Shown in pieces: positions 1 through 64,000 of a DNA stretch of 64,000 bases (positions within the stretch are counted from its first letter, which is position 1; every line of letters begins with the position of its first letter). The stretch lies in the sequence record ON190024.1, one strand, 5' to 3'. Made by a program: the position numbers and the translations under genes. The notes under the pieces were generated by a model that saw only the letters and a list, made by a program, of their open reading frames with translations, was not told the DNA's origin and searched no databases.

Positions 1-417
1 GTAGTTTCTGCACTATCAATGACTGATACTCTTGTTGGCCCTGCTGCACAAGGTATGCAAGACGGTTCAATGAACACTGACACTAACCAAACTGTGTTCG
101 CGGGTGTTCTAGGTGGTCGCTTCAAAGTGTACATCGACCAATACGCAGTGAACGATTACTTCACAGTTGGTTTCAAAGGTTCGACTGAAATGGACGCTGG
201 TGTGTTCTACTCACCTTACGTACCGCTGACTCCACTACGTGGTTCAGACAGCAAGAACTTCCAACCAGTAATCGGGTTCAAGACTCGTTACGGTGTGCAA
301 GTTAACCCATTCGCAGATCCAACTGCTTCGGCAACTAAAGTTGGTAACGGTGCTCCAGTCGCTGCATCAATGGGCAAAAACGCTTACTTCCGTCGCGTAT
401 TCGTTAAGGGTCTGTAA
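1..417 (+). CDS. 23: Major capsid protein gp23, C-terminal part (5' truncated by window)
   Basis: Open from base 1; gp23 C-terminal motifs YSPYVPL and FQPVIGFKTRYGVQVNPF. Confidence 0.95.
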   Translation, partial: VVSALSMTDTLVGPAAQGMQDGSMNTDTNQTVFAGVLGGRFKVYIDQYAVNDYFTVGFKGSTEMDAGVFYSPYVPLTPLRGSDSKNFQPVIGFKTRYGVQVNPFADPTASATKVGNGAPVAASMGKNAYFRRVFVKGL

Positions 418-442
418 TAGACTCTTAATTGAAACAGACAAC

Positions 443-469
443 AAAGGGGACTCTTCGGAGTCCCTTTTT
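443..469 (+). terminator. Intrinsic terminator after gene 23, likely bidirectional
   Basis: AAAGGGGACTC-TTCG-GAGTCCCTTTTT. Confidence 0.9.
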
Positions 470-473
470 GCGT

Positions 474-1571
474 TTATAGACTATGCAAATAATTGTAGGC
501 GATACTGACTCGCTTATCTTCTAGAGCTTCGCCGTATGCAGGTCCCGGCTCAACGTCAACTTTGACATTTCGGGTTAGTTCAATTAACTCAATAAGCATT
601 TTACGCTTCACTTCATCTTTTACTTGCGATAATGCAACTTCGAACGGTAGACCTTCTTTGTATGCACCTAGCTTACGTAAAACAATGACAATCGTTTCAT
701 CAAATGCATTAGCAACGTTTAGACTCATCAAGATCTCAGATGCTTTATCAAATTGCTTAGTCGCACCGAATTTTCGAGTGTAACGATTACGATGGTCGAA
801 TGATGCCCATTTAGCAATTAGCTGCACGTCTTCACACTTGAAAGGCATACGATTGTAGAACTTCAATTCAAGCAATTCGCGTGCGCTAGGTACTGCACAG
901 AACCCAATTTGACCTAAAAATGCGAAGTACATGTGCGCGTCTTTCTCAGACAGTGCTTTTTGAGTCTCTAGCCACACACGTTCTTTAGGTAGATTCTCAA
1001 GCATGCCGTCATTGATCATTTTCTTGCATAGCTCAATCGTTTCTTCTGCGACTGTAAATCCCATGCTGTAGTAACGAGCATAGAAACGAGCAACACGCAG
1101 AACACGCAATGGATCTTCAGCAAATGCTTCAGTCGTGTGACGAAGAATCTTGTTTTTTAAGTCATCTAGACCCCCGTACGGGTCGATGACATCATCAGTC
1201 GAGCCCCACATAAACAGACTATTTGGTGTCATGTCTGGTATAGCCATTGAGTTGATAGTCAAATCTCGACGAGATAAGTCGTCTTCTAACGTAACACCGT
1301 CAGTCGTGAAAGTGAAGTCAGTAGTTTTGCCGCCAGTACTGCGTTCAACACGCGCAAGCGCGACTTCATTGCCGTCTTTATCGAGCCAAACAGGGAAATC
1401 AGCGCCGATTGGTTCACCGTACATAGTCATCATTTGCTCATGCGTACAACCGGTTACGACGTAATCAATGTCTTTCGGGAATCTAGACCAACCCTCGACG
1501 TGTTTCAGAATAGAGTCGCGTACTGCGCCACCGACAATGTATTTTTTCATCAAGTTAAGATTCGCTTTCAT
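474..1571 (-). CDS. cca: tRNA nucleotidyltransferase (CCA-adding enzyme)
   Basis: VGGAVRD, DIDYVV, DLSRRDLTINSMA, EDPLRVLRVARF motifs; AGGAG SD. Confidence 0.92.
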   Translation of the reverse strand: MKANLNLMKKYIVGGAVRDSILKHVEGWSRFPKDIDYVVTGCTHEQMMTMYGEPIGADFPVWLDKDGNEVALARVERSTGGKTTDFTFTTDGVTLEDDLSRRDLTINSMAIPDMTPNSLFMWGSTDDVIDPYGGLDDLKNKILRHTTEAFAEDPLRVLRVARFYARYYSMGFTVAEETIELCKKMINDGMLENLPKERVWLETQKALSEKDAHMYFAFLGQIGFCAVPSARELLELKFYNRMPFKCEDVQLIAKWASFDHRNRYTRKFGATKQFDKASEILMSLNVANAFDETIVIVLRKLGAYKEGLPFEVALSQVKDEVKRKMLIELIELTRNVKVDVEPGPAYGEALEDKRVSIAYNYLHSL

Positions 1572-1603
1572 TGTGTTCTCCTTTTGAACCTATACAGTAC
1601 ATG

Positions 1604-1611
1604 ACTAAATA
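1604..1611 (+). promoter_or_regulatory. Late (gp55-type) promoter
   Basis: ACTAAATA, variant of T4 TATAAATA, upstream of putative virion genes. Confidence 0.6.
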
Positions 1612-1630
1612 ATATAAGTCAACCAGATTT

Positions 1631-1984
1631 ATGGGAAGATTTATGGAATACACAAAATACGAGATTCAGAAATATCGTAGTCGTCGAAGTCATGGCATAA
1701 ATCTGCCAGATTACAACGGAGCGATATACATCGACTTGCAAAGTAGCCCGTGTGGGTCTGATAGCAATTACTTTGCTGTACTGAACAGCGAAGAGCAAAT
1801 CGCAGTTGAGATTGCATTTGGCGGGTATTACAACGAAACTGAGGGTGATAGAGACCCTATACCAGAAGATACCGATTTTCATTTGATTGGTTCTCAGGGT
1901 CATTATGAAGCTCAGGGGCGAATGTTTAATAGCAACTTGCGCGTATGGCTGCGAGGGGCAGGTAAAATCACTATAATTTACTAA
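1631..1984 (+). CDS. Hypothetical late protein, beta-rich
   Basis: 117-aa ORF after late promoter, coupled to the next gene. Confidence 0.7.
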   Translation: MGRFMEYTKYEIQKYRSRRSHGINLPDYNGAIYIDLQSSPCGSDSNYFAVLNSEEQIAVEIAFGGYYNETEGDRDPIPEDTDFHLIGSQGHYEAQGRMFNSNLRVWLRGAGKITIIY

Positions 1985-1993
1985 GGGAATACT

Positions 1994-3448
1994 ATGTCAA
2001 GTATTAATATACCTGGCTTCGGCTACTCGGCTGTACCTGAATCGCCAAACGATGGGCAGCTATACGGTAGACGAAATGCCACATGGGAGTTAATTGCTCT
2101 CTCAGACGGTGTGTTAGAAGCACCCGCAGACGGACAAGAATATGTTCGAAAAGATTTTCAATGGGTTTTGCCAACTTACCCAACTTATACTGCAAGTAAT
2201 ATCAGCCTAACGTCGTCGTTATTCGCGTCAACGAATGTTCACGATGCGCTTGAGGAACTTTACTACGAAAACCCACTCAATGTCGTGCTTGTTCGCAGCG
2301 AAGATGATCTGCCAGCACCGCAACTTATCAATGGTGTGTTGACGCACAAACTCGAAGAAAAGGAATATGTCCTTGATGGTAATGTTACGATTGCAAATCC
2401 ACTAGGGTTTCCGGGAGCGGGGAACAGTGCAACGATTAAAGCGATAAACCGTTCGGTGTTGACTTATACTGGAACCGATGCCATGTTCTATGATCTAGGG
2501 GCACAAGGAAATATTGAAATCGCTGGTCAGACTGAGTTCCAAGCCCCGAATGCCGACATGTTCAATTTGATTTCTGGTGCGGGTGGTTTCTCATTTCAGT
2601 CACGGTATGCTGACCGATTCAATAACTGTGACCGTCTAGGTGAAGTTTACTGCGGCGGATTATCTACGATTGTGTTCAATAACGGTACATTCAGAAACTT
2701 CAATCAAGGGCTTGTTGTTCACGACCCGGGCTTTTTTGAAGTAAACACGTTCTTCGTATTCGGAAACAATCAAGCCGGTTGCACGTACTTTACAGTACAA
2801 GGAACATCATCAACTGGCTCGATTAACATCGACACATTGACATGTTCTATCGGGACAAATGAGACAATTTTCAATTTTAACCCGAATATCCAAGCAACTA
2901 TTGATACGATCAACGTTCGAAACTGTACACTACGCGGTCCGTTGAATGGTACGATTTTCGCACCGGGAAGTTTGACACCACGAGATTACAAGTTTGAAAG
3001 TATCGGCAACACATTAATCGGCAACACTGTACATGGCGGGTTAATGTCACTTACGAATAACACCACTCCTACAGTAGTGGGTGCGATCAACACTCCAACT
3101 CTAGCAGCGGGAACATGGGATATACAAGAAACATCACATTTCGAGGCATCTACAACGGGTAGACTTACATCCCAAGTTATCAGAACAATTTCGTCTAGTG
3201 TGGATGCGTCAATAAGCGTCGAGCCTGCTACGGGTAACGGTGTTATCATTCGCTGTTATCTTGCCAAGAATGGCGTGCCTATCGTCGCTAGTGCGAAAAC
3301 AACTACGGTTGATAATGGAGACCCAGCAAACTTGGCAATATCATGGCAACTTGATATTTCTGAAGGCGACTACATTGAAATATTCGTCGAGAATAGAACG
3401 AGTGGCGCAGCGGTTATTGTCACAGATGCTACGTTACGCATCCCGTAA
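1994..3448 (+). CDS. Putative trimeric virion fibre with two N-terminal foldon-like motifs
   Basis: PESPNDGQLYGRRNATW and EAPADGQEYVRKDFQWV resemble the T4 fibritin foldon; remainder rich in N/T/G, beta-helix-like. Confidence 0.6.
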   Translation: MSSINIPGFGYSAVPESPNDGQLYGRRNATWELIALSDGVLEAPADGQEYVRKDFQWVLPTYPTYTASNISLTSSLFASTNVHDALEELYYENPLNVVLVRSEDDLPAPQLINGVLTHKLEEKEYVLDGNVTIANPLGFPGAGNSATIKAINRSVLTYTGTDAMFYDLGAQGNIEIAGQTEFQAPNADMFNLISGAGGFSFQSRYADRFNNCDRLGEVYCGGLSTIVFNNGTFRNFNQGLVVHDPGFFEVNTFFVFGNNQAGCTYFTVQGTSSTGSINIDTLTCSIGTNETIFNFNPNIQATIDTINVRNCTLRGPLNGTIFAPGSLTPRDYKFESIGNTLIGNTVHGGLMSLTNNTTPTVVGAINTPTLAAGTWDIQETSHFEASTTGRLTSQVIRTISSSVDASISVEPATGNGVIIRCYLAKNGVPIVASAKTTTVDNGDPANLAISWQLDISEGDYIEIFVENRTSGAAVIVTDATLRIP

Positions 3449-3454
3449 TAAATA
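3447..3454 (+). promoter_or_regulatory. Late promoter upstream of inh
   Basis: AATAAATA. Confidence 0.55.
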
Positions 3455-3484
3455 TAATTGAATGAATAAATTTGGAGATTCACA

Positions 3485-3976
3485 ATGAGTCAATTGAAAA
3501 CACACGCAGATTCACTAACTAAAGCCGAACTAGATGAGTTTGCACAAGAATATTACGGCATCGAGCTTGATCGTCGTAAATCAAAAGGCGCTATGACTAA
3601 AGCTCTTCTTGAAGGCGCTGAAGGTAAAACTCCACTGAAGCAACTTCCATGGGAAGAGCTTCTTCTTGAAGAAACACCTGATCCAGTCGTAGAGACGAAA
3701 GTCAAAGAAGAATCCGAAGCTGTTAAAGTTGAGCTTCCGAAAGATGATTCTTTCGAGCCTCTACCACTACCTTTCAAGCGTGGTCATGAACGTTTCATGA
3801 TTGCGTCTGATTCTGCCGTTGAATCGGCAAAGGGAATTGTTGCAGGTAAAGCCTCGCTTGACGATGTGCTTGCATCAGATCTTCGCGTAGTTAAATCAAT
3901 CTTGCATTATGTCGAGCAAGACGGCAAGGTGCTAGTGCGTGAAACTCGCAATAGTCAATTCATCACAATTAAATAG
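3485..3976 (+). CDS. inh: Inh, inhibitor of prohead protease / minor capsid protein
   Basis: N-terminal AELDEFAQEYYGIELDRRKS; C-terminal ILHYVEQDGKVLVRETRNSQF like T4 Inh. Confidence 0.8.
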   Translation: MSQLKTHADSLTKAELDEFAQEYYGIELDRRKSKGAMTKALLEGAEGKTPLKQLPWEELLLEETPDPVVETKVKEESEAVKVELPKDDSFEPLPLPFKRGHERFMIASDSAVESAKGIVAGKASLDDVLASDLRVVKSILHYVEQDGKVLVRETRNSQFITIK

Positions 3977-3984
3977 GAACTGAA

Positions 3985-4317
3985 ATGACAACACCAATCA
4001 ATACTGATATGAACCTTGCAGTCACTCTTGATGATTTGACTGTAGCAGCGGCAATCGCTGCGAAAAGTGGGTATGATGATGTGACAACTTCCGCGCTAAA
4101 TCACGCGGGTGAGTCATACATCATTGTAGACAAGCAAACTTATGAAGAGCTTAAAGCTGCGATTGAGACTGCTAGTCCGTTGAGTTCAATCACTGGTCTT
4201 TCTCAAGAGTGCATTGACATTCTAGCAGGAGCAGTTGATTCAGCAACGACACTTTGCCGCGAACACACTAACAGTCGATTCTTCCGAATCGCATGGACTG
4301 TTACCGTAACGCCATAA
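3985..4317 (+). CDS. Hypothetical protein
   Basis: 110-aa ORF with AGGA SD, followed by terminator. Confidence 0.75.
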   Translation: MTTPINTDMNLAVTLDDLTVAAAIAAKSGYDDVTTSALNHAGESYIIVDKQTYEELKAAIETASPLSSITGLSQECIDILAGAVDSATTLCREHTNSRFFRIAWTVTVTP

Positions 4318-4320
4318 TAG

Positions 4321-4347
4321 AAAAGCCCGCATTTAGCGGGCTTTTTT
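4321..4347. terminator. Bidirectional terminator
   Basis: AAAAGCCCGC-ATTTA-GCGGGCTTTTTT between convergent genes. Confidence 0.85.
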
Positions 4348-4375
4348 GTGTCTACGAGACGCGCTGTAAGCGATT

Positions 4376-5560
4376 CTAAGCGACGAACGCTACGCGCTGT
4401 ACGATTGTCTGTTTTTCGTCGCGAAACTCGTCGTGAGCTTTTACAGTCGCTTTTACAGTTACTGTAGTGCCGTTCTCAATCTTTTCGCCTTCTTTATCGC
4501 GTAGGCGAGTTGAGCCAAACCACACGATTAGGTTGTTTTGTTCGTCTCGGAAATGATGGATGAACGTGTCGCCATAGTAGCCTTCAGATACGATGACTTT
4601 TTCAAGTGTCACATTGAAGTTTTCACGTTTTTTGATGATACCGACGTGCTCAGATTCAGGCAACTCTGCTTTACGTTCAGCTTCGCGTTTAGCTAGAATC
4701 TCACGCTCTTTTGCTTTGTTAAAAGCTAAGATAGCTGCCGCAATATAACCAGTCTGTTTGTACTCGATGAATGGAGCAGCACATGACGCGATAACATTGT
4801 GCATGAAATCGTTCGTCGCTTCTTGAGTTGAAACCCATTCTAAGATCTCTTTTGCTTGCTCTTCACACTTATCGTAATCGTATTCCGCAAGCATTGCATC
4901 ACGCTCTTCACGCAGTGCTGGTGAGCCAACATTAATCATGTCGATAACCCACTGACGAGTCACACCACCGCCATGGTAACAGCCTTTGTGCTCAACATAC
5001 ATAGCAGCCCATGTAACAATCTGAAGTGCGTTGTATGAGATTTTACGAGAACCACCACCCCATGACTCTTCATCACCGAAATCAGCGATTGCAGTGTAGA
5101 ACGTAGCTAGTGAGTCGATGGATTTAGTTGGTAGGTAGTATTTCAAGCATGAACCGCCAACGCGCATTTCTTCTTTCGTCTCTTCATTTTGAATGACGTA
5201 GGTTACATTACGCTGACGTTTAGAGTTGCAGTGATCGCAAGTTGTGTCACCTAGAAGATGACGATGATTAGTCTCGTTGTTAGAGCGAACAAGATTTGTT
5301 GCGTGGTCAAGTTGAGTCAAGAAAGACCAACCTTTAGTTGACGGGTATTCACCGCGAATAGTAACATCAACGTAATATTCACGATATTTTTGATGATTGA
5401 TGATAATGATTTCTGAGTACACTTCACCGAACTCAAATGTGATTTCAGCAACACCAAGACGTTTTGCAATCTTGTTAGTAGATGCAACACGCGCTTCGAA
5501 CTCGCTCATGTAGATTGATTTGATTGTGTAAGTGTTTTCGAATTTGTTTAGTGAAGTCAT
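4376..5560 (-). CDS. Early hypothetical protein with putative Zn-binding Cys motif and OB-fold-like C-terminus
   Basis: 394 aa; CDHC...VGGSCL; C-terminal VTVKATVKAHDEFRDEKQT. Confidence 0.7.
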   Translation of the reverse strand: MTSLNKFENTYTIKSIYMSEFEARVASTNKIAKRLGVAEITFEFGEVYSEIIIINHQKYREYYVDVTIRGEYPSTKGWSFLTQLDHATNLVRSNNETNHRHLLGDTTCDHCNSKRQRNVTYVIQNEETKEEMRVGGSCLKYYLPTKSIDSLATFYTAIADFGDEESWGGGSRKISYNALQIVTWAAMYVEHKGCYHGGGVTRQWVIDMINVGSPALREERDAMLAEYDYDKCEEQAKEILEWVSTQEATNDFMHNVIASCAAPFIEYKQTGYIAAAILAFNKAKEREILAKREAERKAELPESEHVGIIKKRENFNVTLEKVIVSEGYYGDTFIHHFRDEQNNLIVWFGSTRLRDKEGEKIENGTTVTVKATVKAHDEFRDEKQTIVQRVAFVA

Positions 5561-5602
5561 AATATTCTCTCTTGTTGTGGACGATTCGTTTCGTTGATAG
5601 AG

Positions 5603-5631
5603 ATATTACGGCTTTTTGGTGTAGTCGTCAA
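5603..5631 (-). promoter_or_regulatory. Early sigma70-type promoter
   Basis: TTGACG-17-TAATAT followed by conserved leader ATCAACGAAACGA...AAGAGAGAATATTATG. Confidence 0.8.
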
Positions 5632-5642
5632 CCAATAGATAC

Positions 5643-5667
5643 AAAAAAAGCGCAAAATGCGCTTTTT
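5643..5667 (-). terminator. Terminator
   Basis: AAAAAGCGCA-TTT-TGCGCTTTTTTT on minus strand. Confidence 0.75.
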
Positions 5668-5764
5668 AATTATCAACCAGGTAAGAAATCTGCTGACTCG
5701 GGGTGAATTTGTGTTTTTCAGCACACGCTTCAGTCAATTCAGTTGACTCTTAGGATGTTTTCAT
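5666..5764 (-). pseudogene. Possible 32-codon gene with in-frame TAA at codon 5
   Basis: Reads MKTS*ESTELTEACAEKHKFTPSQQISYLVDN*; GAAGAG SD; ends at the terminator. Confidence 0.3.
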
Positions 5765-5775
5765 TTATTGCTCTT

Positions 5776-6738
5776 CTATTTGTCTAAGTTAAAAATTGTA
5801 ACATCATCATGAGTCACAAACGATGGTTTGTAACCGTATTGCGGACCAAGGCGATTGAATAACCGCTTGTACAGACTGATTCGTTTCTCGTTCCCATCTT
5901 TGATTGATGTTGCAATTGTCTCACAGTTGTATTTCTTAGCAAAGTTCACTGTTTCATTGACTACCGTTGCAAATACTTTCATTGGGTTTTCAGAAGCAGT
6001 CAGATCATTAGTCCAGCCACTCTCACCGCGAACTTGAAAATGCACCTCAACAGCTTGTACAAACTCAGGCGGATTGAAATTGAAAATCTCATCATTACCA
6101 CCCCAATCAATGCCTCGCGGTATTAGAATGACGCGATAAACTTGTTTACCTATCTGAAATAGACCCTCGATTGGTTTCTTGTCACCCACGGGAACGTCGC
6201 CTTTCGGGTACATGACTTTCGCGGGCTTGTCAAGTGATTCCGTCAAATTAACCGAAGACAGCCACTCGCGCCATGTCTTTTTATTTCCGATTTTCGCAAA
6301 CGGAATATCGTCATGGTCTAGCCACTGTGCCGAGCGGTCATACGACTGAGAAGTATCAAATCCGCGGTAATCATCGCCAACCCATAGCCATTTATGATGC
6401 CAGATTTGATTGACTTGACGTGGCTTAGAAACAGCACCGTCTTTGTAAGTGATCATCATACCCGCGCCTGGTTCCTGTACAGTGTCAAATTCAACTGAGT
6501 CATAGAACGCAACGCCACCTTTTTTATAGTCAATTCGGACAATGTTCGGTGTGAATTGCGGATTTGCTATTGATACTTGAGTACGAGCATCAGCAACCAT
6601 TTGCTTGAACTCGTCAGGAACATAGTCAACGTGAACATATAATGAACCGCCAATGTCTTTACCAACGCCCCATTTGCTGCGTTTTACTGCACTACCTTTT
6701 CGGGTTTTTAATGTAGCGCGTTCAAAAAATATGCTCAT
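5776..6738 (-). CDS. Two-domain late protein: N-terminal domain like the non-catalytic domain of dnd-associated methyltransferases, C-terminal internal-head-protein-like domain
   Basis: VGKDIGGSLYVH, EFDTVQEP, IWHHKWLWVGDDY, IGNKKTWREWL; second half resembles 51582..52463. Confidence 0.55.
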   Translation of the reverse strand: MSIFFERATLKTRKGSAVKRSKWGVGKDIGGSLYVHVDYVPDEFKQMVADARTQVSIANPQFTPNIVRIDYKKGGVAFYDSVEFDTVQEPGAGMMITYKDGAVSKPRQVNQIWHHKWLWVGDDYRGFDTSQSYDRSAQWLDHDDIPFAKIGNKKTWREWLSSVNLTESLDKPAKVMYPKGDVPVGDKKPIEGLFQIGKQVYRVILIPRGIDWGGNDEIFNFNPPEFVQAVEVHFQVRGESGWTNDLTASENPMKVFATVVNETVNFAKKYNCETIATSIKDGNEKRISLYKRLFNRLGPQYGYKPSFVTHDDVTIFNLDK

Positions 6739-6740
6739 TA

Positions 6741-7334
6741 TTACCTCGTTGCTGCGTTTGTGATATTTCTGATCATACGCACTGCGAATTGAGTGTCGCC
6801 TGTCATGGCTGCTGACGCCGCCTTATCGACGTAAAACGTGCTATCTTCGATCATGTTCAAGTGATGGTAGATTTCACGAAAATCATGGCGGTCGAACTCT
6901 TTAGTGGTGAAACGAAGCGCGCCTGCTTTCTTGTCATCGTCGTGAACACGTTTGTATTCATCAATGACTCGAATCATTTCACTAGCGTATTTCTTCATTT
7001 TCATGTTATCGAGCTTCAAACGTTTTGCTGCTTGAATTACCTCGTCACGAGGACGCTCAAGTTCAATCGCATCTTTAAGAATGTTCAGGCTGTGAATGGT
7101 ATTCACTGCTGCCTTTTCCATTTGTAATTTGTGATCTTCAAGCGTTCGATTATGCTTTCTCAACTCACCAGTTGCGGTAGCACTTGCAATCAAGCCAGCA
7201 AAAACTCCCCAGAACCCGCCTTTACGCTGCAAGCGTTTCTTAACTTCGCCTTTCGAACCTGCTGTAATTGCTTGAAATTGAGCCCATTTGCCGCTTTTTC
7301 TTGCTTTATCCATTTCTGTTAAAAATTCAATCAT
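6741..7334 (-). CDS. Late hypothetical helical protein, candidate internal head protein
   Basis: Starts MIEFLTE; preceded by late promoter. Confidence 0.7.
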   Translation of the reverse strand: MIEFLTEMDKARKSGKWAQFQAITAGSKGEVKKRLQRKGGFWGVFAGLIASATATGELRKHNRTLEDHKLQMEKAAVNTIHSLNILKDAIELERPRDEVIQAAKRLKLDNMKMKKYASEMIRVIDEYKRVHDDDKKAGALRFTTKEFDRHDFREIYHHLNMIEDSTFYVDKAASAAMTGDTQFAVRMIRNITNAATR

Positions 7335-7359
7335 AGCTTTAACCCCTTATTGTTTACTG

Positions 7360-7367
7360 TATTTAGA
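7360..7367 (-). promoter_or_regulatory. Late promoter
   Basis: TCTAAATA on minus strand. Confidence 0.6.
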
Positions 7368-7374
7368 CGTAAAC

Positions 7375-7402
7375 GAAAAAAGGGCGACCGAAGTCACCCT
7401 TT
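7375..7402 (-). terminator. Terminator
   Basis: AAAGGGTGAC-TTCG-GTCGCCCTTTTTT on minus strand. Confidence 0.85.
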
Positions 7403-7416
7403 AACAGTTGGTTAAA

Positions 7417-8043
7417 TTAACCGTAGATTGCTTTGATGTTATCAAAGAACGAAGAAGATTTATTTACCTTCGCGATTACGTAGGTAGCATTCATCCGAAC
7501 CATGTTCGATACGTTGATTTTTTCAAGCTCTTCTTTATCGAGATTTGCATCAGTGACAAGTTTTAGAATGTCGCGTGCATTGTCTCGCAATGCAATTGAT
7601 GTCAGATAGCGAATTTGCTGCTTTGCTTCAAGTGATTTGAATGCATCAATCGCATCTTGACCAGCAACTGCAACTGAAAGACCCAGCCCGCGATTAAGTG
7701 CGCGAGTCAAAAGCTTCTCCATGCCTTCGATTGGCTTGCGTGGCGTCGCTCGTTTTGGGATGTCGATAGCTAGACGACCTTTGTTTTTCAGCGAGTAAAC
7801 GTGAACTTCACGAACGCCGTACTTCTCAAATCGTGTTACGATGATCTCATCAGAGTTCTGTACGTTATCTTGTACACGTCGTCGTAGAGTTTCGTTGTAC
7901 TCGCCGCCATTTAGTGCATAGACAAGTTCAGCAACGGTTAGATCACGATGTGAAAGTAGCTCGATAATCGCAGGGCGAAAGTTTTTGCTGCTAACTTTGT
8001 CATTTGAAGCAAGTGCTTTGCGTACGATTTCAACGTTTTTCAT
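7417..8043 (-). CDS. Putative winged-helix DNA-binding protein
   Basis: IIELLSHRDLTVAELVYAL...RRRVQDNV wHTH-like pattern; basic KRATPRK linker. Confidence 0.5.
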   Translation of the reverse strand: MKNVEIVRKALASNDKVSSKNFRPAIIELLSHRDLTVAELVYALNGGEYNETLRRRVQDNVQNSDEIIVTRFEKYGVREVHVYSLKNKGRLAIDIPKRATPRKPIEGMEKLLTRALNRGLGLSVAVAGQDAIDAFKSLEAKQQIRYLTSIALRDNARDILKLVTDANLDKEELEKINVSNMVRMNATYVIAKVNKSSSFFDNIKAIYG

Positions 8044-8059
8044 AATATATTTCTCTCAA

Positions 8060-8335
8060 TTAAATTTCTTTCTCAACGGGAACTTGAATTTCATCAAATT
8101 GCGTATCGTGGTATTGCTCATACGCTTCGTGAAAGCTATCAAGTTCATCGTCAACTATAATCTGTTCGCCGGTCTCGAAAACATACATGATGCTATCGTA
8201 TAAACCAGTGGCAGTATTGTACATTGGTTCAGTTGTGAATCTCACACCGCACGGTGTGAAAAGCTCAATTCTGACTTCAGGGACTGGTACTTGCTCTGCA
8301 TTGTGTACTGCAAATGCTTGTTCTAATCTAGTCAT
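8060..8335 (-). CDS. Hypothetical protein
   Basis: Start reassigned to ATG after GAGAG SD. Confidence 0.7.
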   Translation of the reverse strand: MTRLEQAFAVHNAEQVPVPEVRIELFTPCGVRFTTEPMYNTATGLYDSIMYVFETGEQIIVDDELDSFHEAYEQYHDTQFDEIQVPVEKEI

Positions 8336-8367
8336 AATGTGCTCTCTGTATTGTCTCAACGAAAACA

Positions 8368-8396
8368 AGTTTAGGTCAAGACAATACTAATGTCAA
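8368..8396 (-). promoter_or_regulatory. Sigma70-type promoter overlapped by an inverted repeat
   Basis: TTGACA-17-TAAACT; IR GTATTGTCT (8348-8356) / AGACAATAC (8379-8387). Confidence 0.65.
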
Positions 8397-8885
8397 TTAC
8401 TTTTTGCGCCATTTTGCAAGTTTTTCATCGTATTCACTGTGCTTCCACAAGTCAAACACGATAGTACCGCTCTGAAACCACCACACAAGTGAGATTGTAT
8501 CATTCAGCTTAGGATCTTTAGGGTTCTTTCCTAAGTAAAGCTCAGTACTCGGGTGCGAGTGGTAGATTGCTTTTTTGACAGCGAACTTATATCCGCCTTC
8601 TGGCATACCAATTTCTTTTGATGGGTAGATATTACCCAGATACGCTACTTGGTATACTGTGTTTTTGAACACAACACGAGCCGAGTCAATATTGAAAAGC
8701 AAGTTTTGATACTTAGCAGCATTCGGGGCAATCTTCCATTTATTCTTAGGCTTAGTTTCGAGTAGTTTATCAATCTCTGGTTCTGGTATCAATTTACCGA
8801 GATTGTGATTTCCCCATTCTTCCTCAAGAGAAAGACTAATATGAATGCCGTAAAGCGTGTTTTCATATTCGTTAAATCGAAGCAT
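8397..8885 (-). CDS. Hypothetical protein, probably late
   Basis: 162-aa ORF coupled to Inh-like gene. Confidence 0.7.
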   Translation of the reverse strand: MLRFNEYENTLYGIHISLSLEEEWGNHNLGKLIPEPEIDKLLETKPKNKWKIAPNAAKYQNLLFNIDSARVVFKNTVYQVAYLGNIYPSKEIGMPEGGYKFAVKKAIYHSHPSTELYLGKNPKDPKLNDTISLVWWFQSGTIVFDLWKHSEYDEKLAKWRKK

Positions 8886-8889
8886 GTTG

Positions 8890-9408
8890 TTACCTCAGAT
8901 AAGTGAAGCTATTTGAATTGCGTTCATGAACTAACAATTCACCGCGAAGCTTAACCCAATGTTCAATTGTCTTTAGATCGTGCGAGTCTCGACGACCGAT
9001 GTGCCAATCATGAATGATTTCAGCCGATAACGGTTGATATAATTCATCACCGCGACGATATGTAGGCATCCATTTAGGCTTGAATTCATCTTCAATATCA
9101 ATTTCGACCTTAATCGCATCAACTGGATCGACTAGAACTACGTCAACACGTTCTAAATGCTCGTGAGAATCAACGTCAACGCATTCAGCGTCTTTAGCAT
9201 CTGATTCATCGACTAAATCACAACGAGTCTCAGAATCAATTACAGCGCATTCTAGCGGTACTTCGGTTTGAGCTACGATTTCATGAGCGATAAGCTCTTC
9301 GATCATTTTGCTCTTTGTAAGGGATTTGTCAAGCTCGATGTCATAATGTTTCAACGCGAATTCAGCGACCCCTCTCTTAGTCTGTTTCTTTAGATATTCA
9401 GTAATCAT
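8890..9408 (-). CDS. Second Inh-like protein
   Basis: VAEFALKHYDIELDKSLTK and IEHWVKLRGELLVHERNSNSF parallel the Inh motifs; AAGGA SD at the reassigned start. Confidence 0.6.
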   Translation of the reverse strand: MITEYLKKQTKRGVAEFALKHYDIELDKSLTKSKMIEELIAHEIVAQTEVPLECAVIDSETRCDLVDESDAKDAECVDVDSHEHLERVDVVLVDPVDAIKVEIDIEDEFKPKWMPTYRRGDELYQPLSAEIIHDWHIGRRDSHDLKTIEHWVKLRGELLVHERNSNSFTYLR

Positions 9409-9416
9409 ATTATTCC

Positions 9417-9623
9417 TTAGCACGTAATAGTGACCCATTCGTTTTGGTTCAAATCAAAGAATGTCAGAGTATCGACACAACGTTCATTCTTCCTCATTTC
9501 TTCGCGATTCGTTTCAAGAACAGGCAAATAATGCTTGCACAATGTGCCGTGATATTTGCGCCCGTCGCGTTCTAATTTAAGACATCCTTGTGTCATACAG
9601 GACATCATTTCTTCTCGTGTCAT
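9417..9623 (-). CDS. Small hypothetical protein, DUF2693/SH3-like
   Basis: MTREEM...HGTL...FFDLNQNEW pattern. Confidence 0.55.
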   Translation of the reverse strand: MTREEMMSCMTQGCLKLERDGRKYHGTLCKHYLPVLETNREEMRKNERCVDTLTFFDLNQNEWVTITC

Positions 9624-9636
9624 GATTTTAGACCTC

Positions 9637-9662
9637 TATAAATACAGTTATACATATTTAGA
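9637..9662. promoter_or_regulatory. Pair of oppositely oriented late promoters
   Basis: TATAAATA (+, 9637-9644) and TCTAAATA (-, 9655-9662). Confidence 0.7.
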
Positions 9663-9686
9663 CAAAACTCGCATAGAGAGAAAAAC

Positions 9687-11210
9687 ATGACAGATATTAA
9701 AATTGAGTACTTCGATGAGAGTTATGCGAGAGTCGTAGCCGAGCCAAGCATTACTCATGAAATGATTGATTACTTTTCATTTCTAACTGACGGGTACAAA
9801 TTCAACCCTAAATTTAAAATGGGCATATGGGATGGCAAGATTCGACTAATGACGTATCAAGGTCTATTACCATACGGTCTAGTCGGTCAAGCTAAAGCGT
9901 TTGCATCAAACATGATGTACACGATTGAAACTGATCCACTACTTGATCCGATTGAGAAAATTTCTCGTGAAGATTTTGAAGCATGGGTTGCTTCTCTTGA
10001 TATTTACGGTGGCAGCAATAAAATTAGCCCGTACTGGTATCAAATGGATTCAGTATTTCACGGTATTAACAATCAGCACAGCCTTTTGAATCTACCAACA
10101 TCGGCGGGTAAATCGCTGATTCAGTCACTTTTGACACGTTGGTTTTTAGAAAATCACGAAGCTCAGAAAGTGTTGATTATCGTCCCAACGACTGCACTAG
10201 TTCAGCAAATGCGTGACGACTTTTTAGACTATCGCTTGTTCGAACACGGTGACATATATCAAATTCGAGGTGGCGTAGATAGAGACGCAATCGGCGACTG
10301 CCGTATTGTTGTTTCAACATGGCAATCGGCTGTTAAGCAAGATAAAGCATGGTTCGATCAGTTCGGTATGCTTCTAGTCGATGAATGTCACTTAGCAACG
10401 GGTAAGTCGCTTGACGGCATCATCAAAAAAATGACCAGTTGTGAATACAAAATCGGTCTTACTGGTTCACTTAGAGACGGTAAAGCTAATATTCTACAGT
10501 ACGTGGGTTCATTTGGTGATATTTTCAGACCTGTATCGACTGCACAGCTAATGGAAGAAGGGCAAGTAACTGATCTGAAGATCAATTGCTTGATGCTTGA
10601 ATATCCTCAGCCACTACGTGATGAAATGAAAGGCAGTTCATATCAAGAAGAAATGAAATTCATTCTTGAGAACAAACAGCGAAATCGTTACCTGATTAAG
10701 CTTGCTCATCATCTGAGTGCTAAGAAAGGCGAGAACACGCTATTACTGTTCAAGAACATCAAACATGGTAAATTGCTCTACGAAGCATTGAAGAAAGTCT
10801 ACGATCCTGAGAAAGTGTTCTACGTATCAGGTGAAACTAAGACTGACGACCGTACACATGTTAAGAAAATTGCAGAAGATATTGACGGGGCAGTTATTGT
10901 CGCATCATACGGTGTATTCTCGACTGGTATCAGTATCAAGAAACTACACAACGTAATTTTCGCACACCCGACAAAGAGTAAGATCATCAACTTACAGTCG
11001 ATTGGTCGTATTCTACGTAAGCACGGTTCGAAAGTTACTGCGAAGCTGTTTGACATTATCGACAACTTAGCGATCAAGCCGAAACGAGCTAACGCTAAGA
11101 AGCCGTACACTCACGTAAATTACACAATGCGGCATGGGATGCAGCGTATTGAGCTTTACAACCAAGAAGAGTTCAAGTACGCAGTCAAAAAAGTTGACCT
11201 TGCTGCATAA
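9687..11210 (+). CDS. uvsW: UvsW SF2 DNA helicase
   Basis: LPTSAGKS, VDECH, GLTGS, LQSIGRILR motifs. Confidence 0.95.
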   Translation: MTDIKIEYFDESYARVVAEPSITHEMIDYFSFLTDGYKFNPKFKMGIWDGKIRLMTYQGLLPYGLVGQAKAFASNMMYTIETDPLLDPIEKISREDFEAWVASLDIYGGSNKISPYWYQMDSVFHGINNQHSLLNLPTSAGKSLIQSLLTRWFLENHEAQKVLIIVPTTALVQQMRDDFLDYRLFEHGDIYQIRGGVDRDAIGDCRIVVSTWQSAVKQDKAWFDQFGMLLVDECHLATGKSLDGIIKKMTSCEYKIGLTGSLRDGKANILQYVGSFGDIFRPVSTAQLMEEGQVTDLKINCLMLEYPQPLRDEMKGSSYQEEMKFILENKQRNRYLIKLAHHLSAKKGENTLLLFKNIKHGKLLYEALKKVYDPEKVFYVSGETKTDDRTHVKKIAEDIDGAVIVASYGVFSTGISIKKLHNVIFAHPTKSKIINLQSIGRILRKHGSKVTAKLFDIIDNLAIKPKRANAKKPYTHVNYTMRHGMQRIELYNQEEFKYAVKKVDLAA

Positions 11211-11218
11211 TAGATACG

Positions 11219-11246
11219 AAAAAGGGAGCAAATTGCTCCCTTTTTT
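11219..11246. terminator. Bidirectional terminator
   Basis: AAAAAGGGAGCA-AAT-TGCTCCCTTTTTT. Confidence 0.9.
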
Positions 11247-11247
11247 A

Positions 11248-11358
11248 TTAGTCAGAAAAGATTGCCGAGAGAATCGCACCGATTAACTCGAACAGAAATT
11301 CAAATGGCGCCCAGAGCCAGTCGAAAAACCCACGATCTCGTTTACGATCTCTGCTCAT
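11248..11358 (-). CDS. 36-aa putative membrane peptide (not in ORF track)
   Basis: MSRDRKRDRGFFDWLWAPFEFLFELIGAILSAIFSD; fills the gap between uvsY.-2 and the terminator. Confidence 0.6.
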   Translation of the reverse strand: MSRDRKRDRGFFDWLWAPFEFLFELIGAILSAIFSD

Positions 11359-11362
11359 ACCT

Positions 11363-11533
11363 TTACCCGTTTAGAAGTTGTGTTTCGACAAGTTGCTGAT
11401 CGCCGCCAGATTCAGAAATAGCCATTTCTGCTAGATGTTGCTGACATTGACCTGCGTGAACTGTGCCTTGTGGCGTATCAATCGTGACATCGCCTTCTTT
11501 GATAGGTTGCTTGCATACAACACAATGTGCCAT
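11363..11533 (-). CDS. uvsY.-2: UvsY.-2-like protein (DUF2685)
   Basis: CVVCKQPI...TPQGTVHAGQC...ETQLL matches T4 UvsY.-2. Confidence 0.8.
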   Translation of the reverse strand: MAHCVVCKQPIKEGDVTIDTPQGTVHAGQCQQHLAEMAISESGGDQQLVETQLLNG

Positions 11534-11706
11534 TAGTCTAACCCCGATTTTGTAAGTGATTGGTAGAGTGCGAAGTCGTTGACTTGCAATGAGCCATTCA
11601 ATTCCCACCCGTCGTTTAGTAGCTCTTGCACCTCTTCTTCGAATTCATCTGCGAACTCGTGACGCCGAGATACTACTTTGTATTTATGTCTAAGCCAGTT
11701 CTGCAT
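11533..11706 (-). CDS. 57-aa DUF1737-like protein (not in ORF track)
   Basis: MQNWLRHKYKVVS...EEEVQELLNDGWELNGSLQV... Confidence 0.6.
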   Translation of the reverse strand: MQNWLRHKYKVVSRRHEFADEFEEEVQELLNDGWELNGSLQVNDFALYQSLTKSGLD

Positions 11707-11707
11707 A

Positions 11708-12121
11708 CTACATACCTATTGCTAGTTTGAATAGAGCAGACGCTTTACCACCATCGAAAACTTTACCTGTAGCCTTTAGAGCGCCCATTAGTTTGCCCAT
11801 ATCACGCATAGAATCTGCACCAGTTTCTAGCACGAAGTTAGAAACAAACGTGTCTAGCTCTGAATCAGATATTTTTGCTGGTAGCAAAGACTCAAGAACA
11901 GCGTTTTCAGCGTTCAGAATGTCAACATGGTCTCCCTGTGCGTGTTCAAGTGCGAGTTTGTTGTTGTCGATTGCGCTTGAGATCACTTTGATGCAAGATT
12001 CATCATCGTGTTTTTGACGACGGTCAAGTTCACCCATAATGACACCCAAGACAGACGCAACTGCGTTGTTGCGGTCTTTACGAGCTTGTAGGCGTGTTGC
12101 TTTGATTGTTTCGATGATCAT
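11708..12121 (-). CDS. GatB/YqeY-domain protein
   Basis: LQARKDRN...LGVIMGEL...E..VLESLLP...DMGKLMGALK. Confidence 0.8.
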   Translation of the reverse strand: MIIETIKATRLQARKDRNNAVASVLGVIMGELDRRQKHDDESCIKVISSAIDNNKLALEHAQGDHVDILNAENAVLESLLPAKISDSELDTFVSNFVLETGADSMRDMGKLMGALKATGKVFDGGKASALFKLAIGM

Positions 12122-12531
12122 ACTATACCACTCTCAATTTTTCTATTATCAATAATGTGTTTAATTGTGAAGCCCATTTGGCTAATGCCTTTCAAAGCTT
12201 CTTCGATGAAAGATAACACATCTTTCATATGTTGAAAACGTGCAATCGCTAATTGAAGAGCTTCATCACCAGCGAGTGCGTATTTCATTTCACTTTTTTC
12301 AACGATAAAATCACAAACTTCATCGTCATGCTTGCCGCTATAAAAGAGCCAGCGGTCTTTTCTCACTGCTTCCATTTTCATTTCAGCTTTAATAAGAAGC
12401 TGTCTTGCATCGGCTCTATATGCAAGCCACTTTGCATGAAGTACTGGGATTCGAATGGCTGCTGTTTCTAGTGCAGTCGTATCGATCTTAACGTCTTCAT
12501 GGTATTCTGCTTTTAAATCTTGTAACTTCAT
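12118..12531 (-). CDS. uvsY: UvsY recombination mediator
   Basis: 137 aa from reassigned start; DVKIDTTALE, GFTIKHIIDNRKIESG; synteny. Confidence 0.9.
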   Translation of the reverse strand: MKLQDLKAEYHEDVKIDTTALETAAIRIPVLHAKWLAYRADARQLLIKAEMKMEAVRKDRWLFYSGKHDDEVCDFIVEKSEMKYALAGDEALQLAIARFQHMKDVLSFIEEALKGISQMGFTIKHIIDNRKIESGIV

Positions 12532-12551
12532 ATAATACCCTCGCTTCATCA

Positions 12552-12580
12552 AGTATACATATCAAACGGGTTTTTGTAAA
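12552..12580 (-). promoter_or_regulatory. uvsY promoter
   Basis: (G)TTTACA-17-TATACT. Confidence 0.7.
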
Positions 12581-12584
12581 CACG

Positions 12585-12655
12585 AATCTTACTAATACTT
12601 CTAATATCACTAAAAGCACTAATTCTACTAAGATGATGCGGAATTTTTCCGCCTC
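12585..12655 (-). repeat. 71-bp iteron-like element, copy 1
   Basis: Reverse complement matches 55788..55858 at 68/71; hairpin plus five 9-bp TTAG units. Confidence 0.95.
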
Positions 12656-12675
12656 TTACCTTTTGCTTCGCGTAT

Positions 12676-12697
12676 AAAAAAAGCCCCGAAGGGCTTT
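12676..12697 (-). terminator. Terminator after genes 34-35
   Basis: AAAGCCC-TTCG-GGGCTTTTTTT. Confidence 0.85.
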
Positions 12698-12698
12698 C

Positions 12699-15383
12699 TT
12701 ATTGCATTGCGTAATCAATCGCAGTGATTGTGTCTTCATAGAAACAAGCAACTTTGACTTCAGACACGATAGGCAAAGCCCACATTGTCTGACTTTCAGT
12801 TACAGATCCCTCATCACGATAGCGCAAGAACATCTTGGCGTGGTCTGATTTCCATCTATAGAAGCTAACTGCGTTCGTTGTGTATGAGCCAACGCCTTTT
12901 GCTGTTAAGCTACTCGGATCATCTTCAGGGTTGTAAACGCCGAAGTAGTTTTCATACTTGTCTTGGAACGCTTGATGTTGAGCATCTGTCCACGTATGCG
13001 GTAGAATGAATGCTTGCATCAGAATCCATTTTCCGTTAGCGGCTGGGAAGTTATCAACACGATCAATCGTTGCAAATGTTGAAGCATCTGTCCCATCAGC
13101 TAATCTCAATGTGCTAAACGCATCAGCGCCATCTTTGACTCGACAACTAAAGTGTAAATAACCCGCGTCTTTATCAATTGAGTTTACCCACAATGACAAG
13201 AAGTATGGTCTTGTCGGGTCAATATTGATTTCAGACATTTCAATCATTGTTTGTGTGCCTGTAGAGCGTGTGAAACACTTCTCGCCATTCGAAAGAACAT
13301 AATTCCCCCAATGAACGTTATCTGTTTCTCTGACTGGCATATTGACATTCTCGTATAGATTCGAGTTCGAGTTGTATGCATTAAACCAGCTTGTGTCATT
13401 CACTACGTTGCCTGATATTGGTGAATTTACAATATCTTGAGCAGCTAGACCATTTATATTCGAAATCAAATGAGGAGTTCCGCTAGGAACTGCAAACCCG
13501 CCTTTGTAAACGAGTGCATAATCGAAGTACTCTTGGTCAAGATCTGACCACACGCCAAATGTAACTGCACCTGCTGGGACTTGAACAAAAAACTCTTGAG
13601 TTTCGAATAATTCCGCTGACCCGAAGAAAATATTCTGCCTTGCAACTTCAGTGTTCACTGCATTGTACATTCTCAGGTTACACGATTTCGTACCGCCACC
13701 GATAGCAGTAGTTCTATCAATACACGCTCTTACTTTGTAGATCAGGTATTGACCTTCAACAACACCGAAGTCAGATAGATTGTATCGAGTATCAACGGGT
13801 ACCATATCACGTGCCAGAAGCGCGTTTCCGAATCCTGCTGAACCGATTCCATCTTTGTCTTCGAATGCAGTATCAACAATGCTGTCGCCGTCAGACGGGT
13901 GGTCGAATATACATCGATCATATACAATACCTAAATCAGCACGACCGAACGCCGCATAACTGTAGCTGTATTGGCTGAAGTACGAACTTCCTCTATACTC
14001 GACGGGATTGTATTGATTAATTGCAGCATCAACCGCCGCATCGCCGTACATCGAACCGTTAGAGACGATGATGAAGATTTCATTCGTCAGGTTATTCAAT
14101 GCATTGACGAAGTTTCCGCGTTCAGTTGAACTACTCAAAAGATACTTGCTGCTTGTTTTCACTGTCAAATCATCATTCATAATCAGAAGACGAATTTGAT
14201 ATGCTTGTTTAGTTTCGGGCGTGAATAGACTAACATCATTCAAATAGCATGATGCTAGATTCGAACTACCGTTTGCAACACCAGTAGCAACTAGACGATA
14301 ATTGTTATTCGAGAACTCGCGAATGTGTCTAGCCGCAAGTTCATATTCACCTACTCGTGATCCTACAGGCGCATAGATCCACAATTCAGTTACATTGACT
14401 GTTTGTCCGGGACCTGGCGTAGAGCCGCCCGACGCAGCTTGCGCACCGATTGCATAATACCAGTTTGAGTGATTCACTGACCCATCAGCAAGTGAGTTTG
14501 AGCCTGTGTTGTACTCAATACCACCCCAATACTGAACGTCAGATTGGATTGAAATCGCTTCGTAGCCACGAACCCCACCAGTACGAGCATCATAATCCCC
14601 TGTGTAGTTTTTAATCAACGGAGCATCGGAAATCATGAAGTTAGTCAACCAACGTTTTCCAGTTGGTAGTTTAGCAACATCTGACGTATACCCACAATAC
14701 CAGTACATATTACTTGTTGACAGAGTACTAGGCGTCGTGAAACGAGCATAATGACGCTTCCATAGAATTCCATCAACTATGCGTTCATTGCCGGCTGACT
14801 CAAACACATCACCCGGGATGTGACCTAGTGTATATGGGTTTGATGCACCGTCATACCAGCGAGAATGAAACAGAGCTGCGGTATCATGATCAGTATCGAC
14901 TTCATATCCAACCCAACATGACATTGTGTATGTTCGATTCGGAAGAAGTCGGGTTTGTGGAACTGAAAACACAATTTGATCTTTGACCGCCGCAGTTGGC
15001 TGCTCGACAACGTATTTTGATGACCCTGGGTTTTCTTTTTCAACAACGACCCATGAGCCTGTTTTTGTCGTTTGTTCGGTAACAAATTGACCTCCAGCCA
15101 AGTTACCGTTTGTCAGATACTGACCTACGCCTTTCGCTGCGAAGTTGTTACTTTGTTTCCAAATATTCGTGATGCCGACTTCAGGGTAATGCAGCTTGAA
15201 TTGAAATTTACCGTCCTCACGACGAAATTCTTCAAGTGAGTTTAACGCACTGAATTTGGCTTCAATGTCGGGATCCGTCCCGACACTTCTAGCCTCAGCA
15301 TCGGAGGTGAAAAATACACCTCCTGTAGAATCATGGCGAAAGATTAGTAACCAATCGCCTTCACGTTTAAGTCTTTCGTACAT
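12699..15383 (-). CDS. 35: Long tail fibre hinge protein gp35-like, enlarged (894 aa)
   Basis: Directly after gene 34; fibrinogen-like N-terminus (WLLIFRH...FKLHYPE...WKQ) and ILEI-like central part. Confidence 0.65.
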   Translation of the reverse strand: MYERLKREGDWLLIFRHDSTGGVFFTSDAEARSVGTDPDIEAKFSALNSLEEFRREDGKFQFKLHYPEVGITNIWKQSNNFAAKGVGQYLTNGNLAGGQFVTEQTTKTGSWVVVEKENPGSSKYVVEQPTAAVKDQIVFSVPQTRLLPNRTYTMSCWVGYEVDTDHDTAALFHSRWYDGASNPYTLGHIPGDVFESAGNERIVDGILWKRHYARFTTPSTLSTSNMYWYCGYTSDVAKLPTGKRWLTNFMISDAPLIKNYTGDYDARTGGVRGYEAISIQSDVQYWGGIEYNTGSNSLADGSVNHSNWYYAIGAQAASGGSTPGPGQTVNVTELWIYAPVGSRVGEYELAARHIREFSNNNYRLVATGVANGSSNLASCYLNDVSLFTPETKQAYQIRLLIMNDDLTVKTSSKYLLSSSTERGNFVNALNNLTNEIFIIVSNGSMYGDAAVDAAINQYNPVEYRGSSYFSQYSYSYAAFGRADLGIVYDRCIFDHPSDGDSIVDTAFEDKDGIGSAGFGNALLARDMVPVDTRYNLSDFGVVEGQYLIYKVRACIDRTTAIGGGTKSCNLRMYNAVNTEVARQNIFFGSAELFETQEFFVQVPAGAVTFGVWSDLDQEYFDYALVYKGGFAVPSGTPHLISNINGLAAQDIVNSPISGNVVNDTSWFNAYNSNSNLYENVNMPVRETDNVHWGNYVLSNGEKCFTRSTGTQTMIEMSEINIDPTRPYFLSLWVNSIDKDAGYLHFSCRVKDGADAFSTLRLADGTDASTFATIDRVDNFPAANGKWILMQAFILPHTWTDAQHQAFQDKYENYFGVYNPEDDPSSLTAKGVGSYTTNAVSFYRWKSDHAKMFLRYRDEGSVTESQTMWALPIVSEVKVACFYEDTITAIDYAMQ

Positions 15384-15391
15384 AAGTCACC

Positions 15392-18300
15392 TTAAATTGC
15401 GTGACCGAATGTGAACTCCAGCACGCCTTGATTGTTTGTTGACATTCTTACAGAGCCAACTTGAATGTAGTCTCTGTATTTAACGTTGTCACCAGTACCG
15501 CCATCTGGCGTGAACAAGTCAATTCGCTCAGATAGAGTCTTACCTGCACCAGCCGATAGAGCTTGGTGTGGGTCTGAAGCATTCACTGGGTCTGCTGTGC
15601 GCACATCACTTGTTACTTGAACAATACCTGGGTTCGTACGACTTGACTTGATTAGTCGGTCGTTCGAGATCGTACCGCTCGTGATGTTCTCACCTGAGTG
15701 ATTGTGACTATTGTCGTTAACTTGCACGTTTGTAGAAACGTTTCCGCTTCCGTCAATTGTGAAGTTACCAGTCAAGTCGCCAGTGAACGTCACTGTACGC
15801 GCTGTAACCCACTTCTCAGCCGCTTTTGCTACGTTATTGATACCCAAGTACTTCTGACGAAGTGTACCTGCTGCTGGGCTTGAATAAGTCCCGTATGTTG
15901 CATCAACGTTTGCGCTTGATTCGTTTTCAGTAACTGTGCTACCGAAAGTCGCACCACTTGCTTGTGTAGTATAACCAGACGAATTAACTTGCCAGCGAAC
16001 AAAATCAGCCGCGCCTTGAATCGAGAACGTAGCAGTTGATGATGCACCGCTTCCCCCGACGCGAATGCGGGGAGCAGAATCAAACCAATCTAGCTTAACA
16101 ATATCACCAGTCGGTGCATTCTGTACTTGAAGCCAGCCACCTGCATTAATTTCGACGTTTTTAGCATTGAACGTATAAGTTCCGTTGATCGTTTGATTAA
16201 TATCACGACGAGCAAACTGAGTACTGTCTAAACCATCTAGCAATTCTGAGTCATCAGCCTTTGCATTCAATGGCAAGTAGTTGCGCAATGCATAATGCAA
16301 GCTGTACGGCGTAACTGCATACGGGGTACGCAAGTAAGCTGTATATGCTTGAGTTGAACCGTCAGTGCTGTTACCAACGAATGTTTCTGCTGGCGTAGCT
16401 AGACGAACAACACCGAAGCGTGTTTCATCAGAACGTGAATTCGTAGAAGTACGAGTCCAACGAAGCAAGTCTTTTGGCGATACGTAAACTGGTGTGTTAT
16501 CAACGCCACCGATTGTTGCAGTGTCAATTTCAGCATTTGTTGCACGACGAACAATACCGTATTGTGTTTCGGTTGCACGACGACGATCAAGCGTCAATGG
16601 TGTGACAATTTTATCGGCTGCTGCTGCTGTGCCGTCCCAAGACGTACCGTTCCACGTTTGCTGAACTTTAGCTTCTGTTTCAGTCGCTGTTTCTAGAGTA
16701 CCGCGTTGCGTTGTTGTTGCAAGTGCGATTTCTAGATTGATGCCGTTCCAAATGTCACCTGTATGTGAGATACCCGATACGCCGTAACCCGCGCCTTGAG
16801 CAACGCCATCACTAGTAAAGTGATCGTATGCAAGCCATGTTGCAACTTTCAGAGGCGTAACGATACGTGTATCATCAGTCCCTGCGTCAACTTCGACTTG
16901 AGTTGCAATCTCAGCAACACCGCGACGAGATTCAGTCGCTGTACGACTGTTTAATGTCTCAGGTGTAACGAACACAGTTGTCCATGCTTCACCTGTTCCG
17001 CTGATTGCGTTTGTTTCAGCTTGAGTTGCTGAACGTGCAATACCGCGAATTGTTGAGCTTGCTTTCCACGCTGCTAATTTCTTAGGCGTGATGATTGCAT
17101 CATCAACGGTTGAGTCGTTTACACGAAGCTCAGTGCTCTTAGCAACCCATAGAGTACCCGGTTGGTTCTCAGTAGCTCGATATTCATCAAGCATTTTTGG
17201 AGTTACAATGCGAAGATGATCAGTTTTGTCATATACAGTATCAACAACACCGTTAACTGTTCTGTCAGAACGCATATTTGCAGTAGAAGCTACTGTGCCA
17301 TTAGCGTTAATGTTGTTTGACGCCTTGACAAGTTCTGCAACGCCTGTTAAATTCTCTTCCGCTTGCGCAGCATGAAACTTCTTAGGCGTGATCACTTGCA
17401 CATCGTTAGTTGTGCTACGTGTTTCAGTCTGTGTCGCAATTTCAACAACACCGCGACGTGTTTCAGTTGCTGTACGAGCGTTCAAGCTTCTCGGCGTGAT
17501 CATGATGTCATGACGGAATGCACTATCTGGGTAGCGAACTAACGCGCCAGAACGTGATTCTTCAAGTGCTTCATCAACACCAAGAGTCGCGATACGAGCC
17601 ATACCGACTTGATCTTCGGCTGCACGACGTGCATCTAAAGTTTCAACGGTAATTACGTGATCTTTCAACGGACTCTGATCAGCCCATGGTTTTGCAACAT
17701 CTTCTGGATGTGCATATTCAATGCCGTGAGCTAGAGCCTCAGTTGGGTCAGCTAGTGGCACGATACCCGGACGTTTTCGGTGAAGTTCATCTGCAATGTC
17801 GATACGAGTTGCAATGTTACCGAATGACCATACTTTACGAGTTCCGTCATAGTACAGTACGAATGAGTAACCGCTGTCATAGTCGCTAATATCGAACGAT
17901 TCTACGAAGAATGGAACGAAATCGACGTAATGACGATATTTTTGATAACGGTAAGTCTCGAAGTCCAAGAATACTTTGTATTCATCTGGGCCGTGACCTG
18001 GGTCATCATCACCAAAATTCGGGTGAACTTGAACTGTTACAGGTTTGTTCGCAGTCTTGTTGTGTGAAATCTCGATCCAGTCACCATCAACTGGTTTTTC
18101 TGGTAGCGTGATTGTCATTGCACTAACTGCATCAGCGATTTCAATCGCGTAACGAGTACGTGGTTTTAGCGTAACTGCACTTGATTCACCCACATAGTTC
18201 CACAAATGCGGGTTGTTCGCAATAGTGATAACCCAAACGCCAGTGCCGTTGTCATCAATAAACGTGATGTCAGCTCCACCTATTGTGTCTAAGCTGATTA

Positions 18301-19162
18301 CTGCACTGCGATCACCTGAAACAGGGTCTTGAACAACCTGACCTACTGCTGTTGGTCGAACGCCGATTTGAATTGTCGTTTGACTTTCAATATATGCAAC
18401 ATCTTTAAGATGAATTGTATCGCCCACGTTCGGGTGTAGCGGTAGAGAGATCGCGATTGTTTTTACTGAACCTTCGTATGTGACAGTTTCACCTACGTTC
18501 GTAAAGTAACCACCAGTAGTTAGATAGCCACCTTGTTGACTTGGATGGCTGCCATCTAGGTACGTGTGGTATAGTTGCTGTTCAATTTGATACGTCCATG
18601 CAATCCCGTTGTACACAAGATAAATTGTACTGTTCGGGCGATTGAATGATAGACTTGCATCAGATTGAATTCCGCCATTAATGCCATACGACTGAATAGT
18701 TAGACCGCCTGCTGCTGCAATCGTACATGGGTAAGTCGATAGAATACCGCGCCCATCTTTGATTGTAACAGTATCGCCGGTTAATGGCGTTTCTGGTAGT
18801 GTAATTGTAATTGCTGAACTAGCTGTCAACAATAAGAAGTCACCTACGTTTGCACCAACTGAAGAATCTGTATCTTCCCACTCTGGGTCGGTACGCATCT
18901 TCTTCCACTTCTGTGGGTCAAATGGTTCGGGCGCGGTGATTTCAATGATGTTTTTGTAGAGACGTTGGTTAAATTCAACGATGAAATCTACTTTGTAGTG
19001 CGCTCGTGATGGATCATACTCTTGAACAGTGTTTTCATCAATGAAGTAGCCTTGGTTAATACCGTCGAGCAATTCATCTACTCGTGGGTTTGCTACGTTA
19101 ATTACATTTTGACCACTTGCATCAAGACCTGACGCACGAAATGCTCTGCGGAATTCCGACAT
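15392..19162 (-). CDS. 34: Long tail fibre proximal subunit gp34
   Basis: FRASGLDASGQNVINVANP N-terminus; repeated ATE.RRG...ATQ.E....D..IVTP..L units; divergent from rnh as in T4; start reassigned to MSEF. Confidence 0.92.
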   Translation of the reverse strand: MSEFRRAFRASGLDASGQNVINVANPRVDELLDGINQGYFIDENTVQEYDPSRAHYKVDFIVEFNQRLYKNIIEITAPEPFDPQKWKKMRTDPEWEDTDSSVGANVGDFLLLTASSAITITLPETPLTGDTVTIKDGRGILSTYPCTIAAAGGLTIQSYGINGGIQSDASLSFNRPNSTIYLVYNGIAWTYQIEQQLYHTYLDGSHPSQQGGYLTTGGYFTNVGETVTYEGSVKTIAISLPLHPNVGDTIHLKDVAYIESQTTIQIGVRPTAVGQVVQDPVSGDRSAVISLDTIGGADITFIDDNGTGVWVITIANNPHLWNYVGESSAVTLKPRTRYAIEIADAVSAMTITLPEKPVDGDWIEISHNKTANKPVTVQVHPNFGDDDPGHGPDEYKVFLDFETYRYQKYRHYVDFVPFFVESFDISDYDSGYSFVLYYDGTRKVWSFGNIATRIDIADELHRKRPGIVPLADPTEALAHGIEYAHPEDVAKPWADQSPLKDHVITVETLDARRAAEDQVGMARIATLGVDEALEESRSGALVRYPDSAFRHDIMITPRSLNARTATETRRGVVEIATQTETRSTTNDVQVITPKKFHAAQAEENLTGVAELVKASNNINANGTVASTANMRSDRTVNGVVDTVYDKTDHLRIVTPKMLDEYRATENQPGTLWVAKSTELRVNDSTVDDAIITPKKLAAWKASSTIRGIARSATQAETNAISGTGEAWTTVFVTPETLNSRTATESRRGVAEIATQVEVDAGTDDTRIVTPLKVATWLAYDHFTSDGVAQGAGYGVSGISHTGDIWNGINLEIALATTTQRGTLETATETEAKVQQTWNGTSWDGTAAAADKIVTPLTLDRRRATETQYGIVRRATNAEIDTATIGGVDNTPVYVSPKDLLRWTRTSTNSRSDETRFGVVRLATPAETFVGNSTDGSTQAYTAYLRTPYAVTPYSLHYALRNYLPLNAKADDSELLDGLDSTQFARRDINQTINGTYTFNAKNVEINAGGWLQVQNAPTGDIVKLDWFDSAPRIRVGGSGASSTATFSIQGAADFVRWQVNSSGYTTQASGATFGSTVTENESSANVDATYGTYSSPAAGTLRQKYLGINNVAKAAEKWVTARTVTFTGDLTGNFTIDGSGNVSTNVQVNDNSHNHSGENITSGTISNDRLIKSSRTNPGIVQVTSDVRTADPVNASDPHQALSAGAGKTLSERIDLFTPDGGTGDNVKYRDYIQVGSVRMSTNNQGVLEFTFGHAI

Positions 19163-19202
19163 TTCATTGCTCCTTTGTTTAGATATGCAATTCGCTATGT
19201 TA

Positions 19203-19210
19203 TATTTAGA
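19203..19210 (-). promoter_or_regulatory. Late promoter for gene 34
   Basis: TCTAAATA. Confidence 0.7.
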
Positions 19211-19241
19211 CACACGATATACACATATAGGAAACGGTAAC

Positions 19242-20174
19242 ATGAGTTTAGAGGGTTTCTTCAAACGAAAGACAAAATCGTTTGACGGCTTGCCAGCGGG
19301 GGTTAATCTCGTTGACTTCAGTCAGATTGTTTTGAGTACAATCATGGCGACATACAAGCCAACTGACTTGCTTACAGTCGATTTGATTCGGCATATCGTT
19401 TTGAACACGCTACGAAGTAACGTGCTTAAAAACAAGATTAAATATCCACGCATCATCTTGTGTATTGATAACGGCAAAGGCGGTTATTGGCGCAAGAAAG
19501 AAGCATGGTATTACAAATTCAAGCGTAGTGAACAGCGTGACGAATCTGGTTGGGATTTTGAGACTATTTTCGATGCAATGGCACAAATCAAAGACGAAAT
19601 AAAGCAGAATATGCCGTATTACGTCATGGACATCGAAGGCGTTGAAGCCGATGACCATATTGGTGTGCTGACTAATTACTACGTGAGCAAAAACGTACCA
19701 GTGTTGATTACTTCTTCGGATGGCGACTTTACTCAGTTGCACACAAGCAAACTTGTAAGTCAATGGTCACCTATTCAGAAGAAGTGGGTCAAGCCAAAAC
19801 ATGGTTCACCAGAAATGGACATCATGTACAAGTGCATCAAAGGCGATAAGAAAGACGGAATAGCTCCGTTGAAAGCGCCGAGCGATCACTACACGCATGG
19901 CGATGGTCGACGAGCGCCTTCTGTTCGCAAAGAAGAGCTCCGCACGCTCATGACATCAACGCCAGAAGAGCTTAAAAAGCTTTTAACCGACGAGCAGTAC
20001 GCTCGTTATGAAGAAAATAGAAAATTGTTAGATTTTGCGTTTATTCCTGAGCATATCAGTGATAGTATTATCGAACAGTTTGAAACGCAAAAGCCTGCTC
20101 CTCGCAGTAAAATCATGATGTATTTCGCTTCTAAGAAGTTAGATAAGCTGATTGAGAGCATGAGCGAATTTTAA
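19242..20174 (+). CDS. rnh: T4-type RNase H (5'-3' nuclease)
   Basis: LVDFSQI, EADDHIG, SSDGDFTQL, KGDKKDGI; start reassigned to MSLEG. Confidence 0.93.
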   Translation: MSLEGFFKRKTKSFDGLPAGVNLVDFSQIVLSTIMATYKPTDLLTVDLIRHIVLNTLRSNVLKNKIKYPRIILCIDNGKGGYWRKKEAWYYKFKRSEQRDESGWDFETIFDAMAQIKDEIKQNMPYYVMDIEGVEADDHIGVLTNYYVSKNVPVLITSSDGDFTQLHTSKLVSQWSPIQKKWVKPKHGSPEMDIMYKCIKGDKKDGIAPLKAPSDHYTHGDGRRAPSVRKEELRTLMTSTPEELKKLLTDEQYARYEENRKLLDFAFIPEHISDSIIEQFETQKPAPRSKIMMYFASKKLDKLIESMSEF

Positions 20175-20182
20175 AAAAAGTG

Positions 20183-20210
20183 TTTAGAACGAAACGTGCT
20201 GCTGTATAAT
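20183..20210 (+). promoter_or_regulatory. dsbA promoter; -10 box flanked by a 9-bp inverted repeat
   Basis: GTTTAGA-16-TATAAT; CGTGCTGCT (20195-20203) / AGCAGCACG (20212-20220). Confidence 0.7.
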
Positions 20211-20256
20211 GAGCAGCACGAAACAACGACATTGAACAAAACATATTGAGGTAACG

Positions 20257-20529
20257 ATGGACATTCTTGAATACGAAACAATTTCAACTCCGCAAGACAA
20301 GCAAGAAGTAGTTAACATGGTTAAGGAAGCTTCTGCATCTTTGTTGCGTATTGATTCTGAGCGCGATCTTATCAAAGACATTGCAAACCGCGCAAAAGAA
20401 GAATTTGAGATCAAGCCTGCTGATTTCAATAAAGTTGTGAAAATGTATCACAAGCAAAACCGCCAAGAAGAACAGGCGAAGTACGAGAAGATCGACAATC
20501 TATACGAGAAGCTATTTGATGAAGAGTGA
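20257..20529 (+). CDS. dsbA: dsDNA-binding protein DsbA
   Basis: IKDIANRAKEEF...FNKVVKMYHKQNR; synteny rnh-dsbA-33-59-32. Confidence 0.88.
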   Translation: MDILEYETISTPQDKQEVVNMVKEASASLLRIDSERDLIKDIANRAKEEFEIKPADFNKVVKMYHKQNRQEEQAKYEKIDNLYEKLFDEE

Positions 20530-20812
20530 AGACTACGTTCTTAAAGAAGAGCTTGGTGATTTAGTGCCACCTATTAAAGGTAGCCTTAGACAGCAAATCT
20601 CTCTAGAAATTGAAGAGATTTACAATAGCTGTCCCGCCATGACCTATCTTGAAGCGTGTTTATTCTTTATTGAGCAATACGATTACGACATTAGTCGCTT
20701 CCCGTATCTGATTAATCAGACGTTGCGAGACAAAATTGAGACTGAGGCGATAAATGAAAAGACTATTAGAAGTCGATTTGGTTCTGCCTCGGACTTGGGT
20801 CAATGGGTATAG
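20519..20812 (+). CDS. 33: Late transcription coactivator gp33
   Basis: MTYLEAC...KIETEAINE; synteny. Confidence 0.85.
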   Translation: MKSEDYVLKEELGDLVPPIKGSLRQQISLEIEEIYNSCPAMTYLEACLFFIEQYDYDISRFPYLINQTLRDKIETEAINEKTIRSRFGSASDLGQWV

Positions 20813-21404
20813 CGTATTTCGCGTCTATTGCGCTGTCAAAGCGCATATGGGTGGTAAGTACGACATCTCCAAGTACAAACTCGGGATGAAAACACCTAGA
20901 TCTGCGTTCGAGAAGCGTTCAGATAAGGTGTTTTTTGAACGGCTAGCCAAACGGCTAACATTGAACGATTGCTATCAGTTGCTTGTTAGCAACTTAGCAG
21001 CTAACCCGAACGCTATCTCATACGAGATAGCGGGTGCTGACGCCCATGAATTCTGGTTGAAACATACGGGATTTTTGGAAATTTACAGTCAACACTACAA
21101 AAACGAGTTACTTTCGATTTTTACTCTTATAAATAAAGAGAATAAAAAATTCAAAGATTTGTTTAGAGGCGAAGGGCATCCAGTTATAATGCAACTCGTA
21201 TTACGAAACACTATCTCGATTGAGACGTTCGTAATTCTGAATAGACTTTTGAACTTCGTCCCTGTAATCGACAAGACATACAGTGATGACATTTTCTGGC
21301 ACGAGTTCAAGACGCGAGCTTTAGCATACGATAAGTTGCTGAAAATCGACGAAGAACTTGCGAAAGAATTGTTTATTCAAGTAAAAAATCAAAGTAAAAT
21401 ATAA
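20754..21404 (+). CDS. 59: Helicase loader gp59
   Basis: KAHMGGKYDISKY, KRSDKVFFERL, ISIETFVIL. Confidence 0.9.
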   Translation: MKRLLEVDLVLPRTWVNGYSVFRVYCAVKAHMGGKYDISKYKLGMKTPRSAFEKRSDKVFFERLAKRLTLNDCYQLLVSNLAANPNAISYEIAGADAHEFWLKHTGFLEIYSQHYKNELLSIFTLINKENKKFKDLFRGEGHPVIMQLVLRNTISIETFVILNRLLNFVPVIDKTYSDDIFWHEFKTRALAYDKLLKIDEELAKELFIQVKNQSKI

Positions 21405-21454
21405 AACACAATACGATACAATATCATACTATACAATACAAGGTAATATACAAT

Positions 21455-22369
21455 ATGTCTATGTTCAAACGCAAATCTCCAGCACAACTTCAAGAAAAAC
21501 TAGAAAAAATGTCAAGCAAAAAGTCATTTGACAACGCTGACGAGTGGAAACTAACCACTGATAAACTAGGTAACGGTTCTGCGGTGATTCGCTTCCTTCC
21601 TGCAAAAGGCGAAGACGACCTACCATTCGTAAAAATCTTCACTCACGGTTTCAAAGAAAACGGCAACTGGTTCATCGAAAACTGTCCATCGACTATCGAT
21701 CTTCCTTGTCCATGCTGTGCAGCTAACGGCGAGCTTTGGAAAACTGAGATCGAAGACAATCAAAACATTGCGCGTAAACGCAAGCGTACTCTTTCATACT
21801 GGGCTAACATCGTTGTAATCAAAGATGACGCAGCGCCAGAAAATGAAGGCAAAGTTTTCAAATACCGCTTCGGTAAGAAAATTCTTGACAAGATCACTCA
21901 AGCTGCTCAAGCAGACGAAGATCTAGGTGTACCTGGCATGGACGTGACTTGTGTATTCGACGGTGCTAACTTCAGCTTGAAAGCTAAGAAAGTATCTGGT
22001 TTCCCTAACTACGACGACTCTAAATTCGGCCCAAGCACTGAGCTATACGGCGGTGACGAAGCTAAACTTAAAGAAGTTTGGGATGCAATGCACGATCTGA
22101 ACGCAATCATTGCGCCTTCAGCTTTCAAATCAGAAGCTGAACTACAGAAACGCTTCTTGCAAGTAACTGGTGCGGCTCAGCCAAAAGCATCGGCTGCTCA
22201 GAATCTTGAAGCGCAACTGAACACTTCTGCACCTGCTCAAGCAAATGCTCCAAAAGCGGCTGCTAAGCCAGCGGCGGCATCAGTAGACGTTGATTCAGAG
22301 CCAGTAACTGACTCTGTTGACGACGAGCTAGACGCACTGCTTGCTGACCTAGAGCTAGGCGACGATTAA
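21455..22369 (+). CDS. 32: ssDNA-binding protein gp32
   Basis: MFKRKS, GNGSAVIRFLP, HGFK, CPSTI..CPCC, acidic tail. Confidence 0.96.
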   Translation: MSMFKRKSPAQLQEKLEKMSSKKSFDNADEWKLTTDKLGNGSAVIRFLPAKGEDDLPFVKIFTHGFKENGNWFIENCPSTIDLPCPCCAANGELWKTEIEDNQNIARKRKRTLSYWANIVVIKDDAAPENEGKVFKYRFGKKILDKITQAAQADEDLGVPGMDVTCVFDGANFSLKAKKVSGFPNYDDSKFGPSTELYGGDEAKLKEVWDAMHDLNAIIAPSAFKSEAELQKRFLQVTGAAQPKASAAQNLEAQLNTSAPAQANAPKAAAKPAAASVDVDSEPVTDSVDDELDALLADLELGDD

Positions 22370-22376
22370 TGAATGG

Positions 22377-22399
22377 AAAGGGGCTTAACAGCCCCTTTG
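22377..22399 (+). terminator. Terminator after gene 32
   Basis: AAAGGGGCT-TAAC-AGCCCCTTT. Confidence 0.8.
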
Positions 22400-22419
22400 T
22401 TCTCTCTATAGGAGATTAA

Positions 22420-22965
22420 ATGAAAGTTCAAATCGTTTTTGCACATGCTATGAGCAAATCACCACATGCCCCTTTTGGCAATCAAAACGCACTCCCTTGG
22501 AAACACAATAAAGAAGACTTAGTACGATTTAAAGCCGCGACAATGAATAGCGTGCTTGTAATGGGTTCTAAGACGTTTGAATCACTACCGGGTAAGTTGC
22601 CCCATCGTCCTCACATTGTGCTTAGTAGCAGCGATACAGCGACGGCTAGAAATGGTCAGCGTGCCGATGTTTACTGTTCGTGTGACGACTTCGGAGCGTT
22701 AATTAAGAACATCGAAAATGTTTATCTTATCGAAGGCTTTGATAAAATAAGTGTTATCGGTGGCCCTAGTGTTATCGAGTCTGCATTACCTTTTGCAGAC
22801 TGCATATATAAAACTACAATCGTTGAAGAAATTGAATCGTACGACGTTACAATTGATTTGACTAAAATATTCTGGCATTTCCCTCACAGAGTGGAATCAG
22901 AGGTCGTTGAATGTCAAAATGGCTCAACGATTTTCATTGAAAAGTTAACAAAGGGTGACTTATGA
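22420..22965 (+). CDS. frd: Dihydrofolate reductase
   Basis: FGNQNALPW, VMGSKTFESL, VIGG motifs. Confidence 0.93.
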   Translation: MKVQIVFAHAMSKSPHAPFGNQNALPWKHNKEDLVRFKAATMNSVLVMGSKTFESLPGKLPHRPHIVLSSSDTATARNGQRADVYCSCDDFGALIKNIENVYLIEGFDKISVIGGPSVIESALPFADCIYKTTIVEEIESYDVTIDLTKIFWHFPHRVESEVVECQNGSTIFIEKLTKGDL

Positions 22966-23681
22966 TTTTTAAGAACAACATTGGATGGTATGCAGGGGCA
23001 GGTTCTGTACGTCATGATTTCTACATCAACGGCCCGATTGAAGAGCCAAGCGATTATGAAGAAATGCTTCAGATTCTACATACCGCGTCTGAAACGGACT
23101 TGGTTTACTTGCACTTGAACACACCTGGCGGTAACTTTGCTGCTGCTTGTCAAATCTGTGATGCAATCATGCAATCTAAAGCGGGCGCGGTTATTGCGTG
23201 CGCTGAAGGTGAAGTATGTAGTGCAGGTACTATGATTTTCCTTGCTTGTAACGGCTGGCACGTATCGCCATTTGCAACGTTTATGTTCCACACATCTAGC
23301 GGTGGTCAAATCGGTAAAATGCCTGACACGTTGAAACAAGCTAAGGCACATGAAGAGCATCTTAACCGCGTTTGTGGTTTGCTTTACGAGCCGTTCTTCG
23401 ATGCTGACGAAATCGACGAGATCATCAACCATAACCAAGACTTGTGGTTGACGCCAGACGAAGTTACTGAGCGCCTACAGCTTATGTCTAAGAAATTTGA
23501 ATCAGACATGAAAGAAGCTGAAGAAAAAATTGCTGGTGACATCGAAGCTCAACTAGAAGAGCAAATTGCCGAGCGTGTTGCTGAAGAGCTTCGCAAGCTG
23601 AAAGAAGATCCTGACGACGAAGAAGTTGAAGAGATTGAAGAAAAGCCGAAGCGCAAACGCAAAACTGCGAAAAAAGCCTAG
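22962..23681 (+). CDS. ClpP-like (S14) serine protease
   Basis: LHLNTPGG, VCSAGTMIF (Ser), FMFH (His), DLWLTPDE. Confidence 0.8.
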   Translation: MIFKNNIGWYAGAGSVRHDFYINGPIEEPSDYEEMLQILHTASETDLVYLHLNTPGGNFAAACQICDAIMQSKAGAVIACAEGEVCSAGTMIFLACNGWHVSPFATFMFHTSSGGQIGKMPDTLKQAKAHEEHLNRVCGLLYEPFFDADEIDEIINHNQDLWLTPDEVTERLQLMSKKFESDMKEAEEKIAGDIEAQLEEQIAERVAEELRKLKEDPDDEEVEEIEEKPKRKRKTAKKA

Positions 23682-23747
23682 TTTAGTTTCTGTTGTAATT
23701 TAAGGGGTGGCAATTTGCTGCTCCTTTCTTAGTTAAAAGGTAAAATA

Positions 23748-24848
23748 ATGTCAGATTTAATGAAATCACTGAAAAAGTCGAGCACTTCTGGTTACGCGCA
23801 AGTTCTTTCTGAAAGCCAGTTTATGTTTGACAAAGACCACACTCGTACGTATGTACCTGCGATTAACATTGCATTCAGTGGTGAAGTAGATGGTGGCTTG
23901 ACTTCAGGGTTAACTGTTCTAGCGGGTCCATCTAAGCACTTTAAATCAAACTTAGGTCTAGTCGGCGTCGCTGCTTATCTGAAGAAGTACCCAGACGCAG
24001 TTTGTGTGTTCATTGATACAGAATTCGGTATTACACCGTCATATTTGCGTTCTCAAGGGGTTGACCCAGACCGTGTTCTTCATATACAATGTGAGAGCGT
24101 TGAGCGCATGAAGTTTGAAATGGCTAATCAGCTTAAAGATCTTGCAGAGCGTAAGCGTGCGAAGAAAGCGGGTGAAGAGCCAGACCGCGTTATCTTCTTC
24201 ATTGACTCGGTTGGTAACGTAGCATCAGCAAAAGAAATCGACGACGCCCAAAACGAGAAGTCGGTTGCTGATATGTCACGTGCGAAACAGTTGAAATCAC
24301 TGTTCCGTATTATCACGCCGTATTTCACAATGCTAGACATTCCTTGTATTGCGATCAACCACACGTATCAGACACAAGAAATGTATTCGAAAACTGTCAT
24401 GTCTGGCGGTACGGGTATCATGTATTCTGCTGATACAGTAATCATCCTCGGCAAGCAACAAGAAAAAGACGGCAAAGAAATCGTCGGCTATCACTTCATC
24501 ATGAACATCGAGAAATCTCGCTTCGTGAAAGAGAAGATGAAAGTTCCATTGACGGTTACTTACGAAAACGGTATCGACCCGTTCTCTGGTCTACTTGATA
24601 TTGCTCTTCAGACTGGTCATGTTGTCAAACCGTCAAACGGATGGTATCAGCGTGCGACTGTTGACGAAGAAACTGGTGAAATGATCGTCGAAGAAAAGAA
24701 ATATCGCGCAAAAGAAACGCAGACTATTTCTTTCTGGAAAGACATCATCAATTCGCCTACGTTCAAAGAAGGCGTCAAGCGCATTTACTGCCTCGGTCAA
24801 TTAGACGAATCTGAACTATTCGGCGAAGTTGACAGCCTATTCGACTAA
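23748..24848 (+). CDS. uvsX: UvsX RecA-like recombinase
   Basis: AGPSKHFKS Walker A, DTEFG, IDSVG, VMSGGTG. Confidence 0.96.
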   Translation: MSDLMKSLKKSSTSGYAQVLSESQFMFDKDHTRTYVPAINIAFSGEVDGGLTSGLTVLAGPSKHFKSNLGLVGVAAYLKKYPDAVCVFIDTEFGITPSYLRSQGVDPDRVLHIQCESVERMKFEMANQLKDLAERKRAKKAGEEPDRVIFFIDSVGNVASAKEIDDAQNEKSVADMSRAKQLKSLFRIITPYFTMLDIPCIAINHTYQTQEMYSKTVMSGGTGIMYSADTVIILGKQQEKDGKEIVGYHFIMNIEKSRFVKEKMKVPLTVTYENGIDPFSGLLDIALQTGHVVKPSNGWYQRATVDEETGEMIVEEKKYRAKETQTISFWKDIINSPTFKEGVKRIYCLGQLDESELFGEVDSLFD

Positions 24849-24856
24849 TACCCACG

Positions 24857-24885
24857 AGACCCGTTGATTTGTCAGCGGGTCTTTT
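24857..24885 (+). terminator. Terminator after uvsX
   Basis: AGACCCGTTGA-TTTG-TCAGCGGGTCTTTT. Confidence 0.75.
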
Positions 24886-24907
24886 AGCCATTTGAGGACG
24901 CCAAATT

Positions 24908-25210
24908 ATGTCACCTACTCAAGCTAGTGAAATACTGACTGAACTACAAGAACGAGTGAAATTTAGTATCATGATTGATGATATTGAAGTTTATATCACT
25001 GATATTATAGTAGATAATAGCGGGAGACTCAAAATTGAATTTGTTACTCAACATCCAGACAAAGAAGATCAAATTCGTCCGCATGTTGAGGCATGTATTA
25101 TGAAACTTATTAGTGAAGAACAAAAACGTAACGGGGTAGAAGAACAATGCAAATCGAGAAGTCGATTTTCTCAAATCTTATCGAAAATCAAGAGTACTTT
25201 GCTACCGTAA
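24908..25210 (+). CDS. 40: Head vertex assembly chaperone gp40
   Basis: RPHVEACI motif; position between uvsX and 41. Confidence 0.75.
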   Translation: MSPTQASEILTELQERVKFSIMIDDIEVYITDIIVDNSGRLKIEFVTQHPDKEDQIRPHVEACIMKLISEEQKRNGVEEQCKSRSRFSQILSKIKSTLLP

Positions 25211-26547
25211 TCCCGCACTTAAAGAAAGAGTATTTTCAGTCAACTGCTCATCAGCACATTTTCATGATGATTAAGAATCACGCGGATGAGTATAAACGTC
25301 GTGCAACGCCTGAAGTGCTTAAAGTATGTCTTGAATCTCTCACGGGGATTAGTGAATACGACTATGCGGAAATTCAGCAAACTATTAATGAATTAGATCC
25401 ACATCCGAGCCATGATTTGCGTTGGCTCATTGACATGACTGAACAGTTTTGTATTGAACAAAGTGTTTTCAACGCCCTGAGTGAATCATTAGCGATTCAA
25501 GAAAACGCAGCAAAGCCACTTGATCAACAAAACAAGCGTATTAAGCCGCTAGGCGCGATTCCCGAATTAATGCGTGACGCGCTCAACGTGTGTTTTGATA
25601 CGTCAGTAGGTCATGATTATTTTGAAGACTGGGAACCTCGATACAAATCATATATCGAGAAAGCAGCAAAAATCCCGTTCAAAATGAACATTCTTAACAA
25701 GATCACTCAAGGTGGTGTTGAAAGAAGTACTCTGAATCTTCTTCTAGCGGGTTCTAACGTAGGTAAATCACTTGCATTATGTCACTTAGCGACTGAGTAT
25801 CTTCTGCAAGGCTACAACGTTCTATACATCAGTATGGAAATGAGTGAAGCGGCAGTATCGAAGCGTATTGATGCCAACTTAATGGACATCAGTATGGACG
25901 ATTTCGATACTATTACTGAAAAAACATACGGCAACAAGATTCAGAATCTTGAGAAGAAAACTCAAGGTAAGTTATTCATCAAACAGTTCCCAACTGCTGG
26001 TGCTAACGTAACTCACTTCAACACGCTCATGAACGAGCTTCGTACGAAGAAGAACGTTATTCCAGACATCGTGATTGTCGATTACTTGGGTATCTGTGCG
26101 AGTTCTCGTGTAAGCAGTTCTGAAAACACATACGTACACGTTAAAGCAATCGCTGAAGAGATTCGTGGTTTTGCTGTTGAACACAACGTAGCTGTTTGGT
26201 CGGCTGCTCAGACCACACGTAACGCATGGGATGCAAGCGACATGGGAATGGGTGACATTGCTGAATCGGCTGGTCTTGCACATACTGCTGACTTGATTCT
26301 AGGTATAATGGAAACTGAAGAAACAGTTGCACTTGGACAACAACGAGTCAAGCAGATTAAGTCGCGTTATGCCGACCGAAATCAAGATCAGACATTTATG
26401 ATTGCTGTTAATAAAGGCAAACAACGATGGGGTGATATTGATGGTACAGCGAATTATTCAGCGCCTGCTCAGTCTCAAGCGAAATCGGCGTCTCCTTTCG
26501 CGCAGAAGAAAGAATCGTCGGCAAAAGCAGAGGCGGTAAATTGGTAG
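25147..26547 (+). CDS. 41: Replicative helicase gp41
   Basis: AGSNVGKS, YISMEM, VDYLGI, AESAGL, KSRY. Confidence 0.96.
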   Translation: MQIEKSIFSNLIENQEYFATVIPHLKKEYFQSTAHQHIFMMIKNHADEYKRRATPEVLKVCLESLTGISEYDYAEIQQTINELDPHPSHDLRWLIDMTEQFCIEQSVFNALSESLAIQENAAKPLDQQNKRIKPLGAIPELMRDALNVCFDTSVGHDYFEDWEPRYKSYIEKAAKIPFKMNILNKITQGGVERSTLNLLLAGSNVGKSLALCHLATEYLLQGYNVLYISMEMSEAAVSKRIDANLMDISMDDFDTITEKTYGNKIQNLEKKTQGKLFIKQFPTAGANVTHFNTLMNELRTKKNVIPDIVIVDYLGICASSRVSSSENTYVHVKAIAEEIRGFAVEHNVAVWSAAQTTRNAWDASDMGMGDIAESAGLAHTADLILGIMETEETVALGQQRVKQIKSRYADRNQDQTFMIAVNKGKQRWGDIDGTANYSAPAQSQAKSASPFAQKKESSAKAEAVNW

Positions 26548-26786
26548 AGATAATCGGGTCTAAGTATTGTCTGGCGTGTCGCAAATTATGTGAGACGCTA
26601 GACAAGAGAGACATTAAATACACATTTTATGACGCATTTGTTCCAAATGAACGCTATGTGATTCTTCAGAAAATTGCTGAAGACGAAGGTTATATTGCCC
26701 ACCCGATAGCGTTCTACAACGGCGAATGCCTTGGCGAGGGTGTGAGCGTCTTATCTCGCATCGACAAACGGTTAGAAGAGGAATGA
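26541..26786 (+). CDS. Glutaredoxin-like protein (NrdH-like)
   Basis: YCLAC redox motif, HPIAF; adjacent to nrdD. Confidence 0.7.
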   Translation: MVEIIGSKYCLACRKLCETLDKRDIKYTFYDAFVPNERYVILQKIAEDEGYIAHPIAFYNGECLGEGVSVLSRIDKRLEEE

Positions 26787-28622
26787 ATGAAAGACGACAT
26801 TTTAGACATTGTTAGCGGTTCGGGTAATATTAAAGAAAATGCCAATAAAGACTCGAAAGTGATCCCTACAATGCGTGACTTGGTAGCTGGTACAGTGTCG
26901 AAGCAATATGCACTGGAAGAATATCTACCGAAGCACATTGCAGACGCTCATATCGACGGTGATATTCATTTTCACGACCTTGATTACAGCCCACTATTCC
27001 CACAATTCAACTGTATGCTTATCGACATCAAGGGGATGTTCGAAGGTGGGTTCAAAATGGGTAACGCTGAAATTGAAGAGCCAAATAGCATTGCGACTGC
27101 TGCGACTATCGTAACTCAGATCATTCAGCAAGTAAGCAGCCACATCTATGGCGGTAACACAATCAATCGCATCGACGAAGTGCTTGCTCCTTATGTTCGC
27201 AAGTCGTACTACAAATGGTTAGAAATCGGTCGAGAAGAACATCCAGATTCAGATTCAAAAGCCGCGATCTTTGCTCGTAAACGTGTTGAGAAAGAAACGT
27301 ATGATGCGTTTCAGACTTTTGAATACCAAGTCAATACAATGCAGACTTCAAATGGTCAGACACCATTCACGACAATCAACTTCGGTTTAGGTACTTCGTG
27401 GGAAGAGAAACTGATTCAGAAAAGCATTCTGCAAAATCGTATTGCTGGTCTAGGCAAGACTAAGAAAACTGCTATCTTCCCGAAACTTGTTTTCACGTTG
27501 AAAGACGGTGTTAACTTGAAAGAAGGTGATCCTTGTTACGGAATCAAGAAGCTTGCTCTTGAGTGTGCAAGTAAACGCATGTACCCAGACATTTTGAACT
27601 ATGAAAAGCTAGTTGAAACAACTGGCGGATTCAAGTCGCCTATGGGATGTCGTTCATTCTTGGGTGAATGGAAAAATGAAGATGGCGAAACTGTATTCGA
27701 CGGTCGTAATAACTTAGGTGTTGTTTCTATAAACATCCCGCGTATTGCAATCGAAGCGTCGGGAGACACTGAACGTTTCTTCGAGATCTTGCACGAACGT
27801 TGTACACTAGCTTACGAAGCGTTGATGTTGCGTATCAAGCGTTTTGACGATGTTACTGCATCAGTTGCACCGATTCTGTACTGTGAAGGCGCTATGGGCG
27901 TACGCTTGAAGCCAACTGATAAAGTCAGTGAAGTGTTCAAGAACGGTCGCGCAAGTATCTCACTCGGTTACATCGGTCTGCATGAGGCTGTAACGCTGCT
28001 TTCGCCTGACAAAGACATGCACACATTCGAGTCGCAGCACAAGCAATTCCTTGCTGAAAAGATTGTTGAGACGCTTAGAGCGTACACAGACGCATGGAAA
28101 GAACTGACTGGCTACGGATTCAGTCTATACAGCACGCCAAGCGAATCGCTATGTGATCGTTTCTGTCGTCTCGATCAAGAGAAATACGGTATCATTACGG
28201 GTATCAACGACAAAGACTATTACACGAACTCGTTTCACTTAGATGTGTTCAAGAAAGTGAATCCGTTCGAGAAGATTGATTTCGAAGCAGCATACCCAAT
28301 TCATGCGAATGGTGGTTTCATCTGCTATGCTGAATTCCCGAACATGCGAGACAACATCAAAGGTCTAGAGCGCGTATGGGATTACGCATATAAGAAAGTT
28401 GCGTACTTCGGCACAAACACGCCGATTGACCAGTGTACTTGTGGTTGGTCTGGTGAAGCACATACAGACTCTGAGGGTTATTCATGTCCTGTATGCGGCG
28501 AACGCGACCCTGAAAAACTACACGTGACACGTCGTGTCTGTGGCTATCTCGGTAACCCAGGTGCTCGTGGATGGAATCACGGAAAGACGGTCGAAATGCA
28601 AAATCGAGTTAAACACTGTTAA
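26787..28622 (+). CDS. nrdD: Anaerobic ribonucleotide reductase, large subunit
   Basis: IHFHDLDY, PMGCRSFL, GRNNLGV, RRVCGYLG glycyl-radical motif; no intron. Confidence 0.96.
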   Translation: MKDDILDIVSGSGNIKENANKDSKVIPTMRDLVAGTVSKQYALEEYLPKHIADAHIDGDIHFHDLDYSPLFPQFNCMLIDIKGMFEGGFKMGNAEIEEPNSIATAATIVTQIIQQVSSHIYGGNTINRIDEVLAPYVRKSYYKWLEIGREEHPDSDSKAAIFARKRVEKETYDAFQTFEYQVNTMQTSNGQTPFTTINFGLGTSWEEKLIQKSILQNRIAGLGKTKKTAIFPKLVFTLKDGVNLKEGDPCYGIKKLALECASKRMYPDILNYEKLVETTGGFKSPMGCRSFLGEWKNEDGETVFDGRNNLGVVSINIPRIAIEASGDTERFFEILHERCTLAYEALMLRIKRFDDVTASVAPILYCEGAMGVRLKPTDKVSEVFKNGRASISLGYIGLHEAVTLLSPDKDMHTFESQHKQFLAEKIVETLRAYTDAWKELTGYGFSLYSTPSESLCDRFCRLDQEKYGIITGINDKDYYTNSFHLDVFKKVNPFEKIDFEAAYPIHANGGFICYAEFPNMRDNIKGLERVWDYAYKKVAYFGTNTPIDQCTCGWSGEAHTDSEGYSCPVCGERDPEKLHVTRRVCGYLGNPGARGWNHGKTVEMQNRVKHC

Positions 28623-28623
28623 G

Positions 28624-28647
28624 AAAGCGCCTTCGGGCGCTTTTTTT
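28624..28647 (+). terminator. Terminator
   Basis: AAAGCGCC-TTCG-GGCGCTTTTTTT. Confidence 0.9.
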
Positions 28648-28667
28648 GTTTTTGTCGGAGAAAAAGG

Positions 28668-28696
28668 TTGCAACGCGAATCAGAAGTGCGTAATAT
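28668..28696 (+). promoter_or_regulatory. Early promoter
   Basis: TTGCAA-17-TAATAT plus TTCATCGAGACGA leader. Confidence 0.8.
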
Positions 28697-28739
28697 TAAC
28701 TTCATCGAGACGACATCGACTAACAGAGAGAGAAACATT

Positions 28740-29159
28740 ATGCTATACATCAACTTGACTACTTGCAGCGTAACCGATGAACATTCAGTAGCTGAACTGT
28801 GGCGTATTCGAGAGGGTCACAATGTTGAATCTAGATGGGATTGGGATTCACTAGAGCGAGTTACTGAAGTCTGCAATATGCTTGACCAAGATCTATACAT
28901 GGTGACAGACGCAGGTTCGGGTTGTTCACCGCGCTTTGACATTATCAAAAAGCCACGTGTAGGTGATTCAGTTAGCTATTGTTTCAATGGTGACAGTCGT
29001 CCCGACGGTGAAATCACTAAGATTTCAAAAACAATGAAGATGATTACGACATCAACTGGCAGCAAATACTATCGCCGTAAGTTGACTGGTCGATGGGTTC
29101 GGGGCGGCTGTTGGACGTTAGTACACGGTCATGTGTCTAAAATGAATGAGGAATTTTAA
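28740..29159 (+). CDS. Early hypothetical protein
   Basis: Start reassigned to ATG after GAGAGAG SD. Confidence 0.75.
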   Translation: MLYINLTTCSVTDEHSVAELWRIREGHNVESRWDWDSLERVTEVCNMLDQDLYMVTDAGSGCSPRFDIIKKPRVGDSVSYCFNGDSRPDGEITKISKTMKMITTSTGSKYYRRKLTGRWVRGGCWTLVHGHVSKMNEEF

Positions 29160-29728
29160 TGTATTTCCCACGAGAACGAAGAGTTCCTGTCATGCAGCCA
29201 ACGCCTTTAGCTGTTGGCAGTATGGTTCGAGTATACGTTGATCAAAAACAATATCTCGGTGCTAAATTTGTGTATCAAGGCGAGTGTGAAGAGTACATTC
29301 TGTATGATTACATGAATACTGAGACTTTCATCATCGAGAATGGTCTAATACGTACAAACACAAGCGGATTATTGATCTCACGCATCGAAGAGCAAGAAAC
29401 GTGTCAAGAACTGTTTATGCACGACGGTGTTCTGTCATACAATACAGAAAAAATTGAAACGAAGATGGAATATGTTCGTATCAAATCGGGCGACAAGATC
29501 AAAGTCTATATGAACTGTCAGTTCTCACCTAGACAAGAAGAAGCGACGGTTGTTTTCTGTAACGACGACTTTCTCACCGTTGTTTGCGACGGTGTACCGT
29601 TTACCTTTTCTCGCCGTGAAGTTATGTGCAAAAACATTGTTCATGTGTCTAACGACGGTATCAGAGAATCTTGCCGCATAAACGAAGACGTTTTTGTAGG
29701 TAGACCTAGTGAAGTATCAAAAAATTAA
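29159..29728 (+). CDS. Hypothetical protein, possibly tandem SH3-like domains
   Basis: 189-aa coupled ORF. Confidence 0.65.
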   Translation: MYFPRERRVPVMQPTPLAVGSMVRVYVDQKQYLGAKFVYQGECEEYILYDYMNTETFIIENGLIRTNTSGLLISRIEEQETCQELFMHDGVLSYNTEKIETKMEYVRIKSGDKIKVYMNCQFSPRQEEATVVFCNDDFLTVVCDGVPFTFSRREVMCKNIVHVSNDGIRESCRINEDVFVGRPSEVSKN

Positions 29729-30185
29729 CGAATTTGATTTTGCAAACGGCGAAGGTGTTCGATTGAGCATCTTCGTTTCTGGCTGTGAGCACCGCTGTGC
29801 GGGCTGCTACAACGAATCGACGTGGGACCCGAACGATGGTATTGATTTTACCGAAGAAACGCTTAGAGACGTTCTGACGAGCTTAGAACAGCACGATGGT
29901 TTGAGTCTTACAGGCGGCGATCCGTTATATCCGGGTAATCGCGAAGCGATTTTGCGAATTTGTAAAGCAGTGAAAGAACGTTATCCCGACAAAGACATTT
30001 GGATGTGGAGCGGGTACAAGTTATCCCGTGTTGAACATTTAGAGATAATGAATTATATTGATGTTTTCATTGATGGACGTTACAAGAGACATCAACCAAC
30101 ACAGAAAGCGTGGCGCGGTTCTGACAATCAAATATTGTACGTTCGGGTAAATGATGAATTAGTTATTGACGAAGAGAGAAATTAA
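29709..30185 (+). CDS. nrdG: Anaerobic RNR activase (radical SAM)
   Basis: NGEGVR, CEHRCAGC, LTGGDPL, RGSDNQ. Confidence 0.95.
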   Translation: MKYQKINEFDFANGEGVRLSIFVSGCEHRCAGCYNESTWDPNDGIDFTEETLRDVLTSLEQHDGLSLTGGDPLYPGNREAILRICKAVKERYPDKDIWMWSGYKLSRVEHLEIMNYIDVFIDGRYKRHQPTQKAWRGSDNQILYVRVNDELVIDEERN

Positions 30186-30709
30186 TGAGTTGTGTTTGGA
30201 TTACAAGTGACTTGCATTTAGGTCACAGAAATATCGGTAAGTTTCGCGACGGGATTGAAGACACTCAAGCGAACACCGACTGGATTGTTGACTTCTGGCT
30301 GAAGAACGTTCGCAAGCGTGACACTGTGATCATGCTTGGCGATACTGCATTCACTGAAGAAGCTATTGGCATTCTTGCGGGTCTACCGGGTCGTAAAGTA
30401 CAATATGGCGGAAATCACGACGATCTGCCTGTTTCAAGCTACATGCGTGCATTTGACGTAATCCGTGGTTGTGAGAAGTTCAAGAAGCTTGGGTGGTTGA
30501 GTCATTTCCCTCTACACCCTGCTGAATTACGTGGTCATTTCAGCATTCATGGTCACGTGCATTACGAAACAATTGACGACTATCGTTATGTTAACGTTTG
30601 CTGTGACAATTTGCAACGTCACATTGGTCAACCGATGATCCGTCTTACCGATTTGCGGCAACTTCTTGACAAACGACGCGAGTCTAAAGAGGTTAGTTAC
30701 GACTTCTAG
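30185..30709 (+). CDS. Metallophosphoesterase
   Basis: SDLHLGH, LGD, GNHD, HGHVH. Confidence 0.88.
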   Translation: MSCVWITSDLHLGHRNIGKFRDGIEDTQANTDWIVDFWLKNVRKRDTVIMLGDTAFTEEAIGILAGLPGRKVQYGGNHDDLPVSSYMRAFDVIRGCEKFKKLGWLSHFPLHPAELRGHFSIHGHVHYETIDDYRYVNVCCDNLQRHIGQPMIRLTDLRQLLDKRRESKEVSYDF

Positions 30710-30732
30710 AGCGTAGTCTATCTGCATGAACA

Positions 30733-30740
30733 TCTAAATA
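30733..30740 (+). promoter_or_regulatory. Late promoter
   Basis: TCTAAATA. Confidence 0.6.
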
Positions 30741-30773
30741 CTGGTATGGTATTAAAGATGGTGTTCATGCACT

Positions 30774-31619
30774 ATGATAGATGTTTTGTTAAGATATGAC
30801 GCAAGGATCATCAATAGCAGAAAGATAGTCATCTATACGGATGAAAATCGTCTCAGTCTTATTGTGAAACTCGCGAAAGAGCTTAACGGGACGTACAAGA
30901 AGTGCGATCCCGGTAGTTCAATTGGTTGTATACAGATGGAAAAATGCAGAGTATACGTCAAACCAACATCTAATCCTGGCATCGAGAATGAACGCAATTT
31001 CTATACTATTGTAAAGCAACACATTGATTCTGGCTGTACGCGGATTAAAATTGGTGGGCGTCTTATAAAAGGTGTTCAGTCAATCGAAATGACTGGTCAC
31101 GACACGAAAAACAATAAGAAAGCCGATATGGTCTTGAAAACAGACAAAGGCGACTTTCCGATTTCAATCAAAAAATCAAATGCAGAACGTTGGGCGAGTA
31201 CTGACGTTATTCACGGCACAGAAGCATGTAAGCTGTTAAATCGCATGGTAGACAAGAAAATCGTCACACTAACCGATTTCTCAGATGACGGGAAAGTAAA
31301 ACGACTGAGCCAGCCCATTGCTAGACGACTTAGAGACGATGAGATCAATCACGTTGTATTCGGGTCTGATATTCTCGGGAGGGGTCTTGTTGTCGTCAAT
31401 AGCTTTACTCTAGATGATTTTGTATTCAAGCGCGGTACTTTACATATTAGCGGTGAAGTGCTTTTAGATTCGAGTGATGTAAAAGACACAATTTACCACC
31501 CATATATGATGATTAGAAATGATGCATGTCGCCGCTCGAAGGCATTGCCTTATGGTGTACGTGTTGAAGTTGTATTCGAGTCAAGAATTACTAAAAATAC
31601 GATTGTTTACGAGGAGTAG
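30774..31619 (+). CDS. Late protein with PD-(D/E)xK nuclease-like motif
   Basis: KKADMVL...FPISIKK. Confidence 0.5.
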   Translation: MIDVLLRYDARIINSRKIVIYTDENRLSLIVKLAKELNGTYKKCDPGSSIGCIQMEKCRVYVKPTSNPGIENERNFYTIVKQHIDSGCTRIKIGGRLIKGVQSIEMTGHDTKNNKKADMVLKTDKGDFPISIKKSNAERWASTDVIHGTEACKLLNRMVDKKIVTLTDFSDDGKVKRLSQPIARRLRDDEINHVVFGSDILGRGLVVVNSFTLDDFVFKRGTLHISGEVLLDSSDVKDTIYHPYMMIRNDACRRSKALPYGVRVEVVFESRITKNTIVYEE

Positions 31620-31622
31620 CTA

Positions 31623-32447
31623 ATGGCTATCAAAGATAAATTGGAAGAACTTATTGCGTCGGTTCACCAATGTACTACAAAAGACGGCGTAGTTGAAATT
31701 GAAAAACTATATACGCAAAAGAAAAAAGAACTCGGTGCCAACATCACCCCGATGATGGATATTCGCGTTCGTGACGCAATTCGTGGTAAAATCACGATGT
31801 TCGATAAAGAAAATGCTGCTGCTAAAGAAGAAGCTAAACGGAAAAAACAACAAGAAGAAGCTGAAGCAATTGCGGCTAAACTCGATGAGGGTCTTTTTGT
31901 TGTTTCTGAGAAAGAGTTCTTTGAACACGAAACCGTTGTGAATGAGTGTGCGATTGATGCTGCGTGTATTATGGACGTAGACTCAAGCATCCCTTCTGTT
32001 GGTCATAAAGAACTGACTAAAACGCTTTCTGAGGCATGTGAGCATGTTGGTGCAGTAGGTAAAATATTTGTACCTGAGTCACAGAACAAAGTATTGTCGC
32101 TGCAAGAGCGCGTTGAACTATTTGAATCATTCTCAGACGTTGATGTTGCACCCAAAGGTGTGATGTTTGCTGAGGTTGAGAACATGATTCAGAAAGGCAT
32201 TACTCGTGTATTTGCATTCGTAGAAGCGAATAAAGTCGCTGAGTACCGTCGTCTCGGTCGCCATTTCTTGCGTGTTGGTGGCACTCGCTTTGAGATTGTT
32301 GAAGTCAAGAACAAAGTACCATCTAGTACGATTGAAAATCTGATTCGTGAGGATAATCTCATTGAGTTTATGCGTAGTGTACCTATGCCATTAAACGAAG
32401 CCGAGAAGATCTTTGATCGTCAGCTTGAACAACTACTGGGGGCGTAA
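31623..32447 (+). CDS. Coiled-coil N-terminus plus degenerate cytidylyltransferase-like domain
   Basis: PSVGHKEL, LSLQERVELF, FVEANKVAEY pattern of T4-like phage cytidylyltransferases. Confidence 0.5.
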   Translation: MAIKDKLEELIASVHQCTTKDGVVEIEKLYTQKKKELGANITPMMDIRVRDAIRGKITMFDKENAAAKEEAKRKKQQEEAEAIAAKLDEGLFVVSEKEFFEHETVVNECAIDAACIMDVDSSIPSVGHKELTKTLSEACEHVGAVGKIFVPESQNKVLSLQERVELFESFSDVDVAPKGVMFAEVENMIQKGITRVFAFVEANKVAEYRRLGRHFLRVGGTRFEIVEVKNKVPSSTIENLIREDNLIEFMRSVPMPLNEAEKIFDRQLEQLLGA

Positions 32448-32923
32448 TGAGTGTAGCTAAACGTGGCGCAGATGGGTTTTATGCTCTTCGCTTATCTCGT
32501 TTGCTTCATCTTCGTTTTGATCGTTGGGAAGCATATCGAATGGGGATCATCGACGCAGATGGTAAAAAACTGCGTGACCCTGTAACTGCTCAAGAAAAGA
32601 GTAACTGGACGTTATTTCACGTAACTGTGCGCAATATCAAGCGAATGGTTGGCGCATTGCCGGGTGGTAAGACAGCACTTGATTACGGCGCGTCATATCT
32701 GTTGCTAATTGAACTTGCAAAAGAGTACGGTTTATCTGACCAATTTGCAGATGAGTGTATTCGAGTAGAAGAATCCGTTGTTGCAGGTGATTCGGGTGGC
32801 GATGTAGCCGCTATTGCTTCTGGTGAAACTACTGGTGCAGTTACAAGCGCAGGTCCCGAGACTATTGGTGACAAGAAGAAAAAGAAAAAGAAGAAGCTGA
32901 AAAAGTTCAGACACTTCGACTAA
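32447..32923 (+). CDS. Conserved T4-like protein (gp61.1-like in related phages)
   Basis: WEAYRMGIIDADGK motif; poly-Lys C-terminus; next to gene 61. Confidence 0.6.
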   Translation: MSVAKRGADGFYALRLSRLLHLRFDRWEAYRMGIIDADGKKLRDPVTAQEKSNWTLFHVTVRNIKRMVGALPGGKTALDYGASYLLLIELAKEYGLSDQFADECIRVEESVVAGDSGGDVAAIASGETTGAVTSAGPETIGDKKKKKKKKLKKFRHFD

Positions 32924-32926
32924 TTA

Positions 32927-32952
32927 AAATGCCTCGTTTTCGGGGCTTTTTT
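32927..32952 (+). terminator. Terminator
   Basis: GCCTCG-TTTT-CGGGGC followed by T-tract. Confidence 0.65.
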
Positions 32953-33003
32953 ATGTTTATCGTATCGTGATGCCGTGTAATAATAAGACACGGAGGTTAT
33001 ATT

Positions 33004-34062
33004 ATGCAGATTTTGATTGATATACAATATGCCAAAATGCTTCAGCATCGTTTGTTATTGCCAAAAGTGCATAGCAATCGACCATTCAAAATAAATGCTC
33101 GTTGCCCGATTTGCGGCGACTCAAAAAAGAACAAGTACAAAACTCGTTTCTGGATTAATGAAGTCAAGACAAAAAGCGGTGAACTTCACTTGCGCTGCTC
33201 TTGTTGGAACTGTGACTACAACGAATCGCTGTACACTTTTTTGAAAGATCACGAGCCCGCTCTATTTTCTCAATATCGAGTTGATCTTTTCAAAGAACGC
33301 AACTCACGCGAACGCAAAGAACGCGAGCCTGAACCAGTCGTTGAAAAGAAAGAAGCGACGGTTATCGAGAAAGAACAAGAAGAACAGCTTTTTTACAACA
33401 TCACTGCACTGAAAGAAGGTCATGTGATGCACAAGTATCTTGAATCTCGTAAAATACCGAAAGACAAGTGGCATTTGCTTGGGTTTACTCGCGGTTGGAC
33501 TACAATGGCGAAGACATTACGCCCCGACTTGTACGAAGGTGAGATCAAGAATGACCACCCGCGTCTTGTAATTCCGATTTACAACAAAGACGGTCTGGTG
33601 GCAGTTCAAGGTCGTGCGTTGACGAACAAACACGCTCAACGTTATATGACCATCAAAATCGACGATGATTTTGACAAAATCTATGGTACTGAGCGCATCA
33701 ACGAAGAAGATCCTGTAATTTTCGTTGAGGGCCCTATTGATAGTTTATTCCTATACAATTGCTGTGCTATAGTAGGTGGACAAGTCAGCCCAAACAACGC
33801 ACCATATGCTGGTAATCGCATATGGGCGCTTGATAACGAGTGTAGGCACCCTGACGTTATAAAGCGTATGCAGACTCTGATTAGAGCGGGTGAACGTGTT
33901 GTTATTTGGGATAAGCTCCCACCGCAAATCATTGGTAAGAAAGACATCAATGATTTCATCAAAGCTGGCGTATCTGCTGAGTTCATTCAGCAATACATTT
34001 ATGAAAATGCCGTTAGTGGTCTAATGGCTACAAATCGACTTAACAGATGGAAGAAAATTTAA
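33004..34062 (+). CDS. 61: DNA primase gp61
   Basis: RCPICGDS, CWNC, QGRAL, VEGPIDSLF, KKDIND. Confidence 0.95.
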   Translation: MQILIDIQYAKMLQHRLLLPKVHSNRPFKINARCPICGDSKKNKYKTRFWINEVKTKSGELHLRCSCWNCDYNESLYTFLKDHEPALFSQYRVDLFKERNSRERKEREPEPVVEKKEATVIEKEQEEQLFYNITALKEGHVMHKYLESRKIPKDKWHLLGFTRGWTTMAKTLRPDLYEGEIKNDHPRLVIPIYNKDGLVAVQGRALTNKHAQRYMTIKIDDDFDKIYGTERINEEDPVIFVEGPIDSLFLYNCCAIVGGQVSPNNAPYAGNRIWALDNECRHPDVIKRMQTLIRAGERVVIWDKLPPQIIGKKDINDFIKAGVSAEFIQQYIYENAVSGLMATNRLNRWKKI

Positions 34063-34559
34063 TGAAGATTATTTACCTGCCGCACTACAAAGAAAACGCT
34101 GAACTAGGTCTGGACGCAATTGAGCCAATCGGTGTTAAAGACCCAGATGACGCGGGTATTGATCTGCGTGCTGCAATTGAAGAATCAATCGAGTTACAAC
34201 CGGGTGATTCAGTCGTTATCCCGTCTGGTGTCAAGATTCACATCGGGTCGCACCCGCTTCACCAACAATACACTGATTTGGGTGTATACGGTGCAATTGC
34301 ACCGCGCAGTGGTCTTGGGTTCAAGCACTTCTTGCGTCTAGCAAACACAATCGGGATTATCGACGCGAACTATCAAGGCGAAATCATGATCAAGATTCGC
34401 AACGAAGGCGACGACGTACTGCATATTGAGCGCGGTGATCGTATCTGTCAATTGATTTTCCATACTTACGTGAAGAACGTTCAGTTTGAAGAAGTTGATA
34501 CTTTTGACGAAGAAACTGACCGTGGTGCTCGTGGGTTTGGTGGTAGCGGGGTGAAATAA
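34062..34559 (+). CDS. dut: Trimeric dUTPase
   Basis: AGIDL, PRSGLG, GIIDANYQGEI, RGFGGSG. Confidence 0.93.
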   Translation: MKIIYLPHYKENAELGLDAIEPIGVKDPDDAGIDLRAAIEESIELQPGDSVVIPSGVKIHIGSHPLHQQYTDLGVYGAIAPRSGLGFKHFLRLANTIGIIDANYQGEIMIKIRNEGDDVLHIERGDRICQLIFHTYVKNVQFEEVDTFDEETDRGARGFGGSGVK

Positions 34560-34795
34560 TGCATACACCTATTTCTAGAACTGGTGAGATTCTAGGGTCA
34601 ATGCGTTCTGTGCTCATGGACGAGCGCATTGAAGCTGCTCTTCGCATGGATATTGCACGCGATCAAGAGCAAAAGGAAAAGATGTTGAATTCGAATCGAA
34701 CGATGATTTCGGATATTGACAAACAACAACGCAGAATCGAATCTAAGCTCGATTTACTACATTCATTACTTGACGTGAAGAAGGAAATATCATGA
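34559..34795 (+). CDS. Hypothetical coiled-coil protein
   Basis: Coupled ORF. Confidence 0.65.
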   Translation: MHTPISRTGEILGSMRSVLMDERIEAALRMDIARDQEQKEKMLNSNRTMISDIDKQQRRIESKLDLLHSLLDVKKEIS

Positions 34796-35484
34796 GTGAT
34801 AAACCCGTCTATGACATTCTAATCGACTATGAGGGATTCGACGTGACTCCCGACGCAGCGGTTATCGAACTAGGTGCAGTTGAATTCGAGCACGATTTTA
34901 CTAAAGTTCCCGATTACCAAGAGCTTGTGAAGAACTCGTTTCGCTGTAAGTTTGAGATCAAATCTCAAAAAGGCAAACGCAGCATCAATAAAGCGACTGT
35001 GCAATGGTGGTCTGAGCAGTCTCAAGAAGCTAAAGAAATTCTAATCCCTAGCGCAGAAGACGTGACGGTTGAAGAAGGTCATAAGCTTTTTATCGAGTGG
35101 ATTGAACAAAACACTCGTTACGACGGTCGTTCTCATTTCTACTGCCGTGGCAACAACTACGATATTCCGCTCATGGCTGATTGTTTCCGTTACAGTGGTT
35201 TGCGTCATGCGATCATCGAGCGTTTCTGGAAATTCCGTGACGTTCGTACTCGTATTGAAGCATTGATGCTGCAACGCGACATGTGTAAAGTGCCGATTCG
35301 ACGTGATGCAATGCCAGGGTTTATTCACCACAACGGCGTTCACGACTGTGCTAAAGATGCAATGATGCTTATCATGGCAGCGCGTTACGCACTTGACTTA
35401 GAAGAACTGCCCGAAAAAATGGAATGCCATGAAGTATCGGTTGACTTCACTGACGAAGAGAAAGAGGAACTTGGGCTACTATGA
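34792..35484 (+). CDS. dexA: DexA exonuclease (DEDDh)
   Basis: IDYEG, CRGNNYDIP, HNGVHDCAKD. Confidence 0.88.
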   Translation: MSDKPVYDILIDYEGFDVTPDAAVIELGAVEFEHDFTKVPDYQELVKNSFRCKFEIKSQKGKRSINKATVQWWSEQSQEAKEILIPSAEDVTVEEGHKLFIEWIEQNTRYDGRSHFYCRGNNYDIPLMADCFRYSGLRHAIIERFWKFRDVRTRIEALMLQRDMCKVPIRRDAMPGFIHHNGVHDCAKDAMMLIMAARYALDLEELPEKMECHEVSVDFTDEEKEELGLL

Positions 35485-35642
35485 TGATTGCTGTACATCT
35501 ACTATCACAAGCCAAGCCAGTTGTTCATGAGCACGTAAAGAACGCTTACACCAAAGACGGTCTTTACTGCTTGATGATGAAAGACGGTATGGTTTACAAA
35601 TACCCACTGATCAATATTTTCCGAATTACAGAAAATATGTAA
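35481..35642 (+). CDS. 53-aa hypothetical protein (not in ORF track)
   Basis: MMIAVHLLSQAKPVVHEHVKNAYTKDGLYC...; overlaps the dexA stop. Confidence 0.65.
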   Translation: MMIAVHLLSQAKPVVHEHVKNAYTKDGLYCLMMKDGMVYKYPLINIFRITENM

Positions 35643-35649
35643 AAAGTGG

Positions 35650-35678
35650 TTGCGTTGTCGGTGTGACTTGTGTAATAT
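35650..35678 (+). promoter_or_regulatory. Early promoter
   Basis: TTGCGT-17-TAATAT plus CACATCGACAACGA leader. Confidence 0.75.
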
Positions 35679-35710
35679 ACTCACATCGACAACGAAAAGA
35701 GAATATTATT

Positions 35711-35848
35711 ATGACAACGAATCGCCTAGATTGGACAATTGAAAAGAAAGCTCAGTTCATCGCGACATACAAAGACGGGACTGTTTTAGTTGCGCGAACT
35801 CGCGAAGCTCTTAATTCTCAAATCAATGAGTTTGAAAAGACGCTATGA
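35711..35848 (+). CDS. 45-aa early hypothetical protein
   Basis: Start reassigned after AAGAG SD. Confidence 0.65.
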   Translation: MTTNRLDWTIEKKAQFIATYKDGTVLVARTREALNSQINEFEKTL

Positions 35849-36243
35849 ATTTCCAAACGTTCATGTACAAATGGAAAAGATTTTCATTTGATTTCAACAA
35901 TTACGCAGTTGAGAAGCAACGCGGGTTAGTCGGGGTTGTTGACTTTGTGATGAAGAAACACTTCACGCATCGAGTATATGATCGATTCTGTCCTGCTGAA
36001 TTCTCGATTCTACGTAGAATGTTGTATCATACTGTTAACAAACACTTAGGTGAAGTTCTGTTTTGGTACTACAGCACCGATAAGCGTGAGCTGGCTATCA
36101 AACGTGATGATATTTTCATCATCATGCAACGTGGCGTCACGGGTTGTATTTTGATCACTACGGTATATCGTAATGAACATAAGCAAAACTCTGATAAGTT
36201 CTTTTTGATTGACATAAGCAGAAAGCAAAATGAAGCAGATTAG
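35845..36243 (+). CDS. Hypothetical protein
   Basis: 132-aa coupled ORF. Confidence 0.65.
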   Translation: MNFQTFMYKWKRFSFDFNNYAVEKQRGLVGVVDFVMKKHFTHRVYDRFCPAEFSILRRMLYHTVNKHLGEVLFWYYSTDKRELAIKRDDIFIIMQRGVTGCILITTVYRNEHKQNSDKFFLIDISRKQNEAD

Positions 36244-36475
36244 ACTTGGTGACTTCATCGAAGTCACTGAAAGGCTTGACCAAGAGAGTTTTTTTGGTCA
36301 ATTAATTGATATTGCACCGTGTCTATGGGCACGTGGTGATTTTCTACGACTTGTCGATGACGCAGGTAATGAAGTTCAAGTGAACACTGTGAACATCGAC
36401 ATGATTAATGGCACTGTTGTGGGCGAAATCATTCGCAACGCCCATGGCTTTATGTATTGTGAGGAAAAGATTTGA
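36230..36475 (+). CDS. Hypothetical protein
   Basis: 81-aa coupled ORF. Confidence 0.6.
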   Translation: MKQIRLGDFIEVTERLDQESFFGQLIDIAPCLWARGDFLRLVDDAGNEVQVNTVNIDMINGTVVGEIIRNAHGFMYCEEKI

Positions 36476-36918
36476 GCAAAGCATATATTTTTGTGAATCG
36501 CTACTGTAAAGGGATTCAAGCTGGGATTCAAGGCGCACATGCGCTGCTACGACTTGCGCGTAAAGCAGAAAAGCCTATATTTGACAAGTGGTTAAACGAA
36601 GACGAAACAATTGTGATTCTGTCAGCGTCGGGTCACGACCATCTTGAAGAAATCGAAAAGACCATTCGTGAAATGAATGTTGTAGAAGACATCACGTTTT
36701 TTCAAGAAGAAGGTTTACATCACTCTCTAACGGGTGTAGCATTCATTGGTGACGACACGCTAATGAAAGTTCAAGCCGAAATGAAAGAATGGCGCGAACT
36801 TCGTAAAATTGGCGAAGGTCCGAAGCGTCGAGACTTCGACTCAGATATGTTCTACAAGTACGGTCGAACATATGAACTTGCAAAATACTTAGAGGGGTTT
36901 CATTCTCATCATGGATAA
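36472..36918 (+). CDS. Pth2-like (peptidyl-tRNA hydrolase II fold) protein
   Basis: GIQAGIQGAHA...KWL..ETIVIL...EEG...LTGVAF. Confidence 0.55.
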   Translation: MSKAYIFVNRYCKGIQAGIQGAHALLRLARKAEKPIFDKWLNEDETIVILSASGHDHLEEIEKTIREMNVVEDITFFQEEGLHHSLTGVAFIGDDTLMKVQAEMKEWRELRKIGEGPKRRDFDSDMFYKYGRTYELAKYLEGFHSHHG

Positions 36919-37141
36919 CTTAAATCTTAAATTGACTACTGCTTCTCGTTTTGAAGAATTGATGACGCGCCCTGGCGTCATCGTCAAGAACAGCTCTTCG
37001 GGTCCTGAATACATCACGACTGTTTACGATAAAGGCGAGTTAATTGCCGAACGTGTCCTGTACGTATCGCAAGCAGAGCATTTCGAGCTACAACTTCCTG
37101 AAGCAGTAAAAGCAGTTCGAAAGCCTAGTAAACTGCCGTAA
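36911..37141 (+). CDS. Hypothetical protein
   Basis: 76-aa coupled ORF. Confidence 0.6.
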   Translation: MDNLNLKLTTASRFEELMTRPGVIVKNSSSGPEYITTVYDKGELIAERVLYVSQAEHFELQLPEAVKAVRKPSKLP

Positions 37142-37177
37142 AAACTGTTTAACAACTAACTTTGTGAGTGTAATATT

Positions 37178-37378
37178 ATGAAATCTAAAGGTTTTACTCT
37201 GATCGAATTGATAGTCGTGATTGTGATTTTAGGTGTTTTGGCGTCAATCGGCGCAGGTGCATTGGGTTTAGGTCAAACTGCATCGTACACGACTCAATCG
37301 CAATCAGTGACATATGAAATTGACGGTCAGTTGATGCAATGTACTCCTGTGCAATCTGCATGGGACGATGATTTTTAA
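37178..37378 (+). CDS. Mini type IV pilin-like protein (class III signal peptide)
   Basis: MKSKG-FTLIELIVVIVILGVLASIGAG. Confidence 0.85.
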   Translation: MKSKGFTLIELIVVIVILGVLASIGAGALGLGQTASYTTQSQSVTYEIDGQLMQCTPVQSAWDDDF

Positions 37379-37387
37379 AGGTAATTG

Positions 37388-38287
37388 ATGAAAAACTACT
37401 TGCAACTATGTACTGAAATTCTCAACGAAGGTGATTTTCTTGAGAATCGAACAGGCACAAACACTGTTAGCGTGATTTCGCGTGAGCTTCGCTGGGATTT
37501 ATCGAAAGGTTTCCCGTTACTGACGACTAAGAAAATGGCAACTAAAGCCATCTTCGGTGAACTTCTATGGTTCTTGAGTGGTTCGGGGCTGATCAGCGAC
37601 TTGCGCAAATACACTGAGCTTTCAGACGAAGATTTCTGCATTTGGCAGCAAAATCTCGACGAGCTAAACGAGCGTGCAAAGAAAGCAGGTATTGTTCGAA
37701 ATGAAGACGATCTCGGTTATGTTTACGGTAAAGTATGGCGTAAGCGTCTATCTGTGACTGCTGACAAAGAAGTGACTGAGTTCGACCAAATTCATCAATT
37801 GCTGTGCGATATTGCAGCGGTTAAAGAAGACCCGACGCAAAGTGCGCAGCGTCGCATGATAGTTGAAGCATGGGACCCGTACTTCCACACGGAAAGCAAC
37901 TCAGTTGACGTAGCTCTACCGCCGTGTCACTATGGCTTTCAAGTGTTCGTGCGTAATGGTAAGATCAGTCTGAAGTGGAATCAGCGTTCAGTTGACACAT
38001 TCTTGGGTCTGCCGTTCAATATCGCATCGTATGCACTATTGGTTCACATTCTAGCACAGCTAACTGGCTTGAAAGTAGGTGAACTGATTTTCTCTGGTGG
38101 TGATGTTCACATTTATGAAGATCACATTGTGCAGGTACTGAAACAATTGCGACGTACTCCGCGTGAGCTACCGCAAATTCAACTGCCTGAATTTGATACG
38201 TTGTCACAATTGTTGACTAAACGTGCAAGCGACTTTGTTGTGTACGATTATGATCCGTACCCAGCACTAAAAGGTAAAATGTCATGA
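37388..38287 (+). CDS. td: Thymidylate synthase
   Basis: FPLLTTKK, ELLWFL, LPPCH, QRSVDTFLGLPFNIASY, HIYEDH; no intron. Confidence 0.96.
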   Translation: MKNYLQLCTEILNEGDFLENRTGTNTVSVISRELRWDLSKGFPLLTTKKMATKAIFGELLWFLSGSGLISDLRKYTELSDEDFCIWQQNLDELNERAKKAGIVRNEDDLGYVYGKVWRKRLSVTADKEVTEFDQIHQLLCDIAAVKEDPTQSAQRRMIVEAWDPYFHTESNSVDVALPPCHYGFQVFVRNGKISLKWNQRSVDTFLGLPFNIASYALLVHILAQLTGLKVGELIFSGGDVHIYEDHIVQVLKQLRRTPRELPQIQLPEFDTLSQLLTKRASDFVVYDYDPYPALKGKMS

Positions 38288-38478
38288 TCAGCAAAACCGA
38301 TTATTTTGAACTGAAAACAGGTACGCCAATCATCGTGATTGAGCGTATTGACACAATCGACGATGAGCTTCTAAAGCTCCCGTTCAGTAAAGTTGTTGCC
38401 GCAGATGATCCGAATATCAGCGAATCGTTAGCTGCCGGTAAAATTCACTATCTTTTTGACTTCGAAATAGGTGAGTAA
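38284..38478 (+). CDS. Hypothetical protein
   Basis: Coupled ORF. Confidence 0.6.
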   Translation: MISKTDYFELKTGTPIIVIERIDTIDDELLKLPFSKVVAADDPNISESLAAGKIHYLFDFEIGE

Positions 38479-38480
38479 AC

Positions 38481-38687
38481 ATGAACGTTGGTGAGTTCGT
38501 AGAAGGGTTGTTGACATTAATGGTATATGGTATCATTGCAGTTTGTCTTATTCTCGTACTGTCAGTTGGCGGGCTTATCTTCGGAACGTGTCTCATCATT
38601 TCGGGTCATACAATCGCTGGGTGGGTTGTTTCTGTTGTCTCAGCGATTATTTTTGCTTTCATATGCGCATTAATGAGGAATTTGTAA
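38481..38687 (+). CDS. Small membrane protein
   Basis: Two hydrophobic segments. Confidence 0.7.
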   Translation: MNVGEFVEGLLTLMVYGIIAVCLILVLSVGGLIFGTCLIISGHTIAGWVVSVVSAIIFAFICALMRNL

Positions 38688-38977
38688 TGTCTTTACACAT
38701 TTACGTAGAAGTTGACACCAACGACGGTGATTATGTCGGCGGTCTAACCGCAGCATCAAGTGAAGAAATCGAAAGATTTGAAACACTTGTTCATCTTTCG
38801 GGTGATAGTCTAGCGAGTTGGACAGAAGGCGAATGCCAAGATCGCCCGAATTCAGAAGTATACCCGCAGTTTAGCGAAAATGACATCGAGTTCATTTCCG
38901 ATAAAATGCCTTACTGTGAATACGGCTTTCACACCGTTGAAAAAATTAAAATCGTGGATGTGTTGAATACGCTATGA
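38687..38977 (+). CDS. Acidic hypothetical protein
   Basis: Start reassigned to MSLHIY after GAGG SD. Confidence 0.7.
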   Translation: MSLHIYVEVDTNDGDYVGGLTAASSEEIERFETLVHLSGDSLASWTEGECQDRPNSEVYPQFSENDIEFISDKMPYCEYGFHTVEKIKIVDVLNTL

Positions 38978-39294
38978 TCAATGAAATTCTAGCTTCAAGT
39001 AAGCGAATCGACAACGGTCGAACTGTTAAAGACGTTCATATGAGCGTTGTTGAAGAAGTAGGCGAACTAGCAACTGAAGTTCGCGTCAAGTACGGCACGT
39101 CGTACAAAAACGCTGACGTTGACGGCATTCTGGGTGAAGCGGTAGACGGGATTTTGTGTCTCGTTGATCTGATTTACGTTGATAACCCGAACATCACTGA
39201 AGCTGAAATCATGAACGTTGTTCGTAACAAGCTCGCCAAATGGGAGCGCAAAGAAAACGAACACAAAACAAAATCTGAACAAATGGTGAAATAA
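38974..39294 (+). CDS. MazG-like NTP pyrophosphohydrolase
   Basis: VVEEVGELA...GEAVDGIL. Confidence 0.75.
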   Translation: MINEILASSKRIDNGRTVKDVHMSVVEEVGELATEVRVKYGTSYKNADVDGILGEAVDGILCLVDLIYVDNPNITEAEIMNVVRNKLAKWERKENEHKTKSEQMVK

Positions 39295-39591
39295 ATGACA
39301 AATCGTTATACATTCGAAGAAATTCTTGGTGAAGACTACGAAAACAAAGACTATCTTGACTTTCTGCTATATGGCGATGGTGACTTCTCGGGCGTAAACT
39401 TCATTGAACAAGATGGTGGTGGCGAAGGTGGTTCTGAATACTGCTACACGATTCTTGAAAAAGACGGTCGTTACTTCAAGACTGAATACAGTTACTACAG
39501 CTACCACGGTTACGACAACTACGGTGATTCGTTCGTTGAAGTTTACCCAAAGCAAGTTACGATCACCCAATACGTGAGCACTCCTCAGTAA
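39295..39591 (+). CDS. Hypothetical protein
   Basis: EQDGGGEGGSEY...YYSYHGYD motif. Confidence 0.7.
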   Translation: MTNRYTFEEILGEDYENKDYLDFLLYGDGDFSGVNFIEQDGGGEGGSEYCYTILEKDGRYFKTEYSYYSYHGYDNYGDSFVEVYPKQVTITQYVSTPQ

Positions 39592-40352
39592 TGCGTATTG
39601 TTGTCGGGTCAACTGCGTTGCATCATAATGGTATTCGACTGCGTAAGACCATTAAAGATCTAGATGTATTCGTAGACTCGCCCGACTCGGCTAACGACGG
39701 GGATGATTTTATTGTCATGCCCGTCGAGATATTGCAGATGTTCGATGGTGATATAGCAACTGCTGACGAAATCTACACGATTAAGTGCAGTCATCTTGGT
39801 TGGGATGAGCATAAAGTCGGATATAGTCAGTTTGGTGGTTCGACATTGTGGGACAAGCACAAGCGTGATGTTATTGCGCTATCACGATTCTGCAAAATCA
39901 AGCCTGAGCTATACGCAGCGTTGACGAATCATTGGCGAAAAGAGCTTGGCAATAAAGAGTATCTGTGCTTGAACAAAGACGCAGACGACTTCTTTAATGA
40001 CAAAGTGAGATACGTGTATGACCATGATGAACTACATCGAATGGTTGCAGCACCCAATCGCCCGTTGTATGAGAAAATTCTCAAAGACGACTGTGATGTT
40101 TTAGTCAGTAAAGAGAAGTTCGAACAATTGTCATTCGAAGACAAGATCAATTTGTTCCACGAGGAAATTTCGGTGATTGCTATTGAACGATATATTGTTC
40201 ACGGTATGATGCCGCTGAATGCGTGGAATCATGCGTTGAAGAAGACAATTACACGGCTGACCAAGAATTGGGCATGTGATTTCATTTGTGCAAACATGAG
40301 TCATTACATGAAGCCGAAATATAATTTGAATATTCTTGAAGAAAAGGGTTGA
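39591..40352 (+). CDS. Putative nucleotidyltransferase-fold protein
   Basis: VVGSTAL...KDLDVF (GS/DxD); YDHDELH. Confidence 0.6.
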   Translation: MRIVVGSTALHHNGIRLRKTIKDLDVFVDSPDSANDGDDFIVMPVEILQMFDGDIATADEIYTIKCSHLGWDEHKVGYSQFGGSTLWDKHKRDVIALSRFCKIKPELYAALTNHWRKELGNKEYLCLNKDADDFFNDKVRYVYDHDELHRMVAAPNRPLYEKILKDDCDVLVSKEKFEQLSFEDKINLFHEEISVIAIERYIVHGMMPLNAWNHALKKTITRLTKNWACDFICANMSHYMKPKYNLNILEEKG

Positions 40353-40378
40353 CTGCGGTCAGCCCTTTCGCGTATTAT
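40342..40378 (+). promoter_or_regulatory. Terminator-like hairpin containing an early promoter
   Basis: AAAAGGGTTGA-CTGCGG-TCAGCCCTTT; TTGACT-18-TATTAT. Confidence 0.75.
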
Positions 40379-40421
40379 AGCTTCATCAACACGACGTTGA
40401 CCAAAACAAAGAGAGAACATT

Positions 40422-40751
40422 ATGACTGACCTAACTAAATTCGACATCAAATTTGCTGAAATCAAAGTCGTTTATTCTATGCGTGCAGAACACCAAAAAG
40501 TAGCAATGCGCCTTGAAGACGGTACAATCATGCTGCATGAAGTGCTTTTCATGGATGCGAAAGGTTCATATTGTGAAAGTCGCAAACTGTGGAGCACTAC
40601 AGTTGAAAAAGCATGTGCATGGCCAGGTTATGAGTCAGCGCAGCTTATTGACAAAATCAAAGCAGCGGGTAAAGTGTCACTTAAACACTGGCGCGCAGCA
40701 TCAAACGGCGACTACGAAATCTTTCGCCTTATCGAATCATTTGAGGGTTAA
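40422..40751 (+). CDS. Early hypothetical protein
   Basis: Conserved early leader and SD. Confidence 0.75.
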   Translation: MTDLTKFDIKFAEIKVVYSMRAEHQKVAMRLEDGTIMLHEVLFMDAKGSYCESRKLWSTTVEKACAWPGYESAQLIDKIKAAGKVSLKHWRAASNGDYEIFRLIESFEG

Positions 40752-40753
40752 TC

Positions 40754-41155
40754 ATGTCAGAAGTTTACCAAATGTGGGAAAAGAAAATCCAACGCCTTGA
40801 AGAAATGCACAAGAAAATCTACGACATGGGTCAACTTGCTGCTGGTGATGAAGGCAAGTATATTTTCAAGACTGAAATGAAGCGTGAACATCTATCACGC
40901 GAGATTTCACATGAAATTGACCATAAAGGTCTAGATCTACACCATCTTATGTACAAAGGTTTGCATGAGACAGCACGTGAATATCAAAGTGCAATCATGA
41001 TTTTCTGCAAAGAAATGCCTCTTGAACAGCGTCGAGAACTGTTTGACAAGATTCGCGCTGTGTTCAATATTGATGCTTACACCGACGAAGCATGGGACGG
41101 CGTTCTTAAACGTTTTAAAGATTCACTGTTAAGCCAAGGTATGATTGAGGAGTAA
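40754..41155 (+). CDS. Hypothetical protein
   Basis: 133-aa ORF. Confidence 0.7.
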   Translation: MSEVYQMWEKKIQRLEEMHKKIYDMGQLAAGDEGKYIFKTEMKREHLSREISHEIDHKGLDLHHLMYKGLHETAREYQSAIMIFCKEMPLEQRRELFDKIRAVFNIDAYTDEAWDGVLKRFKDSLLSQGMIEE

Positions 41156-41158
41156 ATT

Positions 41159-41866
41159 ATGAGCAGCTACAATGTCAAGAAAGCAGAGTGTGAAAAGCGC
41201 GGCATTGCATTCAACTTCACAGAAGAACAATGGAAAACATTACAAAATATGAAGAACGGTGGTCGTTGTGCGTACACAAACCACCCGTTTAATCCAAGCA
41301 GCAAGAAAATGCGTGCTACAGTCGAGCGCATTGATGAGTCGATGCCGTATGAACCAAAGAACTGTGTTCTTGTGACTCAGCTTGCTAACAACGTAAAGTG
41401 TAACTACATCGAGCAGAATCAGCCCGTGAGTAAAGCAAATGCTGAAGAAGTTCATACATTGAAGCAGATTCAACGTGTTCTTGCTGATGATAAGAAAGTC
41501 AAAAGCATCATTCAGACATATATTGAACGCTACAAAGGTGAAGTTATTGAAACTCCGATGACTGATCTTGAGATCACCAAGCTATACGTGAAGTACGCAA
41601 CTGAAGCACAGCGCAAAGGTAAGCACTTTGAAATCACGATAGGCGACTTCAAACGAACTGTATCGCGTAAACGCTGCCAGGTTAGCAAAGTACTACTGCC
41701 GAACATGAAACAGCGCGTAGTGCGCGTTATAGACGATTCTAAGCCTATTACGTGTGACAACATTCAAGTAACTTCGCGTCAAATCGACGAAATCATGACT
41801 GCCATTGAAGAAATGGACATGACACTCGCGCAAAAACGCGCAATGATGAAATCAATTGGAGCATAA
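41159..41866 (+). CDS. Srd-like protein with internally duplicated domain
   Basis: KRGIAFNF...CAYTNHPF...VERIDESMPYEPKNC resembles T4 Srd; second copy KGKHFEI...CQVSK...VIDDSKPITCDNI. Confidence 0.55.
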   Translation: MSSYNVKKAECEKRGIAFNFTEEQWKTLQNMKNGGRCAYTNHPFNPSSKKMRATVERIDESMPYEPKNCVLVTQLANNVKCNYIEQNQPVSKANAEEVHTLKQIQRVLADDKKVKSIIQTYIERYKGEVIETPMTDLEITKLYVKYATEAQRKGKHFEITIGDFKRTVSRKRCQVSKVLLPNMKQRVVRVIDDSKPITCDNIQVTSRQIDEIMTAIEEMDMTLAQKRAMMKSIGA

Positions 41867-41867
41867 C

Positions 41868-42128
41868 ATGAGCTATTTGTTATCAATGAACAAAGGTTGT
41901 TCAACTGTAGTAATGGTTAGTGGTGTACCGTTAGTTGTTGATCACGAGATCGAGTACGTGACGGTTGATAAAAACGGTTACGTGACTGGGTGGACTGAAC
42001 GCCCTTATTTCGACGAAGACGATAAAACGTGGTCATGTTACGAGCTATATGGTGAACAATGGCATCTTGCAACGATTGCAAATCCAACACCAGAAGCAAT
42101 TGAAACATTAATTGAGGTATATCCATGA
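41868..42128 (+). CDS. Hypothetical protein
   Basis: YVTVDKNGYVTGWTERP motif; start after GGAG SD. Confidence 0.65.
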   Translation: MSYLLSMNKGCSTVVMVSGVPLVVDHEIEYVTVDKNGYVTGWTERPYFDEDDKTWSCYELYGEQWHLATIANPTPEAIETLIEVYP

Positions 42129-42493
42129 AAAACGTAATGCAACAACTTGCAGATGAGTATCGTAACTCAGATAAAAATGATCCTGAGTTACACTGTGACA
42201 TTTTTCTTTTACCCGTTAATGAAGACGGTGGGATTGATTCAGAGTATATCAAAGAGACACTTTCTGCGGTGTATGCTGAAATTCGTCGATTTACGGGAAT
42301 GACTCTCACTGAAGCAAGAGAATGGTTCTCGAAACAACAATGTGAAACTTGGTTTGGTGAATCAAAAATCGTAAACGAAAAAGTTTATAAGTCGTTCTAC
42401 GTGCGATACGATATTCCTGAAGACTTATTGAAACCCGTATTCACGTCAGATTGGACACAGGGTCCGTCTGCAACATTTGAGGAAGCAATTTGA
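42125..42493 (+). CDS. Hypothetical protein
   Basis: 122-aa coupled ORF. Confidence 0.65.
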   Translation: MKNVMQQLADEYRNSDKNDPELHCDIFLLPVNEDGGIDSEYIKETLSAVYAEIRRFTGMTLTEAREWFSKQQCETWFGESKIVNEKVYKSFYVRYDIPEDLLKPVFTSDWTQGPSATFEEAI

Positions 42494-43230
42494 GAATTTT
42501 TATTTTTAGTGGTGCTGGACTTGACGCCGAATCAGGTATCAGCACGTTTCGAGACGCAAATGGTTTGTGGGAAAATCATGATATTATGCAAGTTTGCAAT
42601 ATCAATACATTCCTCAACAACTACGAGTTGACTCACAAGTTTTACAACCAACGTCGCGTGCAATTGGCAGATGTTCACCCGAACGCAGCACATTACAAAA
42701 TTGCTGAACTATGCGAAAAATACGACGTTGACAATTACACTGCGAACGTTTCTGATCTATTAGAGCGTGCGGGGTGTAAAGATGTGAAGCACATTCACGG
42801 TGAATTGACCAAGATTGTGCAAGATTACACATCAAAAGACAGTACGGTCATTGACATTGGTTACAATGAATATGAACTACGCACTGGTCGACGCGATAAA
42901 CCGGGTGTTGTATTCTTCAATGAAGGCGCGCCGATGTACACGCAGTTCTGGGGTGATATTGACACTCTATTGCCAAGCGACATTGCTATCGTTGTTGGTT
43001 CAACTCTCGAAATCAACCCAATCCATTGGGATTTGGCAAAAACGGGTTGTAAATTCATTTTAATTAATCCGACTGGCATTGATACAGAGAAACACACTGA
43101 ATTGAATGAAGCTATCCGAATGTGTGATATTTTCATCAACAAGCCAGCCACTGAGGCATTTGATGAAATTGACAAGCATATTGAAGAACATGTTTCTATT
43201 CACTTTCCACATGGCATCCCTTCTGTTTGA
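42490..43230 (+). CDS. sir2: Sir2/CobB-family NAD-dependent deacylase
   Basis: SGAGLDAESGISTFR, HPNAAH, HIHGEL, KPGVVFF, VGSTL. Confidence 0.9.
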   Translation: MRIFIFSGAGLDAESGISTFRDANGLWENHDIMQVCNINTFLNNYELTHKFYNQRRVQLADVHPNAAHYKIAELCEKYDVDNYTANVSDLLERAGCKDVKHIHGELTKIVQDYTSKDSTVIDIGYNEYELRTGRRDKPGVVFFNEGAPMYTQFWGDIDTLLPSDIAIVVGSTLEINPIHWDLAKTGCKFILINPTGIDTEKHTELNEAIRMCDIFINKPATEAFDEIDKHIEEHVSIHFPHGIPSV

Positions 43231-43393
43231 AGCAATCGGGATTATCATTAGTGCGAGTGGTGCTGCTGTTTCTTTCATATCAGCGTTTTTACTCATTCTA
43301 GATAAGTTGTATATTTTAGCAGTATGTGCGTCTATACTAGGCGCACTGTTAACGTACTGCTATGTGAAATTGAGTGAGGAACATGATGTCTAA
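43211..43393 (+). CDS. Small membrane protein
   Basis: Two hydrophobic segments from MASLL. Confidence 0.55.
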   Translation: MASLLFEAIGIIISASGAAVSFISAFLLILDKLYILAVCASILGALLTYCYVKLSEEHDV

Positions 43394-44034
43394 TTCTCAA
43401 TGTACCAGTCGGGAAATTTATCATTCTTAATGCGACGGCTTACCGTGTCTCTGCTTATTGAATGAGCTTCGGCTGCTGACATTCTAGACTCGAATTTGCC
43501 TAGAGGGGTGCATACATAGCCATTGAACATTGCATTGTTTACACCTGTTGCCTTGCCTTTGCGTGATTGTGACATCTTGTGCAGTGATTCTTTGTTGTGT
43601 GTCTTTCCTTTGAATGGGTTACGTTCTTTCATCAATTCGCTATGTTCAGGTCGCTTTTTACCATACATCGGGTTTCCTGCACCTGTCATGCGTTTAGAAT
43701 GTTCATCGGCAGCATTCTTTCTAGCAGGCGATGAGTTCCATTTCAACCAACCATTTGTGTTACCGAGATCACCACCAAGTGCTTGGTTGTAGGTATCAGG
43801 TCTAGAAACGAAATCTTCGGTTACCAGTTCTGATTCTAATGTAAACGCATCTTCATACGAGTTGAATATGTCAATTATTTCACGTGTGAAGTTTTCACTG
43901 CCGTATTTTTGAATGGCGTTTAAGATGTGCTTGCCTGACCCTAGATATGAGTCATCGAGATTATCAGTTTTGTGAACGCCGATGTAAATTTTATTGTTTA
44001 TAGTGTTTGTTGTCTTATATACAATGTAATACAT
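43390..44034 (-). mobile_element. Free-standing GIY-YIG (Seg-like) homing endonuclease with NUMOD3-like motifs
   Basis: IVYKTTNTINNKIYIGVH, YLGSG, NPMYGK, NPFKGKTH; antisense to neighbours. Confidence 0.88.
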
Positions 44035-44051
44035 AAATATCTCCTTTCATG

Positions 44052-44059
44052 TATTTATA
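44052..44059 (-). promoter_or_regulatory. Late promoter of the homing endonuclease
   Basis: Perfect TATAAATA, then AGGAG SD. Confidence 0.8.
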
Positions 44060-44074
44060 ATTTAATGAACGAGG

Positions 44075-45874
44075 TTGCTGGTGCAAACTAAAGAAAAATT
44101 TGAAATGCTCACAGATCGCGAACACTGTTTGCGTAGGCCGGGTATGTATATCGGTTCTGTGAATAAAGAAGCGCATGAACGATTTGTAATGGGTGAATAT
44201 AAGTCAATTGAGTATGTCCCAGGCTTGGTTAAAATCATCAACGAGATCATAGACAACTGCTTAGATGAAGCAATTAGAACTCAGTTCAAATTTGCAAACG
44301 TTATTGAAGTCAAAATAGAAGGTAATCGAGTTACTGTATCTGACAACGGTCGCGGATTACCTCAAGATAAAATAATTGACACTGAGGGTAAAGAAATACT
44401 CCGACCGGAAGCTGCATGGACTCGTACTAAAGCAGGGTCGTCTTTTGATGACGAGAGAACTACAATCGGTGCAAATGGTGTCGGGTCAGCGTTAACAAAC
44501 TTCTTCAGTCATCAATTCATCGGTAAGACGTGTGACGGTAAGAACACAGTTACCGTAAGCTGTTCGAACAACGCAGAGCGTATTTTCGTTAGAACTTCGA
44601 AAGGTGGTACACAAGGTACGTCGGTTGAATTCATCCCTGATTTCAATCGTTTTGGTGTCTTCGGTATTTCACCACAAGACGAAGAAATCATCAAAGATCG
44701 ATTAGCTGCGTTATCAGTAGCATTCCCTGAAATCACGTTCAAGTACAATGGTAAGAAGCACGCACCTACGCTGAAGCAATACGCGAAGATGTTCGGGACT
44801 GATGTTTCATTTGAGTTTGATAACGTCGCGTTGTTTATTGCAGCGTCTGATGAATTTAGACATAATAGTTTCATCAATGGTGTGCATACTATTAATGGTG
44901 GTACGCATGTTGATTATTTCTCGAATAAATTAGCCGATGAGCTAATCCCGATGATTAAGCGCAAGCACAAAATCAACGTACCGAAGCCACAATTGAAGAA
45001 CGGATTGACAATTGGTCTGTTTATCAGAAACTTTGTTGACCCGAAATTTGATAGTCAGACAAAAGAGCGTCTAACGAGTTCTCAAGGTGATGTATCGCCA
45101 TACTTGAAAGACATTTCTTACGACAAAATTGCCAAGAAGATTTTAGCTGATGATGACATCATCATGCCAATCATCGAAGCATTGCTTGCAAAGCAACATG
45201 CAGCAGAAGCACGCGAGTTAGCACGCAAGCAGAAAAAAGCACAGAACGCAAAAGTCGTAGACCACATCAAAGCAACTATGCCTGGTGGTACGTTGTTCTT
45301 GACTGAGGGTAAGTCTGCGATTGGTTATTTGATCAAAGTTCGTGACAGTAAGAAACATGGTGGCATTCCGCTGCGTGGTAAAGTACTGAGCACATGGGGT
45401 AAACGCCCTGCTAAGATCATGGAAAATAAAGAACTGTGCGATATTATGTCAGTTCTGAACATTCAGCTTGGTAACGACGACATTCGAGACATGTATTATC
45501 ACGACATCGGCATTTTAGTTGACGCTGACGTTGATGGTAAAGGTTCGATTTTCCCGTTATTGCTTGCGTTTTTCTATAACTGGCCAGAGCTATACAAACA
45601 GAAGCGAATCAAATTCGTTCGTACGCCAGTAGTGATTGCGACTAACAAGAAAGAAACTAAATGGTTCTATTCTATTGATGAGTATCGCAAGGCTAAGCTG
45701 TCTAAAACGTGGAAGATTCGTTACATCAAGGGTTTGGGTTCATTGACTGAAAAAGAATACAAGAAAGTTATTAACGAGCCAGTTTTTGACGAGATTGTAA
45801 TTGATGACCCATCTTGTTTTGAACTACTATTCGGTGACGACACTGATAAACGTAAGGATTGGATGACCCAATGA
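44075..45874 (+). CDS. 39: DNA topoisomerase II large subunit (fused gp39+gp60)
   Basis: RPGMYIGS, EIIDN, DNGRG, GANGVGS, TEGKSA, PLRGK, DADVDG, RYIKGLGS; start may be GTG 44081. Confidence 0.95.
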   Translation: MLVQTKEKFEMLTDREHCLRRPGMYIGSVNKEAHERFVMGEYKSIEYVPGLVKIINEIIDNCLDEAIRTQFKFANVIEVKIEGNRVTVSDNGRGLPQDKIIDTEGKEILRPEAAWTRTKAGSSFDDERTTIGANGVGSALTNFFSHQFIGKTCDGKNTVTVSCSNNAERIFVRTSKGGTQGTSVEFIPDFNRFGVFGISPQDEEIIKDRLAALSVAFPEITFKYNGKKHAPTLKQYAKMFGTDVSFEFDNVALFIAASDEFRHNSFINGVHTINGGTHVDYFSNKLADELIPMIKRKHKINVPKPQLKNGLTIGLFIRNFVDPKFDSQTKERLTSSQGDVSPYLKDISYDKIAKKILADDDIIMPIIEALLAKQHAAEARELARKQKKAQNAKVVDHIKATMPGGTLFLTEGKSAIGYLIKVRDSKKHGGIPLRGKVLSTWGKRPAKIMENKELCDIMSVLNIQLGNDDIRDMYYHDIGILVDADVDGKGSIFPLLLAFFYNWPELYKQKRIKFVRTPVVIATNKKETKWFYSIDEYRKAKLSKTWKIRYIKGLGSLTEKEYKKVINEPVFDEIVIDDPSCFELLFGDDTDKRKDWMTQ

Positions 45875-46101
45875 TTACAGCAAAAGAAGCACGAGCACGC
45901 AGGAAGAAACTTCCTGCTGCTGTTGAAAAATCGCTTGAGGAACTGGATTTTGCGGTGCAATGCGCCGCTCAGTCGAAGAACCGTGTCGATTTTCGCACTG
46001 ACAAACTGACCGAAAGTGAACGCGATCAACTACGGGCTATACTGATTAGCCTCGGTTATGAAGCGTTTATTGCCGGTGAAAAACTTGAGGTAATGTGGTA
46101 A
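45871..46101 (+). CDS. Small hypothetical protein, local paralog family
   Basis: AKEARAR...LGY...LEVMW. Confidence 0.65.
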   Translation: MITAKEARARRKKLPAAVEKSLEELDFAVQCAAQSKNRVDFRTDKLTESERDQLRAILISLGYEAFIAGEKLEVMW

Positions 46102-46316
46102 TGAGCAATTTTCTTCGAATTCTAGAAGACATGTGTCGTGACTTTCGCGGCGAACTGAACGAAGCAGCGACTGCCGAGGTTGATTACTACCTCATTCAGA
46201 TATATGTCGCGTTGCTTTCACTAGGCTTCGGCGTGCAGATTTCGATTTTCGTTGCATTTTATGCAATTTTTTACATCCCAATGAGTATGATCGGTCGAGT
46301 GGTAGGTATTAAATAA
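46101..46316 (+). CDS. Small membrane protein
   Basis: Hydrophobic C-terminal half. Confidence 0.6.
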   Translation: MSNFLRILEDMCRDFRGELNEAATAEVDYYLIQIYVALLSLGFGVQISIFVAFYAIFYIPMSMIGRVVGIK

Positions 46317-46333
46317 GAGACGGAGGTGGCACT

Positions 46334-46600
46334 ATGCTAAAGTCTTTTATTGAAATATCCCTGAACGAAATGACATACCAAGAGTTGCGTGATCTCACGA
46401 TCAATGAGATTCACGCGCTCGTTAAGAAGCTGAAGAAACAGCTTCCGAAGAAGTACAAAGACATTATCGACGAACTAGAACCAGACATGTATGAAGATCT
46501 GATTGCAGAAATCGCATATGATGGTGGGTTAAAAGGTAAGAAATTTGTCAACTTAAAAATCCCGAAGCGAATCTTAGATAGGTACGCTGACTACTTCTGA
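46334..46600 (+). CDS. Hypothetical protein
   Basis: GGAGG SD. Confidence 0.7.
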   Translation: MLKSFIEISLNEMTYQELRDLTINEIHALVKKLKKQLPKKYKDIIDELEPDMYEDLIAEIAYDGGLKGKKFVNLKIPKRILDRYADYF

Positions 46601-46610
46601 GAGAAATATT

Positions 46611-47003
46611 ATGTTTGATGCTGCTAGTATGCGGGCCCGTTATAAGCCGAAACAACCGTCCGATCTTCAGATGCAGAAAATCGAAGAATTTCAAGATTTT
46701 TTGTATAACACTCTGCAATCCATTGATAAAATAGCTGATACGGAACTTGAGATAAAAGTCGGCGTAAAAGCTGAATTTTATGAATCAGCGGTTGCAGAAT
46801 TCGAGAAATTAGGTTACAATATCAGAGCAGTGAAGAAGACATTCGATATTGAAAATCGAATCAATCCTCACGAGCCGCCAGAAATCGGTTACTTAAAGTA
46901 CGAAACTCACAGTTTAGCACTTGCTTATGTGAATCGTATGTTGAGAGAACGCGGTTCTGAACACATGATATTGACGATAATTGATTGGAGACGTAAGGCA
47001 TGA
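46611..47003 (+). CDS. Hypothetical protein, local paralog family
   Basis: AASMRAR...LGY...IIDW. Confidence 0.65.
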   Translation: MFDAASMRARYKPKQPSDLQMQKIEEFQDFLYNTLQSIDKIADTELEIKVGVKAEFYESAVAEFEKLGYNIRAVKKTFDIENRINPHEPPEIGYLKYETHSLALAYVNRMLRERGSEHMILTIIDWRRKA

Positions 47004-47263
47004 TTATGAAAGCCGAAGAAGCACGAGCACGCAGCATCAAAGTAATGGAAGAGAAATTTCCAGTTGACGATCTAGAACATCTAGATGAGCGCATTGCACA
47101 AGCAACCGACGAAATGCGTTTTGGTATTAATATTCGAATTCGCGACGAAATGCCAGGTATCAATAGCCACAGTCTGAAACGACTATTGATTGAATATCTG
47201 CGTTTGCACAATTACAACGCATTTTATGTTGATGACATCTTGGAGATTCGATGGCAAATTTAA
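47000..47263 (+). CDS. Hypothetical protein, local paralog family
   Basis: AEEARAR...NY...LEIRW. Confidence 0.65.
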   Translation: MIMKAEEARARSIKVMEEKFPVDDLEHLDERIAQATDEMRFGINIRIRDEMPGINSHSLKRLLIEYLRLHNYNAFYVDDILEIRWQI

Positions 47264-47979
47264 AGGTTTATTACTGTAGTGATATTCATAATGATTATCA
47301 CGACGAAAACGCGCTAGAACGCATTACAGGCGACAAAGACGCTGTATTGGTAGTGGCGGGTGACATTAACAGCAAAGGGCGAACAGTGCGCGATTTAGAA
47401 GCTGTCGCCGACCGCTGGCGTGCTATTATCGCAGTACCGGGAAATCACGATTGGTGGGGTCTTGCGATTCACGAGCGACACAAATTTGAAACTTCGGTTG
47501 ACAATGTTCACGTATTGCTTGAAGATACAGTTCAGATCGACGATGTGACATTCTGCGGGACTACGCTGTGGCACGAAGTCAATGACTGGTTTGAAGGTCA
47601 ACGCTGGAAAGAAAACATGAACGACCGTCGTAAGATTCGCGGTCCTCAATGGCGACCTTTGTATGGTGAAGATGTTCACGCGCTTCATTGTCAATCAGTA
47701 AAATTTATCGAGAAATGCCGCGAGATTGAAGGTAAGAAAGTGTTAATAACACATCACGCCCCGTCTCTGAAGAGCATTTCATCTTACTATGCGTACTCAA
47801 GTACGAATAGTTTTTATTGCACTGACCTTGAGCATTTGCTTGAAGGGTTCAACTTTGCAATTCACGGTCATGTTCATCAAGAATTTGACTATCACGTAAA
47901 CGGCTGTAATGTACTGTGTAACCCACGTGCATACGGCTCAGAAAACCCGGATTACGGGCTTAGGATTTTCGACATATGA
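47251..47979 (+). CDS. Metallophosphoesterase
   Basis: SDIH, AGD, PGNHD, THHAP, HGHVH. Confidence 0.88.
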   Translation: MANLKVYYCSDIHNDYHDENALERITGDKDAVLVVAGDINSKGRTVRDLEAVADRWRAIIAVPGNHDWWGLAIHERHKFETSVDNVHVLLEDTVQIDDVTFCGTTLWHEVNDWFEGQRWKENMNDRRKIRGPQWRPLYGEDVHALHCQSVKFIEKCREIEGKKVLITHHAPSLKSISSYYAYSSTNSFYCTDLEHLLEGFNFAIHGHVHQEFDYHVNGCNVLCNPRAYGSENPDYGLRIFDI

Positions 47980-48164
47980 CTTTTATTCTTGGTTACTTAC
48001 TAATCGGTGCTTTGCTTACTATTGCTATCAACCCTCAATTGAGTAAGCACTTCAAGCAAATGGGCGGTGAAAGCATCATTCTTATGAATGTAGCATCGGT
48101 AGTACTATCGCCTATATTCGTAATTATCCTGCTGATTAAAAAGCTGTTTGGTAAACTAAAATAA
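47976..48164 (+). CDS. Small membrane protein
   Basis: Two hydrophobic segments. Confidence 0.6.
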   Translation: MTFILGYLLIGALLTIAINPQLSKHFKQMGGESIILMNVASVVLSPIFVIILLIKKLFGKLK

Positions 48165-48209
48165 CGTATTAAATACGTGCGTCTAATAATAACGTAAAAG
48201 GTAATACAA

Positions 48210-48455
48210 ATGACGCACGATTTGAATATGCTTCTTGAGCAGTACAACCTCGCGAATTACGATTGCGACGGTGATTTTGAAGACTATTACTGGTCGGTGG
48301 CAGAATGGATTGGTCAGACTGTCTTCAGTCACGGTACAATTCGTAAACACGATATTCTTGAGCTGCTTTGCGATTTACTTGAAATCTCTGAAGACCAAAT
48401 CAACGTAGATGACGTTGACGATTTTCTAACCGAAGTTTATGAGGTGATTGAATAA
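48210..48455 (+). CDS. Acidic hypothetical protein
   Basis: AAGGT SD. Confidence 0.65.
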   Translation: MTHDLNMLLEQYNLANYDCDGDFEDYYWSVAEWIGQTVFSHGTIRKHDILELLCDLLEISEDQINVDDVDDFLTEVYEVIE

Positions 48456-48515
48456 TGAAGAAAATTCATCGTAAGGAGCTGTTTCACTGAGTAATTTAAC
48501 TCAGAGAAACAGCAA

Positions 48516-49028
48516 ATGACTGAAGTCAAAAAATACAAAGGCGTAAAAGAAAACGAACTACCAATCTACAATTCTCGTGAAATGCGCTACAGGTACATTT
48601 ACAAGGTAGATGAAGGTTCATGGGTACCAGAGTGGGCTAGAACATATGTTCGTTACGAACGTTTCTGGACGATGCGTCTAGAAGTCGGGTTTTACATTGC
48701 CGACGAAGCAAGTCGCAAGCTAGATCTGATTCGCAAAGCCGAACGTCTGGCATCATACAAAGGTAACTACGTTTTCCGTTACACGCCAGTGCCACATACA
48801 GGTGGCTACAAGAACTGGGTATCAACCATTCGTGGTAAAGGGTTGATGTCTGAGATCCATCACAATAAGATTTGCAAAGACGAAATTGAGCCAGAATACG
48901 GTAATGTCGTACGCAAAAAGCGTGATAAACTAGTGCGCTGTCTTAGAGATTGGGATGGTCTAGAGTCGTATCATTCACAACAACGCGGCTGGAAACGTTC
49001 TAAGAAGCGTAAGCAGTGGATGAAATAA
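48516..49028 (+). CDS. Basic hypothetical protein
   Basis: PVPHTGG...RGWKRSKKRKQW. Confidence 0.7.
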   Translation: MTEVKKYKGVKENELPIYNSREMRYRYIYKVDEGSWVPEWARTYVRYERFWTMRLEVGFYIADEASRKLDLIRKAERLASYKGNYVFRYTPVPHTGGYKNWVSTIRGKGLMSEIHHNKICKDEIEPEYGNVVRKKRDKLVRCLRDWDGLESYHSQQRGWKRSKKRKQWMK

Positions 49029-49033
49029 TGAAG

Positions 49034-49069
49034 AAAAGGGTTGCAATTCGCAGCCCTTTTTAGTATCAT
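49034..49069 (+). promoter_or_regulatory. Terminator hairpin containing an early promoter
   Basis: AAAAGGGTTGC-AATTC-GCAGCCCTTTTT; TTGCAA-17-TATCAT. Confidence 0.75.
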
Positions 49070-49097
49070 ACAGTAGATTCACATTGAGAGATATATT

Positions 49098-49694
49098 ATG
49101 ACTGATAAGAAACAAAAACCAACTCTAATTTTTGACGTAGATGGTGTTCTAATTGATTGGGCAAGCCAGCTACCGTTATTCTGCAAACGCTGCGGGATCG
49201 ACCCTGTTCGTGCGCTGAAGCATTTCACAGCGAAAGAACACGTTGACGTACGCGACCTATTCGGCGTTGAACAACGCTCAATTGCATTCGATTTGCTTGA
49301 GAAATACAATCTCGAACATGGCAAATACATGACTGCTTTCCCAGATGCTGTCGAGCACGTACACAAAATCGCCAAAGAGTACAATCTAGTCGCATTGACT
49401 AAATTCGGTGACACTACAGATCACTGGCTAGTTCGCAAGTTCAATCTTGAGACGTTCTTCCCTGGGTGTTTCAGTGAGTTGATCACAATTCGCGGTGATG
49501 AGAGCAAAGTCGGGTATGTTGCTGCATTACAAGCAGATCATAATGTAGTTGGTTTTATCGACGACCAGCTTGAGAATATTCAAGCAATCAGTCGAGCAAC
49601 GAATCTCAAAACGATTCACCTAAACCGCTACGATGAACGCGCTGATGTTCATCACATGTCGAAGCTATTAGACTTTCTTCACGAAAAAGTTTAA
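49098..49694 (+). CDS. HAD-family phosphatase (gp30.2-like)
   Basis: DVDGVL motif I; FIDD motif IV. Confidence 0.8.
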   Translation: MTDKKQKPTLIFDVDGVLIDWASQLPLFCKRCGIDPVRALKHFTAKEHVDVRDLFGVEQRSIAFDLLEKYNLEHGKYMTAFPDAVEHVHKIAKEYNLVALTKFGDTTDHWLVRKFNLETFFPGCFSELITIRGDESKVGYVAALQADHNVVGFIDDQLENIQAISRATNLKTIHLNRYDERADVHHMSKLLDFLHEKV

Positions 49695-49718
49695 TACGGC
49701 AATAACTCATCGTATAAT
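49690..49718 (+). promoter_or_regulatory. GTTTA-class promoter
   Basis: (G)TTTAAT-17-TATAAT. Confidence 0.6.
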
Positions 49719-49750
49719 AAAGCTCCGTTTGGGGCTTTTTGGATTCGAAG

Positions 49751-50050
49751 ATGATTAAACGAGCTTATATTATTCACGCAGATAGCGCACTTGCAAAACG
49801 CGCAGTCGCGCTTGACAAACGAGAAGCAAAAGGTAAACCGTTCTTTACTAGTAAAGAAGAGTGGGAAGCTGAACTGCAAACGGATTGGCAAGAATGGAAC
49901 AAGGAAGCATGTGATTACATCGTTCACATATACGGCGATCATATCGCTGGAAAAACATTCTTAGTTACAATTCAAGACGGCAACGTATATTTTGAGGAAA
50001 ATGATGTTTGCTATACTAATGAAAAGCAACCAAGAAGTGGCGATTATTGA
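49751..50050 (+). CDS. Hypothetical protein
   Basis: MIKRAYII... ORF. Confidence 0.6.
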   Translation: MIKRAYIIHADSALAKRAVALDKREAKGKPFFTSKEEWEAELQTDWQEWNKEACDYIVHIYGDHIAGKTFLVTIQDGNVYFEENDVCYTNEKQPRSGDY

Positions 50051-50222
50051 TCTCGGTGATGTTACAATGCCTGCATTGTACATGAAAGAAGATGACGCGC
50101 TTCGAGTGTTGTACAAAAATGATTTACACGACCGTTGCTTTGTTGCACGTGTTCGTCCTGAAATTTATATAGAGGGTCCAGATGATTCTACCGATTCTAA
50201 ACAAACTAGCAGCAACGACTAA
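50001..50222 (+). CDS. Hypothetical protein overlapping both neighbours
   Basis: GAGG SD before ATG 50001. Confidence 0.5.
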   Translation: MMFAILMKSNQEVAIIDLGDVTMPALYMKEDDALRVLYKNDLHDRCFVARVRPEIYIEGPDDSTDSKQTSSND

Positions 50223-51525
50223 ACGTACTGAAAAAGAGAAGATCTTGAAGTCTGAAGCAAGCAACGAATTGCTGAAGCGAGTCTTCCAACTTGCGTACAC
50301 GCCAACATATCAGTACAACATGAAAAAACTGCCTGAAGTTTGTCATGAAACTGCTGCTCTACACGTCGATTGCTATCTTCCGCTTGAAGAAGCACTTGAG
50401 CATGTGTTTGATGAGCTAGTGACTAAACAAACTCGCGGTCAAGCTGCTCAGACTGTTGTCTCTAACATCTTGAAGCAAGTAACTGCTGATGATGCTGAGG
50501 TGATTCGTCGTGTGATTCTACGCGATTTGCGCACTGGTTGTACTGGCAGTACCGCTAATAAAGTTTGGAAGAAACTGATTCCTGAGCAGCCACAAATGCT
50601 TGCAAGTGCGCATAACGAAAAGCTAATCGACGCGATTCTGACTAAAATCGCATACGCTGAACTAAAAGCAGACGGCGCACGCTGTTTTGCTCACGTTGAC
50701 CTTGACGGTAATATTACGCTGACATCGAGAAACGGCAAACCGTATCTTGGCTTACAGAAAGTCGAGAAAGCATTGACTGCAATGGGCGTGAATGGCTTTG
50801 TAATTGACGGTGAGCTTGTCTATGCACCGAATGGTCTCCACGCAGTTGAAGATCGTTCAACTGGTAACGGCATCGTTAACAAAGCAAGCAAAGGCACGAT
50901 TTCTCTAAAAGAGCAAGCTGACATCATCTTCCAAGTATGGGACATCATCCCAGAAGATGTGTACTTCGGCAAGTCAAACGAACTCAACATGGCGTACAGC
51001 AAGCGTAAGCGTGTTTTAGCAGATGTTGCGCTTAAAGCAAAGGGTGTCATTGAGCCGATTCCGTGGCAAACAGTTTCGACTAAAGAACAAGCGTCTGAAA
51101 TCTACAATCAGTACGTTGCTCAGGGTCTAGAAGGCATCATCTTGAAAGATCCAGATGCGCTTTGGGAAAACAAGCGAAGCAAATCACTTGTGAAGTACAA
51201 AGAAGTGCATGACGGTGATCTTGAGATCATTGAAGTCATCGAAGGCGACAAGAAGAACAAAGGCAAGATGGGTGCTCTTCTATTGCGTTCAGCTTGCGGT
51301 AAGTTGATTACTAAAGTTGGTAGCGGATTCACTGACAAAGATCGCGAAGAAATCTGGGAACGTCGTGATGAAGTTATCGGCATGATTGTCGAAATCAACT
51401 ACAACGCGATTACTCGCGCACGAAACAAAGACACATGGTCGTGTTTCTTGCCAATTTTCGTGCAATTCCGAGACGACAAAGACGTTGCGAACACGCTTGA
51501 AGAAATGAGCGGGTTCAAGGGTTAA
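50182..51525 (+). CDS. 30: ATP-dependent DNA ligase gp30
   Basis: ELKADGAR (KxDG), IDGEL, EGIILKD, WENKRS. Confidence 0.96.
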   Translation: MILPILNKLAATTKRTEKEKILKSEASNELLKRVFQLAYTPTYQYNMKKLPEVCHETAALHVDCYLPLEEALEHVFDELVTKQTRGQAAQTVVSNILKQVTADDAEVIRRVILRDLRTGCTGSTANKVWKKLIPEQPQMLASAHNEKLIDAILTKIAYAELKADGARCFAHVDLDGNITLTSRNGKPYLGLQKVEKALTAMGVNGFVIDGELVYAPNGLHAVEDRSTGNGIVNKASKGTISLKEQADIIFQVWDIIPEDVYFGKSNELNMAYSKRKRVLADVALKAKGVIEPIPWQTVSTKEQASEIYNQYVAQGLEGIILKDPDALWENKRSKSLVKYKEVHDGDLEIIEVIEGDKKNKGKMGALLLRSACGKLITKVGSGFTDKDREEIWERRDEVIGMIVEINYNAITRARNKDTWSCFLPIFVQFRDDKDVANTLEEMSGFKG

Positions 51526-51526
51526 T

Positions 51527-51550
51527 AAAAGGGGCTTTCGCCCCTTTTTT
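51527..51550 (+). terminator. Terminator
   Basis: AAAAGGGGC-TTTC-GCCCCTTTTTT. Confidence 0.9.
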
Positions 51551-51552
51551 CG

Positions 51553-51560
51553 TATAAATA
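51553..51560 (+). promoter_or_regulatory. Late promoter
   Basis: Perfect TATAAATA. Confidence 0.8.
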
Positions 51561-51581
51561 CTTTCATTTAGAGAGAAAGCT

Positions 51582-52463
51582 ATGATTATATTCGAAGACA
51601 TCAATCCGCTTTGTGAAGCATTTGACCGCCCAGCACCTTATAAATGGGATTCTATGTACAACGAAGCTCGATTTACGGTTGGGAACGTTCAGTATGTCGC
51701 GTTTATCAAAGATAATGACACAGCAAGAGGTTTAAGTCTGTATGTGGCATTCCAGCGTCGTGATAACGCAACTGGTCAATGGACTCACTCACTTGCTAAA
51801 GGCTCGCCGAAAGACGCCATGACGGTATTGAGCACAATACTGGCAGCAACATTTGACAAGGCATCAAAAGTTGAACCGAATGAAATTACATTCAGTGCAT
51901 TTCGTGACGCAGATGACGAAGACGCAAATAAGCGTTTTAGGCTATACAAGCGTATGGCTGAGCGATACGCAAAGCAAATGAATTACACAGTTCATATCAC
52001 TGGTAATAGCTTCACACTAACAAACAACAATCCACCTAAGATCAGACGACTCCACAATGACGGCATTCACAAAGAAGATGGACTTACATACGTAATTTTC
52101 CCTGCTTGTAATGCCTTTACATGGGCGAAGATTTTCTGGCTTGACAATGACGGCGATTACATCAAACTTACATTACCGCACGGTCGTATTCACATTGTGA
52201 AAAAATCAAGTGACGTAATTGAAATCGAAGCAATTACACCGAAAGGTCGTTTTGACAATCTAGATTCAGATGAGATTTGGATGTCGATGTTATCTGATAT
52301 TAAAGTGAAAGCTAGAGGCGGAAGCACATTTACTATATCAGAGAAAGGCGCGATTTTAGATGCGGGTGATATGATTTTGTGCGAGCAAGGTACGTTTTAT
52401 TACCTAAGTTCTGAAGATGATTTCAAAGAAATCTGGGGATATGAAATCGTCTCGATTGAATAA
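51582..52463 (+). CDS. Late protein, candidate internal head protein
   Basis: NPLCEAFDRP; domain shared with the C-terminal half of 5776..6738. Confidence 0.65.
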   Translation: MIIFEDINPLCEAFDRPAPYKWDSMYNEARFTVGNVQYVAFIKDNDTARGLSLYVAFQRRDNATGQWTHSLAKGSPKDAMTVLSTILAATFDKASKVEPNEITFSAFRDADDEDANKRFRLYKRMAERYAKQMNYTVHITGNSFTLTNNNPPKIRRLHNDGIHKEDGLTYVIFPACNAFTWAKIFWLDNDGDYIKLTLPHGRIHIVKKSSDVIEIEAITPKGRFDNLDSDEIWMSMLSDIKVKARGGSTFTISEKGAILDAGDMILCEQGTFYYLSSEDDFKEIWGYEIVSIE

Positions 52464-52492
52464 AAAAAAGGGAGCAATTTGCTCCCTTTTTT
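52463..52492. terminator. Bidirectional terminator
   Basis: AAAAAAAGGGAGCA-ATT-TGCTCCCTTTTTT. Confidence 0.9.
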
Positions 52493-52494
52493 GA

Positions 52495-54159
52495 TCATGG
52501 TGTCAGAGGACTACGTTCTTTCACTTTGCGGTCTTCGTCGATTTCAATATCAACAACTCGCATGAAGTTAGCGACTTCGGTTAGCTCATGTAAACGGTCT
52601 TGCTTTTTGTAAGCAGACAGAACACCGATTTTCGCTGAATTGTCTTTGACTTTCAAGCGAATCACAGCATCGAACTCGGACAATTGAACCACGTCGGCTT
52701 CGAACATCGTATTACGGTTGATGATGAAATCACAATCGCCTTTCTTCCCGTATTTGCCTGGTGCTAGAACAGGTAACCCGTCAGACTCAATAACAAACAC
52801 AACGTTCAGTTTTCTGTCAGATTCGAGCATATCACGCATAATTGATTTGCTATTCTTGCTCGTCGCGTTGACGATTGTTTTCGCGCTAGATTCAACAAAG
52901 TCACATGCAACAAATGGATCAGTTGATGATGTGATGAACGCAGTTGAAACGAACGCGCCAGATTCAAGAATCGAGCCGACACGTTTGCTAGACATTTCAC
53001 AACCACGATATAGCGTAACGCCATTCGACACCTTACCAGCTTCATAGAAAGCTCGGTCTAAGCGAGAAATTGCATCCCTAACCTTTTCATCACCAGTTCC
53101 GTGAACTAACTCTTCATTGACCTTCCACGAATAACGAGACGCAGAATAGCGAGAAATTGCAGCTTGAGTAAGAGAAGATAGACCAGCATATGAATCTTCT
53201 TGCATCATTTGCAACGATAATTGGTCATATTGCTTCTCAAACGCACGTGAACGGGCTTTTAACAGTGCGCCGCATACTTCGCTAATCAAGTTAGCTTTAA
53301 CGCCCTCAGAGCGTGCAGCGTCGATATATGGGTTCATTCGTTCTGCTACATCAACAAGGTCGATGTTCATATCAACAATTGCTTGAGCAGCGTTAGCCAA
53401 TTTCGTTAGACCGTCAGTTGCTGCCGCTTCTGTTAATTGCTGCTTGATAGATGCACTGACCCGCGCTTCCATTTGTGGCATTTGTAGAATTTGATTTGGG
53501 ACGCGAACGGCAGGGTTTTCTTCTACCCATTGACCTAGAACATCATCTTCATAATCATCATAGCCAGCATCGGCAGTCACGATGATTGTTTTCTTGCTTG
53601 AAATGTCAGTCTCTTTCGCCATTTTAGCAGCAAGAATATTGATTGTTTCTTCGGTTGCTTCGACGAGTTTATCAGCGTCATAGCCGGGTTTCGTGATCAC
53701 GAAGAAGCTGAAATCTTCAGCCATTTCATTATCACCGACGTTCATGATTTTAGTCGTTTCGCAGCCGTATCGAAGTTTCTTGAACAGCGTTTTAACACGC
53801 ATGTCGAACATTTTACCGCTACCGATCTTTTGAATACGCATAGACACAGCGTTGGCACGTGTTTTCAACATGAAACTTTGGATCAATTTAACCAATGTTT
53901 CTTGAAACTTTTCTTGGTCTCCCATGTCACGGATGGTTAATCCGCCTTTTTTGCCTCGCATTGCTGAGACAGTACAGAACCACGAACGTTTTCCACGATT
54001 TCCGATGTCTGATTTTGTTTTAGTTGTGAACGAAACTACAACGTCACGAGCTTCGCCTTTCATATCGATCACAAAGAATTTGTTTTCTTTGGTCGAGCGA
54101 GCAGGATAGTAGTCGTACGTTGCGCTCATGTTTTCAGTTAATTGTTGAAATCCAATCAT
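52495..54159 (-). CDS. alt: Alt-like ADP-ribosyltransferase-fold protein
   Basis: Next to ligase as in T4; Alt-like N-terminus (NAVSMRIQK), TLYRG, ITSS; DCD in place of ExE. Confidence 0.7.
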   Translation of the reverse strand: MIGFQQLTENMSATYDYYPARSTKENKFFVIDMKGEARDVVVSFTTKTKSDIGNRGKRSWFCTVSAMRGKKGGLTIRDMGDQEKFQETLVKLIQSFMLKTRANAVSMRIQKIGSGKMFDMRVKTLFKKLRYGCETTKIMNVGDNEMAEDFSFFVITKPGYDADKLVEATEETINILAAKMAKETDISSKKTIIVTADAGYDDYEDDVLGQWVEENPAVRVPNQILQMPQMEARVSASIKQQLTEAAATDGLTKLANAAQAIVDMNIDLVDVAERMNPYIDAARSEGVKANLISEVCGALLKARSRAFEKQYDQLSLQMMQEDSYAGLSSLTQAAISRYSASRYSWKVNEELVHGTGDEKVRDAISRLDRAFYEAGKVSNGVTLYRGCEMSSKRVGSILESGAFVSTAFITSSTDPFVACDFVESSAKTIVNATSKNSKSIMRDMLESDRKLNVVFVIESDGLPVLAPGKYGKKGDCDFIINRNTMFEADVVQLSEFDAVIRLKVKDNSAKIGVLSAYKKQDRLHELTEVANFMRVVDIEIDEDRKVKERSPLTP

Positions 54160-54192
54160 TTTTATAGACTCACCCTTTAGAAAATATATGAG

Positions 54193-54200
54193 TATTTATG
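54193..54200 (-). promoter_or_regulatory. Late promoter of the alt-like gene
   Basis: CATAAATA. Confidence 0.65.
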
Positions 54201-54250
54201 ATGCACATAACACCCGTTGAAAATATTTTAAACTTTTTCGCAAAAAAAGG

Positions 54251-54280
54251 TTGCACAACGATAGTGTTGTCTCCTATTAT
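54251..54280 (+). promoter_or_regulatory. Early promoter
   Basis: TTGCAC-18-TATTAT plus CTCATCGAAACGA leader. Confidence 0.75.
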
Positions 54281-54320
54281 TATCTCATCGAAACGAATTA
54301 ACAAACAAGAGAGAATAATT

Positions 54321-54824
54321 ATGAATGCACAATCAATGACTAACGCTCAAATCGCTGAACTATTCGACATGACAGTTGACGCAAACGGTTTTCAAGCAGT
54401 TGATGCGAAAGGTCGTCGTCATTACCTGACCGACTTACGTCAAAAAGCAATGAAAGCTGCTAAGACGAAGAAAGCACGTAAAGTACGCGCTGAAGCACAA
54501 CCTAAAGCAACTGCCGAAGAACTACTTGCAGAACTACAAAGCGAGTCGTCAGATTTCTGGGAAATTCGCGAATCTCAGCCAGGGATGGACTCTGAAGAAC
54601 ACGGTCTGAACGTGTACGTGACTGCTGGTATGCCTGATCGTCACCGCGTAATGATTCGCTCAAGTGTTTTAACAAACAAAGAGCTTGATCGTGAACTCGG
54701 CTACTTGAAGCCTACAAATCAGAAAGAAGAACAGCGTCGCAAAAAATCGACAATTATTTTCTCAAATCGTTCAGCGAAAGAAATCGTTGAAATCATTGAA
54801 AAAGTGAAGTCAATTAGTGAATAA
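54321..54824 (+). CDS. Early hypothetical protein with basic linker
   Basis: Start reassigned after AAGAGAG SD. Confidence 0.75.
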   Translation: MNAQSMTNAQIAELFDMTVDANGFQAVDAKGRRHYLTDLRQKAMKAAKTKKARKVRAEAQPKATAEELLAELQSESSDFWEIRESQPGMDSEEHGLNVYVTAGMPDRHRVMIRSSVLTNKELDRELGYLKPTNQKEEQRRKKSTIIFSNRSAKEIVEIIEKVKSISE

Positions 54825-54851
54825 TGTGAACTAACTCACGAAAAGTAGTTT

Positions 54852-54889
54852 TCGGGTATTGACAATAACACATCAATACCCGATAATAA
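54852..54889 (+). promoter_or_regulatory. Early promoter within an 11-bp inverted repeat
   Basis: TCGGGTATTGA (54852-54862) / TCAATACCCGA (54873-54883); TTGACA -35. Confidence 0.7.
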
Positions 54890-54931
54890 ACACATCAAGA
54901 CGAGATACGAACTACTTAAAGAGAGAACATT

Positions 54932-55750
54932 ATGACAATCACTAAAGCAGAAATGAAAGCAATCGCACTTGACCTAATGAGCGGTAACAATCTAATGCAA
55001 CGCGATTTGATTGCTGAAGGTTGGTCTTTCGAATTCTCAACTCGCAAAGCTGCACTTGGTGACTGTAACTACCGTACTAAAGTACTACGTCTTTCTGAAG
55101 TGTACTTGAATGCTCGTACTAAAGAAGAGCAAATCAACACAATCACTCACGAAATGGCTCACGCAATCGCGTACACTGATTTCAACGAACGTGGTCACGG
55201 TGCTATCTGGAAGCGTGTGCATCGTCAGCTAGGCGGTACTGCTGAACGTTGTTCAACTGTTTCAAACCCTGAAGCCGTAGACAGCAAGTACGTTGTTTTC
55301 TTCGAAAACGCTCAGGGTGAACTAGAAGTAGTTCAAAAAATGGATCGCATGACTAAGCGTTTTCAACCAGTACACATCAAGTCTCTATACTTGAAAGGTC
55401 GCAAAGCTGAAACTGAAGGTCAACTTCGTTGTGTTTCTTCAGCGACGTTCAAAGCTATCAAAGCTGATTTAGAAGCTAAGAAAGCTGATAACGCTGAAGC
55501 ATCAAAACCAGTTGCACCTAAAGCTGAAAAGAAAGCTGAAGCACCTAAGGCTGCTAAGAAAGTTTCAGCACGCGGTCAGGCTGCTCGTGACGCAATCGCA
55601 GAAATCGTGATGACTACTACTCATAAAGGTTGCAAGTCAGTGTCTTTCGAACAGCGTGGTAAATACAAAGACTGGTACATCATGATTGAACTAGAAGCTC
55701 ACACAATCGAACAGCGTCTAGATACTTTCAAAAAGAAACACAGTTTGTAA
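54932..55750 (+). CDS. SprT-like zinc metalloprotease
   Basis: LGDC, ITHEMAHA (HExxH), GHGAIWK. Confidence 0.85.
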   Translation: MTITKAEMKAIALDLMSGNNLMQRDLIAEGWSFEFSTRKAALGDCNYRTKVLRLSEVYLNARTKEEQINTITHEMAHAIAYTDFNERGHGAIWKRVHRQLGGTAERCSTVSNPEAVDSKYVVFFENAQGELEVVQKMDRMTKRFQPVHIKSLYLKGRKAETEGQLRCVSSATFKAIKADLEAKKADNAEASKPVAPKAEKKAEAPKAAKKVSARGQAARDAIAEIVMTTTHKGCKSVSFEQRGKYKDWYIMIELEAHTIEQRLDTFKKKHSL

Positions 55751-55759
55751 TCTCTCAAT

Positions 55760-55781
55760 TAGCCCCGAAAGGGGCTTTTTT
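55760..55781 (+). terminator. Terminator
   Basis: AGCCCC-GAAA-GGGGCTTTTTT. Confidence 0.85.
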
Positions 55782-55787
55782 AGGTTT

Positions 55788-55858
55788 GAGGCGGAAAAAT
55801 TCCGTCTCATCTTAGTAGAATTAGTACTTTTAGTGATATTAGAAGTATTAGTAAGATT
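55788..55858 (+). repeat. 71-bp iteron-like element, copy 2
   Basis: TTAGTAGAA TTAGTACTT TTAGTGATA TTAGAAGTA TTAGTAAGA at 55812-55856. Confidence 0.95.
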
Positions 55859-55860
55859 TG

Positions 55861-55889
55861 TTTAACAAACACCTTGACAGCCGTATAAT
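55861..55889 (+). promoter_or_regulatory. GTTTA-class promoter
   Basis: (G)TTTAAC-17-TATAAT. Confidence 0.7.
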
Positions 55890-55907
55890 ACACGTCGAGG
55901 TGATGAA

Positions 55908-56147
55908 ATGATAACGATATACACAATTCCTAACTGTGACGGGTGTCGTCACGCTATCGCCCTCTGTAAGTTCAAACACGTTCCGTATACTGTAATCGAG
56001 TTACAGTCGCAGACTGACATCGACCAATTACATCAAAAGCTTGGTGATAATCGCAATATTCGCGTTCCTCTGGCTATGCATGGTGACACATACATCGGTC
56101 ACCTGCCTGAATTGAAGAAATGGGTTGATGAGCAGACGTATAAATAA
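55908..56147 (+). CDS. Glutaredoxin
   Basis: CDGC, RVP, YIG motifs. Confidence 0.85.
   Translation: MITIYTIPNCDGCRHAIALCKFKHVPYTVIELQSQTDIDQLHQKLGDNRNIRVPLAMHGDTYIGHLPELKKWVDEQTYK
56139..56146 (+). promoter_or_regulatory. Late promoter
   Basis: Perfect TATAAATA. Confidence 0.75.
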
Positions 56148-56205
56148 AAGAAATTACGTACATTCTCTCCGCTGAAATGCGGCAATAAATTAAAGGAATC
56201 AAACA

Positions 56206-57102
56206 ATGACTGTATCTAATAGTAACGGTTTACCAGACATTGTTACTGTTCAAAAACGACTATATCCGCTGATCTTTACGGAAATCGTTTCTGAACAGCC
56301 AACAAAGCAACCCGTTGCAACTGCTTACGGCTTTAAAGCTGTACCTGAAGCTGATGACGGAAGCGGCTGGACTCAATTTGGGTTTAGACTTGATCGTTGG
56401 TATGCTCAAGTTGAATCTTCAAAAATGAAGACTGAAATCTCTCTTGAAACGCTGCAAGATATGCAAGCACTTGGTGTTAGTAATTCAGTGATCGTAGACT
56501 CACTAGCTGACCAAATTGCCGATGAAATCAATACGTCGATTATCAGTGCGTTGAATAGCATTTCAACTGTTGGTACTGCACTAACCCTGACGGGTAATAC
56601 TGATTTTGAAAAAGGTCAAGATCTTTATACGAAAGTACACCTAGCAGCGTCTGAAATTGAAAAAACAACTGGTTGTAAAGGCACATATGTCGTTGCGGGC
56701 GGTAAATGTTTCGGTTATTTGACTGGTTGCGGTGTTGTACAGCGAGTTGGCGAATCTGATGTTTACAAAGCATGGTCTGGTTTATACATCGTACACGACA
56801 AATACGCAACAAGCGATTACGTGACTGTAGGTGTTAAGAAAGACATGGGTGATTATGAAATCTCAAGTCTAGTATTCAGCCCGTATCAGTTCGACCAAGC
56901 GAATGACGGCGCGATTGCTTATCAATACAAGGGCACTGACCCGAAATCATTCCACCCTGTGTATGGTGTTATTGCTCGTTACGCACTAACTGTTCCGCCA
57001 CTAGAAGACAATCAGACTGGTGCAGTTGAGATTGATTGGTCGAACTTAGGTGCGCTTGCTAATAGCTCAAAGCTTTCATACACATACGCAGTAACAGTAT
57101 AA
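56206..57102 (+). CDS. 24: Short gp23/gp24-family capsid protein, probably vertex protein gp24
   Basis: QPTKQP, SLETLQDM, IADEINTSI, FSPY, SFHPVYGVIARYAL parallel gp23 motifs. Confidence 0.7.
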   Translation: MTVSNSNGLPDIVTVQKRLYPLIFTEIVSEQPTKQPVATAYGFKAVPEADDGSGWTQFGFRLDRWYAQVESSKMKTEISLETLQDMQALGVSNSVIVDSLADQIADEINTSIISALNSISTVGTALTLTGNTDFEKGQDLYTKVHLAASEIEKTTGCKGTYVVAGGKCFGYLTGCGVVQRVGESDVYKAWSGLYIVHDKYATSDYVTVGVKKDMGDYEISSLVFSPYQFDQANDGAIAYQYKGTDPKSFHPVYGVIARYALTVPPLEDNQTGAVEIDWSNLGALANSSKLSYTYAVTV

Positions 57103-57110
57103 GGTGTGAC

Positions 57111-57623
57111 ATGAAAAATCATTATGTAGATAATAAAGCTCTATACGCATCACTATGCGAATGGAAAGACGAAATGAATAAGAATCCTGATGCGACAATC
57201 CCAGTACCTGATGTGGTCGCGATTAGCATCATGAAGATTAGCGAGAACCTGTCTCGCCGTTACAACTTTAGTGGTTACACTGCTACGTGGAAAGAAGAAA
57301 TGATTGGTGACGCAATCGAACATTGCTTGCGTTACATCAAAAATTTCGATACTGATAAGTACAATAATCCACACGCTTACATCACTCGTATCTGTTTCAA
57401 TGCGTTCGTGCAACGCATTAAGAAAGAAAGAAAAGATACAGCGATTAAATATAAAGTATTCTTATGTGATTCGTCTAACTACACAGTTGAAGGCGAAGAG
57501 ACTGATTTCGAGTTTCTTCAGCAAATGTTAGAGCGTGTCAATTCTTACGAGTCTGGCAAAACGGCTAAAGCTCAACCAGATGAACAGAAAGAACCACTTA
57601 ACTTACAGAAATTTTACGATTAA
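57111..57623 (+). CDS. 55: Late sigma factor gp55
   Basis: HYVDNK, NFSGYT, EMIGDAIE, NPHAYIT, FNAFVQRIKKE. Confidence 0.95.
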   Translation: MKNHYVDNKALYASLCEWKDEMNKNPDATIPVPDVVAISIMKISENLSRRYNFSGYTATWKEEMIGDAIEHCLRYIKNFDTDKYNNPHAYITRICFNAFVQRIKKERKDTAIKYKVFLCDSSNYTVEGEETDFEFLQQMLERVNSYESGKTAKAQPDEQKEPLNLQKFYD

Positions 57624-57632
57624 GGAATTAAC

Positions 57633-59078
57633 ATGTTAGGTAACTTTGACTCATTTCTGAGTGAAAATCGCCGTCAAACTCAGGGTGGAAAAATCTACCC
57701 TAAGTTTGGTCAAGTTATTGTTGAGCTAGGCACTGCATCTACTGAGTTCAGCAAAGGCAAAGGCGTTGAAACAACTATCGGCATGATGGAGAAGGCAAAT
57801 GAGCTTAAATCTATCATGAACACTAAACTGGCTGAAGATAAAAACGTCGATGAGAAACATTTCGACATCAATCTGAGCGAGAACGTAAGCACGGTTAACC
57901 TGCTTATGGAAAACGAATTCTTGGCGCTGCCAGCTCATGAGCTACAGCAAGTCAAATCAATGATCATGTGTACTGAAGCACGTCTTCCTAGCATCGTGAT
58001 TAAAGGCGGTTCATTGGATCAAGTTGTATCTGAAGCAACGAAACTAGGCTACAAGAAAAGTGACATTCACGTTGTTTTCCCGATGCGTGAAATGAAAATC
58101 AATCTTGCTGACTCTGACAAGCTTGTTATTGAATCTCTATCAATTGACGACAATTCAGCGTCTGAGATTCTTTCAATGGCTGAAAACATCGAGCTTGGTG
58201 ACGTTTATGTGACTGTAGAATCGGTTGATTCTAAGGCTGAACTGTCTGAAATCACTGAACTGAAGATTAAATCTGGTAAAAATGCGCTGACACTAGCTGC
58301 ACTTAACCGCAAGATCATGGATCAGTTTATCGTGAAAGAAGCGAAAGAAGTTTCATATGCACGTGAGCGCAAAGAAGACACTGGTCTCCCAATGCTTGAA
58401 GGTTTCAAGGCATACGATCTGAAACAGAACATCACCATGATTGAACATGCTCAGAACGCATTCACAAAAGAGATTACAGTAGCTCCGCTATCTTCGACTG
58501 CGTGGCAAAATCTTGTTGATGTTAAAGAAGCTTACTTCGATAACGGTTGGAAACTGAAGCACAACAATACAAGCATCGTTCTAACAAATGCAGAACACGC
58601 AATGCGTGCTGGTCGTGTTTGTGAAGAATATCGAGTCGAGCTATCTGAAGCAGGTTATCCTCTTCTTGATATGATCGCAATGATGGAAAGCAAAGGCATG
58701 ACTCGCTTTGATTGTAAATCATTTGCTGAATCAATGATGAAATTCGACGGCTGTGTTACGCCAGAGCGCCAGACTGTGACTGCATTTGTTACTGAATCTG
58801 CTAGTAATCGCGTATTTCACCCGAATATTATGTCAAGCCTACGTCCTGTGACCGAAATGGTTGATGATGTTGACGGTCTAATTCGTGCGCTTGCTAATGA
58901 TCAGTTCAGTACGTTCAAAATCGGACAATCATTCTCTGAATCAATGCTTGACCAAGAAACGCTATACTCTATGATGGAAAGCATTGTTTCTGATGGTGTT
59001 GATGTATCAGTGGACGGGACTTTGATTGAATTCAAAGTGAATGCAACCAATTACCTAATCAATATCGACATCAAATAA
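57633..59078 (+). CDS. Candidate internal head protein with degenerate P-loop-kinase-like N-terminus
   Basis: MLGNFDSFLSE; GGKIYPKFGQVIVELGTASTEFSKG. Confidence 0.55.
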   Translation: MLGNFDSFLSENRRQTQGGKIYPKFGQVIVELGTASTEFSKGKGVETTIGMMEKANELKSIMNTKLAEDKNVDEKHFDINLSENVSTVNLLMENEFLALPAHELQQVKSMIMCTEARLPSIVIKGGSLDQVVSEATKLGYKKSDIHVVFPMREMKINLADSDKLVIESLSIDDNSASEILSMAENIELGDVYVTVESVDSKAELSEITELKIKSGKNALTLAALNRKIMDQFIVKEAKEVSYARERKEDTGLPMLEGFKAYDLKQNITMIEHAQNAFTKEITVAPLSSTAWQNLVDVKEAYFDNGWKLKHNNTSIVLTNAEHAMRAGRVCEEYRVELSEAGYPLLDMIAMMESKGMTRFDCKSFAESMMKFDGCVTPERQTVTAFVTESASNRVFHPNIMSSLRPVTEMVDDVDGLIRALANDQFSTFKIGQSFSESMLDQETLYSMMESIVSDGVDVSVDGTLIEFKVNATNYLINIDIK

Positions 59079-59086
59079 GGTGAATC

Positions 59087-59734
59087 ATGAAACAATTTTG
59101 TAATTTTTTAGCTGAAGTTCAGAAATACAGTTCAGCGGCTACGTCGATTCGCGGTAAAGAAGTTGCTGCATTGGTTAAATTGTTCAAGTCAGGCATGTTC
59201 GTGCCTGGCGGAACAGCACTTGACTACGGCGCGGGCAAATACGCTCGTAATGCTGAATTTCTTCGCAGTGAAGGCATTCGCACTTACGCATACGACAAAT
59301 TCAATGGGACATCGGCTGATGGTTGGAACGCAGTTAGCTTAACTATCCCAAATGGTGAGACATTCGATACCGGCTTCACGTCATACGTATTGAACGTTGT
59401 TCCTGAAGAAATCGAAGCAGAAATCATCCGTGATGTTGAGTCTCGTACACGCGGTAAAGTGTTCCATATTACACGCGGTACTGACATCACTCAGACTGTA
59501 TTCAACGTAATCAGCGGTAAGAGCAAGAATGACGTAATGATGCAATTCATTGCTCAAGAATATCCAGAGATTTACGGTCAGATTGTCGCGAACGGTGGGA
59601 CGAAAGAATTGGCTAAAGAGATTGCAACCCGTGGAGTTGTAACAGCTAAAGACAGTTTCCAACGTATTCCAGACCTATCGAAATACGGTTACAAGAAATC
59701 TGGTTCAGGTGCTTCGGTAGTGTGGACAAAATAA
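59087..59734 (+). CDS. SAM-dependent methyltransferase, dnd-associated family-like
   Basis: LDYGAGK motif I, YAYDKF, SYVLNVV; N-terminus MKQFCNFLAE. Confidence 0.8.
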   Translation: MKQFCNFLAEVQKYSSAATSIRGKEVAALVKLFKSGMFVPGGTALDYGAGKYARNAEFLRSEGIRTYAYDKFNGTSADGWNAVSLTIPNGETFDTGFTSYVLNVVPEEIEAEIIRDVESRTRGKVFHITRGTDITQTVFNVISGKSKNDVMMQFIAQEYPEIYGQIVANGGTKELAKEIATRGVVTAKDSFQRIPDLSKYGYKKSGSGASVVWTK

Positions 59735-59751
59735 TTTTAATTTATTTGAAT

Positions 59752-59787
59752 AAAAGGGTTGCTTCGGCAACCCTTTTTGCGTATTAT
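59752..59787 (+). promoter_or_regulatory. Terminator hairpin containing an early promoter
   Basis: AAAAGGGTTGC-TTCG-GCAACCCTTTTT; TTGCTT-17-TATTAT. Confidence 0.8.
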
Positions 59788-59822
59788 AGCTACATCGAAA
59801 CGAGATACAAAGAGAGAACGTT

Positions 59823-60083
59823 ATGATGATTACTGAATACCTACGCAATAATACAGTTCGCGAAATGCTAGATTGCCCTGCTACTTCGCTTGCATTCTGG
59901 TCACAAGAATTCATGATCATCCCTGATGAAGATCTAACTTTTGTTGAAAACGATGAAAACGTTCTAATCAAGATGAACGAAATCGAAGTTGTTGTGCCGT
60001 ACAATATGACGCTTGAAGATCTTGAGCAAATGTTCGGTGACGCACTAAGTGAACATGTTAGAAAGATTAAAGAACGTGTTTAA
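59823..60083 (+). CDS. Early hypothetical protein
   Basis: Conserved early leader. Confidence 0.7.
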   Translation: MMITEYLRNNTVREMLDCPATSLAFWSQEFMIIPDEDLTFVENDENVLIKMNEIEVVVPYNMTLEDLEQMFGDALSEHVRKIKERV

Positions 60084-60107
60084 CATCGGTTTATCTCATA
60101 CTATAAT
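60079..60107 (+). promoter_or_regulatory. GTTTA-class promoter
   Basis: (G)TTTAAC-17-TATAAT. Confidence 0.7.
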
Positions 60108-60130
60108 ACTCAAACATTGAAGGAAATATT

Positions 60131-60589
60131 ATGATCTACATTGAAACAAGCAACATCCTTTCTGATGACACTCTCGGCTTTGCAATGGCTGGCGCGCCTC
60201 AAGTTGATAAACTTGAGAAAAAAGAGCGTGACAATGTGCTTAACAAAGCTGTTGAAGTCAAGCTCTACGAACGTCTTCCATCGACTGCTGTACTTGATTT
60301 TCTCTTGAATCAAAAAATTCCCTTCATCGCCGTACTGAGCAAAGTAGAAGTTATTGCTGAACAGCAACGTGCATGGTTTGATGCAATTGGCAAGCACTTG
60401 AATATTGATGTGATGTACACAGATTTTCAAGAAGTCGAGCACAATCTCGATACGCTGTTGATTGCTGAAGATCGACATGAACTGAAACGTCACGCTCAAA
60501 ATAACGGTAGAATTCTACCATTCACAACTGAAACACAATTTCAATTCATTATCGATCATCTATCTTCGGTCGACAATAAGGAGCAGTAA
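60131..60589 (+). CDS. Hypothetical protein
   Basis: AAGGA SD; 152 aa. Confidence 0.7.
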   Translation: MIYIETSNILSDDTLGFAMAGAPQVDKLEKKERDNVLNKAVEVKLYERLPSTAVLDFLLNQKIPFIAVLSKVEVIAEQQRAWFDAIGKHLNIDVMYTDFQEVEHNLDTLLIAEDRHELKRHAQNNGRILPFTTETQFQFIIDHLSSVDNKEQ

Positions 60590-60939
60590 TGCAAGAGAAG
60601 CCAGATTTACTCAAAGACGACGAAATTGTTGATGTAGTCGAAGATCAAGAAGTTCTTGACTATCTTGATGAACTGCAAGCTCAACGTCGTGTGCTTGTTG
60701 AGAAAGAAGCACATCGTCGTATCAAGAAAAACTCGCGTGAGATTAAACGTCTGCGTAAACATGCTGAAAAGTGTCTAATCGAAGGTAACAAAGCGGGTTA
60801 CGTCTACGCAATCGGCAAACTTCGTTCTATTACTGGTCAGACAGTCGGTGACGATGTACTTGAAACGCTATGGGAAACGAGTCGTGAGCAAGTACTAACA
60901 ATCGCACGCTCATTTGCAGAAGCGAAAGCAGGTCAATAA
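60589..60939 (+). CDS. a-gt.4: a-gt.4-like protein
   Basis: REIKRLRKHAE...YVYAIGKLR...W..SR.Q; synteny between 55 and 47. Confidence 0.7.
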   Translation: MQEKPDLLKDDEIVDVVEDQEVLDYLDELQAQRRVLVEKEAHRRIKKNSREIKRLRKHAEKCLIEGNKAGYVYAIGKLRSITGQTVGDDVLETLWETSREQVLTIARSFAEAKAGQ

Positions 60940-61403
60940 TGGACATTAAATCAGGCGCTGGTTATCCAGCCAGTGCGCTGTCAAACTTTGCGCCTCACGC
61001 ATTCGTTGTGCGTGGTGTTGAGTGTGCTTCTATGGAAGGGTTTCTTCAGTCATTGAAGTTCAAAAACCCGGAAATGCAACGTGAAGTCTGCAAACTTGTG
61101 GGTAAAGTTGCTAAAGCACGCGGTGCGAAGAAAAACTGGCAACGCACTCAGACACTTTATTGGCAAGGTGAGCCGATTCAGCGTGCTTCGGTTGGGTATC
61201 AAACGTTGCTCGATGATGCATACGCTGCATTAGCTCAGAACGTGAAATTTCAAAAGGCACTGCTTGCTACTGGTAAAGCTACCCTTACACATTCAATCGG
61301 GCGTAAGAAGCAGGCAGAGACGGTTTTAACTGTACAAGAATTCTGTAGCCGATTGACAGTGATTCGGGAACATTTGCAGAATGAAGCTGATGAATGTAGT
61401 TAA
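60939..61403 (+). CDS. NADAR-family protein (T4 gp30.3-like)
   Basis: ALSNFA, SMEGFLQSLK, TLYWQG, ALLAT...LTHS, TVLT..EF. Confidence 0.85.
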   Translation: MDIKSGAGYPASALSNFAPHAFVVRGVECASMEGFLQSLKFKNPEMQREVCKLVGKVAKARGAKKNWQRTQTLYWQGEPIQRASVGYQTLLDDAYAALAQNVKFQKALLATGKATLTHSIGRKKQAETVLTVQEFCSRLTVIREHLQNEADECS

Positions 61404-61893
61404 ATTAATGATTCGTGCGATTGCTCGTGCGAAGAAAACAGACAAGCCTATCGTATACATTGACATGGACAACGTGCTGGTTGACTTTCAGAGTGGGATA
61501 GATGCTCTTTCTATCTGGGAAAAGAATCAGTATGAGGGTCGATATGACGAATGTCCGGGTATTTTCGCTCATATGAAGCCGATGAAAGGTGCGATTGCTG
61601 CATTTGAAGTGTTGAACAAACACTTTGATTGCTATATACTGTCTACCGCCCCGTGGGATAATCCCGGGTCATGGCAAGATAAGCGTCTGTGGGTTGAACG
61701 TTACTTGGGCAAGGGTGCTTACAAGCGACTGATCTTGTCACATCACAAGCAGTTAAACTTCGGTCATTATCTCATCGACGACCGCACGAAAAACGGTGCA
61801 GGTGAGTTCATGGGCGAACACATTCACTTTGGCACAGACGAATTCCCTGACTGGTTTTCGGTTGTGACTTATCTTACGAGTGAGAACAAATGA
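61381..61893 (+). CDS. 5'(3')-deoxyribonucleotidase (NT5C-type HAD)
   Basis: DMDNVL, LSTAPW, DKRLWV, LIDDR. Confidence 0.88.
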   Translation: MKLMNVVKLMIRAIARAKKTDKPIVYIDMDNVLVDFQSGIDALSIWEKNQYEGRYDECPGIFAHMKPMKGAIAAFEVLNKHFDCYILSTAPWDNPGSWQDKRLWVERYLGKGAYKRLILSHHKQLNFGHYLIDDRTKNGAGEFMGEHIHFGTDEFPDWFSVVTYLTSENK

Positions 61894-62930
61894 AAGTAGC
61901 ATTGCTAGGTGACTTGCATATCGGCATCAAAGATGACGACATGTGGGTACAAAATTACCAGCGCAAGTTCTTCGACTTTATGTTCGCGGAACTAGAAGAG
62001 CGCGGTGTAAAAGAAATAATTCAACTCGGTGACTGGTTTGACGTACGCCGAGGCGCAACGCAAGAAACACTTATGTTTCAGCGCACGTATCTGAATGGCA
62101 TGTTGAAAGGTCACAATACACACGTTCTAGTGGGTAACCATGACATGCACTTGCGTGAATGCATTGTACCGAATACTCCGTATGAAGTATTGAGCGTTGT
62201 ACCAGACGTTACAATCTACGAGCACCCGACGACTGTTGAGTTTGATGGTGTTAAAATTGACATAATTCCGTGGATTTGTAAAGAAAATGCAGTCGAAATC
62301 GACGAATTCATTAAAAATTCAACGTCTGAATACTGTGTAGGTCACTTTGAGTTGAACGGGTTTGAATTTCATAAAGGTCAAAAAGCAACTGGCTGTCTTG
62401 ATGCTGGTTTCTTGAAGAAATACAAACAAGTTTGGTCTGGACACTTTCATACTCAGTCTGAAGCGGGTAATATCAAGTATCTCGGTACGCCGTATACATT
62501 GACTCTTGCAGATGCTGATGATAAACGTGGTTTTTGGTTGTTTGATACTGAAACACACGAAATGGAGTTCATTGAGAACCCCGATTGTTGGCACACCAAG
62601 CTGTATTTTGACGCTGAAACGTTTGACGCGAAAACAATCCCGTCATATGAAAATCGCAACGTCAAGATTATCGTTGAACGTCGTTCAAGTGACAAGCGTG
62701 AAATCTCCTTTGATGTAGTCGAAGATCGCATTGCGCAAATTGCACATGCGTGTCAGACTCTCGATGAGCTAGACATCAAAAAAGACGTAGCAGATGACAT
62801 CAAATCTATTAAAGATATTGATGATTATGTTGCTGAATATGCAGATACTCTAGACGAATCGTCTGAAGTCAAGTCAAAAGTCAAAGCAATCTTCTCGGCG
62901 CTTCGTGCTGAAGCTCAGGAGAATGCGTGA
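61890..62930 (+). CDS. 47: Recombination nuclease gp47 (Mre11/SbcD-like)
   Basis: GDLH, GDWFD, GNHD, SGHFH. Confidence 0.95.
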   Translation: MKVALLGDLHIGIKDDDMWVQNYQRKFFDFMFAELEERGVKEIIQLGDWFDVRRGATQETLMFQRTYLNGMLKGHNTHVLVGNHDMHLRECIVPNTPYEVLSVVPDVTIYEHPTTVEFDGVKIDIIPWICKENAVEIDEFIKNSTSEYCVGHFELNGFEFHKGQKATGCLDAGFLKKYKQVWSGHFHTQSEAGNIKYLGTPYTLTLADADDKRGFWLFDTETHEMEFIENPDCWHTKLYFDAETFDAKTIPSYENRNVKIIVERRSSDKREISFDVVEDRIAQIAHACQTLDELDIKKDVADDIKSIKDIDDYVAEYADTLDESSEVKSKVKAIFSALRAEAQENA

Positions 62931-63154
62931 TGGAACGTGATTTGGTTAGTCCTTGTAAAATATGCGGTAAACTCCCGTTCATTCATAAGTCGCCAGTAAT
63001 GGCGAATGGTTGTTCATTCACAGCTTGGATTGTTGAGTGTGACAATGACGACGATGATCAGCGCACTCCGCCTTTTGTTGAGCATAGTCTAGTAGTCTAT
63101 GGTGCTACAAAAGAAGAAGCAATTGACCGATGGGATGAAATAGCGAATGATTAA
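62930..63154 (+). CDS. Small Lar-like zinc-ribbon protein
   Basis: PCKICG...VEC...TKEEAIDRW. Confidence 0.5.
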   Translation: MERDLVSPCKICGKLPFIHKSPVMANGCSFTAWIVECDNDDDDQRTPPFVEHSLVVYGATKEEAIDRWDEIAND

Positions 63155-64000
63155 GTTCAAAGAAGTGACGTATAGCAATATCATGTCGGTTGGTAATACG
63201 CCGATTACGATTAAGCTAGACGAATTTAACAAAACGTTGATTACTGGCACGAATGGTGCTGGTAAATCAACGTACATCGAGGCAATCTGTTTCGCACTGT
63301 ACGGTAAACCATTCCGTAACATCAAGAAAACACAGATTGTTAATGCCGTGAACAAGAAAAAGCTATTGGTTGAAATTACGTTTCAAGACAATAAGCACGT
63401 GTACAAGATTGTTCGCGGTATCAAACCAAACAAGTTCGAGATTTACAAAGACGATGAACTGATTCCGCAAGAAGCCGCGGTTGCTGATTACCAAGACATG
63501 CTTGAAAAGAACATCTTGAAGATGAATCTGAGCACGTTTAAGCAAATCGCTGTTCTCGGTACTGCGGGTTACACGCCGTTTATGTTGCTTCCTGCTGCGA
63601 AACGTCGTGAAATCGTCGAAGACTTGCTTGATATTGGTATTTTCAGTGACATGGCAGCGTTAAACAAAGTCGCACTGAAGCAACTCAATGAGCAGATCAA
63701 AGACACCGAAGCGGATATCGAACGTCGAATGGGCGAATTGAAGTTGCACATTCAGTTCCAAAAAGAACAGCAAGATAATCGCGACGGCGATTTGGCACAG
63801 CTTGAAGCACGTAAATCAGAAGCTGAAGCTGAACTCGCACCACTTTCATTCGAAATTTCTCAACTTGAATCGCAGATCAGCGAAGATAGCAAGAAATTGC
63901 GTGACTTGAAAGAAAAATTGGCATTCGAGTTGTCTGCGGCTGAAGAAGAGCAAGCAACTGAACTGATTGCACTTGATGCTGAACATCAAGCAAACATTGA
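63147..64000 (+). CDS. 46: Recombination ATPase gp46 (Rad50/SbcC-like), 3' truncated by window
   Basis: MIKFKEVTYSNIMSVG, GTNGAGKS, LYGKPFR; read manually, absent from the ORF track. Confidence 0.95.
   Translation, partial: MIKFKEVTYSNIMSVGNTPITIKLDEFNKTLITGTNGAGKSTYIEAICFALYGKPFRNIKKTQIVNAVNKKKLLVEITFQDNKHVYKIVRGIKPNKFEIYKDDELIPQEAAVADYQDMLEKNILKMNLSTFKQIAVLGTAGYTPFMLLPAAKRREIVEDLLDIGIFSDMAALNKVALKQLNEQIKDTEADIERRMGELKLHIQFQKEQQDNRDGDLAQLEARKSEAEAELAPLSFEISQLESQISEDSKKLRDLKEKLAFELSAAEEEQATELIALDAEHQANI

Follow-up and report, generated by a model that had tools for sequence, protein, structure and literature searches.

Candidate genes and their late transcription units

The window, i.e., the whole stretch of 64,000 nt that was analysed, comes from Vibrio phage PVA8, a KVP40-like Schizotequatrovirus (ON190024.1). 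Judged by sequence, at least seven PVA8 late proteins begin with T4-style head-targeting/cleavage leaders. The candidate genes and the features around them are as follows (genes lacking a name are called by their lowest coordinate, and a slash within a leader marks the predicted cut).

3485..3976 (+): second Inh-like paralogue (phrog_8608, E 3e-77; phrog_1051, E 1e-12 over the C-terminus), with the promoter-like site AATAAATA 38 nt upstream
5776..6738 (-): two-domain protein, 320 aa; N-terminus MSIFFE/R; C-terminal DUF6934 domain
6741..7334 (-): basic protein, 197 aa; leader MIEFLTE/M
7360..7367 (-): late-promoter-like site TCTAAATA, upstream of the 6741 and 5776 genes
7376-7402: terminator hairpin, preceding the TCTAAATA site at 7367(-)
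8397..8885 (-): 162-aa protein; N-terminus MLRFNE/Y
8890..9408 (-): Inh-like protein ("prohead protease inhibitor"; phrog_8608, E 4e-66; phrog_1051)
9655..9662 (-): late-promoter-like site TCTAAATA, heading the minus-strand unit 9596 to 7417, of which the 8397 gene is part
51527-51550: terminator hairpin, preceding the TATAAATA site at 51553
51553..51560 (+): late-promoter-like site TATAAATA, 29 nt upstream of the 51582 gene
51582..52463 (+): DUF6934-family protein, 293 aa; KVP40.0058 orthologue; leader MIIFEDINPLCE/AFDRPAPYKW
52495..54159 (-): Alt-like ADP-ribosyltransferase relative, 554 aa (phrog_802, E 3e-89)
54193..54200 (-): late-promoter-like site CATAAATA, 41 nt upstream of the Alt-like gene
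56139..56146 (+): late-promoter-like site TATAAATA, head of the gp24-gp55-57633-59087 operon
57633..59078 (+): acidic protein, 481 aa; KVP40.0065 orthologue; leader MLGNFDSFLSE/N
59087..59734 (+): class I SAM-methyltransferase-like protein, 215 aa; KVP40.0066 orthologue
59752-59778: hairpin terminator, end of the gp24-gp55-57633-59087 operon

The first-pass annotation had described similar N-terminal signatures on several unrelated ORFs. All seven N-termini (7/7) read as it gave them and where it placed them, but "unrelated" was partly wrong, because DUF6934 is found in the 51582 protein as well as in the C-terminal half of the 5776 protein. The late promoter that it assigned to each gene holds at the level of the operon: all candidates lie in late-promoter units, but only three genes (51582, Alt-like, and 6741) have a late-promoter-like site of their own, 29-41 nt upstream. 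The 5776 gene comes after the 6741 gene with a 2-nt gap, and the genes of the gp24-gp55-57633-59087 operon are separated by 8-9 nt; the 57633 gene adjoins the methyltransferase gene in relatives too, including D479. The TCTAAATA variant is also found before the gp34 tail-fibre gene (19210-).

The Inh-like gene at 8890..9408, which marks the region as head-accessory, occupies the position of T4 hoc/inh beside uvsW (T4 order hoc-inh-uvsW), and Inh-like genes are present on both flanks of the 5'-side candidate cluster. PVA8 synteny agrees with that of T4 at both ligase-alt and hoc/inh-uvsW.

Leader motif and its conservation

The leader of T4 CTS/internal proteins is ~10 residues long: it begins with Met, carries aromatics at residues 4 and 7, ends in [IL]-x-E (residues 8-10), and has a small residue behind it. 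According to a review of T4 (PMC9026906), residues 4 and 7 are important in targeting, and in processing it is residues 8 and 10 that count. The leaders taken from the T4 record are MKTYQEFIAE/A (IPII/IPIII), MKTFKEF... (IPI), MELITE/L (Alt), and MIDKDYIAE/L (Inh). A bare [LI]xE ending at residues 5-13 is present in 22/94 N-termini in the window and in 64/386 genome-wide, where 44 were expected, and is so common that it has no discriminating power. The strict pattern M.{2,3}Ar..Ar[LI].E, which was derived from T4 mutational data, was observed twice, in MKQFCNFLAE and MLGNFDSFLSE, against 0.07-0.13 expected (P about 0.003-0.005). A looser leader pattern was observed 13 times against ~7 expected; about half of its matches are expected by chance. 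The leader pattern is associated with late transcription units (odds ratio 5-7; Fisher P 0.001-0.003).

The key leader positions are kept in orthologues at 29-40% identity while other positions vary. N-terminal identity per se does not discriminate, since conserved N-termini are also found in many unrelated, non-candidate genes. One leader type was found on unrelated folds and is therefore not part of any single fold. At P3, known T4 sites have Leu or Ile (PMC9026906), where MSIFFE and MLRFNE have Phe. PVA8 gp21 shares 56% identity with T4 gp21, the T4 gp23 cleavage site FLTE/A aligned to GLNE/A in PVA8, and matching N-terminal sites occur on the PVA8 core proteins gp68 (MKFISE/A), gp21 (LLIE/D), and gp22 (QLLE/A).

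Individual candidate proteins

The leader of the Alt-like protein is MIGFQQLTE/N (nt 54133-54159), and orthologues from five lineages, the most distant at 29% identity, share its pattern M[IL]x[FY]xxLxE. A D-C-D sequence (residues 475-477) aligns with the E-x-E motif of T4 Alt, and D-C-D is found at this position in PVA8, KVP40, and phi-pp2. The methyltransferase-like protein has the leader MKQFCNFLAE/V (nt 59087-59116), which contains the only [LI]xE of the protein. In total, 232 methyltransferase homologues were found, several of them with Pfam PF13489 and one (P0040) above the Pfam gathering score, and most of 54 aligned homologues (35-45% identity) carry a leader of the form M[KR]...[FIL][FIL].E.

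The 6741 protein would have a pI of about 9.8 after the predicted cut, and MIEF[LI]TE is kept in its orthologues from five lineages, down to 39% identity. The predicted P3 residue of the 8397 protein is F, which makes this protein a weaker candidate; its orthologues from five lineages share M..F[NS]E. In orthologues of the 57633 protein, M...F..[FY]L.E-N is kept down to 37% identity in 6/7 lineages, with A replacing the leader E in 1.081.O; on its face, this leader is as good as those of the other candidates.

The DUF6934 family comprises four PVA8 proteins (two in the window and two elsewhere in the genome), and the domain of all four copies begins right behind an invariant L-x-E. A profile search linked the 51582 family to this Pfam entry, and the AF2 model of the 51582 protein has a mean pLDDT of 90, with 43 for residues 1-10. 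In the 5776 protein, the junction NLTE167/SLDKPA (E codon 6238-6240) lies directly before the DUF6934 domain. Its orthologues start with M..IFE, and that of D479 with MIEFIAE. PADLOC gave no matches, and there were no antidefence HMM matches in the candidates' rows of Table S8 for phage 6E35.1a.

Virion proteomics of a related phage

Particle LC-MS/MS has been published for the related Schizotequatrovirus 6E35.1a (PMC12028318, Tables S4 and S8); these data are from a relative and not from PVA8, the orthologues being ~45-80% identical to the PVA8 proteins. Orthologues of 6/7 candidates were detected in the virions (hypergeometric P 5.5e-4), their mean spectral counts ranging from 11.5 to 177.5: Alt (122 and 233 counts), methyltransferase (VP6E351A_0103; 31 and 79), 51582 (VP6E351A_0094; 16 and 61), 6741 (VP6E351A_0019; 21 and 34), 8397 (VP6E351A_0022, phrog_16269; 17 and 14), and 5776 (VP6E351A_0018; 9 and 14). 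A further DUF6934 paralogue was also detected. These counts are comparable to those of bona fide structural proteins. The particles were PEG-precipitated and not gradient-purified, and the list includes low counts of clearly non-structural proteins (dUTPase, thymidylate synthase, ligase, and spanins), so some carry-over is possible.

The first-pass annotation had proposed that several proteins are packaged and that leaders resembling T4 capsid-targeting/gp21 sites mark them. Six of the seven proteins bear this out, together with the conservation of their leaders, but the 57633 orthologue (VP6E351A_0102) was not found in 6E35.1a particles (Table S4). Packaging of the 57633 protein is thus contradicted, at least as regards retention in mature virions, though non-detection in a single shotgun experiment is weak evidence of absence; the protein may never be packaged, or it may reach the prohead and be lost from it, by degradation or expulsion, as core proteins are.

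Proposed packaging pathway and alternative explanations

Since most counterparts were found in the virions of a related phage, the leader-bearing late proteins probably travel in the head and are delivered together with the DNA. Their packaging is well supported by two independent lines, the comparative sequence evidence and the 6E35.1a LC-MS/MS data. We consider it likely that the products of the candidate genes are head cargo of a T4-type phage, targeted by leaders, cut by gp21, and co-ejected with DNA. Every cargo protein would be made late in infection with a short N-terminal leader (Met, then one aromatic at position 4 or 5 and in many cases another, then [LI]-x-E) acting as a capsid-targeting sequence, which would bring the protein into the prohead scaffolding core. 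A gp21-type prohead protease would then cut behind the Glu to free the mature protein inside the head. When the next host cell is infected, this protein would exit along with the DNA and may then act in the host, perhaps against its defences. The cargo would comprise the Alt-type ADP-ribosyltransferase relative, the methyltransferase-like protein, the four DUF6934 proteins, and the 6741 and 8397 proteins; for the 5776 protein, a second cut is predicted at the internal NLTE/S junction, releasing the DUF6934 half.

It is improbable that the proteins are virion-associated without an N-terminal targeting signal, as external or structural accessories (decoration, neck, or tail) or co-purifying proteins, with the shared motif reflecting ordinary N-terminal helix bias and a very common tripeptide. 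The frequency of bare [LI]xE, which is enriched at N-termini generally, would fit this, as would the equally conserved N-termini of many non-candidate genes, the non-structural proteins in the 6E35.1a preparation, and the presence of FolE and NamPT in these particles without any leader. However, the strict T4 pattern is ~20-fold above expectation, the conserved leader positions are those critical in T4 genetics (PMC9026906), and the motif occurs on unrelated folds as well as on the known packaged protein Alt. Furthermore, leader-bearing proteins have 11-177 counts in 6E35.1a against 0-10 for most clearly non-structural enzymes, and the double-aromatic signature is limited to N-terminal DUF6934 copies (16/69, vs 0/173 internal copies; P 5e-10). 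The 57633 protein may tentatively be regarded as a prohead core or assembly factor that is degraded or expelled at maturation like gp22, gp67, and gp68, which would explain its absence from mature particles. Consistent with this, it is an acidic protein (pI 4.9) with a strong, conserved leader, its gene and gp24 are co-transcribed as part of a conserved late operon, and its orthologue was undetected in 6E35.1a particles, yet the downstream methyltransferase was detected. Its [LI]xE density, however, is ordinary (1.9 per 100 aa vs 5.4 for gp22), the leader Glu is lost in one lineage, and a structural or family assignment was sought and none obtained.

For the DUF6934 proteins, L-x-E-[AS]-[FL]-D-x-P might be the domain's first structural element and no protease site, which we regard as rather unlikely; in that case, packaging of the 51582 and 5776 proteins would involve no cleavage, or cleavage at the very N-terminus alone, and the 5776 protein would be left whole. 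The domain begins directly behind [LIV]xE in 222/273 instances, and L-x-E is also kept in tandem repeats of large proteins, so it could be intrinsic to the domain; some of these tandem-copy proteins come from contigs without a demonstrated gp21-type protease. E12 of the 51582 protein is invariant in a 46-sequence alignment, and the AF2 model has a short helix at residues 7-13, with pLDDT already 78 at residues 11-20. On the other hand, the stretch before this Glu varies both in its sequence and in its length (the 6E35.1a orthologue of the 51582 protein runs from MIIFE straight to AF), and many internal DUF6934 linkers have doubled sites, e.g., LGLTE-STQLTE, which resemble the redundant cleavage sites of giant-phage propeptides (PMC9026906). 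The internal junction is also the sole [LI]xE of the 5776 protein, whose 1.081.O and D479 orthologues stop at this position and consist of the N-terminal domain only.

Comparison with known systems

The PVA8 leader proteins belong to a known kind, the T4 CTS/internal-protein system. MKQFCNFLAE/V matches MKTYQEFIAE/A of the T4 internal proteins in layout, and both sets would rely on a gp21-type protease, targeting and cleavage being predicted for PVA8. The similarity is confined to the leader, the cargoes being otherwise mutually unrelated; those of PVA8 are larger (162-554 aa), with enzyme folds among them, and several of their leaders are shorter variants (MIEFLTE, MIIFE, and M..F.E). T4 Alt is a packaged, injected ADP-ribosyltransferase. 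The PVA8 Alt-like protein has a homologous ART domain, a gene that likewise adjoins DNA ligase, a short cleavable-looking leader, and an orthologue abundant in virions of 6E35.1a; identity to T4 Alt is ~22% and limited to the catalytic region, with no BLAST alignment of the N-terminal 280 residues to T4 Alt.

In phiKZ-like giant phages, a gp21-related protease (gp175-type) cuts head-internal proteins at S/A-x-E sites (PMC9026906). These phages also have many head-internal proteins, including paralogue families, that are cut behind Glu at short motifs, but the cleavage motif is different, the proteins are unrelated, and PVA8 has no inner body. In the Dar system of phage P1, DarB is a packaged methyltransferase/helicase antirestriction protein (cited in PMC5512222) and is an earlier case of a methyltransferase that is delivered by the capsid and acts as infection begins. 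It has no homology to the PVA8 methyltransferase-like protein, and the incorporation pathway of P1 differs; an anti-restriction role for the PVA8 protein, suggested by this analogy, is only a guess.

A wider lead is the occurrence of DUF6934 in polyvalent proteins, a class known from conjugative elements as well as phages (Iyer, Burroughs, Anand, de Souza and Aravind 2017; PMC5512222). By analogy, the PVA8 proteins might likewise be effectors delivered along with the invading DNA, but they have one or two domains and not polyvalent architectures. DUF6934 recurs, often 2-5 times, in multidomain proteins of 400-2200 aa with GNAT regions and ParB-like motifs, and some of its fold matches in BFVD are fused to ART, Zeta-toxin, deaminase, and ParB domains.

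Genome Setting and Late Transcription Units

The window is 100% identical to positions 124001-188000 of Vibrio phage PVA8 (ON190024.1) and 98.5% identical to KVP40, both of which are T4-related Schizotequatroviruses. It starts with the end of gene 23 and continues past uvsW and the tail-fibre, replication and nucleotide-metabolism genes to genes 46/47. The seven candidate genes, designated by their coordinates in the window, are placed as follows:

5.8-9.6 kb, minus strand: candidate cluster 1, abutting uvsW
51.5-59.7 kb: candidate stretch 2, containing DNA ligase, the Alt-like gene, gp24 and gp55
Late-promoter-like octamer TATAAATA, directly upstream of 51582
Late-promoter-like octamer CATAAATA, directly upstream of the Alt-like gene
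Late-promoter-like octamer TCTAAATA, directly upstream of 6741
Operon gp24-gp55-57633-59087, behind TATAAATA at 56139, with gene gaps of 8-9 nt and a hairpin terminator at 59752-59778
Operon 6741-5776, in which 5776 is reached through 6741
Unit behind TCTAAATA at 9662, minus strand, containing 8397

In T4, hoc and inh occupy the same place beside uvsW as the minus-strand cluster does in PVA8, and alt adjoins the ligase gene, as the Alt-like gene does here. The 5' cluster can be recognised as head-accessory from two genes, at 8890 and 3485, that encode prohead protease inhibitor-like (Inh-like) proteins. All seven N-termini reported in the first-pass annotation match the sequence, while its placing of a late promoter before each gene holds directly for three of the seven, the other four being reached only via operons. 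The TCTAAATA variant is plausibly functional, since the same variant precedes the gp34 tail-fibre gene.

Leader Sequences and Chance Expectation

A bare [LI]xE ending at residues 5-13 is present in 22 of the 94 annotated N-termini of the window, and in 64 of 386 across the whole PVA8 proteome (about 44 expected). This motif does not discriminate, so the pattern was taken from T4 itself, in which the record gives MKTYQEFIAE|A for IPII and IPIII, MKTFKEF... for IPI, MELITE|L for Alt and MIDKDYIAE|L for Inh ("|" marks the known or predicted gp21-type cut). In T4, a Glu-to-Asp change at this site stops the cut yet leaves targeting intact. According to a review of T4 head assembly, the first 10 residues are enough for targeting, with positions 4 and 7 being important, and positions 8 and 10 matter for processing (PMC9026906).

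Exactly two PVA8 proteins match M.{2,3}Ar..Ar[LI].E, the adjacent 57633 and 59087 products, against an expectation of 0.07-0.13 (P about 0.003-0.005). The aromatic/hydrophobic residues at positions 4 and 7 are complete in 59087 (F4, F7) and in 57633 (F5, F8, shifted by one residue); a single aromatic residue is found at position 4 in the Alt-like, 6741, 51582 and 8397 proteins and at position 4 or 5 in 5776. The closing [L/I]-x-E is present in 59087, 57633, Alt-like, 6741 and 51582, whereas 5776 (F-F-E, I-F-E in relatives) and 8397 (F-N-E) deviate from its strict form. A looser leader pattern gave 13 matches with about 7 expected, and therefore roughly half of such matches are noise. Across the genome, proteins with the leader pattern tend to be encoded in tightly coupled late units (odds ratio 5-7, Fisher P 0.001-0.003).

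Two further loose-pattern matches are small early-region proteins:

46101-46316, plus strand: leader-like start MSNFLRILE
46334-46600, plus strand: leader-like start MLKSFIEISLNE

The 46101 protein was rejected, its motif being lost in relatives, and the 46334 protein (M.KSFIE) is conserved along its whole length and hence uninformative. Their counterparts by gene order in the relative 6E35.1a have low virion counts (7 and 6; 3 and 0). Separately, the N-terminus of an 81-aa protein (48210-48455, plus strand), MTHDLNMLLEQY, hardly changes as far as phage D479 (residues 1-12 are 83% identical, the remainder 54%); it carries L-L-E at residues 8-10 and no aromatic residue.

The L/I-x-E cleavage rule itself is very likely kept in PVA8, because its gp21 is 56% identical to that of T4, the T4 gp23 maturation site FLTE|A is aligned to GLNE|A in PVA8 gp23, and the core proteins begin with comparable sites (gp68, MKFISE|A; gp21, MELQLLIE|D; gp22, MQIKEQLLE|A). 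The gp24 of PVA8 (56206-57102, plus strand; 298 aa) has neither an [LI]xE site nor the N-terminal segment cleaved in T4 gp24; in this phage group, therefore, gp21 may leave the vertex protein unprocessed.

Conservation across Relatives

Both candidate regions were compared with those of phages nt-1, 6E35.1a, 1.081.O and D479. The Alt-like leader, M-[IL]-x-[FY]-x-x-L-x-E, is conserved at overall identity down to 29%, and the 6741 leader, MIEF[LI]TE, down to 39%. The 57633 leader, M...F..[FY]L.E-N, is kept in six of seven lineages at identities down to 37%, with Ala replacing Glu in 1.081.O. The 5776 N-terminus is M..IFE in relatives and MIEFIAE in D479, and M..F[NS]E is conserved in 8397. The ratio of N-terminal to whole-protein identity, calculated for 44 window genes, did not separate the candidates from controls. 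Two features are distinctive: the positions critical in T4 persist amid variation at the others, and the same leader occurs on unrelated folds. A related-locus search with the 6741 protein returned close relatives only, and a literature search by KVP40 ORF numbers gave no match.

Virion Proteome of 6E35.1a

A 2025 ISME J study of Schizotequatroviruses identified 94 of about 430 proteins by LC-MS/MS of 6E35.1a particles (PMC12028318). The proteome is that of a relative rather than PVA8, was obtained from PEG-precipitated particles, and is reported as spectral counts without peptide coverage (PMC12028318 Table S4).

Spectral counts in 6E35.1a particles, replicate 1 / replicate 2 (PMC12028318)
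Alt-like orthologue: 122 / 233
Methyltransferase-like (59087) orthologue: 31 / 79
51582 orthologue: 16 / 61
6741 orthologue: 21 / 34
8397 orthologue: 17 / 14
5776 orthologue: 9 / 14
Further DUF6934 paralogue (phrog_6387): 37 / 51
Portal: 165 / 280
gp24: 90 / 145
DNA ligase: 0 / 2

The proposal that the candidates are carried in virions is supported for six of the seven, whose orthologues were detected (hypergeometric P 5.5e-4), but not for 57633, whose orthologue is absent from the particle list together with gp55, Alc and the two Inh-like proteins (PMC12028318). That list includes a few metabolic enzymes at low counts. FolE and NamPT, whose presence in particles the authors of the study point out, lack a leader in PVA8. 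The main text of PMC12028318 contains no discussion of the Alt-like protein or of packaging.

An unannotated PVA8 gene just downstream of gene 23 (1994-3448, plus strand; 484 aa) has a weak Fibritin_C-like stretch. Its positional match, VP6E351A_0014 (621 aa), ranks second in abundance in the 6E35.1a virion proteome (414 and 637 counts). The product, linked to VP6E351A_0014 by gene position, probably serves in head decoration or as a whisker.

Alt-like Protein

The Alt-like protein (52495-54159, minus strand) matches the Alt ADP-ribosyltransferase family phrog_802 over residues 279-553 (E 3e-89) and T4 Alt over 144 residues (BLASTP, E 7e-6). Its catalytic Arg (LYRG) and S-x-S region (SST) align with those of T4 Alt. 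The required E-x-E is missing: residues 475-477 are D-C-D in PVA8, KVP40 and phi-pp2, where T4 Alt has E-M-E; nt-1 has D-C-E, and the more distant 6E35.1a, 1.081.O and D479 have E-x-E. We therefore treat the protein as an Alt relative of uncertain activity, in which ADP-ribosyltransferase activity may be altered or lost, though the orthologue is abundant in a relative's virions.

Methyltransferase-like 59087 and the 57633 Protein

The 215-aa 59087 protein has 232 homologues, mostly metagenomic, and among cultured phages this family is found in KVP40-like vibriophages only. Most of the 54 aligned homologues begin with M[KR]...[FIL][FIL].E at 35-45% identity (e.g., MKQFSEFLSE, MKSFSEFITE), and the single [LI]xE in the 59087 protein lies within the leader. 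The protein has LDYGAGKY, a Rossmann-type motif I; a Pfam scan of the protein itself gave no match. Several homologues carry Pfam Methyltransf_23 (PF13489), and one of them (P0040), about 38% identical to the 59087 protein (40% over the alignment), scores above the gathering score (31.9 vs. 27). We describe the product as class I SAM-dependent methyltransferase-like. The family profile found no match among PDB sequences, nor did PDB sequence searches with the 59087 and 57633 proteins. Three long metagenomic contigs with 59087 homologues showed phage-like gene fields and no diagnostic head genes within 8 kb.

The 57633 protein, an acidic protein of 481 aa, may be a prohead-only component; the scaffold-like [LI]xE enrichment sought in it was not found. 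Its AF2 model from a single sequence (pLDDT 34) was useless and was discarded. Like T4 internal proteins, the 6741 protein has a basic pI (about 9.8).

DUF6934 Family

The first-pass annotation described the candidates as unrelated ORFs. That holds only in part: the 51582 protein is homologous to the 5776 protein over the latter's C-terminal half. We assign both to the DUF6934 family, whose other PVA8 members, PVA8_330 and PVA8_331, lie outside the window:

PVA8 genome 213281-215055 (26281-28055 of locus L016), plus-strand block: tandem paralogues PVA8_330, MKFSEYQRINE|SLDRPA, and PVA8_331, MKFSEYQNELTE|AFDRPAP

There is no late-promoter-like site directly upstream of PVA8_330/PVA8_331. Their neighbour PVA8_328 (277 aa; MITFNEHLVE|A) has a similar leader and no clear family.

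Scanned directly against Pfam DUF6934 (PF22028), the 51582 protein scores 17.1 and falls short of the cut-off (27). A family-derived profile retrieved 1092 proteins, and all seven of those scanned exceed the Pfam cut-off; the extended profile found four proteins in PVA8 (E 1e-94 to 1e-33). In every PVA8 member, the conserved domain starts immediately after L-x-E. The Glu before the domain is invariant and the preceding linker varies in length, the 6E35.1a protein running MIIFE straight into AFSRP. In 5776, the internal site NLTE167|SLDKPA is the junction with an N-terminal domain that is found alone in 1.081.O and D479. The AF2 model of 51582 reached pLDDT 90, with a mean of 43 for residues 1-10. 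A PDB fold search with this model gave weak GNAT-like resemblances only (E >= 0.12), none significant, and the matching predicted viral structures included Alt-type ARTs and Zeta-toxin, deaminase and ParB fusion proteins.

The profile search also revealed stand-alone DUF6934 proteins of many uncultured phages that begin with near-T4 leaders (MKTFQEFFTE|AFD, MIKFNQFITE|AFD, MTTFKQFISE|AFD). The first of these leaders occurs on a 4.9-kb metagenomic contig (L025), where a neighbouring gene has a weak precomputed Phage_Inh_C match that was not reproduced in our own Pfam scan at E 0.01; the listing echoes the Inh/DUF6934 neighbourhood of PVA8. Multi-copy proteins (P0145-P0290) of 400-2200 residues (up to 2215 aa) contain two to five tandem copies along with GNAT regions and ParB-like (DGHHRW) motifs. 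Nearly all tandem copies are preceded by [LIV]-x-E, often doubled (e.g., LGLTE-STQLTE), and to judge from these linkers, the proteins look like polyproteins with protease sites between their parts. They resemble the polyvalent injected proteins described by Iyer et al. (PMC5512222). Polyvalent proteins carry two to fifteen disparate effector domains, whereas the PVA8 members have one DUF6934 and one uncharacterised domain; thus, the domain is common to the polyvalent-like proteins, but the architecture is not.

Among 273 DUF6934 instances, 242 begin right after Glu, with L, I or V at P3 in 222. The double-aromatic signature is found in 16 of 69 N-terminal copies and in 0 of 173 internal copies (P 5e-10), which separates an element specific to the N-terminus from one present at every boundary. 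The former is consistent with targeting; the boundary element could represent either a cleavage site or an intrinsic part of the domain.

Interpretation and Significance

The reading with most support is a capsid-targeting and processing system of the T4 type, with a larger cargo set that is in part enzymatic. Packaging of the candidates is well supported, and targeting by the leader with predicted cleavage is strongly suggested. For the remaining part of the original proposal, ejection and a role against host defences, analogy alone suggests that the packaged proteins might act in this way; PADLOC returned no matches, and no candidate was linked to a defence or anti-defence family. The candidates would be further members of the known T4-type system, and new biology could lie in the pattern of DUF6934 and polyvalent proteins.

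A wider and rather doubtful reading is that the T4 capsid-targeting leader is a widespread delivery signal beyond the T-even phages, for which DUF6934 commonly serves as carrier or cargo module. Large polyvalent-type proteins have [LIV]-x-E at each junction in their strings of DUF6934 copies and effector domains, which suggests, on this reading, that prohead proteases act inside the capsid to split such polyproteins into individual injected effectors. The reading also allows that Alt-type ADP-ribosyltransferases may carry a diverged DUF6934 module as their N-terminal region; a profile-profile comparison of that region with DUF6934 (hhalign, probability 39%, E 3e-4) is suggestive only.

KVP40-like phages are a widely used group in aquaculture and biocontrol. 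Under the T4-type reading, their "hypothetical" late genes become a defined and testable set of candidate head-delivered proteins, including a methyltransferase-like protein that would be in the cell ahead of any phage gene expression, and the leader set accounts for several unannotated proteins in the published virion proteome. The combination of a leader, a late unit and conserved key positions offers a sequence rule for cargo in other T4-like and jumbo phages. DUF6934 ties single-domain phage proteins to polyvalent injected proteins, and the suggested prohead-protease processing of polyproteins, if true, would matter for early phage-host conflict and for engineered protein delivery by phage capsids.

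Annotation of the PVA8 Record

The product annotated as "major capsid protein" in the PVA8 record (43390-44034, minus strand) is actually a GIY-YIG/SegE-like homing endonuclease with Pfam SegE_GIY-YIG, NUMOD3 and I-TevI DNA-binding matches; TATAAATA is located 25 nt upstream of this ORF. The deposited genome also contains 300 N in sequencing gaps, which interrupt three annotated CDSs, and the annotated CDS 204993-205550 has an ATT start.

What the first reader, a model, noticed from the sequence alone, without database searches (positions are those of the whole stretch)
5776..6738. The other domain of the dnd-associated methyltransferase, split off 52 kb away and fused to an internal-protein domain
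Seen: residues ~23-160 carry GKDIGGSLYVH...NIVRI...FDT..EP...IWHHKWLWV.DDY...IG...W..WL. An internal VN-LTE-SLDKP then precedes a second domain that aligns by eye with 51582..52463 (LCE-AFDRP...VLSTI...KRFRLYKRM versus VFATV...KRISLYKRL). From memory, the first pattern matches the accessory domain fused to bacterial dnd-associated methyltransferases (GK..G.LYVH, PDFDT..HP, ILHRK..FV). Inference: the phage encodes both halves of this bacterial module as separate packaged proteins, and gp21 may release this domain at the internal LTE. This could be a two-part anti-phosphorothioation system.
Basis: partly seen in the sequence, partly recalled or inferred. Interest (0 to 1): 0.78.

Follow-up and report, generated by a model that had tools for sequence, protein, structure and literature searches.

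The report
Phage-packaged split methyltransferase partner domain
A KVP40-type Vibrio phage carries, as two genes 52 kb apart, the two halves of a bacterial methyltransferase module found beside DNA-phosphorothioation defence genes, and both halves look built for capsid packaging and injection, which suggests an untested counter-defence device.

Summary
The window is Vibrio phage PVA8/KVP40, and ORF 5776..6738 (-) is KVP40.0371 (320 aa).

- **N-terminal domain ("X", residues 7-163).** It belongs to a large, unnamed family: 731 clusters at 50% identity. The predicted fold is confident (pLDDT 95.6) and has no relative in the PDB. It is homologous to the C-terminal domain of TIGR04096 "dnd-associated methyltransferase" (hhalign 92.7%, E 4e-7).
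- **The other half.** The 215-aa protein at 59087..59734 is homologous to the methyltransferase half of TIGR04096 (95.3%, E 2e-8).
- **Linkage elsewhere.** The two halves are fused or adjacent in 24 of 80 viral loci. In 43 of 67 cellular loci, X is fused to or beside such a methyltransferase, and many of those loci also carry Dnd/Ssp/DptF genes.
- **C-terminal domain.** It is a GNAT-like fold shared with the 293-aa protein at 51582..52463. The alignment begins exactly at NLTE|S versus PLCE|A.

Packaging, cleavage by the prohead protease and an anti-phosphorothioation role are inferred, not shown. Frequent fusions of X to CCA-adding enzymes keep an RNA target open. This is a new variant of known kinds and a good experimental lead.

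The parts
5776..6738 (-). Whole gene (KVP40.0371 orthologue), 320 aa: leader, X domain, processing-type site, GNAT-like domain
6721..6738 (-). N-terminal leader MSIFFE (M.IIFE in relatives). It aligns with the MIIFE start of the 293-aa paralogue and is a candidate capsid-targeting/propeptide segment ending in Glu
   Evidence: function inferred
6250..6720 (-). X domain (res 7-163), HHKW type. It is homologous to the C-terminal domain of TIGR04096, with a confident predicted fold that has no PDB relative
6238..6249 (-). Junction N-L-T-E: conserved VNL(T/S)E|(S/A)(L/F)D(K/R)P, a candidate prohead-protease (L/I-x-E) site. It is the low-confidence N-terminal stretch of the C-domain model
   Evidence: cleavage inferred
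5779..6237 (-). C-terminal domain (res 168-320), GNAT-like fold, paralogous to the N-half of the 293-aa protein
59087..59734 (+). 215-aa class I SAM methyltransferase-like protein (KVP40.0066 orthologue), the methyltransferase half. Leader MKQFCNFLAE
51582..52463 (+). 293-aa paralogue. Leader MIIFEDINPLCE, then the shared GNAT-like domain (res 13-139), then an acidic C-half
51553..51560 (+). Exact T4-type late-promoter box TATAAATA, 22 nt before the 293-aa gene
   Evidence: function inferred
56139..56146 (+). TATAAATA before gp24. gp24, gp55, the 481-aa gene and the methyltransferase gene follow with 8-9 nt gaps
   Evidence: co-transcription inferred
6741..7334 (-). 197-aa gene (leader MIEFLTE) immediately upstream. 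Together with the target gene it forms a cassette between two terminator-like hairpins, with TCTAAATA at 7367-7360

Best explanation
KVP40.0371 is a small 'polyprotein' of the T4 internal-protein type. It starts with a short leader (M.IIFE), followed by the X domain, then a conserved Leu-x-Glu site (NLTE|S), then a GNAT-like domain that it shares with a second leader-bearing protein.

Most likely course of events:
- The gene is made late and carried into the prohead.
- It is cut after Glu6 and Glu167 by the gp21-type prohead protease, so an 18-kDa X domain and a 17-kDa GNAT-like domain lie free in the head.
- These are injected with the DNA, together with the separately encoded, leader-bearing 215-aa methyltransferase.
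- In the cell, X pairs with that methyltransferase and rebuilds the two-domain enzyme that bacteria and other phages encode as one chain (TIGR04096 type). X serves as the substrate-recognising or regulatory partner.
- The pair methylates a nucleic-acid target as an immediate-early counter-defence, most plausibly against restriction linked to DNA phosphorothioation.

Shown here: the domain homologies, the fusion/adjacency/co-occurrence of the two halves, the phosphorothioation context of the cellular relatives, and the conservation and alignment of the leader and junction.

Inferred: packaging, cleavage, physical pairing, the substrate and the biological role.
For: Homology of both halves to TIGR04096:
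- hhalign gives 92.7%, E 4e-7 for X and 95.3%, E 2e-8 for the methyltransferase.
- Intermediate homologues hit TIGR04096 positions about 285-462 at E down to 6e-13.
- BLASTP of the 215-aa protein to natural methyltransferase+X fusions gives E 5e-8 and 6e-4.

Linkage of the two halves:
- An adjacent gene pair in L003, E 1e-15.
- 15 fused and 9 adjacent among 80 IMG/VR loci, in both domain orders and inside giant polyvalent proteins.
- 37 of 67 cellular loci have a bona fide TIGR04096 protein (564-612 bits) fused, adjacent or nearby. Six more have a methyltransferase of the 215-aa type.
- Both genes are in all complete KVP40-group genomes (51 versus 49 records; the 2 exceptions are partial genomes).
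- A second, independent 317-kb phage contig has them about 47 kb apart.

Phosphorothioation context: SspC, SspD, DndD/PbeC, DndF/DptF, a DndA-like protein and an HNH protein resembling PT-DNA-binding endonucleases.

Leaders and site:
- The junction is invariant in 8 cluster representatives.
- It aligns column for column with the PLCE|A site of the paralogue.
- Two paralogue members read MIIFE|AF directly, as if X were inserted between two sites.
- 77 of 118 relatives of the methyltransferase carry [LI]xE with the Glu at residue 5-12, against 2-13 of 118 at control offsets.
- Standalone X genes in other phages carry leaders such as MKFLRYLTE|A directly before the domain.
- The junction residues have pLDDT below 50.
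- Late-promoter boxes lie upstream.

Background: T4 internal proteins are diverse anti-restriction proteins that share only a capsid-targeting sequence (PMC3012670). Injected methylases are a known evasion route (PMC10853773).
Against: - No virion proteome exists for this phage group in the papers checked, so packaging and cleavage are unproven.
- In this window the first site reads FFE, not the I-x-E seen in relatives.
- A loose L/I-x-E motif near the N-terminus occurs in 13 of 77 window ORFs, so the motif alone is weak.
- The methyltransferase is of the Methyltransf_23 type, and no amino-methyltransferase (D/N/S)PP(Y/F/W) motif is apparent by eye. It has no significant PDB relative.
- X is also recurrently fused to CCA-adding enzymes, NFACT-R, Tpt1/KptA-like, NTP_transf_2 and ParB_N domains. 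That points as much to RNA or nucleic-acid ends as to phosphorothioated DNA.
- PADLOC has no model for either half.
- Co-occurrence inside the KVP40 clade is not phylogenetically independent.
Confidence: 0.5

Rival explanations
1. The module works on RNA, not DNA. X binds tRNA or RNA 3' ends, and the methyltransferase marks them, in the way Hen1 2'-O-methylates repaired RNA. This would protect or restore tRNAs attacked by host anticodon or CCA-directed nucleases early in infection.
For: X is fused to complete CCA-adding enzymes (PolyA_pol head, RNA-binding, HD and tRNA_NucTran2_2 domains) in P0062, L093, L094, L122 and L129. It is fused to NFACT-R RNA-binding domains in P0023 and L080, to a Tpt1/KptA-like domain in P0073 and to NTP_transf_2 in P0032. 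The phage has its own CCA-adding enzyme 4 kb away. The methyltransferase is of the Methyltransf_23 type rather than a DNA methylase type.
Against: The cellular relatives sit in DNA phosphorothioation and restriction islands. X also occurs with ParB_N and next to SNF2 helicases in polyvalent proteins. No RNA-ligase or kinase-phosphatase repair genes were seen beside it.
Confidence: 0.25
2. The protein is an ordinary, uncleaved two-domain cytoplasmic protein. The MIIFE start and the NLTE linker are left over from gene duplication and have nothing to do with the prohead protease or with packaging.
For: There are no proteomic data. L/I-x-E is a low-information motif. The window copy has FFE at the first site. 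No exact TATAAATA lies upstream of this gene, only a one-mismatch variant.
Against: The Glu and the residues around it are invariant across both paralogous families, although the rest is only 23-28% identical (A6 row identities). The alignment of the two families starts exactly at the site. There is strong family-wide enrichment of such leaders on the partner methyltransferase and on standalone X genes of other phages. The Alt-like protein nearby, whose T4 counterpart is packaged, has the same kind of leader.
Confidence: 0.2
3. X acts without the phage methyltransferase, as a decoy. The host-type X is a separate subunit beside TIGR04096 proteins in defence islands, and an injected copy could compete for that partner and disarm the host system.
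For: In 21 cellular loci X is a separate gene beside a complete TIGR04096 protein. That implies a protein-protein partnership which a mimic could poison.
Against: The phage keeps its own methyltransferase half in every complete genome. Many phages fuse the two. The catalytic-looking invariant residues of X are retained. Whether Vibrio hosts carry the module was not examined.
Confidence: 0.1

Closest known systems
TIGR04096 (dnd_rel_methyl), 'DNA phosphorothioation-associated putative methyltransferase'
   Same: The two-domain plan is the same: an N-terminal class I methyltransferase plus a C-terminal accessory domain. Both halves are homologous to the two phage proteins, and the family is genuinely linked to Dnd/Ssp genes.
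   Different: The phage halves are separate genes 52 kb apart. Neither scores against the model. The phage X belongs to the HHKW branch, which in cells is an extra partner beside or fused to full TIGR04096 proteins. The function of TIGR04096 itself is unknown.
T4 internal proteins (IPI-III) and Alt: capsid-targeted, gp21-processed, injected proteins
   Same: Both have short N-terminal leaders ending in L/I-x-E, late-promoter boxes and a T4-type phage with gp21, inh and Alt homologues. T4 internal proteins are diverse anti-restriction proteins that share only the targeting sequence (PMC3012670).
   Different: There is no sequence similarity to the T4 proteins. Here a second, internal site would split one precursor into two cargo domains. 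Packaging has not been demonstrated.
Polyvalent proteins of phages and conjugative elements, and P1 DarB (PMC5512222)
   Same: X and its methyltransferase occur as neighbouring domains inside 2,000-4,900-aa proteins alongside SNF2 helicase, LPD38 and ART-PolyVal domains. The idea of several effectors delivered together at entry is the same.
   Different: KVP40.0371 has only two domains. In the 2017 paper, searches for phosphorothioation, Dnd, CCA-adding, NFACT, tRNA and methyltransferase terms found no description of X. No Pfam family matched the X region in any protein scanned.
GNAT acyltransferase superfamily (for the C-terminal domain)
   Same: The predicted fold matches GNAT structures only. 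All top 50 Foldseek hits are GNATs, with probability up to 1.0.
   Different: TM-scores are low (0.34-0.46). No GNAT family is found by Pfam. No Q/R-x-x-G-x-G/A acetyl-CoA loop is visible by eye in this copy. It may be a non-catalytic or divergent relative.
JSS1_004, a phage kinase that inactivates DndFGH (PMC12345140)
   Same: It is a phage counter-measure against phosphorothioation-based defence that acts early.
   Different: The protein is unrelated and the chemistry is different (protein phosphorylation). It is expressed after entry, not packaged.

Membership tests
TIGR04096 (dnd_rel_methyl) | Whole-protein score at or above the curated cut-off of 150 bits | tested here: not met
   No hit at E<=1 for the 320-aa or the 215-aa protein. 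True members in cellular loci score 564-612 bits.
TIGR04096 (dnd_rel_methyl) | C-terminal accessory domain homologous to the X domain | tested here: met
   hhalign 92.7%, E 4e-7, res 21-164 versus about 333-489. Homologues hit model positions about 285-462 at E 4e-5 to 6e-13.
TIGR04096 (dnd_rel_methyl) | N-terminal methyltransferase domain homologous to the 215-aa protein | tested here: met
   hhalign 95.3%, E 2e-8, including the D-Y-G-x-G and V-[IL]-N-V motifs.
TIGR04096 (dnd_rel_methyl) | Genomic association with DNA phosphorothioation genes | tested here: met
   This holds for the cellular relatives, which have SspC/SspD, DndD/PbeC, DndF/DptF and DndA-like neighbours. The phage has no such genes nearby.
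T4-type internal (capsid-targeted) proteins | N-terminal targeting leader of about 5-12 residues ending in L/I-x-E | tested here: inconclusive
   The window copy reads MSIFFE and relatives read M.IIFE. The partner methyltransferase reads MKQFCNFLAE, with 65% of its family alike. The motif is short.
T4-type internal (capsid-targeted) proteins | Presence in the virion and cleavage by the prohead protease | not testable with these tools
   No proteome was found in the papers read. Only conservation of the sites is available.
T4-type internal (capsid-targeted) proteins | Late transcription | tested here: inconclusive
   Exact TATAAATA lies before the 293-aa gene and before the gp24-to-methyltransferase block. 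Only TCTAAATA lies before the cassette holding this gene.
Polyvalent proteins | Two or more unrelated effector domains in one chain of a phage or conjugative element | tested here: met
   X plus a GNAT-like domain in this protein. X also lies inside proteins with LPD38, SNF2 and ART-PolyVal domains.
GNAT superfamily (C-terminal domain) | GNAT fold | tested here: met
   Model pLDDT 86.8. Foldseek hits are all GNATs, E about 1e-3, TM 0.34-0.46. The resemblance is modest.
GNAT superfamily (C-terminal domain) | Acetyl-CoA pyrophosphate-binding loop and a match to a GNAT sequence family | tested here: not met
   Pfam gives only a weak DUF6934 hit (E 0.013). No Q/R-x-x-G-x-G/A is seen by eye before the first long helix.
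Class I SAM methyltransferases (215-aa protein) | Motif I (D/E-x-G-x-G) and a match to a methyltransferase family | tested here: met
   LDYGAGKY is present. Many homologues at about 40-45% identity carry PF13489. The window protein itself does not reach Pfam thresholds.

The most novel reading that the evidence does not exclude
X is a previously unrecognised nucleic-acid recognition module with a new fold. It reads a chemical feature shared by its contexts, either a phosphorothioate or thiolated nucleotide or a nucleic-acid terminus, and aims different transferases at it (methyl, nucleotidyl, ADP-ribosyl). In KVP40-type phages it is freed from a capsid polyprotein and injected with its methyltransferase. 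There it would mask or mimic the host's phosphorothioation-linked self mark, which would make it the first packaged anti-Dnd/Ssp enzyme pair.
Probability: 0.15. Interest if true: 0.9.

Novelty: new variant of a known kind. Interest (0 to 1): 0.66.

Why it matters
TIGR04096 has been a context-named "putative methyltransferase" with no known role. Its accessory domain matched no Pfam family of its own in any protein scanned here, and its predicted fold has no solved relative.

This work links that domain to three settings:
- phosphorothioation and restriction islands in cells;
- giant polyvalent proteins of phages;
- leader-bearing, probably capsid-packaged proteins of T4-like phages.

That gives a concrete, testable candidate for a counter-defence enzyme pair delivered with the phage DNA. 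It also offers a natural example of an internal protein that would carry two cargo domains separated by a protease site. Last, it provides a genetic handle on what the bacterial module does, through a two-gene split in a cultivable phage group that includes phage nt-1 on Vibrio natriegens.

Tried and rejected
- Direct HMM scans of the window proteins against NCBIfam, Pfam and PADLOC gave nothing useful. The link to TIGR04096 appeared only through intermediates and profile-profile comparison.
- Pairwise BLASTP of the two paralogues found nothing.
- Sequence searches against PDB chains found no relative of X or of the methyltransferase.
- Foldseek of the X model against the PDB gave no match at E<=1e-3. 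Against BFVD it returned only one homologous piece of a 1,232-aa viral protein.
- A PLD-type HxK(x)4D reading of the HHKW motif was considered by eye and dropped. The spacing is off by one and no fold match supports it.
- A mixed MAFFT alignment (A5) misplaced the 293-aa family on the X domain and was discarded.
- The two 228-aa genes upstream of X in L002 are not methyltransferase relatives.
- A literature search on the TIGR04096 name was uninformative.
- In the polyvalent-protein paper, term searches found no description of X. In the Dnd reappraisal paper, the passages returned described only an MTaX1 domain, and no MTaX1 family appeared in any of the Pfam scans. The RNA-repair survey by the same group is not held.
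- The loose leader motif across all window ORFs is not specific (19 of 77).

Full report
**What is there.** The window is 100% identical to Vibrio phage PVA8 and 98.5-99.7% identical to KVP40, a T4-like Schizotequatrovirus. The finding's coordinates are one ORF on the minus strand, 5776..6738, 320 aa, orthologous to KVP40.0371 and annotated as hypothetical.

**The N-terminal domain ("X", residues about 7-163).**
- A word-indexed search found full-length relatives only in KVP40-group phages. It also found the first half alone as 176-180-aa proteins, and joined to other C-termini.
- An exhaustive phmmer search of 1.84 billion cluster representatives gave 731 proteins at E<=1e-3 and 407 at E<=1e-10. 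These are standalone proteins of about 160 aa, mid-sized fusions, and copies inside proteins of 2,000-4,900 aa.
- In 58 standalone members, P90, H114, H115, K116, W117, V120, Y124 and F127 are invariant. G26, K27, Y34, H36, Y39, F84 and E89 are nearly so.
- AlphaFold2 on that alignment gives pLDDT 95.6 and pTM 0.89.
- Foldseek finds no PDB structure at E<=1e-3 (best 0.94). In BFVD it finds only one homologous fragment. The domain is therefore real, widespread, probably enzymatic or ligand-binding, and without a solved relative.

**Is X the accessory domain of the dnd-associated methyltransferase?**
- The window protein does not hit TIGR04096, even at E<=1.
- Six of ten mid-sized homologues do, over model positions about 285-462 of 478, with E from 4e-5 to 6e-13. 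A seventh hits through its methyltransferase half. Several have an N-terminal Methyltransf_23 domain.
- A profile of X against a profile of twelve bona fide TIGR04096 proteins gives 92.7% probability and E 4e-7 over 148 columns. VGKDIGGSLYVH lies over VGKLVDNALIVH, EFDTVQEP over PEFDEKPHP, and IWHHKWLWV over PLLFRKEQFL.

**Is 59087..59734 the other half?** Yes.
- The 215-aa protein aligns by plain BLASTP to the N-terminal methyltransferase part of natural methyltransferase+X fusions: P0064 at E 5e-8 and P0153 at E 6e-4.
- It aligns to a 402-aa methyltransferase encoded immediately upstream of a standalone X gene in contig L003 (41% identity, E 1e-15).
- Its family profile matches the methyltransferase half of TIGR04096 at 95.3%, E 2e-8.
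- No PDB methyltransferase matches better than E 0.39.

**Distribution of the two halves.**
- Among 50,697 phage records, X is in 51 and the methyltransferase in 49, all Vibrio schizo-T4 phages. The two records with X alone are partial genomes of 157 and 159 kb. This shows conservation within one clade, not independent association.
- Independent evidence comes from 80 IMG/VR loci with X. The methyltransferase is fused in 15 (both domain orders, including giant proteins), adjacent in 9, and 2 kb away in 1.
- A 317-kb viral contig has them about 47 kb apart, a second split arrangement.
- In 67 cellular loci, mostly Planctomycetota, 37 have a complete TIGR04096 protein fused to X (15), adjacent (21) or nearby (1). 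These proteins score 564-612 bits against the cut-off of 150. Six more loci have a methyltransferase of the 215-aa type, fused or adjacent.
The phage domain belongs to an HHKW branch that, in cells, is an additional partner of full TIGR04096 proteins, which already carry their own divergent copy.

**Is the bacterial module really phosphorothioation-linked?** Conserved neighbours in those loci are:
- SspD (289 bits), SspC (237) and DndD/PbeC (682);
- DndF/DptF (507 bits in PADLOC; 396 bits on TIGR03238, cut-off 50);
- a DndA-like desulfurase and an HNH protein resembling PT-DNA-binding endonucleases;
- helicase-nuclease proteins, BrxL-kinase fusions and UvrD-PD-(D/E)xK proteins.

The name is therefore justified by context, but the function of the module is still unknown.

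**The C-terminal domain and the junction.**
- PHROG profiles cross-match the two window proteins.
- hhalign of the two families gives 97.9%, E 5e-13, and the alignment starts at NLTE|SLDKP versus PLCE|AFDRP.
- A joint alignment shows more. The M.IIFE start of the 0371 family lies over the MIIFE start of the 293-aa family. The Glu before (S/A)(L/F)D(K/R)P is invariant in all 16 sequences. Two members of the 293-aa family read MIIFE|AFSRP with nothing in between.
- The simplest reading is that X sits between two protease-type sites of a duplicated leader-bearing gene.
- The C-domain model (pLDDT 86.8) matches only GNAT acetyltransferases, with modest TM-scores (0.34-0.46). Its first four residues, N-L-T-E, have pLDDT below 50. 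No acetyl-CoA loop is evident, so catalytic activity is doubtful.

**Evidence for packaging (all indirect).**
- T4 internal proteins share only a short N-terminal targeting sequence and are removed from it by gp21 after L/I-x-E. They are diverse anti-restriction proteins (PMC3012670).
- In the methyltransferase family, 77 of 118 members have [LI]-x-E with the Glu at residue 5-12. This compares with 2-13 of 118 at internal control offsets and 13 of 77 window ORFs.
- Standalone X genes in other phage contigs carry leaders such as MKFLRYLTE|A or MITFKRFLVE|T directly before the domain.
- The nearby Alt-like ADP-ribosyltransferase, the 197-aa protein just upstream of this gene and the 481-aa protein upstream of the methyltransferase have the same kind of start.
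- Exact TATAAATA boxes precede the 293-aa gene and the gp24-gp55-481aa-methyltransferase block.
- The 197-aa gene plus this gene form a cassette between two terminator-like hairpins, preceded by TCTAAATA.
- Against this, the window copy reads FFE at the first site where relatives read IFE. The loose motif is common. No virion proteome was found.

**What does it do?** Two contexts pull in different directions.
- DNA defence. The cellular relatives sit in Dnd/Ssp/DptF islands. X occurs beside SNF2 helicases in polyvalent proteins and with ParB_N. Methylases delivered with invading DNA are a known evasion route (PMC10853773).
- RNA. X is fused to complete CCA-adding enzymes in at least five proteins, and to NFACT-R, Tpt1/KptA-like and NTP_transf_2 domains. 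The phage has its own CCA-adding enzyme at 474..1571. The methyltransferase is not of a DNA-methylase type.
- I commit to an injected two-part methyltransferase acting as counter-defence, with X as the targeting partner. I rate the phosphorothioation-linked DNA target only somewhat above the RNA target.
- A known anti-Dnd phage protein, JSS1_004, is an unrelated kinase.

**Verdict.** Packaging and cleavage are plausible but unproven. The anti-phosphorothioation role is a reasonable, untested hypothesis with a serious RNA-directed rival. I file it as a new variant of known kinds (T4 internal proteins, polyvalent proteins, the TIGR04096 module). It rests on a domain family that matched no Pfam family of its own in these scans and has no solved structure.

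Noticed in passing
window 474..1571 (-): Class II tRNA nucleotidyltransferase (CCA/A-adding enzyme; PDB 1vfg at E 1.6e-16), 4 kb from the X gene on the same strand. In other phage contigs X is fused to this kind of enzyme.
   Followed up: partly
window 6741..7334 (-): 197-aa basic protein (pI 9.8) with leader MIEFLTE and a hydrophobic stretch. Its stop is 2 nt from the start of the target gene. The two-gene cassette lies between terminator-like hairpins (7402-7379 and 5667-5645) and has TCTAAATA at 7367-7360.
   Followed up: partly
window 57633..59078 (+): 481-aa acidic protein (pI 4.9) with leader MLGNFDSFLSE, 8 nt upstream of the methyltransferase gene and downstream of gp24 and gp55. It may be another packaged protein. 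No family was assigned.
   Followed up: no
window 52495..54159 (-): Alt-like ADP-ribosyltransferase (phrog_802, E 3e-89) with leader MIGFQQLTE. It is convergent with the 293-aa paralogue.
   Followed up: partly
window 51582..52463 (+), residues 146-293: The C-terminal half of the 293-aa paralogue is acidic (pI 4.95), conserved within the clade, and has no family match.
   Followed up: no
window 3485..3976 (+) and 8890..9438 (-): The KVP40 record names both of these genes, which flank the cassette, as prohead protease inhibitor (inh). The phage may regulate gp21 processing in an elaborate way.
   Followed up: no
L007-L052 (Planctomycetota and other MAG contigs): HHKW-type X genes lie divergently next to, or fused onto, full TIGR04096 proteins. 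These sit in islands with SspC/SspD, DndD/PbeC, DptF, a DndA-like protein, HNH, HIT-helicase-nuclease, BrxL-kinase and UvrD-PD-(D/E)xK genes.
   Followed up: partly
L076 and L163 (IMG/VR contig 3300040801_002079, 317 kb): A distantly related jumbo phage contig has a standalone X gene (leader MKLNE) and a homologue of the methyltransferase about 47 kb apart. This is an independent split arrangement like that of KVP40.
   Followed up: partly
L080-L084, L103, L104, L111, L114, L115: Further recurrent X fusions occur in viral contigs: X plus NFACT-R (574 aa) and X plus ParB_N (about 480 aa).
   Followed up: partly
P0015 and P0013 (metagenomic homologues): Other X fusions to unrelated C-terminal parts also have an L-x-E right after the X domain (NNLNE|K, LPLE|S). 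This hints that a cleavable X cassette is used more widely.
   Followed up: no

Follow-up and report, generated by a model that had tools for sequence, protein, structure and literature searches.

Among T4-like phages, the initiation of replication has been worked out for two origins only, both of them in T4. The well-studied T4 origins need a promoter upstream of an unwinding element, and we know of no sequence motif common to the T4 origins or shared by origins across the T4-like group. Kreuzer and Alberts reportedly found that plasmids carrying a T4 origin are replicated and packaged upon T4 infection; amplification and packaging of this kind would exactly meet the needs of a satellite whose helper is a T4-like phage with headful packaging. 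Arrays of short repeats are also familiar from other settings: phage P2 and its satellite P4 each carry six 9-bp Cox boxes, phage 186 has the comparable Apl sites, the stoperators of mycobacteriophage L5 are oriented, and arrays bound by omega or ParG repeat a 4–7-bp core at a fixed period of 7–8 bp. In T4 the origins are dispersed and number at least five, uvsY being the site of one, and evenly spaced direct repeats are present at oriE; a link between these 12-nt repeats and oriE activity has not been established (PMC3016281). Dispersed intergenic PeSL cassettes, whose conserved unit is a stem-loop terminator joined to a strong sigma-70 early promoter, have been described in T4-like genomes (Arbiol 2010; Comeau 2014) and are documented in nt-1 and KVP40 (PMC4122927).

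The DNA analysed here (the window, 64,000 nt) is 100% identical to Vibrio phage PVA8 (ON190024.1) and ~98% identical to KVP40, and thus derives from a KVP40-like T4-type vibriophage of the genus Schizotequatrovirus. According to the original prediction, two segments of the window are identical at 68 of 71 positions in inverted orientation. A direct count of 12585–12655 against 55788–55858 confirmed this figure, and a repeat search showed that the single long inverted pair in the window consists of 12582–12661 and 55782–55861 (80 nt, 93% complementary). These longer arms are identical at 74/80 positions by direct count, while the 30-nt flanks of the two arms match at 10/30 and 6/30 positions, which is chance level, so that the sequences around them are unrelated. 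Both copies also have the layout that had been described for them, with a terminator, a stem-loop, five phased TTAG units and a sigma-70-like promoter in that order (Table 1).

Table 1. Features of the two window copies (A and B; window positions) and positions of the first TTAG unit of the six copies in the KVP40 genome (KVP40 positions).
Sequence	Feature	Position	Strand	Remark
Window	Copy A, location	between gene 35 (12699–15383) and uvsY (ATG 12531)	-	
Window	Copy A, terminator-shaped hairpin and T run at the end of gene 35	~12676–12697	-	read from the sequence; no call from the terminator scan
Window	Copy A, upstream GCGAAGC motif	12665–12671	-	within the looser 5' module (A)GCGAAGCG
Window	Copy A, stem-loop GAGGCGGAA-AAA-TTCCGCATC	12635–12655	-	core 6-bp stem 12638–12652
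Window	Copy A, ATC linker from stem to array	12632–12634	-	joined to the 3' stem arm, gives the near-invariant (A/C)TCATC
Window	Copy A, array of five phased 9-nt units TTAGTAGAA TTAGTGCTT TTAGTGATA TTAGAAGTA TTAGTAAGA	12587–12631	-	
Window	Copy A, degenerate sixth unit TTCGTGTTT	12578–12586	-	
Window	Copy A, uvsY promoter, sigma-70-like, TTTACA-17-TATACT	12552–12580	-	outside the conserved core
Window	Copy B, location	between SprT-like gene (54932–55750) and nrdH (55908–56147, ATG 55908)	+	
Window	Copy B, intrinsic terminator after the SprT-like gene (55761–55776 plus T run)	55761–55782	+	flanking context
Window	Copy B, stem-loop GAGGCGGAA-AAA-TTCCGTCTC	55788–55808	+	G.T(U) variant, stem extended by GAG/CTC
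Window	Copy B, ATC linker	55809–55811	+	
Window	Copy B, array TTAGTAGAA TTAGTACTT TTAGTGATA TTAGAAGTA TTAGTAAGA	55812–55856	+	
Window	Copy B, degenerate sixth unit TTTGTTTAA	55857–55865	+	
Window	Copy B, nrdH promoter, sigma-70-like, TTAACA-16-TATAAT (alternatively TTTAAC-17-TATAAT)	55862–55889	+	outside the core
KVP40	Copy upstream of nrdH	35912	+	
KVP40	Copy upstream of ORF 0136 / methylase 0137	79236	+	
KVP40	Copy upstream of lipoprotein 0252	129683	+	
KVP40	Copy upstream of gene 1	184013	-	
KVP40	Copy upstream of wac	210026	+	
KVP40	Copy upstream of uvsY	238264	-	

A search of the genome and its relatives for further copies, as had been proposed at the outset, revealed a whole family. When the 88-nt element was used as blastn query, each of the 51 related Vibrio phage records, distant ones included, gave matches at about six sites. 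What had been described as a duplicated pair is therefore two members of a larger family, and the notion of paired origins was wrong as stated, the six loci per genome being conserved among KVP40-like phages. In the distant D480 group megablast detects the 71-nt element alone and no flanking genes. Phage 1.081.O, whose genes are only ~75% identical to those of the window at the nrdH locus, carries the same six loci as KVP40 and in addition a tandem duplicate at gene 1; the core is conserved better than the genes around it. In KVP40 and 1.081.O all copies are co-oriented with the flanking genes and with local transcription. Three phased TTAG units occur 22 times inside the six KVP40 elements and never outside them (0.06 expected), the hairpin sequence is likewise confined to the six elements, and no shorter sites of 1–3 units were found elsewhere in the KVP40 genome.

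A scan of viral contigs for five phased TTAG units was swamped by unrelated tandem repeats when the pattern was loose; tighter scans returned KVP40, VH7D, two chance coding-sequence matches and, from an unrelated AT-rich contig, one similar-looking array, and nothing else. Among the matches listed in a genome scan, nearly all were a 21-nt look-alike from Flavobacteriaceae with neither hairpin nor array, which we judged to be a chance match amplified by shared ancestry. The PLSDB plasmids contained no match to the element, and the PVA8, PeSL and 2025 Schizotequatrovirus papers and the transcriptome literature (a set that does not include the KVP40 genome paper) contain no description of it. We conclude that the element is a cis-acting signal of ~72 nt, strand-oriented and strongly constrained, of KVP40-like Vibrio phages and of the chromosomal islands described below, and that some trans factor of importance to phages and islands alike reads it. 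The hairpin and TTAG array together make up an undescribed dispersed cis-acting repeat array, mimicked by satellite-like Vibrio islands.

The anatomy of the element was worked out on 25 distinct copies comprising 147 units. The conserved core of ~72 nt consists of an A-tract hairpin, the box (A/C)TCATC and 5–7 units of the form TTAG-D-R-N-W-W. In the consensus, GAGGCGGAA-AAA-TTCCG(C/T)(A/C)TC, a 9-bp stem is closed by an AAA loop. In the family alignment standard pairing holds for 88.9% of the stem cells, as against 36–53% in slid controls. Three copies have two adjacent pairs swapped (GG/CC to CC/GG), probably in a single event, and the commonest stem variant is a G.T(U) pair beside a newly gained G-C pair. 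The array holds five units in 6 copies, six in 16 and seven in 3, each unit being exactly 9 nt long. TTAG is invariant (147/147 units). Position 5 can be any base but C, position 6 holds a purine in 145/147, and at positions 8 and 9 only A or T occurs. Units 1–3 keep identities of their own over all copies and genomes (TTAGTAGWA, TTAGTRNTT and TTAGTG..., respectively), and later units are looser. At the variable positions A accounts for 44%, T for 33%, G for 21% and C for 2.6% (C is 20.5% genome-wide), a strong strand asymmetry. RNAalifold predicted no structure in the array. Most phage and island copies are preceded by a looser 5' module with (A)GCGAAGCG.

That the repeat is non-coding and cis-acting, as was initially supposed, has been borne out. 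No reading frame is conserved across it. Frame 2 has a stop codon every 9 nt, frame 1 carries a TTA that does not vary in 147 units, and there is no conserved start codon. The ORFs annotated across the element in the D480 and F86 records use differing frames and run through the terminator. Two binding sites were also considered for parts of the core and rejected: the palindrome matches a DnaA box at 7/9 positions at best, and the GTGCTT of unit 2, which could be read as a MotA box, is GTAGTT, GTACTT or GTGATT in other copies.

We then compared the sequences around the core. At four of the six KVP40 loci the element lies between a terminator and a sigma-70-like promoter, and the flanking -35 hexamers are of sigma-70 type (TTTACA, TTAACA, TTGACA). 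Wherever a promoter is present, the AT-rich array lies upstream of it. Copies with an early-type promoter have their -35 hexamer 49, 51, 62, 73 or 76 nt from the first unit, and because this spacing varies we rejected a fixed activator or UP-element geometry. The 0252 copies of KVP40, VH7D and 1.081.O have neither terminator nor promoter: here 9 nt lie between the upstream stop codon and the hairpin, and the array runs straight on into the start codon, its last unit providing the Shine-Dalgarno sequence. At the wac copy of 1.081.O the only promoter is a late one, TATAAATA. Terminator and promoter, originally counted as parts of the element, thus lie outside the conserved module, and some copies lack both. 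The element resembles PeSL in that it forms dispersed intergenic cassettes in T4-like genomes, that a terminator and a sigma-70 promoter flank most copies, and that copies recombine. It differs in occupying fixed positions in the core genome rather than hyperplastic regions, and the hairpin and TTAG array are absent from the published PeSL consensus. Since the conserved unit is a different one (hairpin and TTAG array; compare PMC4122927), and since the 0252-type and island copies have no terminator and promoter, it is not a PeSL cassette. An antisense small RNA, with an antisense promoter, a CUAA array and a bidirectional terminator, was rejected as well: a terminator usable in reverse exists only at the uvsY copy, and two loci have none. 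Nor is the element a lambda-type nut site, which has boxA and the boxB hairpin in the RNA shortly after a promoter: its hairpin loop is A-rich, but it has no boxA, and most copies follow a terminator, not a promoter.

The copies within one genome do not evolve independently. The uvsY array of PVA8 is identical at 44/45 positions to the nrdH arrays of PVA8 and KVP40 and at only 38/45 to the uvsY array of KVP40, and the copies of 1.081.O match each other at 40–45/45 positions as against 33–37/45 for their positional counterparts in KVP40. As likeness within a genome exceeds likeness at the same locus, the copies homogenise by gene conversion; the near-identity of the two window copies reflects a recent conversion between loci and no special relationship. 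Despite this homogenisation the loci and the core are kept across the genus, with 80–97% identity in the core while genes go down to ~75% nucleotide identity.

On the scale of the genome the six KVP40 loci are spread rather evenly, with gaps of 26–54 kb. Compared with six random points on a circle, both the minimum gap of 26 kb (P = 0.006) and the coefficient of variation of the gaps, 0.257 (P = 0.003), are unusual; these P values are suggestive only, since the tests were picked post hoc and the loci are syntenic, so that genomes are not independent trials. The arrays are also among the least stable duplexes in the genome: by nearest-neighbour energies five of them take ranks 5, 6, 8, 12 and 17 among the 54-bp windows of the 245-kb KVP40 sequence, and all six fall in the least stable 0.3%. 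GC and AT skew around the arrays gave no signal; skew tracks nothing but transcription direction and is therefore uninformative here.

A scan of metagenomes with an invariant 19-mer yielded three true matches, one at a wac-type phage locus and two in non-phage sequence (L184 and L208). The latter encode ParA, a Thoeris ThsA/ThsB pair and a BsuBI/PstI-type restriction-modification system, and all that they share with KVP40 is the 71–74-nt hairpin and array, which is 97% identical to that of the 0252 copy. In L208 a second AGCGAAGCGA module comes after the element, then a run of about eight iterons of the form (T)ATACAACTACG, then a rep-like ORF of 344–382 aa. This protein has 83 homologue clusters, every one of them labelled 'hypothetical', and no match in Pfam, PHROG or NCBIfam or among the PLSDB plasmids. 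The homologues with a named host are nearly all from Vibrio (alginolyticus, parahaemolyticus, cholerae, vulnificus, fluvialis, cyclitrophicus and others), many on contigs of chromosome size. It has no homologue in the phage, and its iterons ATACAACTACG differ from the TTAG units.

The chromosomal setting is an island of ~14 kb inserted in a peptidase M32 gene, with a large serine recombinase at one end, an HTH repressor-like gene and a 1.4-kb non-coding region upstream of the rep-like gene. In this region we found the hairpin and array again (L389–L392, L393/L394, L395 and L397); in each case they share their strand with the rep-like gene and lie ~500 nt from the 5–8 iterons. The left arm of the island hairpin is often degenerate, and CCGCATCATC and the array are kept; no conserved ORF or promoter was found 3' of the island arrays. 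A variable slot next to the rep-like gene holds one of three genes, encoding a homologue of the T4-type sliding clamp gp45 (44% full-length identity with gp45 of KVP40, E = 8e-65), an AAA protein resembling the clamp loader (28% identity with gp44 of KVP40, E = 2e-20) or a VapE-like protein. Moreover, the island arrays track those of local phages. Islands of the Harveyi clade have arrays of KVP40/VH7D type, units 1–4 and most of unit 5 of L389 being identical to the KVP40 0252 copy, and the V. cyclitrophicus island has the form TTAGAGATA TTAGAGATA that is seen in phages F86 and D480. The islands look like phage satellites. They resemble the PLE satellites of Vibrio cholerae, which parasitise ICP1, in their large serine recombinase, their long non-coding region with iterons by a rep-like gene and their defence cargo. 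They differ from PLE in their proteins, in a presumed helper that is T4-like, and and in having homologues of the T4-type clamp or clamp loader together with the phage cis element. Separately, a 77-aa island protein bears a weak likeness to the N-terminus of KVP40.0297.

We tentatively favour a role of the element as a DNA-level signal for phage replication, that is, a candidate origin or replisome entry site, of which the satellite-like islands would make use as well. This role ranks first because of the even spacing of the loci, the instability of the duplex, the strand-specific motif beside a conserved anchor, the precedent of T4, and the fact that islands with clamp or clamp-loader homologues have their captured copy where their replication is controlled. 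In this role a putative phage factor would be anchored at the conserved hairpin/CCGYMTCATC box, and unwinding would take place in the adjacent array, C-free and rich in TA steps, one strand of which might be bound in steps of 9 nt. By carrying the module beside their own iterons and rep-like gene, islands would be amplified by the replisome of the infecting phage, which they would also tap through their own clamp and clamp-loader homologues. A more far-reaching version, which we regard as unlikely, holds that KVP40-like phages, unlike T4, use one sequence-defined origin module at six sites, read strand-specifically in 9-nt steps by a putative phage initiator. The Vibrio islands, with their defence cargo, serine recombinase, clamp or clamp-loader homologue, and iterons and rep-like gene of their own, would then be a widespread and hitherto undescribed family of satellites of these virulent T4-like phages; they would copy this module, matched to the local phage lineage, for amplification and spread by the phage.

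Several properties of the T4 origins recur here: several dispersed sites (T4 has at least five, the phages studied here six), including one at uvsY beside genes 34 and 35; AT-rich, easily melted DNA; evenly spaced direct repeats as at oriE; and several copies at the edges of late-gene clusters. Unlike the T4 origins, the six sites form one sequence family, and the repeat unit is 9 nt, not 12 nt as at oriE, where the function of the repeats is itself unproven. The original prediction overstated the case in calling the oriE repeats protein-binding iterons, as they have no established link to oriE activity (PMC3016281). A promoter-dependent origin of the ori(uvsY) type, which it cited, does not agree with copies that have no promoter and with arrays that lie upstream, not downstream, of the promoter. 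As the promoter is outside the module and its spacing varies, a promoter-dependent R-loop origin does not fit. Nor is there, as in oriF and oriG of T4, a MotA-dependent middle promoter (TGCTT box near -30) with an A+T-rich element downstream of it; the layout is the reverse of this or the promoter is absent, which counts against an origin. Origins of the oriF/oriG type are further defined by autonomous replication of ~100 bp in infected cells and by a lasting R-loop.

The element was also compared with iteron origins, which have at least three regular direct repeats, spaced at ~11 or 22 bp so as to lie on one face of the helix, and an easily unwound AT-rich segment. The 25 copies have 5–7 units of exactly 9 nt, and all six KVP40 arrays are easily unwound AT-rich segments. 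The period is 9.0 bp without exception, which does not give one-face phasing, is atypical of duplex-binding iterons and again counts against an origin; the units are also shorter than plasmid iterons (17–22 bp). As in origins that combine a DnaA box with DnaA-trios, or iterons with an unwinding element, an anchor adjoins a strand-specific repeat in an easily melted segment. Because the period equals 3 × 3 nt, the TAG triplets stand in one phase as do DnaA-trios, but the repeat recurs every 9 nt, not every 3, and there is no DnaA box. Two further points weigh against the replication role. The compensated stem swap, the G.U pair as commonest variant, and the intercistronic and 5'-UTR copies that are plainly transcribed would fit a role in RNA equally well, and the islands might copy the element merely as a homology handle.

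A compact 72-nt module at six conserved, evenly spaced loci would provide a testable origin candidate, or at the least a defined site for a new phage factor. This would concern an entire genus of vibriophages, large and broad in host range, that serve in phage therapy for aquaculture. The islands that combine the module with clamp or clamp-loader genes and defence cargo point to an unrecognised family of satellites or hitchers that targets virulent T4-like phages; such a family would affect both the efficacy of the phages and the spread of defence systems.

An origin or an operator array had been the alternatives initially put forward, and apart from the pairing and the promoter dependence these are still the two leading readings. 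Under the second, which we consider unlikely, the array would be an operator or roadblock on duplex DNA: a phage DNA-binding protein of Cox/Xis/Apl or ribbon-helix-helix type would polymerise on the 5–7 repeats and control the adjacent promoter or block read-through, and islands would sense or exploit this regulator as P4 does with the Cox boxes of P2. The logic resembles that of the P2/P4 system, with about six direct 9-bp repeats there and 5–7 units here, oriented in both cases and present as the same array on helper and satellite, or on phages and islands. Such a protein would account for the position of four of the six KVP40 elements between terminator and sigma-70-like promoter, for the co-orientation of all copies with the downstream gene, for a module common to phage and island, and for concerted evolution within a genome, which is expected if the sites track one protein. 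However, the distance to the -35 hexamer varies over 49–76 nt and is out of helical phase, several copies are promoterless, and the wac copy of 1.081.O has a late promoter only. The confinement of the units to the six full elements of KVP40, with no sites of 1–3 units elsewhere, also argues against an operator, and regulation does not predict the even spacing over the genome. A strict period of 9.0 bp would place successive sites on different faces of the helix, unlike the Cox boxes, whose spacing of ~10.5 bp keeps to one face. Finally, P2 is temperate, with Cox acting in the lysis-lysogeny switch and in excision, whereas KVP40-like phages are virulent.

The element could alternatively act in RNA, with the stem-loop nucleating an oligomeric RNA-binding protein on an unstructured C-free (UUAGDR-N3) array (compare TRAP, HutP and the gp32 operator) or with the units forming clustered RNase E sites, and so control the processing or translation of the next gene. 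We think this quite unlikely, although every copy is co-oriented with transcription and the 0252-type copies are intercistronic with the last unit as Shine-Dalgarno sequence before the ATG. Pairing in the stem survives a double compensated change, and G.U is the commonest pair at one position. The depletion of C with retention of G would keep the array single-stranded, in agreement with the RNAalifold result. On the other hand, four of the six phage copies lie just past strong terminators and before the next promoter, so that little RNA would include them, and in islands the hairpin is often degenerate while the array is perfect, with no conserved ORF after it. A search of the locus against Rfam 15 gave best scores of 16–19 bits compared with gathering thresholds of 50–55, and an RNA role leaves both the even spacing and the placement in a replicon control region unexplained. 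Should the element prove to be an operator or an RNA site, it would still show clearly that host islands and a virulent phage can have a cis element in common through mimicry.

More doubtful still is that the element is a recombination handle or selfish cassette, a functionless dispersed repeat spread by T4-type recombination, which would serve islands only through its homology, in recombination-dependent replication or when they co-integrate with the phage. T4 does replicate plasmids that have homology to T4. The nrdH-type array at uvsY of PVA8 and the clustering of 1.081.O copies by genome make gene conversion between loci evident, one 1.081.O locus has a tandem duplicate, and a spread of this kind has been proposed for the PeSL cassettes. 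Neutral repeats are nevertheless expected to decay and to vary in position. Here the same six loci are kept although genes are at ~75% nucleotide identity, the core remains at 80–97% with unit identities specific to position, and within the units TTAG is invariant in 147/147 and position 6 a purine in 145/147.

It is highly improbable that the element is some other DNA signal, be it for the start of packaging or for self-marking or protection, or that the phage 7-deazaguanine transglycosylase DpdA2 prefers it as a target: satellites commonly copy the packaging sites of helper phages, but T4-type packaging is sequence-independent and the copies point both ways on the genome, and for DpdA2 we know of no modification motif. 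The DNA of nt-1 has only ~350 deazaguanines per million nucleotides, or ~170 per genome (PMC6884629), a rarity that implies rare and specific target sites, and the G of every TTAG unit is invariant; the six arrays, however, hold ~36 invariant G, not 170.

A family of ~14-kb islands in Vibrio chromosomes (L389–L397, with metagenome contigs L184 and L208) has the look of satellites or hitchers of KVP40-like phages, of a family not described before. Every island encodes a large serine recombinase, and the island iterons adjoin a gene for a 349-aa rep-like product of no known family. The islands also have a variable slot, occupied by a T4-type sliding-clamp homologue with 44% identity to KVP40 gp45, by an AAA protein resembling a clamp loader, by a VapE-like protein, by ParA, or by Thoeris together with a restriction-modification system.

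Among the related but more distant Vibrio phages, 1.081.O carries upstream of gene 1 a tandem duplicate of the entire element, 5' module included, and its copy at the 0136 locus contains one TTAA unit. In KVP40, ORF 0136 (178 aa) lies immediately downstream of an element copy; it is missing from the RefSeq annotation though the ORF is intact, and its annotated counterpart in 1.081.O is NVP1081O_148. Public records for D480 and F86 place "hypothetical protein" ORFs over the element itself. Their reading frames differ between the two phages, and both pass through the terminator; almost certainly neither is a real gene.

Outside Vibrio phages, the matches listed include the 21-mer ATCATCTTAGTAGTATTAGTG at L264 and at more than 100 other Flavobacteriaceae loci (L264–L383), spanning many genera, where it sits directly 3' of a conserved membrane-protein gene adjoining rho and before a terminator. 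Neither the hairpin nor the array accompanies it at these loci, and the match is probably due to chance, multiplied by shared ancestry. Even so, the 21-mer is itself a conserved motif of the 3' UTR there. An irregular look-alike array, reading TCATC TTAGTAGAA TTAGTAATA TTAGTTA TTAGTAGTA TTAGTTAAC, was found in an unrelated, AT-rich 49-kb viral contig (L128; L154 is identical), immediately 3' of an HTH_36 protein gene and close to a gene judged by eye to be TnpB-like.

Both nt-1 and KVP40 encode a DpdA2-type 7-deazaguanine pathway. Published measurements put modified G in nt-1 DNA at no more than some 350 per million nucleotides (PMC6884629), which implies that the modification has rare, specific target sites. 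Finally, in the further short dispersed repeats of the window a terminator hairpin is joined to a -10 box of the TATTAT type, which makes them PeSL-like terminator/early-promoter cassettes such as those described for nt-1 and KVP40.

Locations of the features discussed
Feature	Location
Island locus L389	CP150876.1, about 1.90-1.92 Mb
Tandem duplicate, 1.081.O	207112-207398 (L388:7112-7398)
ORF 0136, KVP40	79366-79902 (L002:29366-29902)
ORF over element, D480	L141:215-376
ORF over element, F86	L143:173-376
21-mer, Flavobacteriaceae	L264:6468-6486
Look-alike array	L128:12150-12200 (- strand)
Queuosine-like gene cluster, nt-1/KVP40	near 70-75 kb and 133-137 kb in KVP40
Terminator hairpin plus TATTAT-type -10 repeats	window 40343-40394, 59752-59803, 440-473, 11214-11246, 52460-52492
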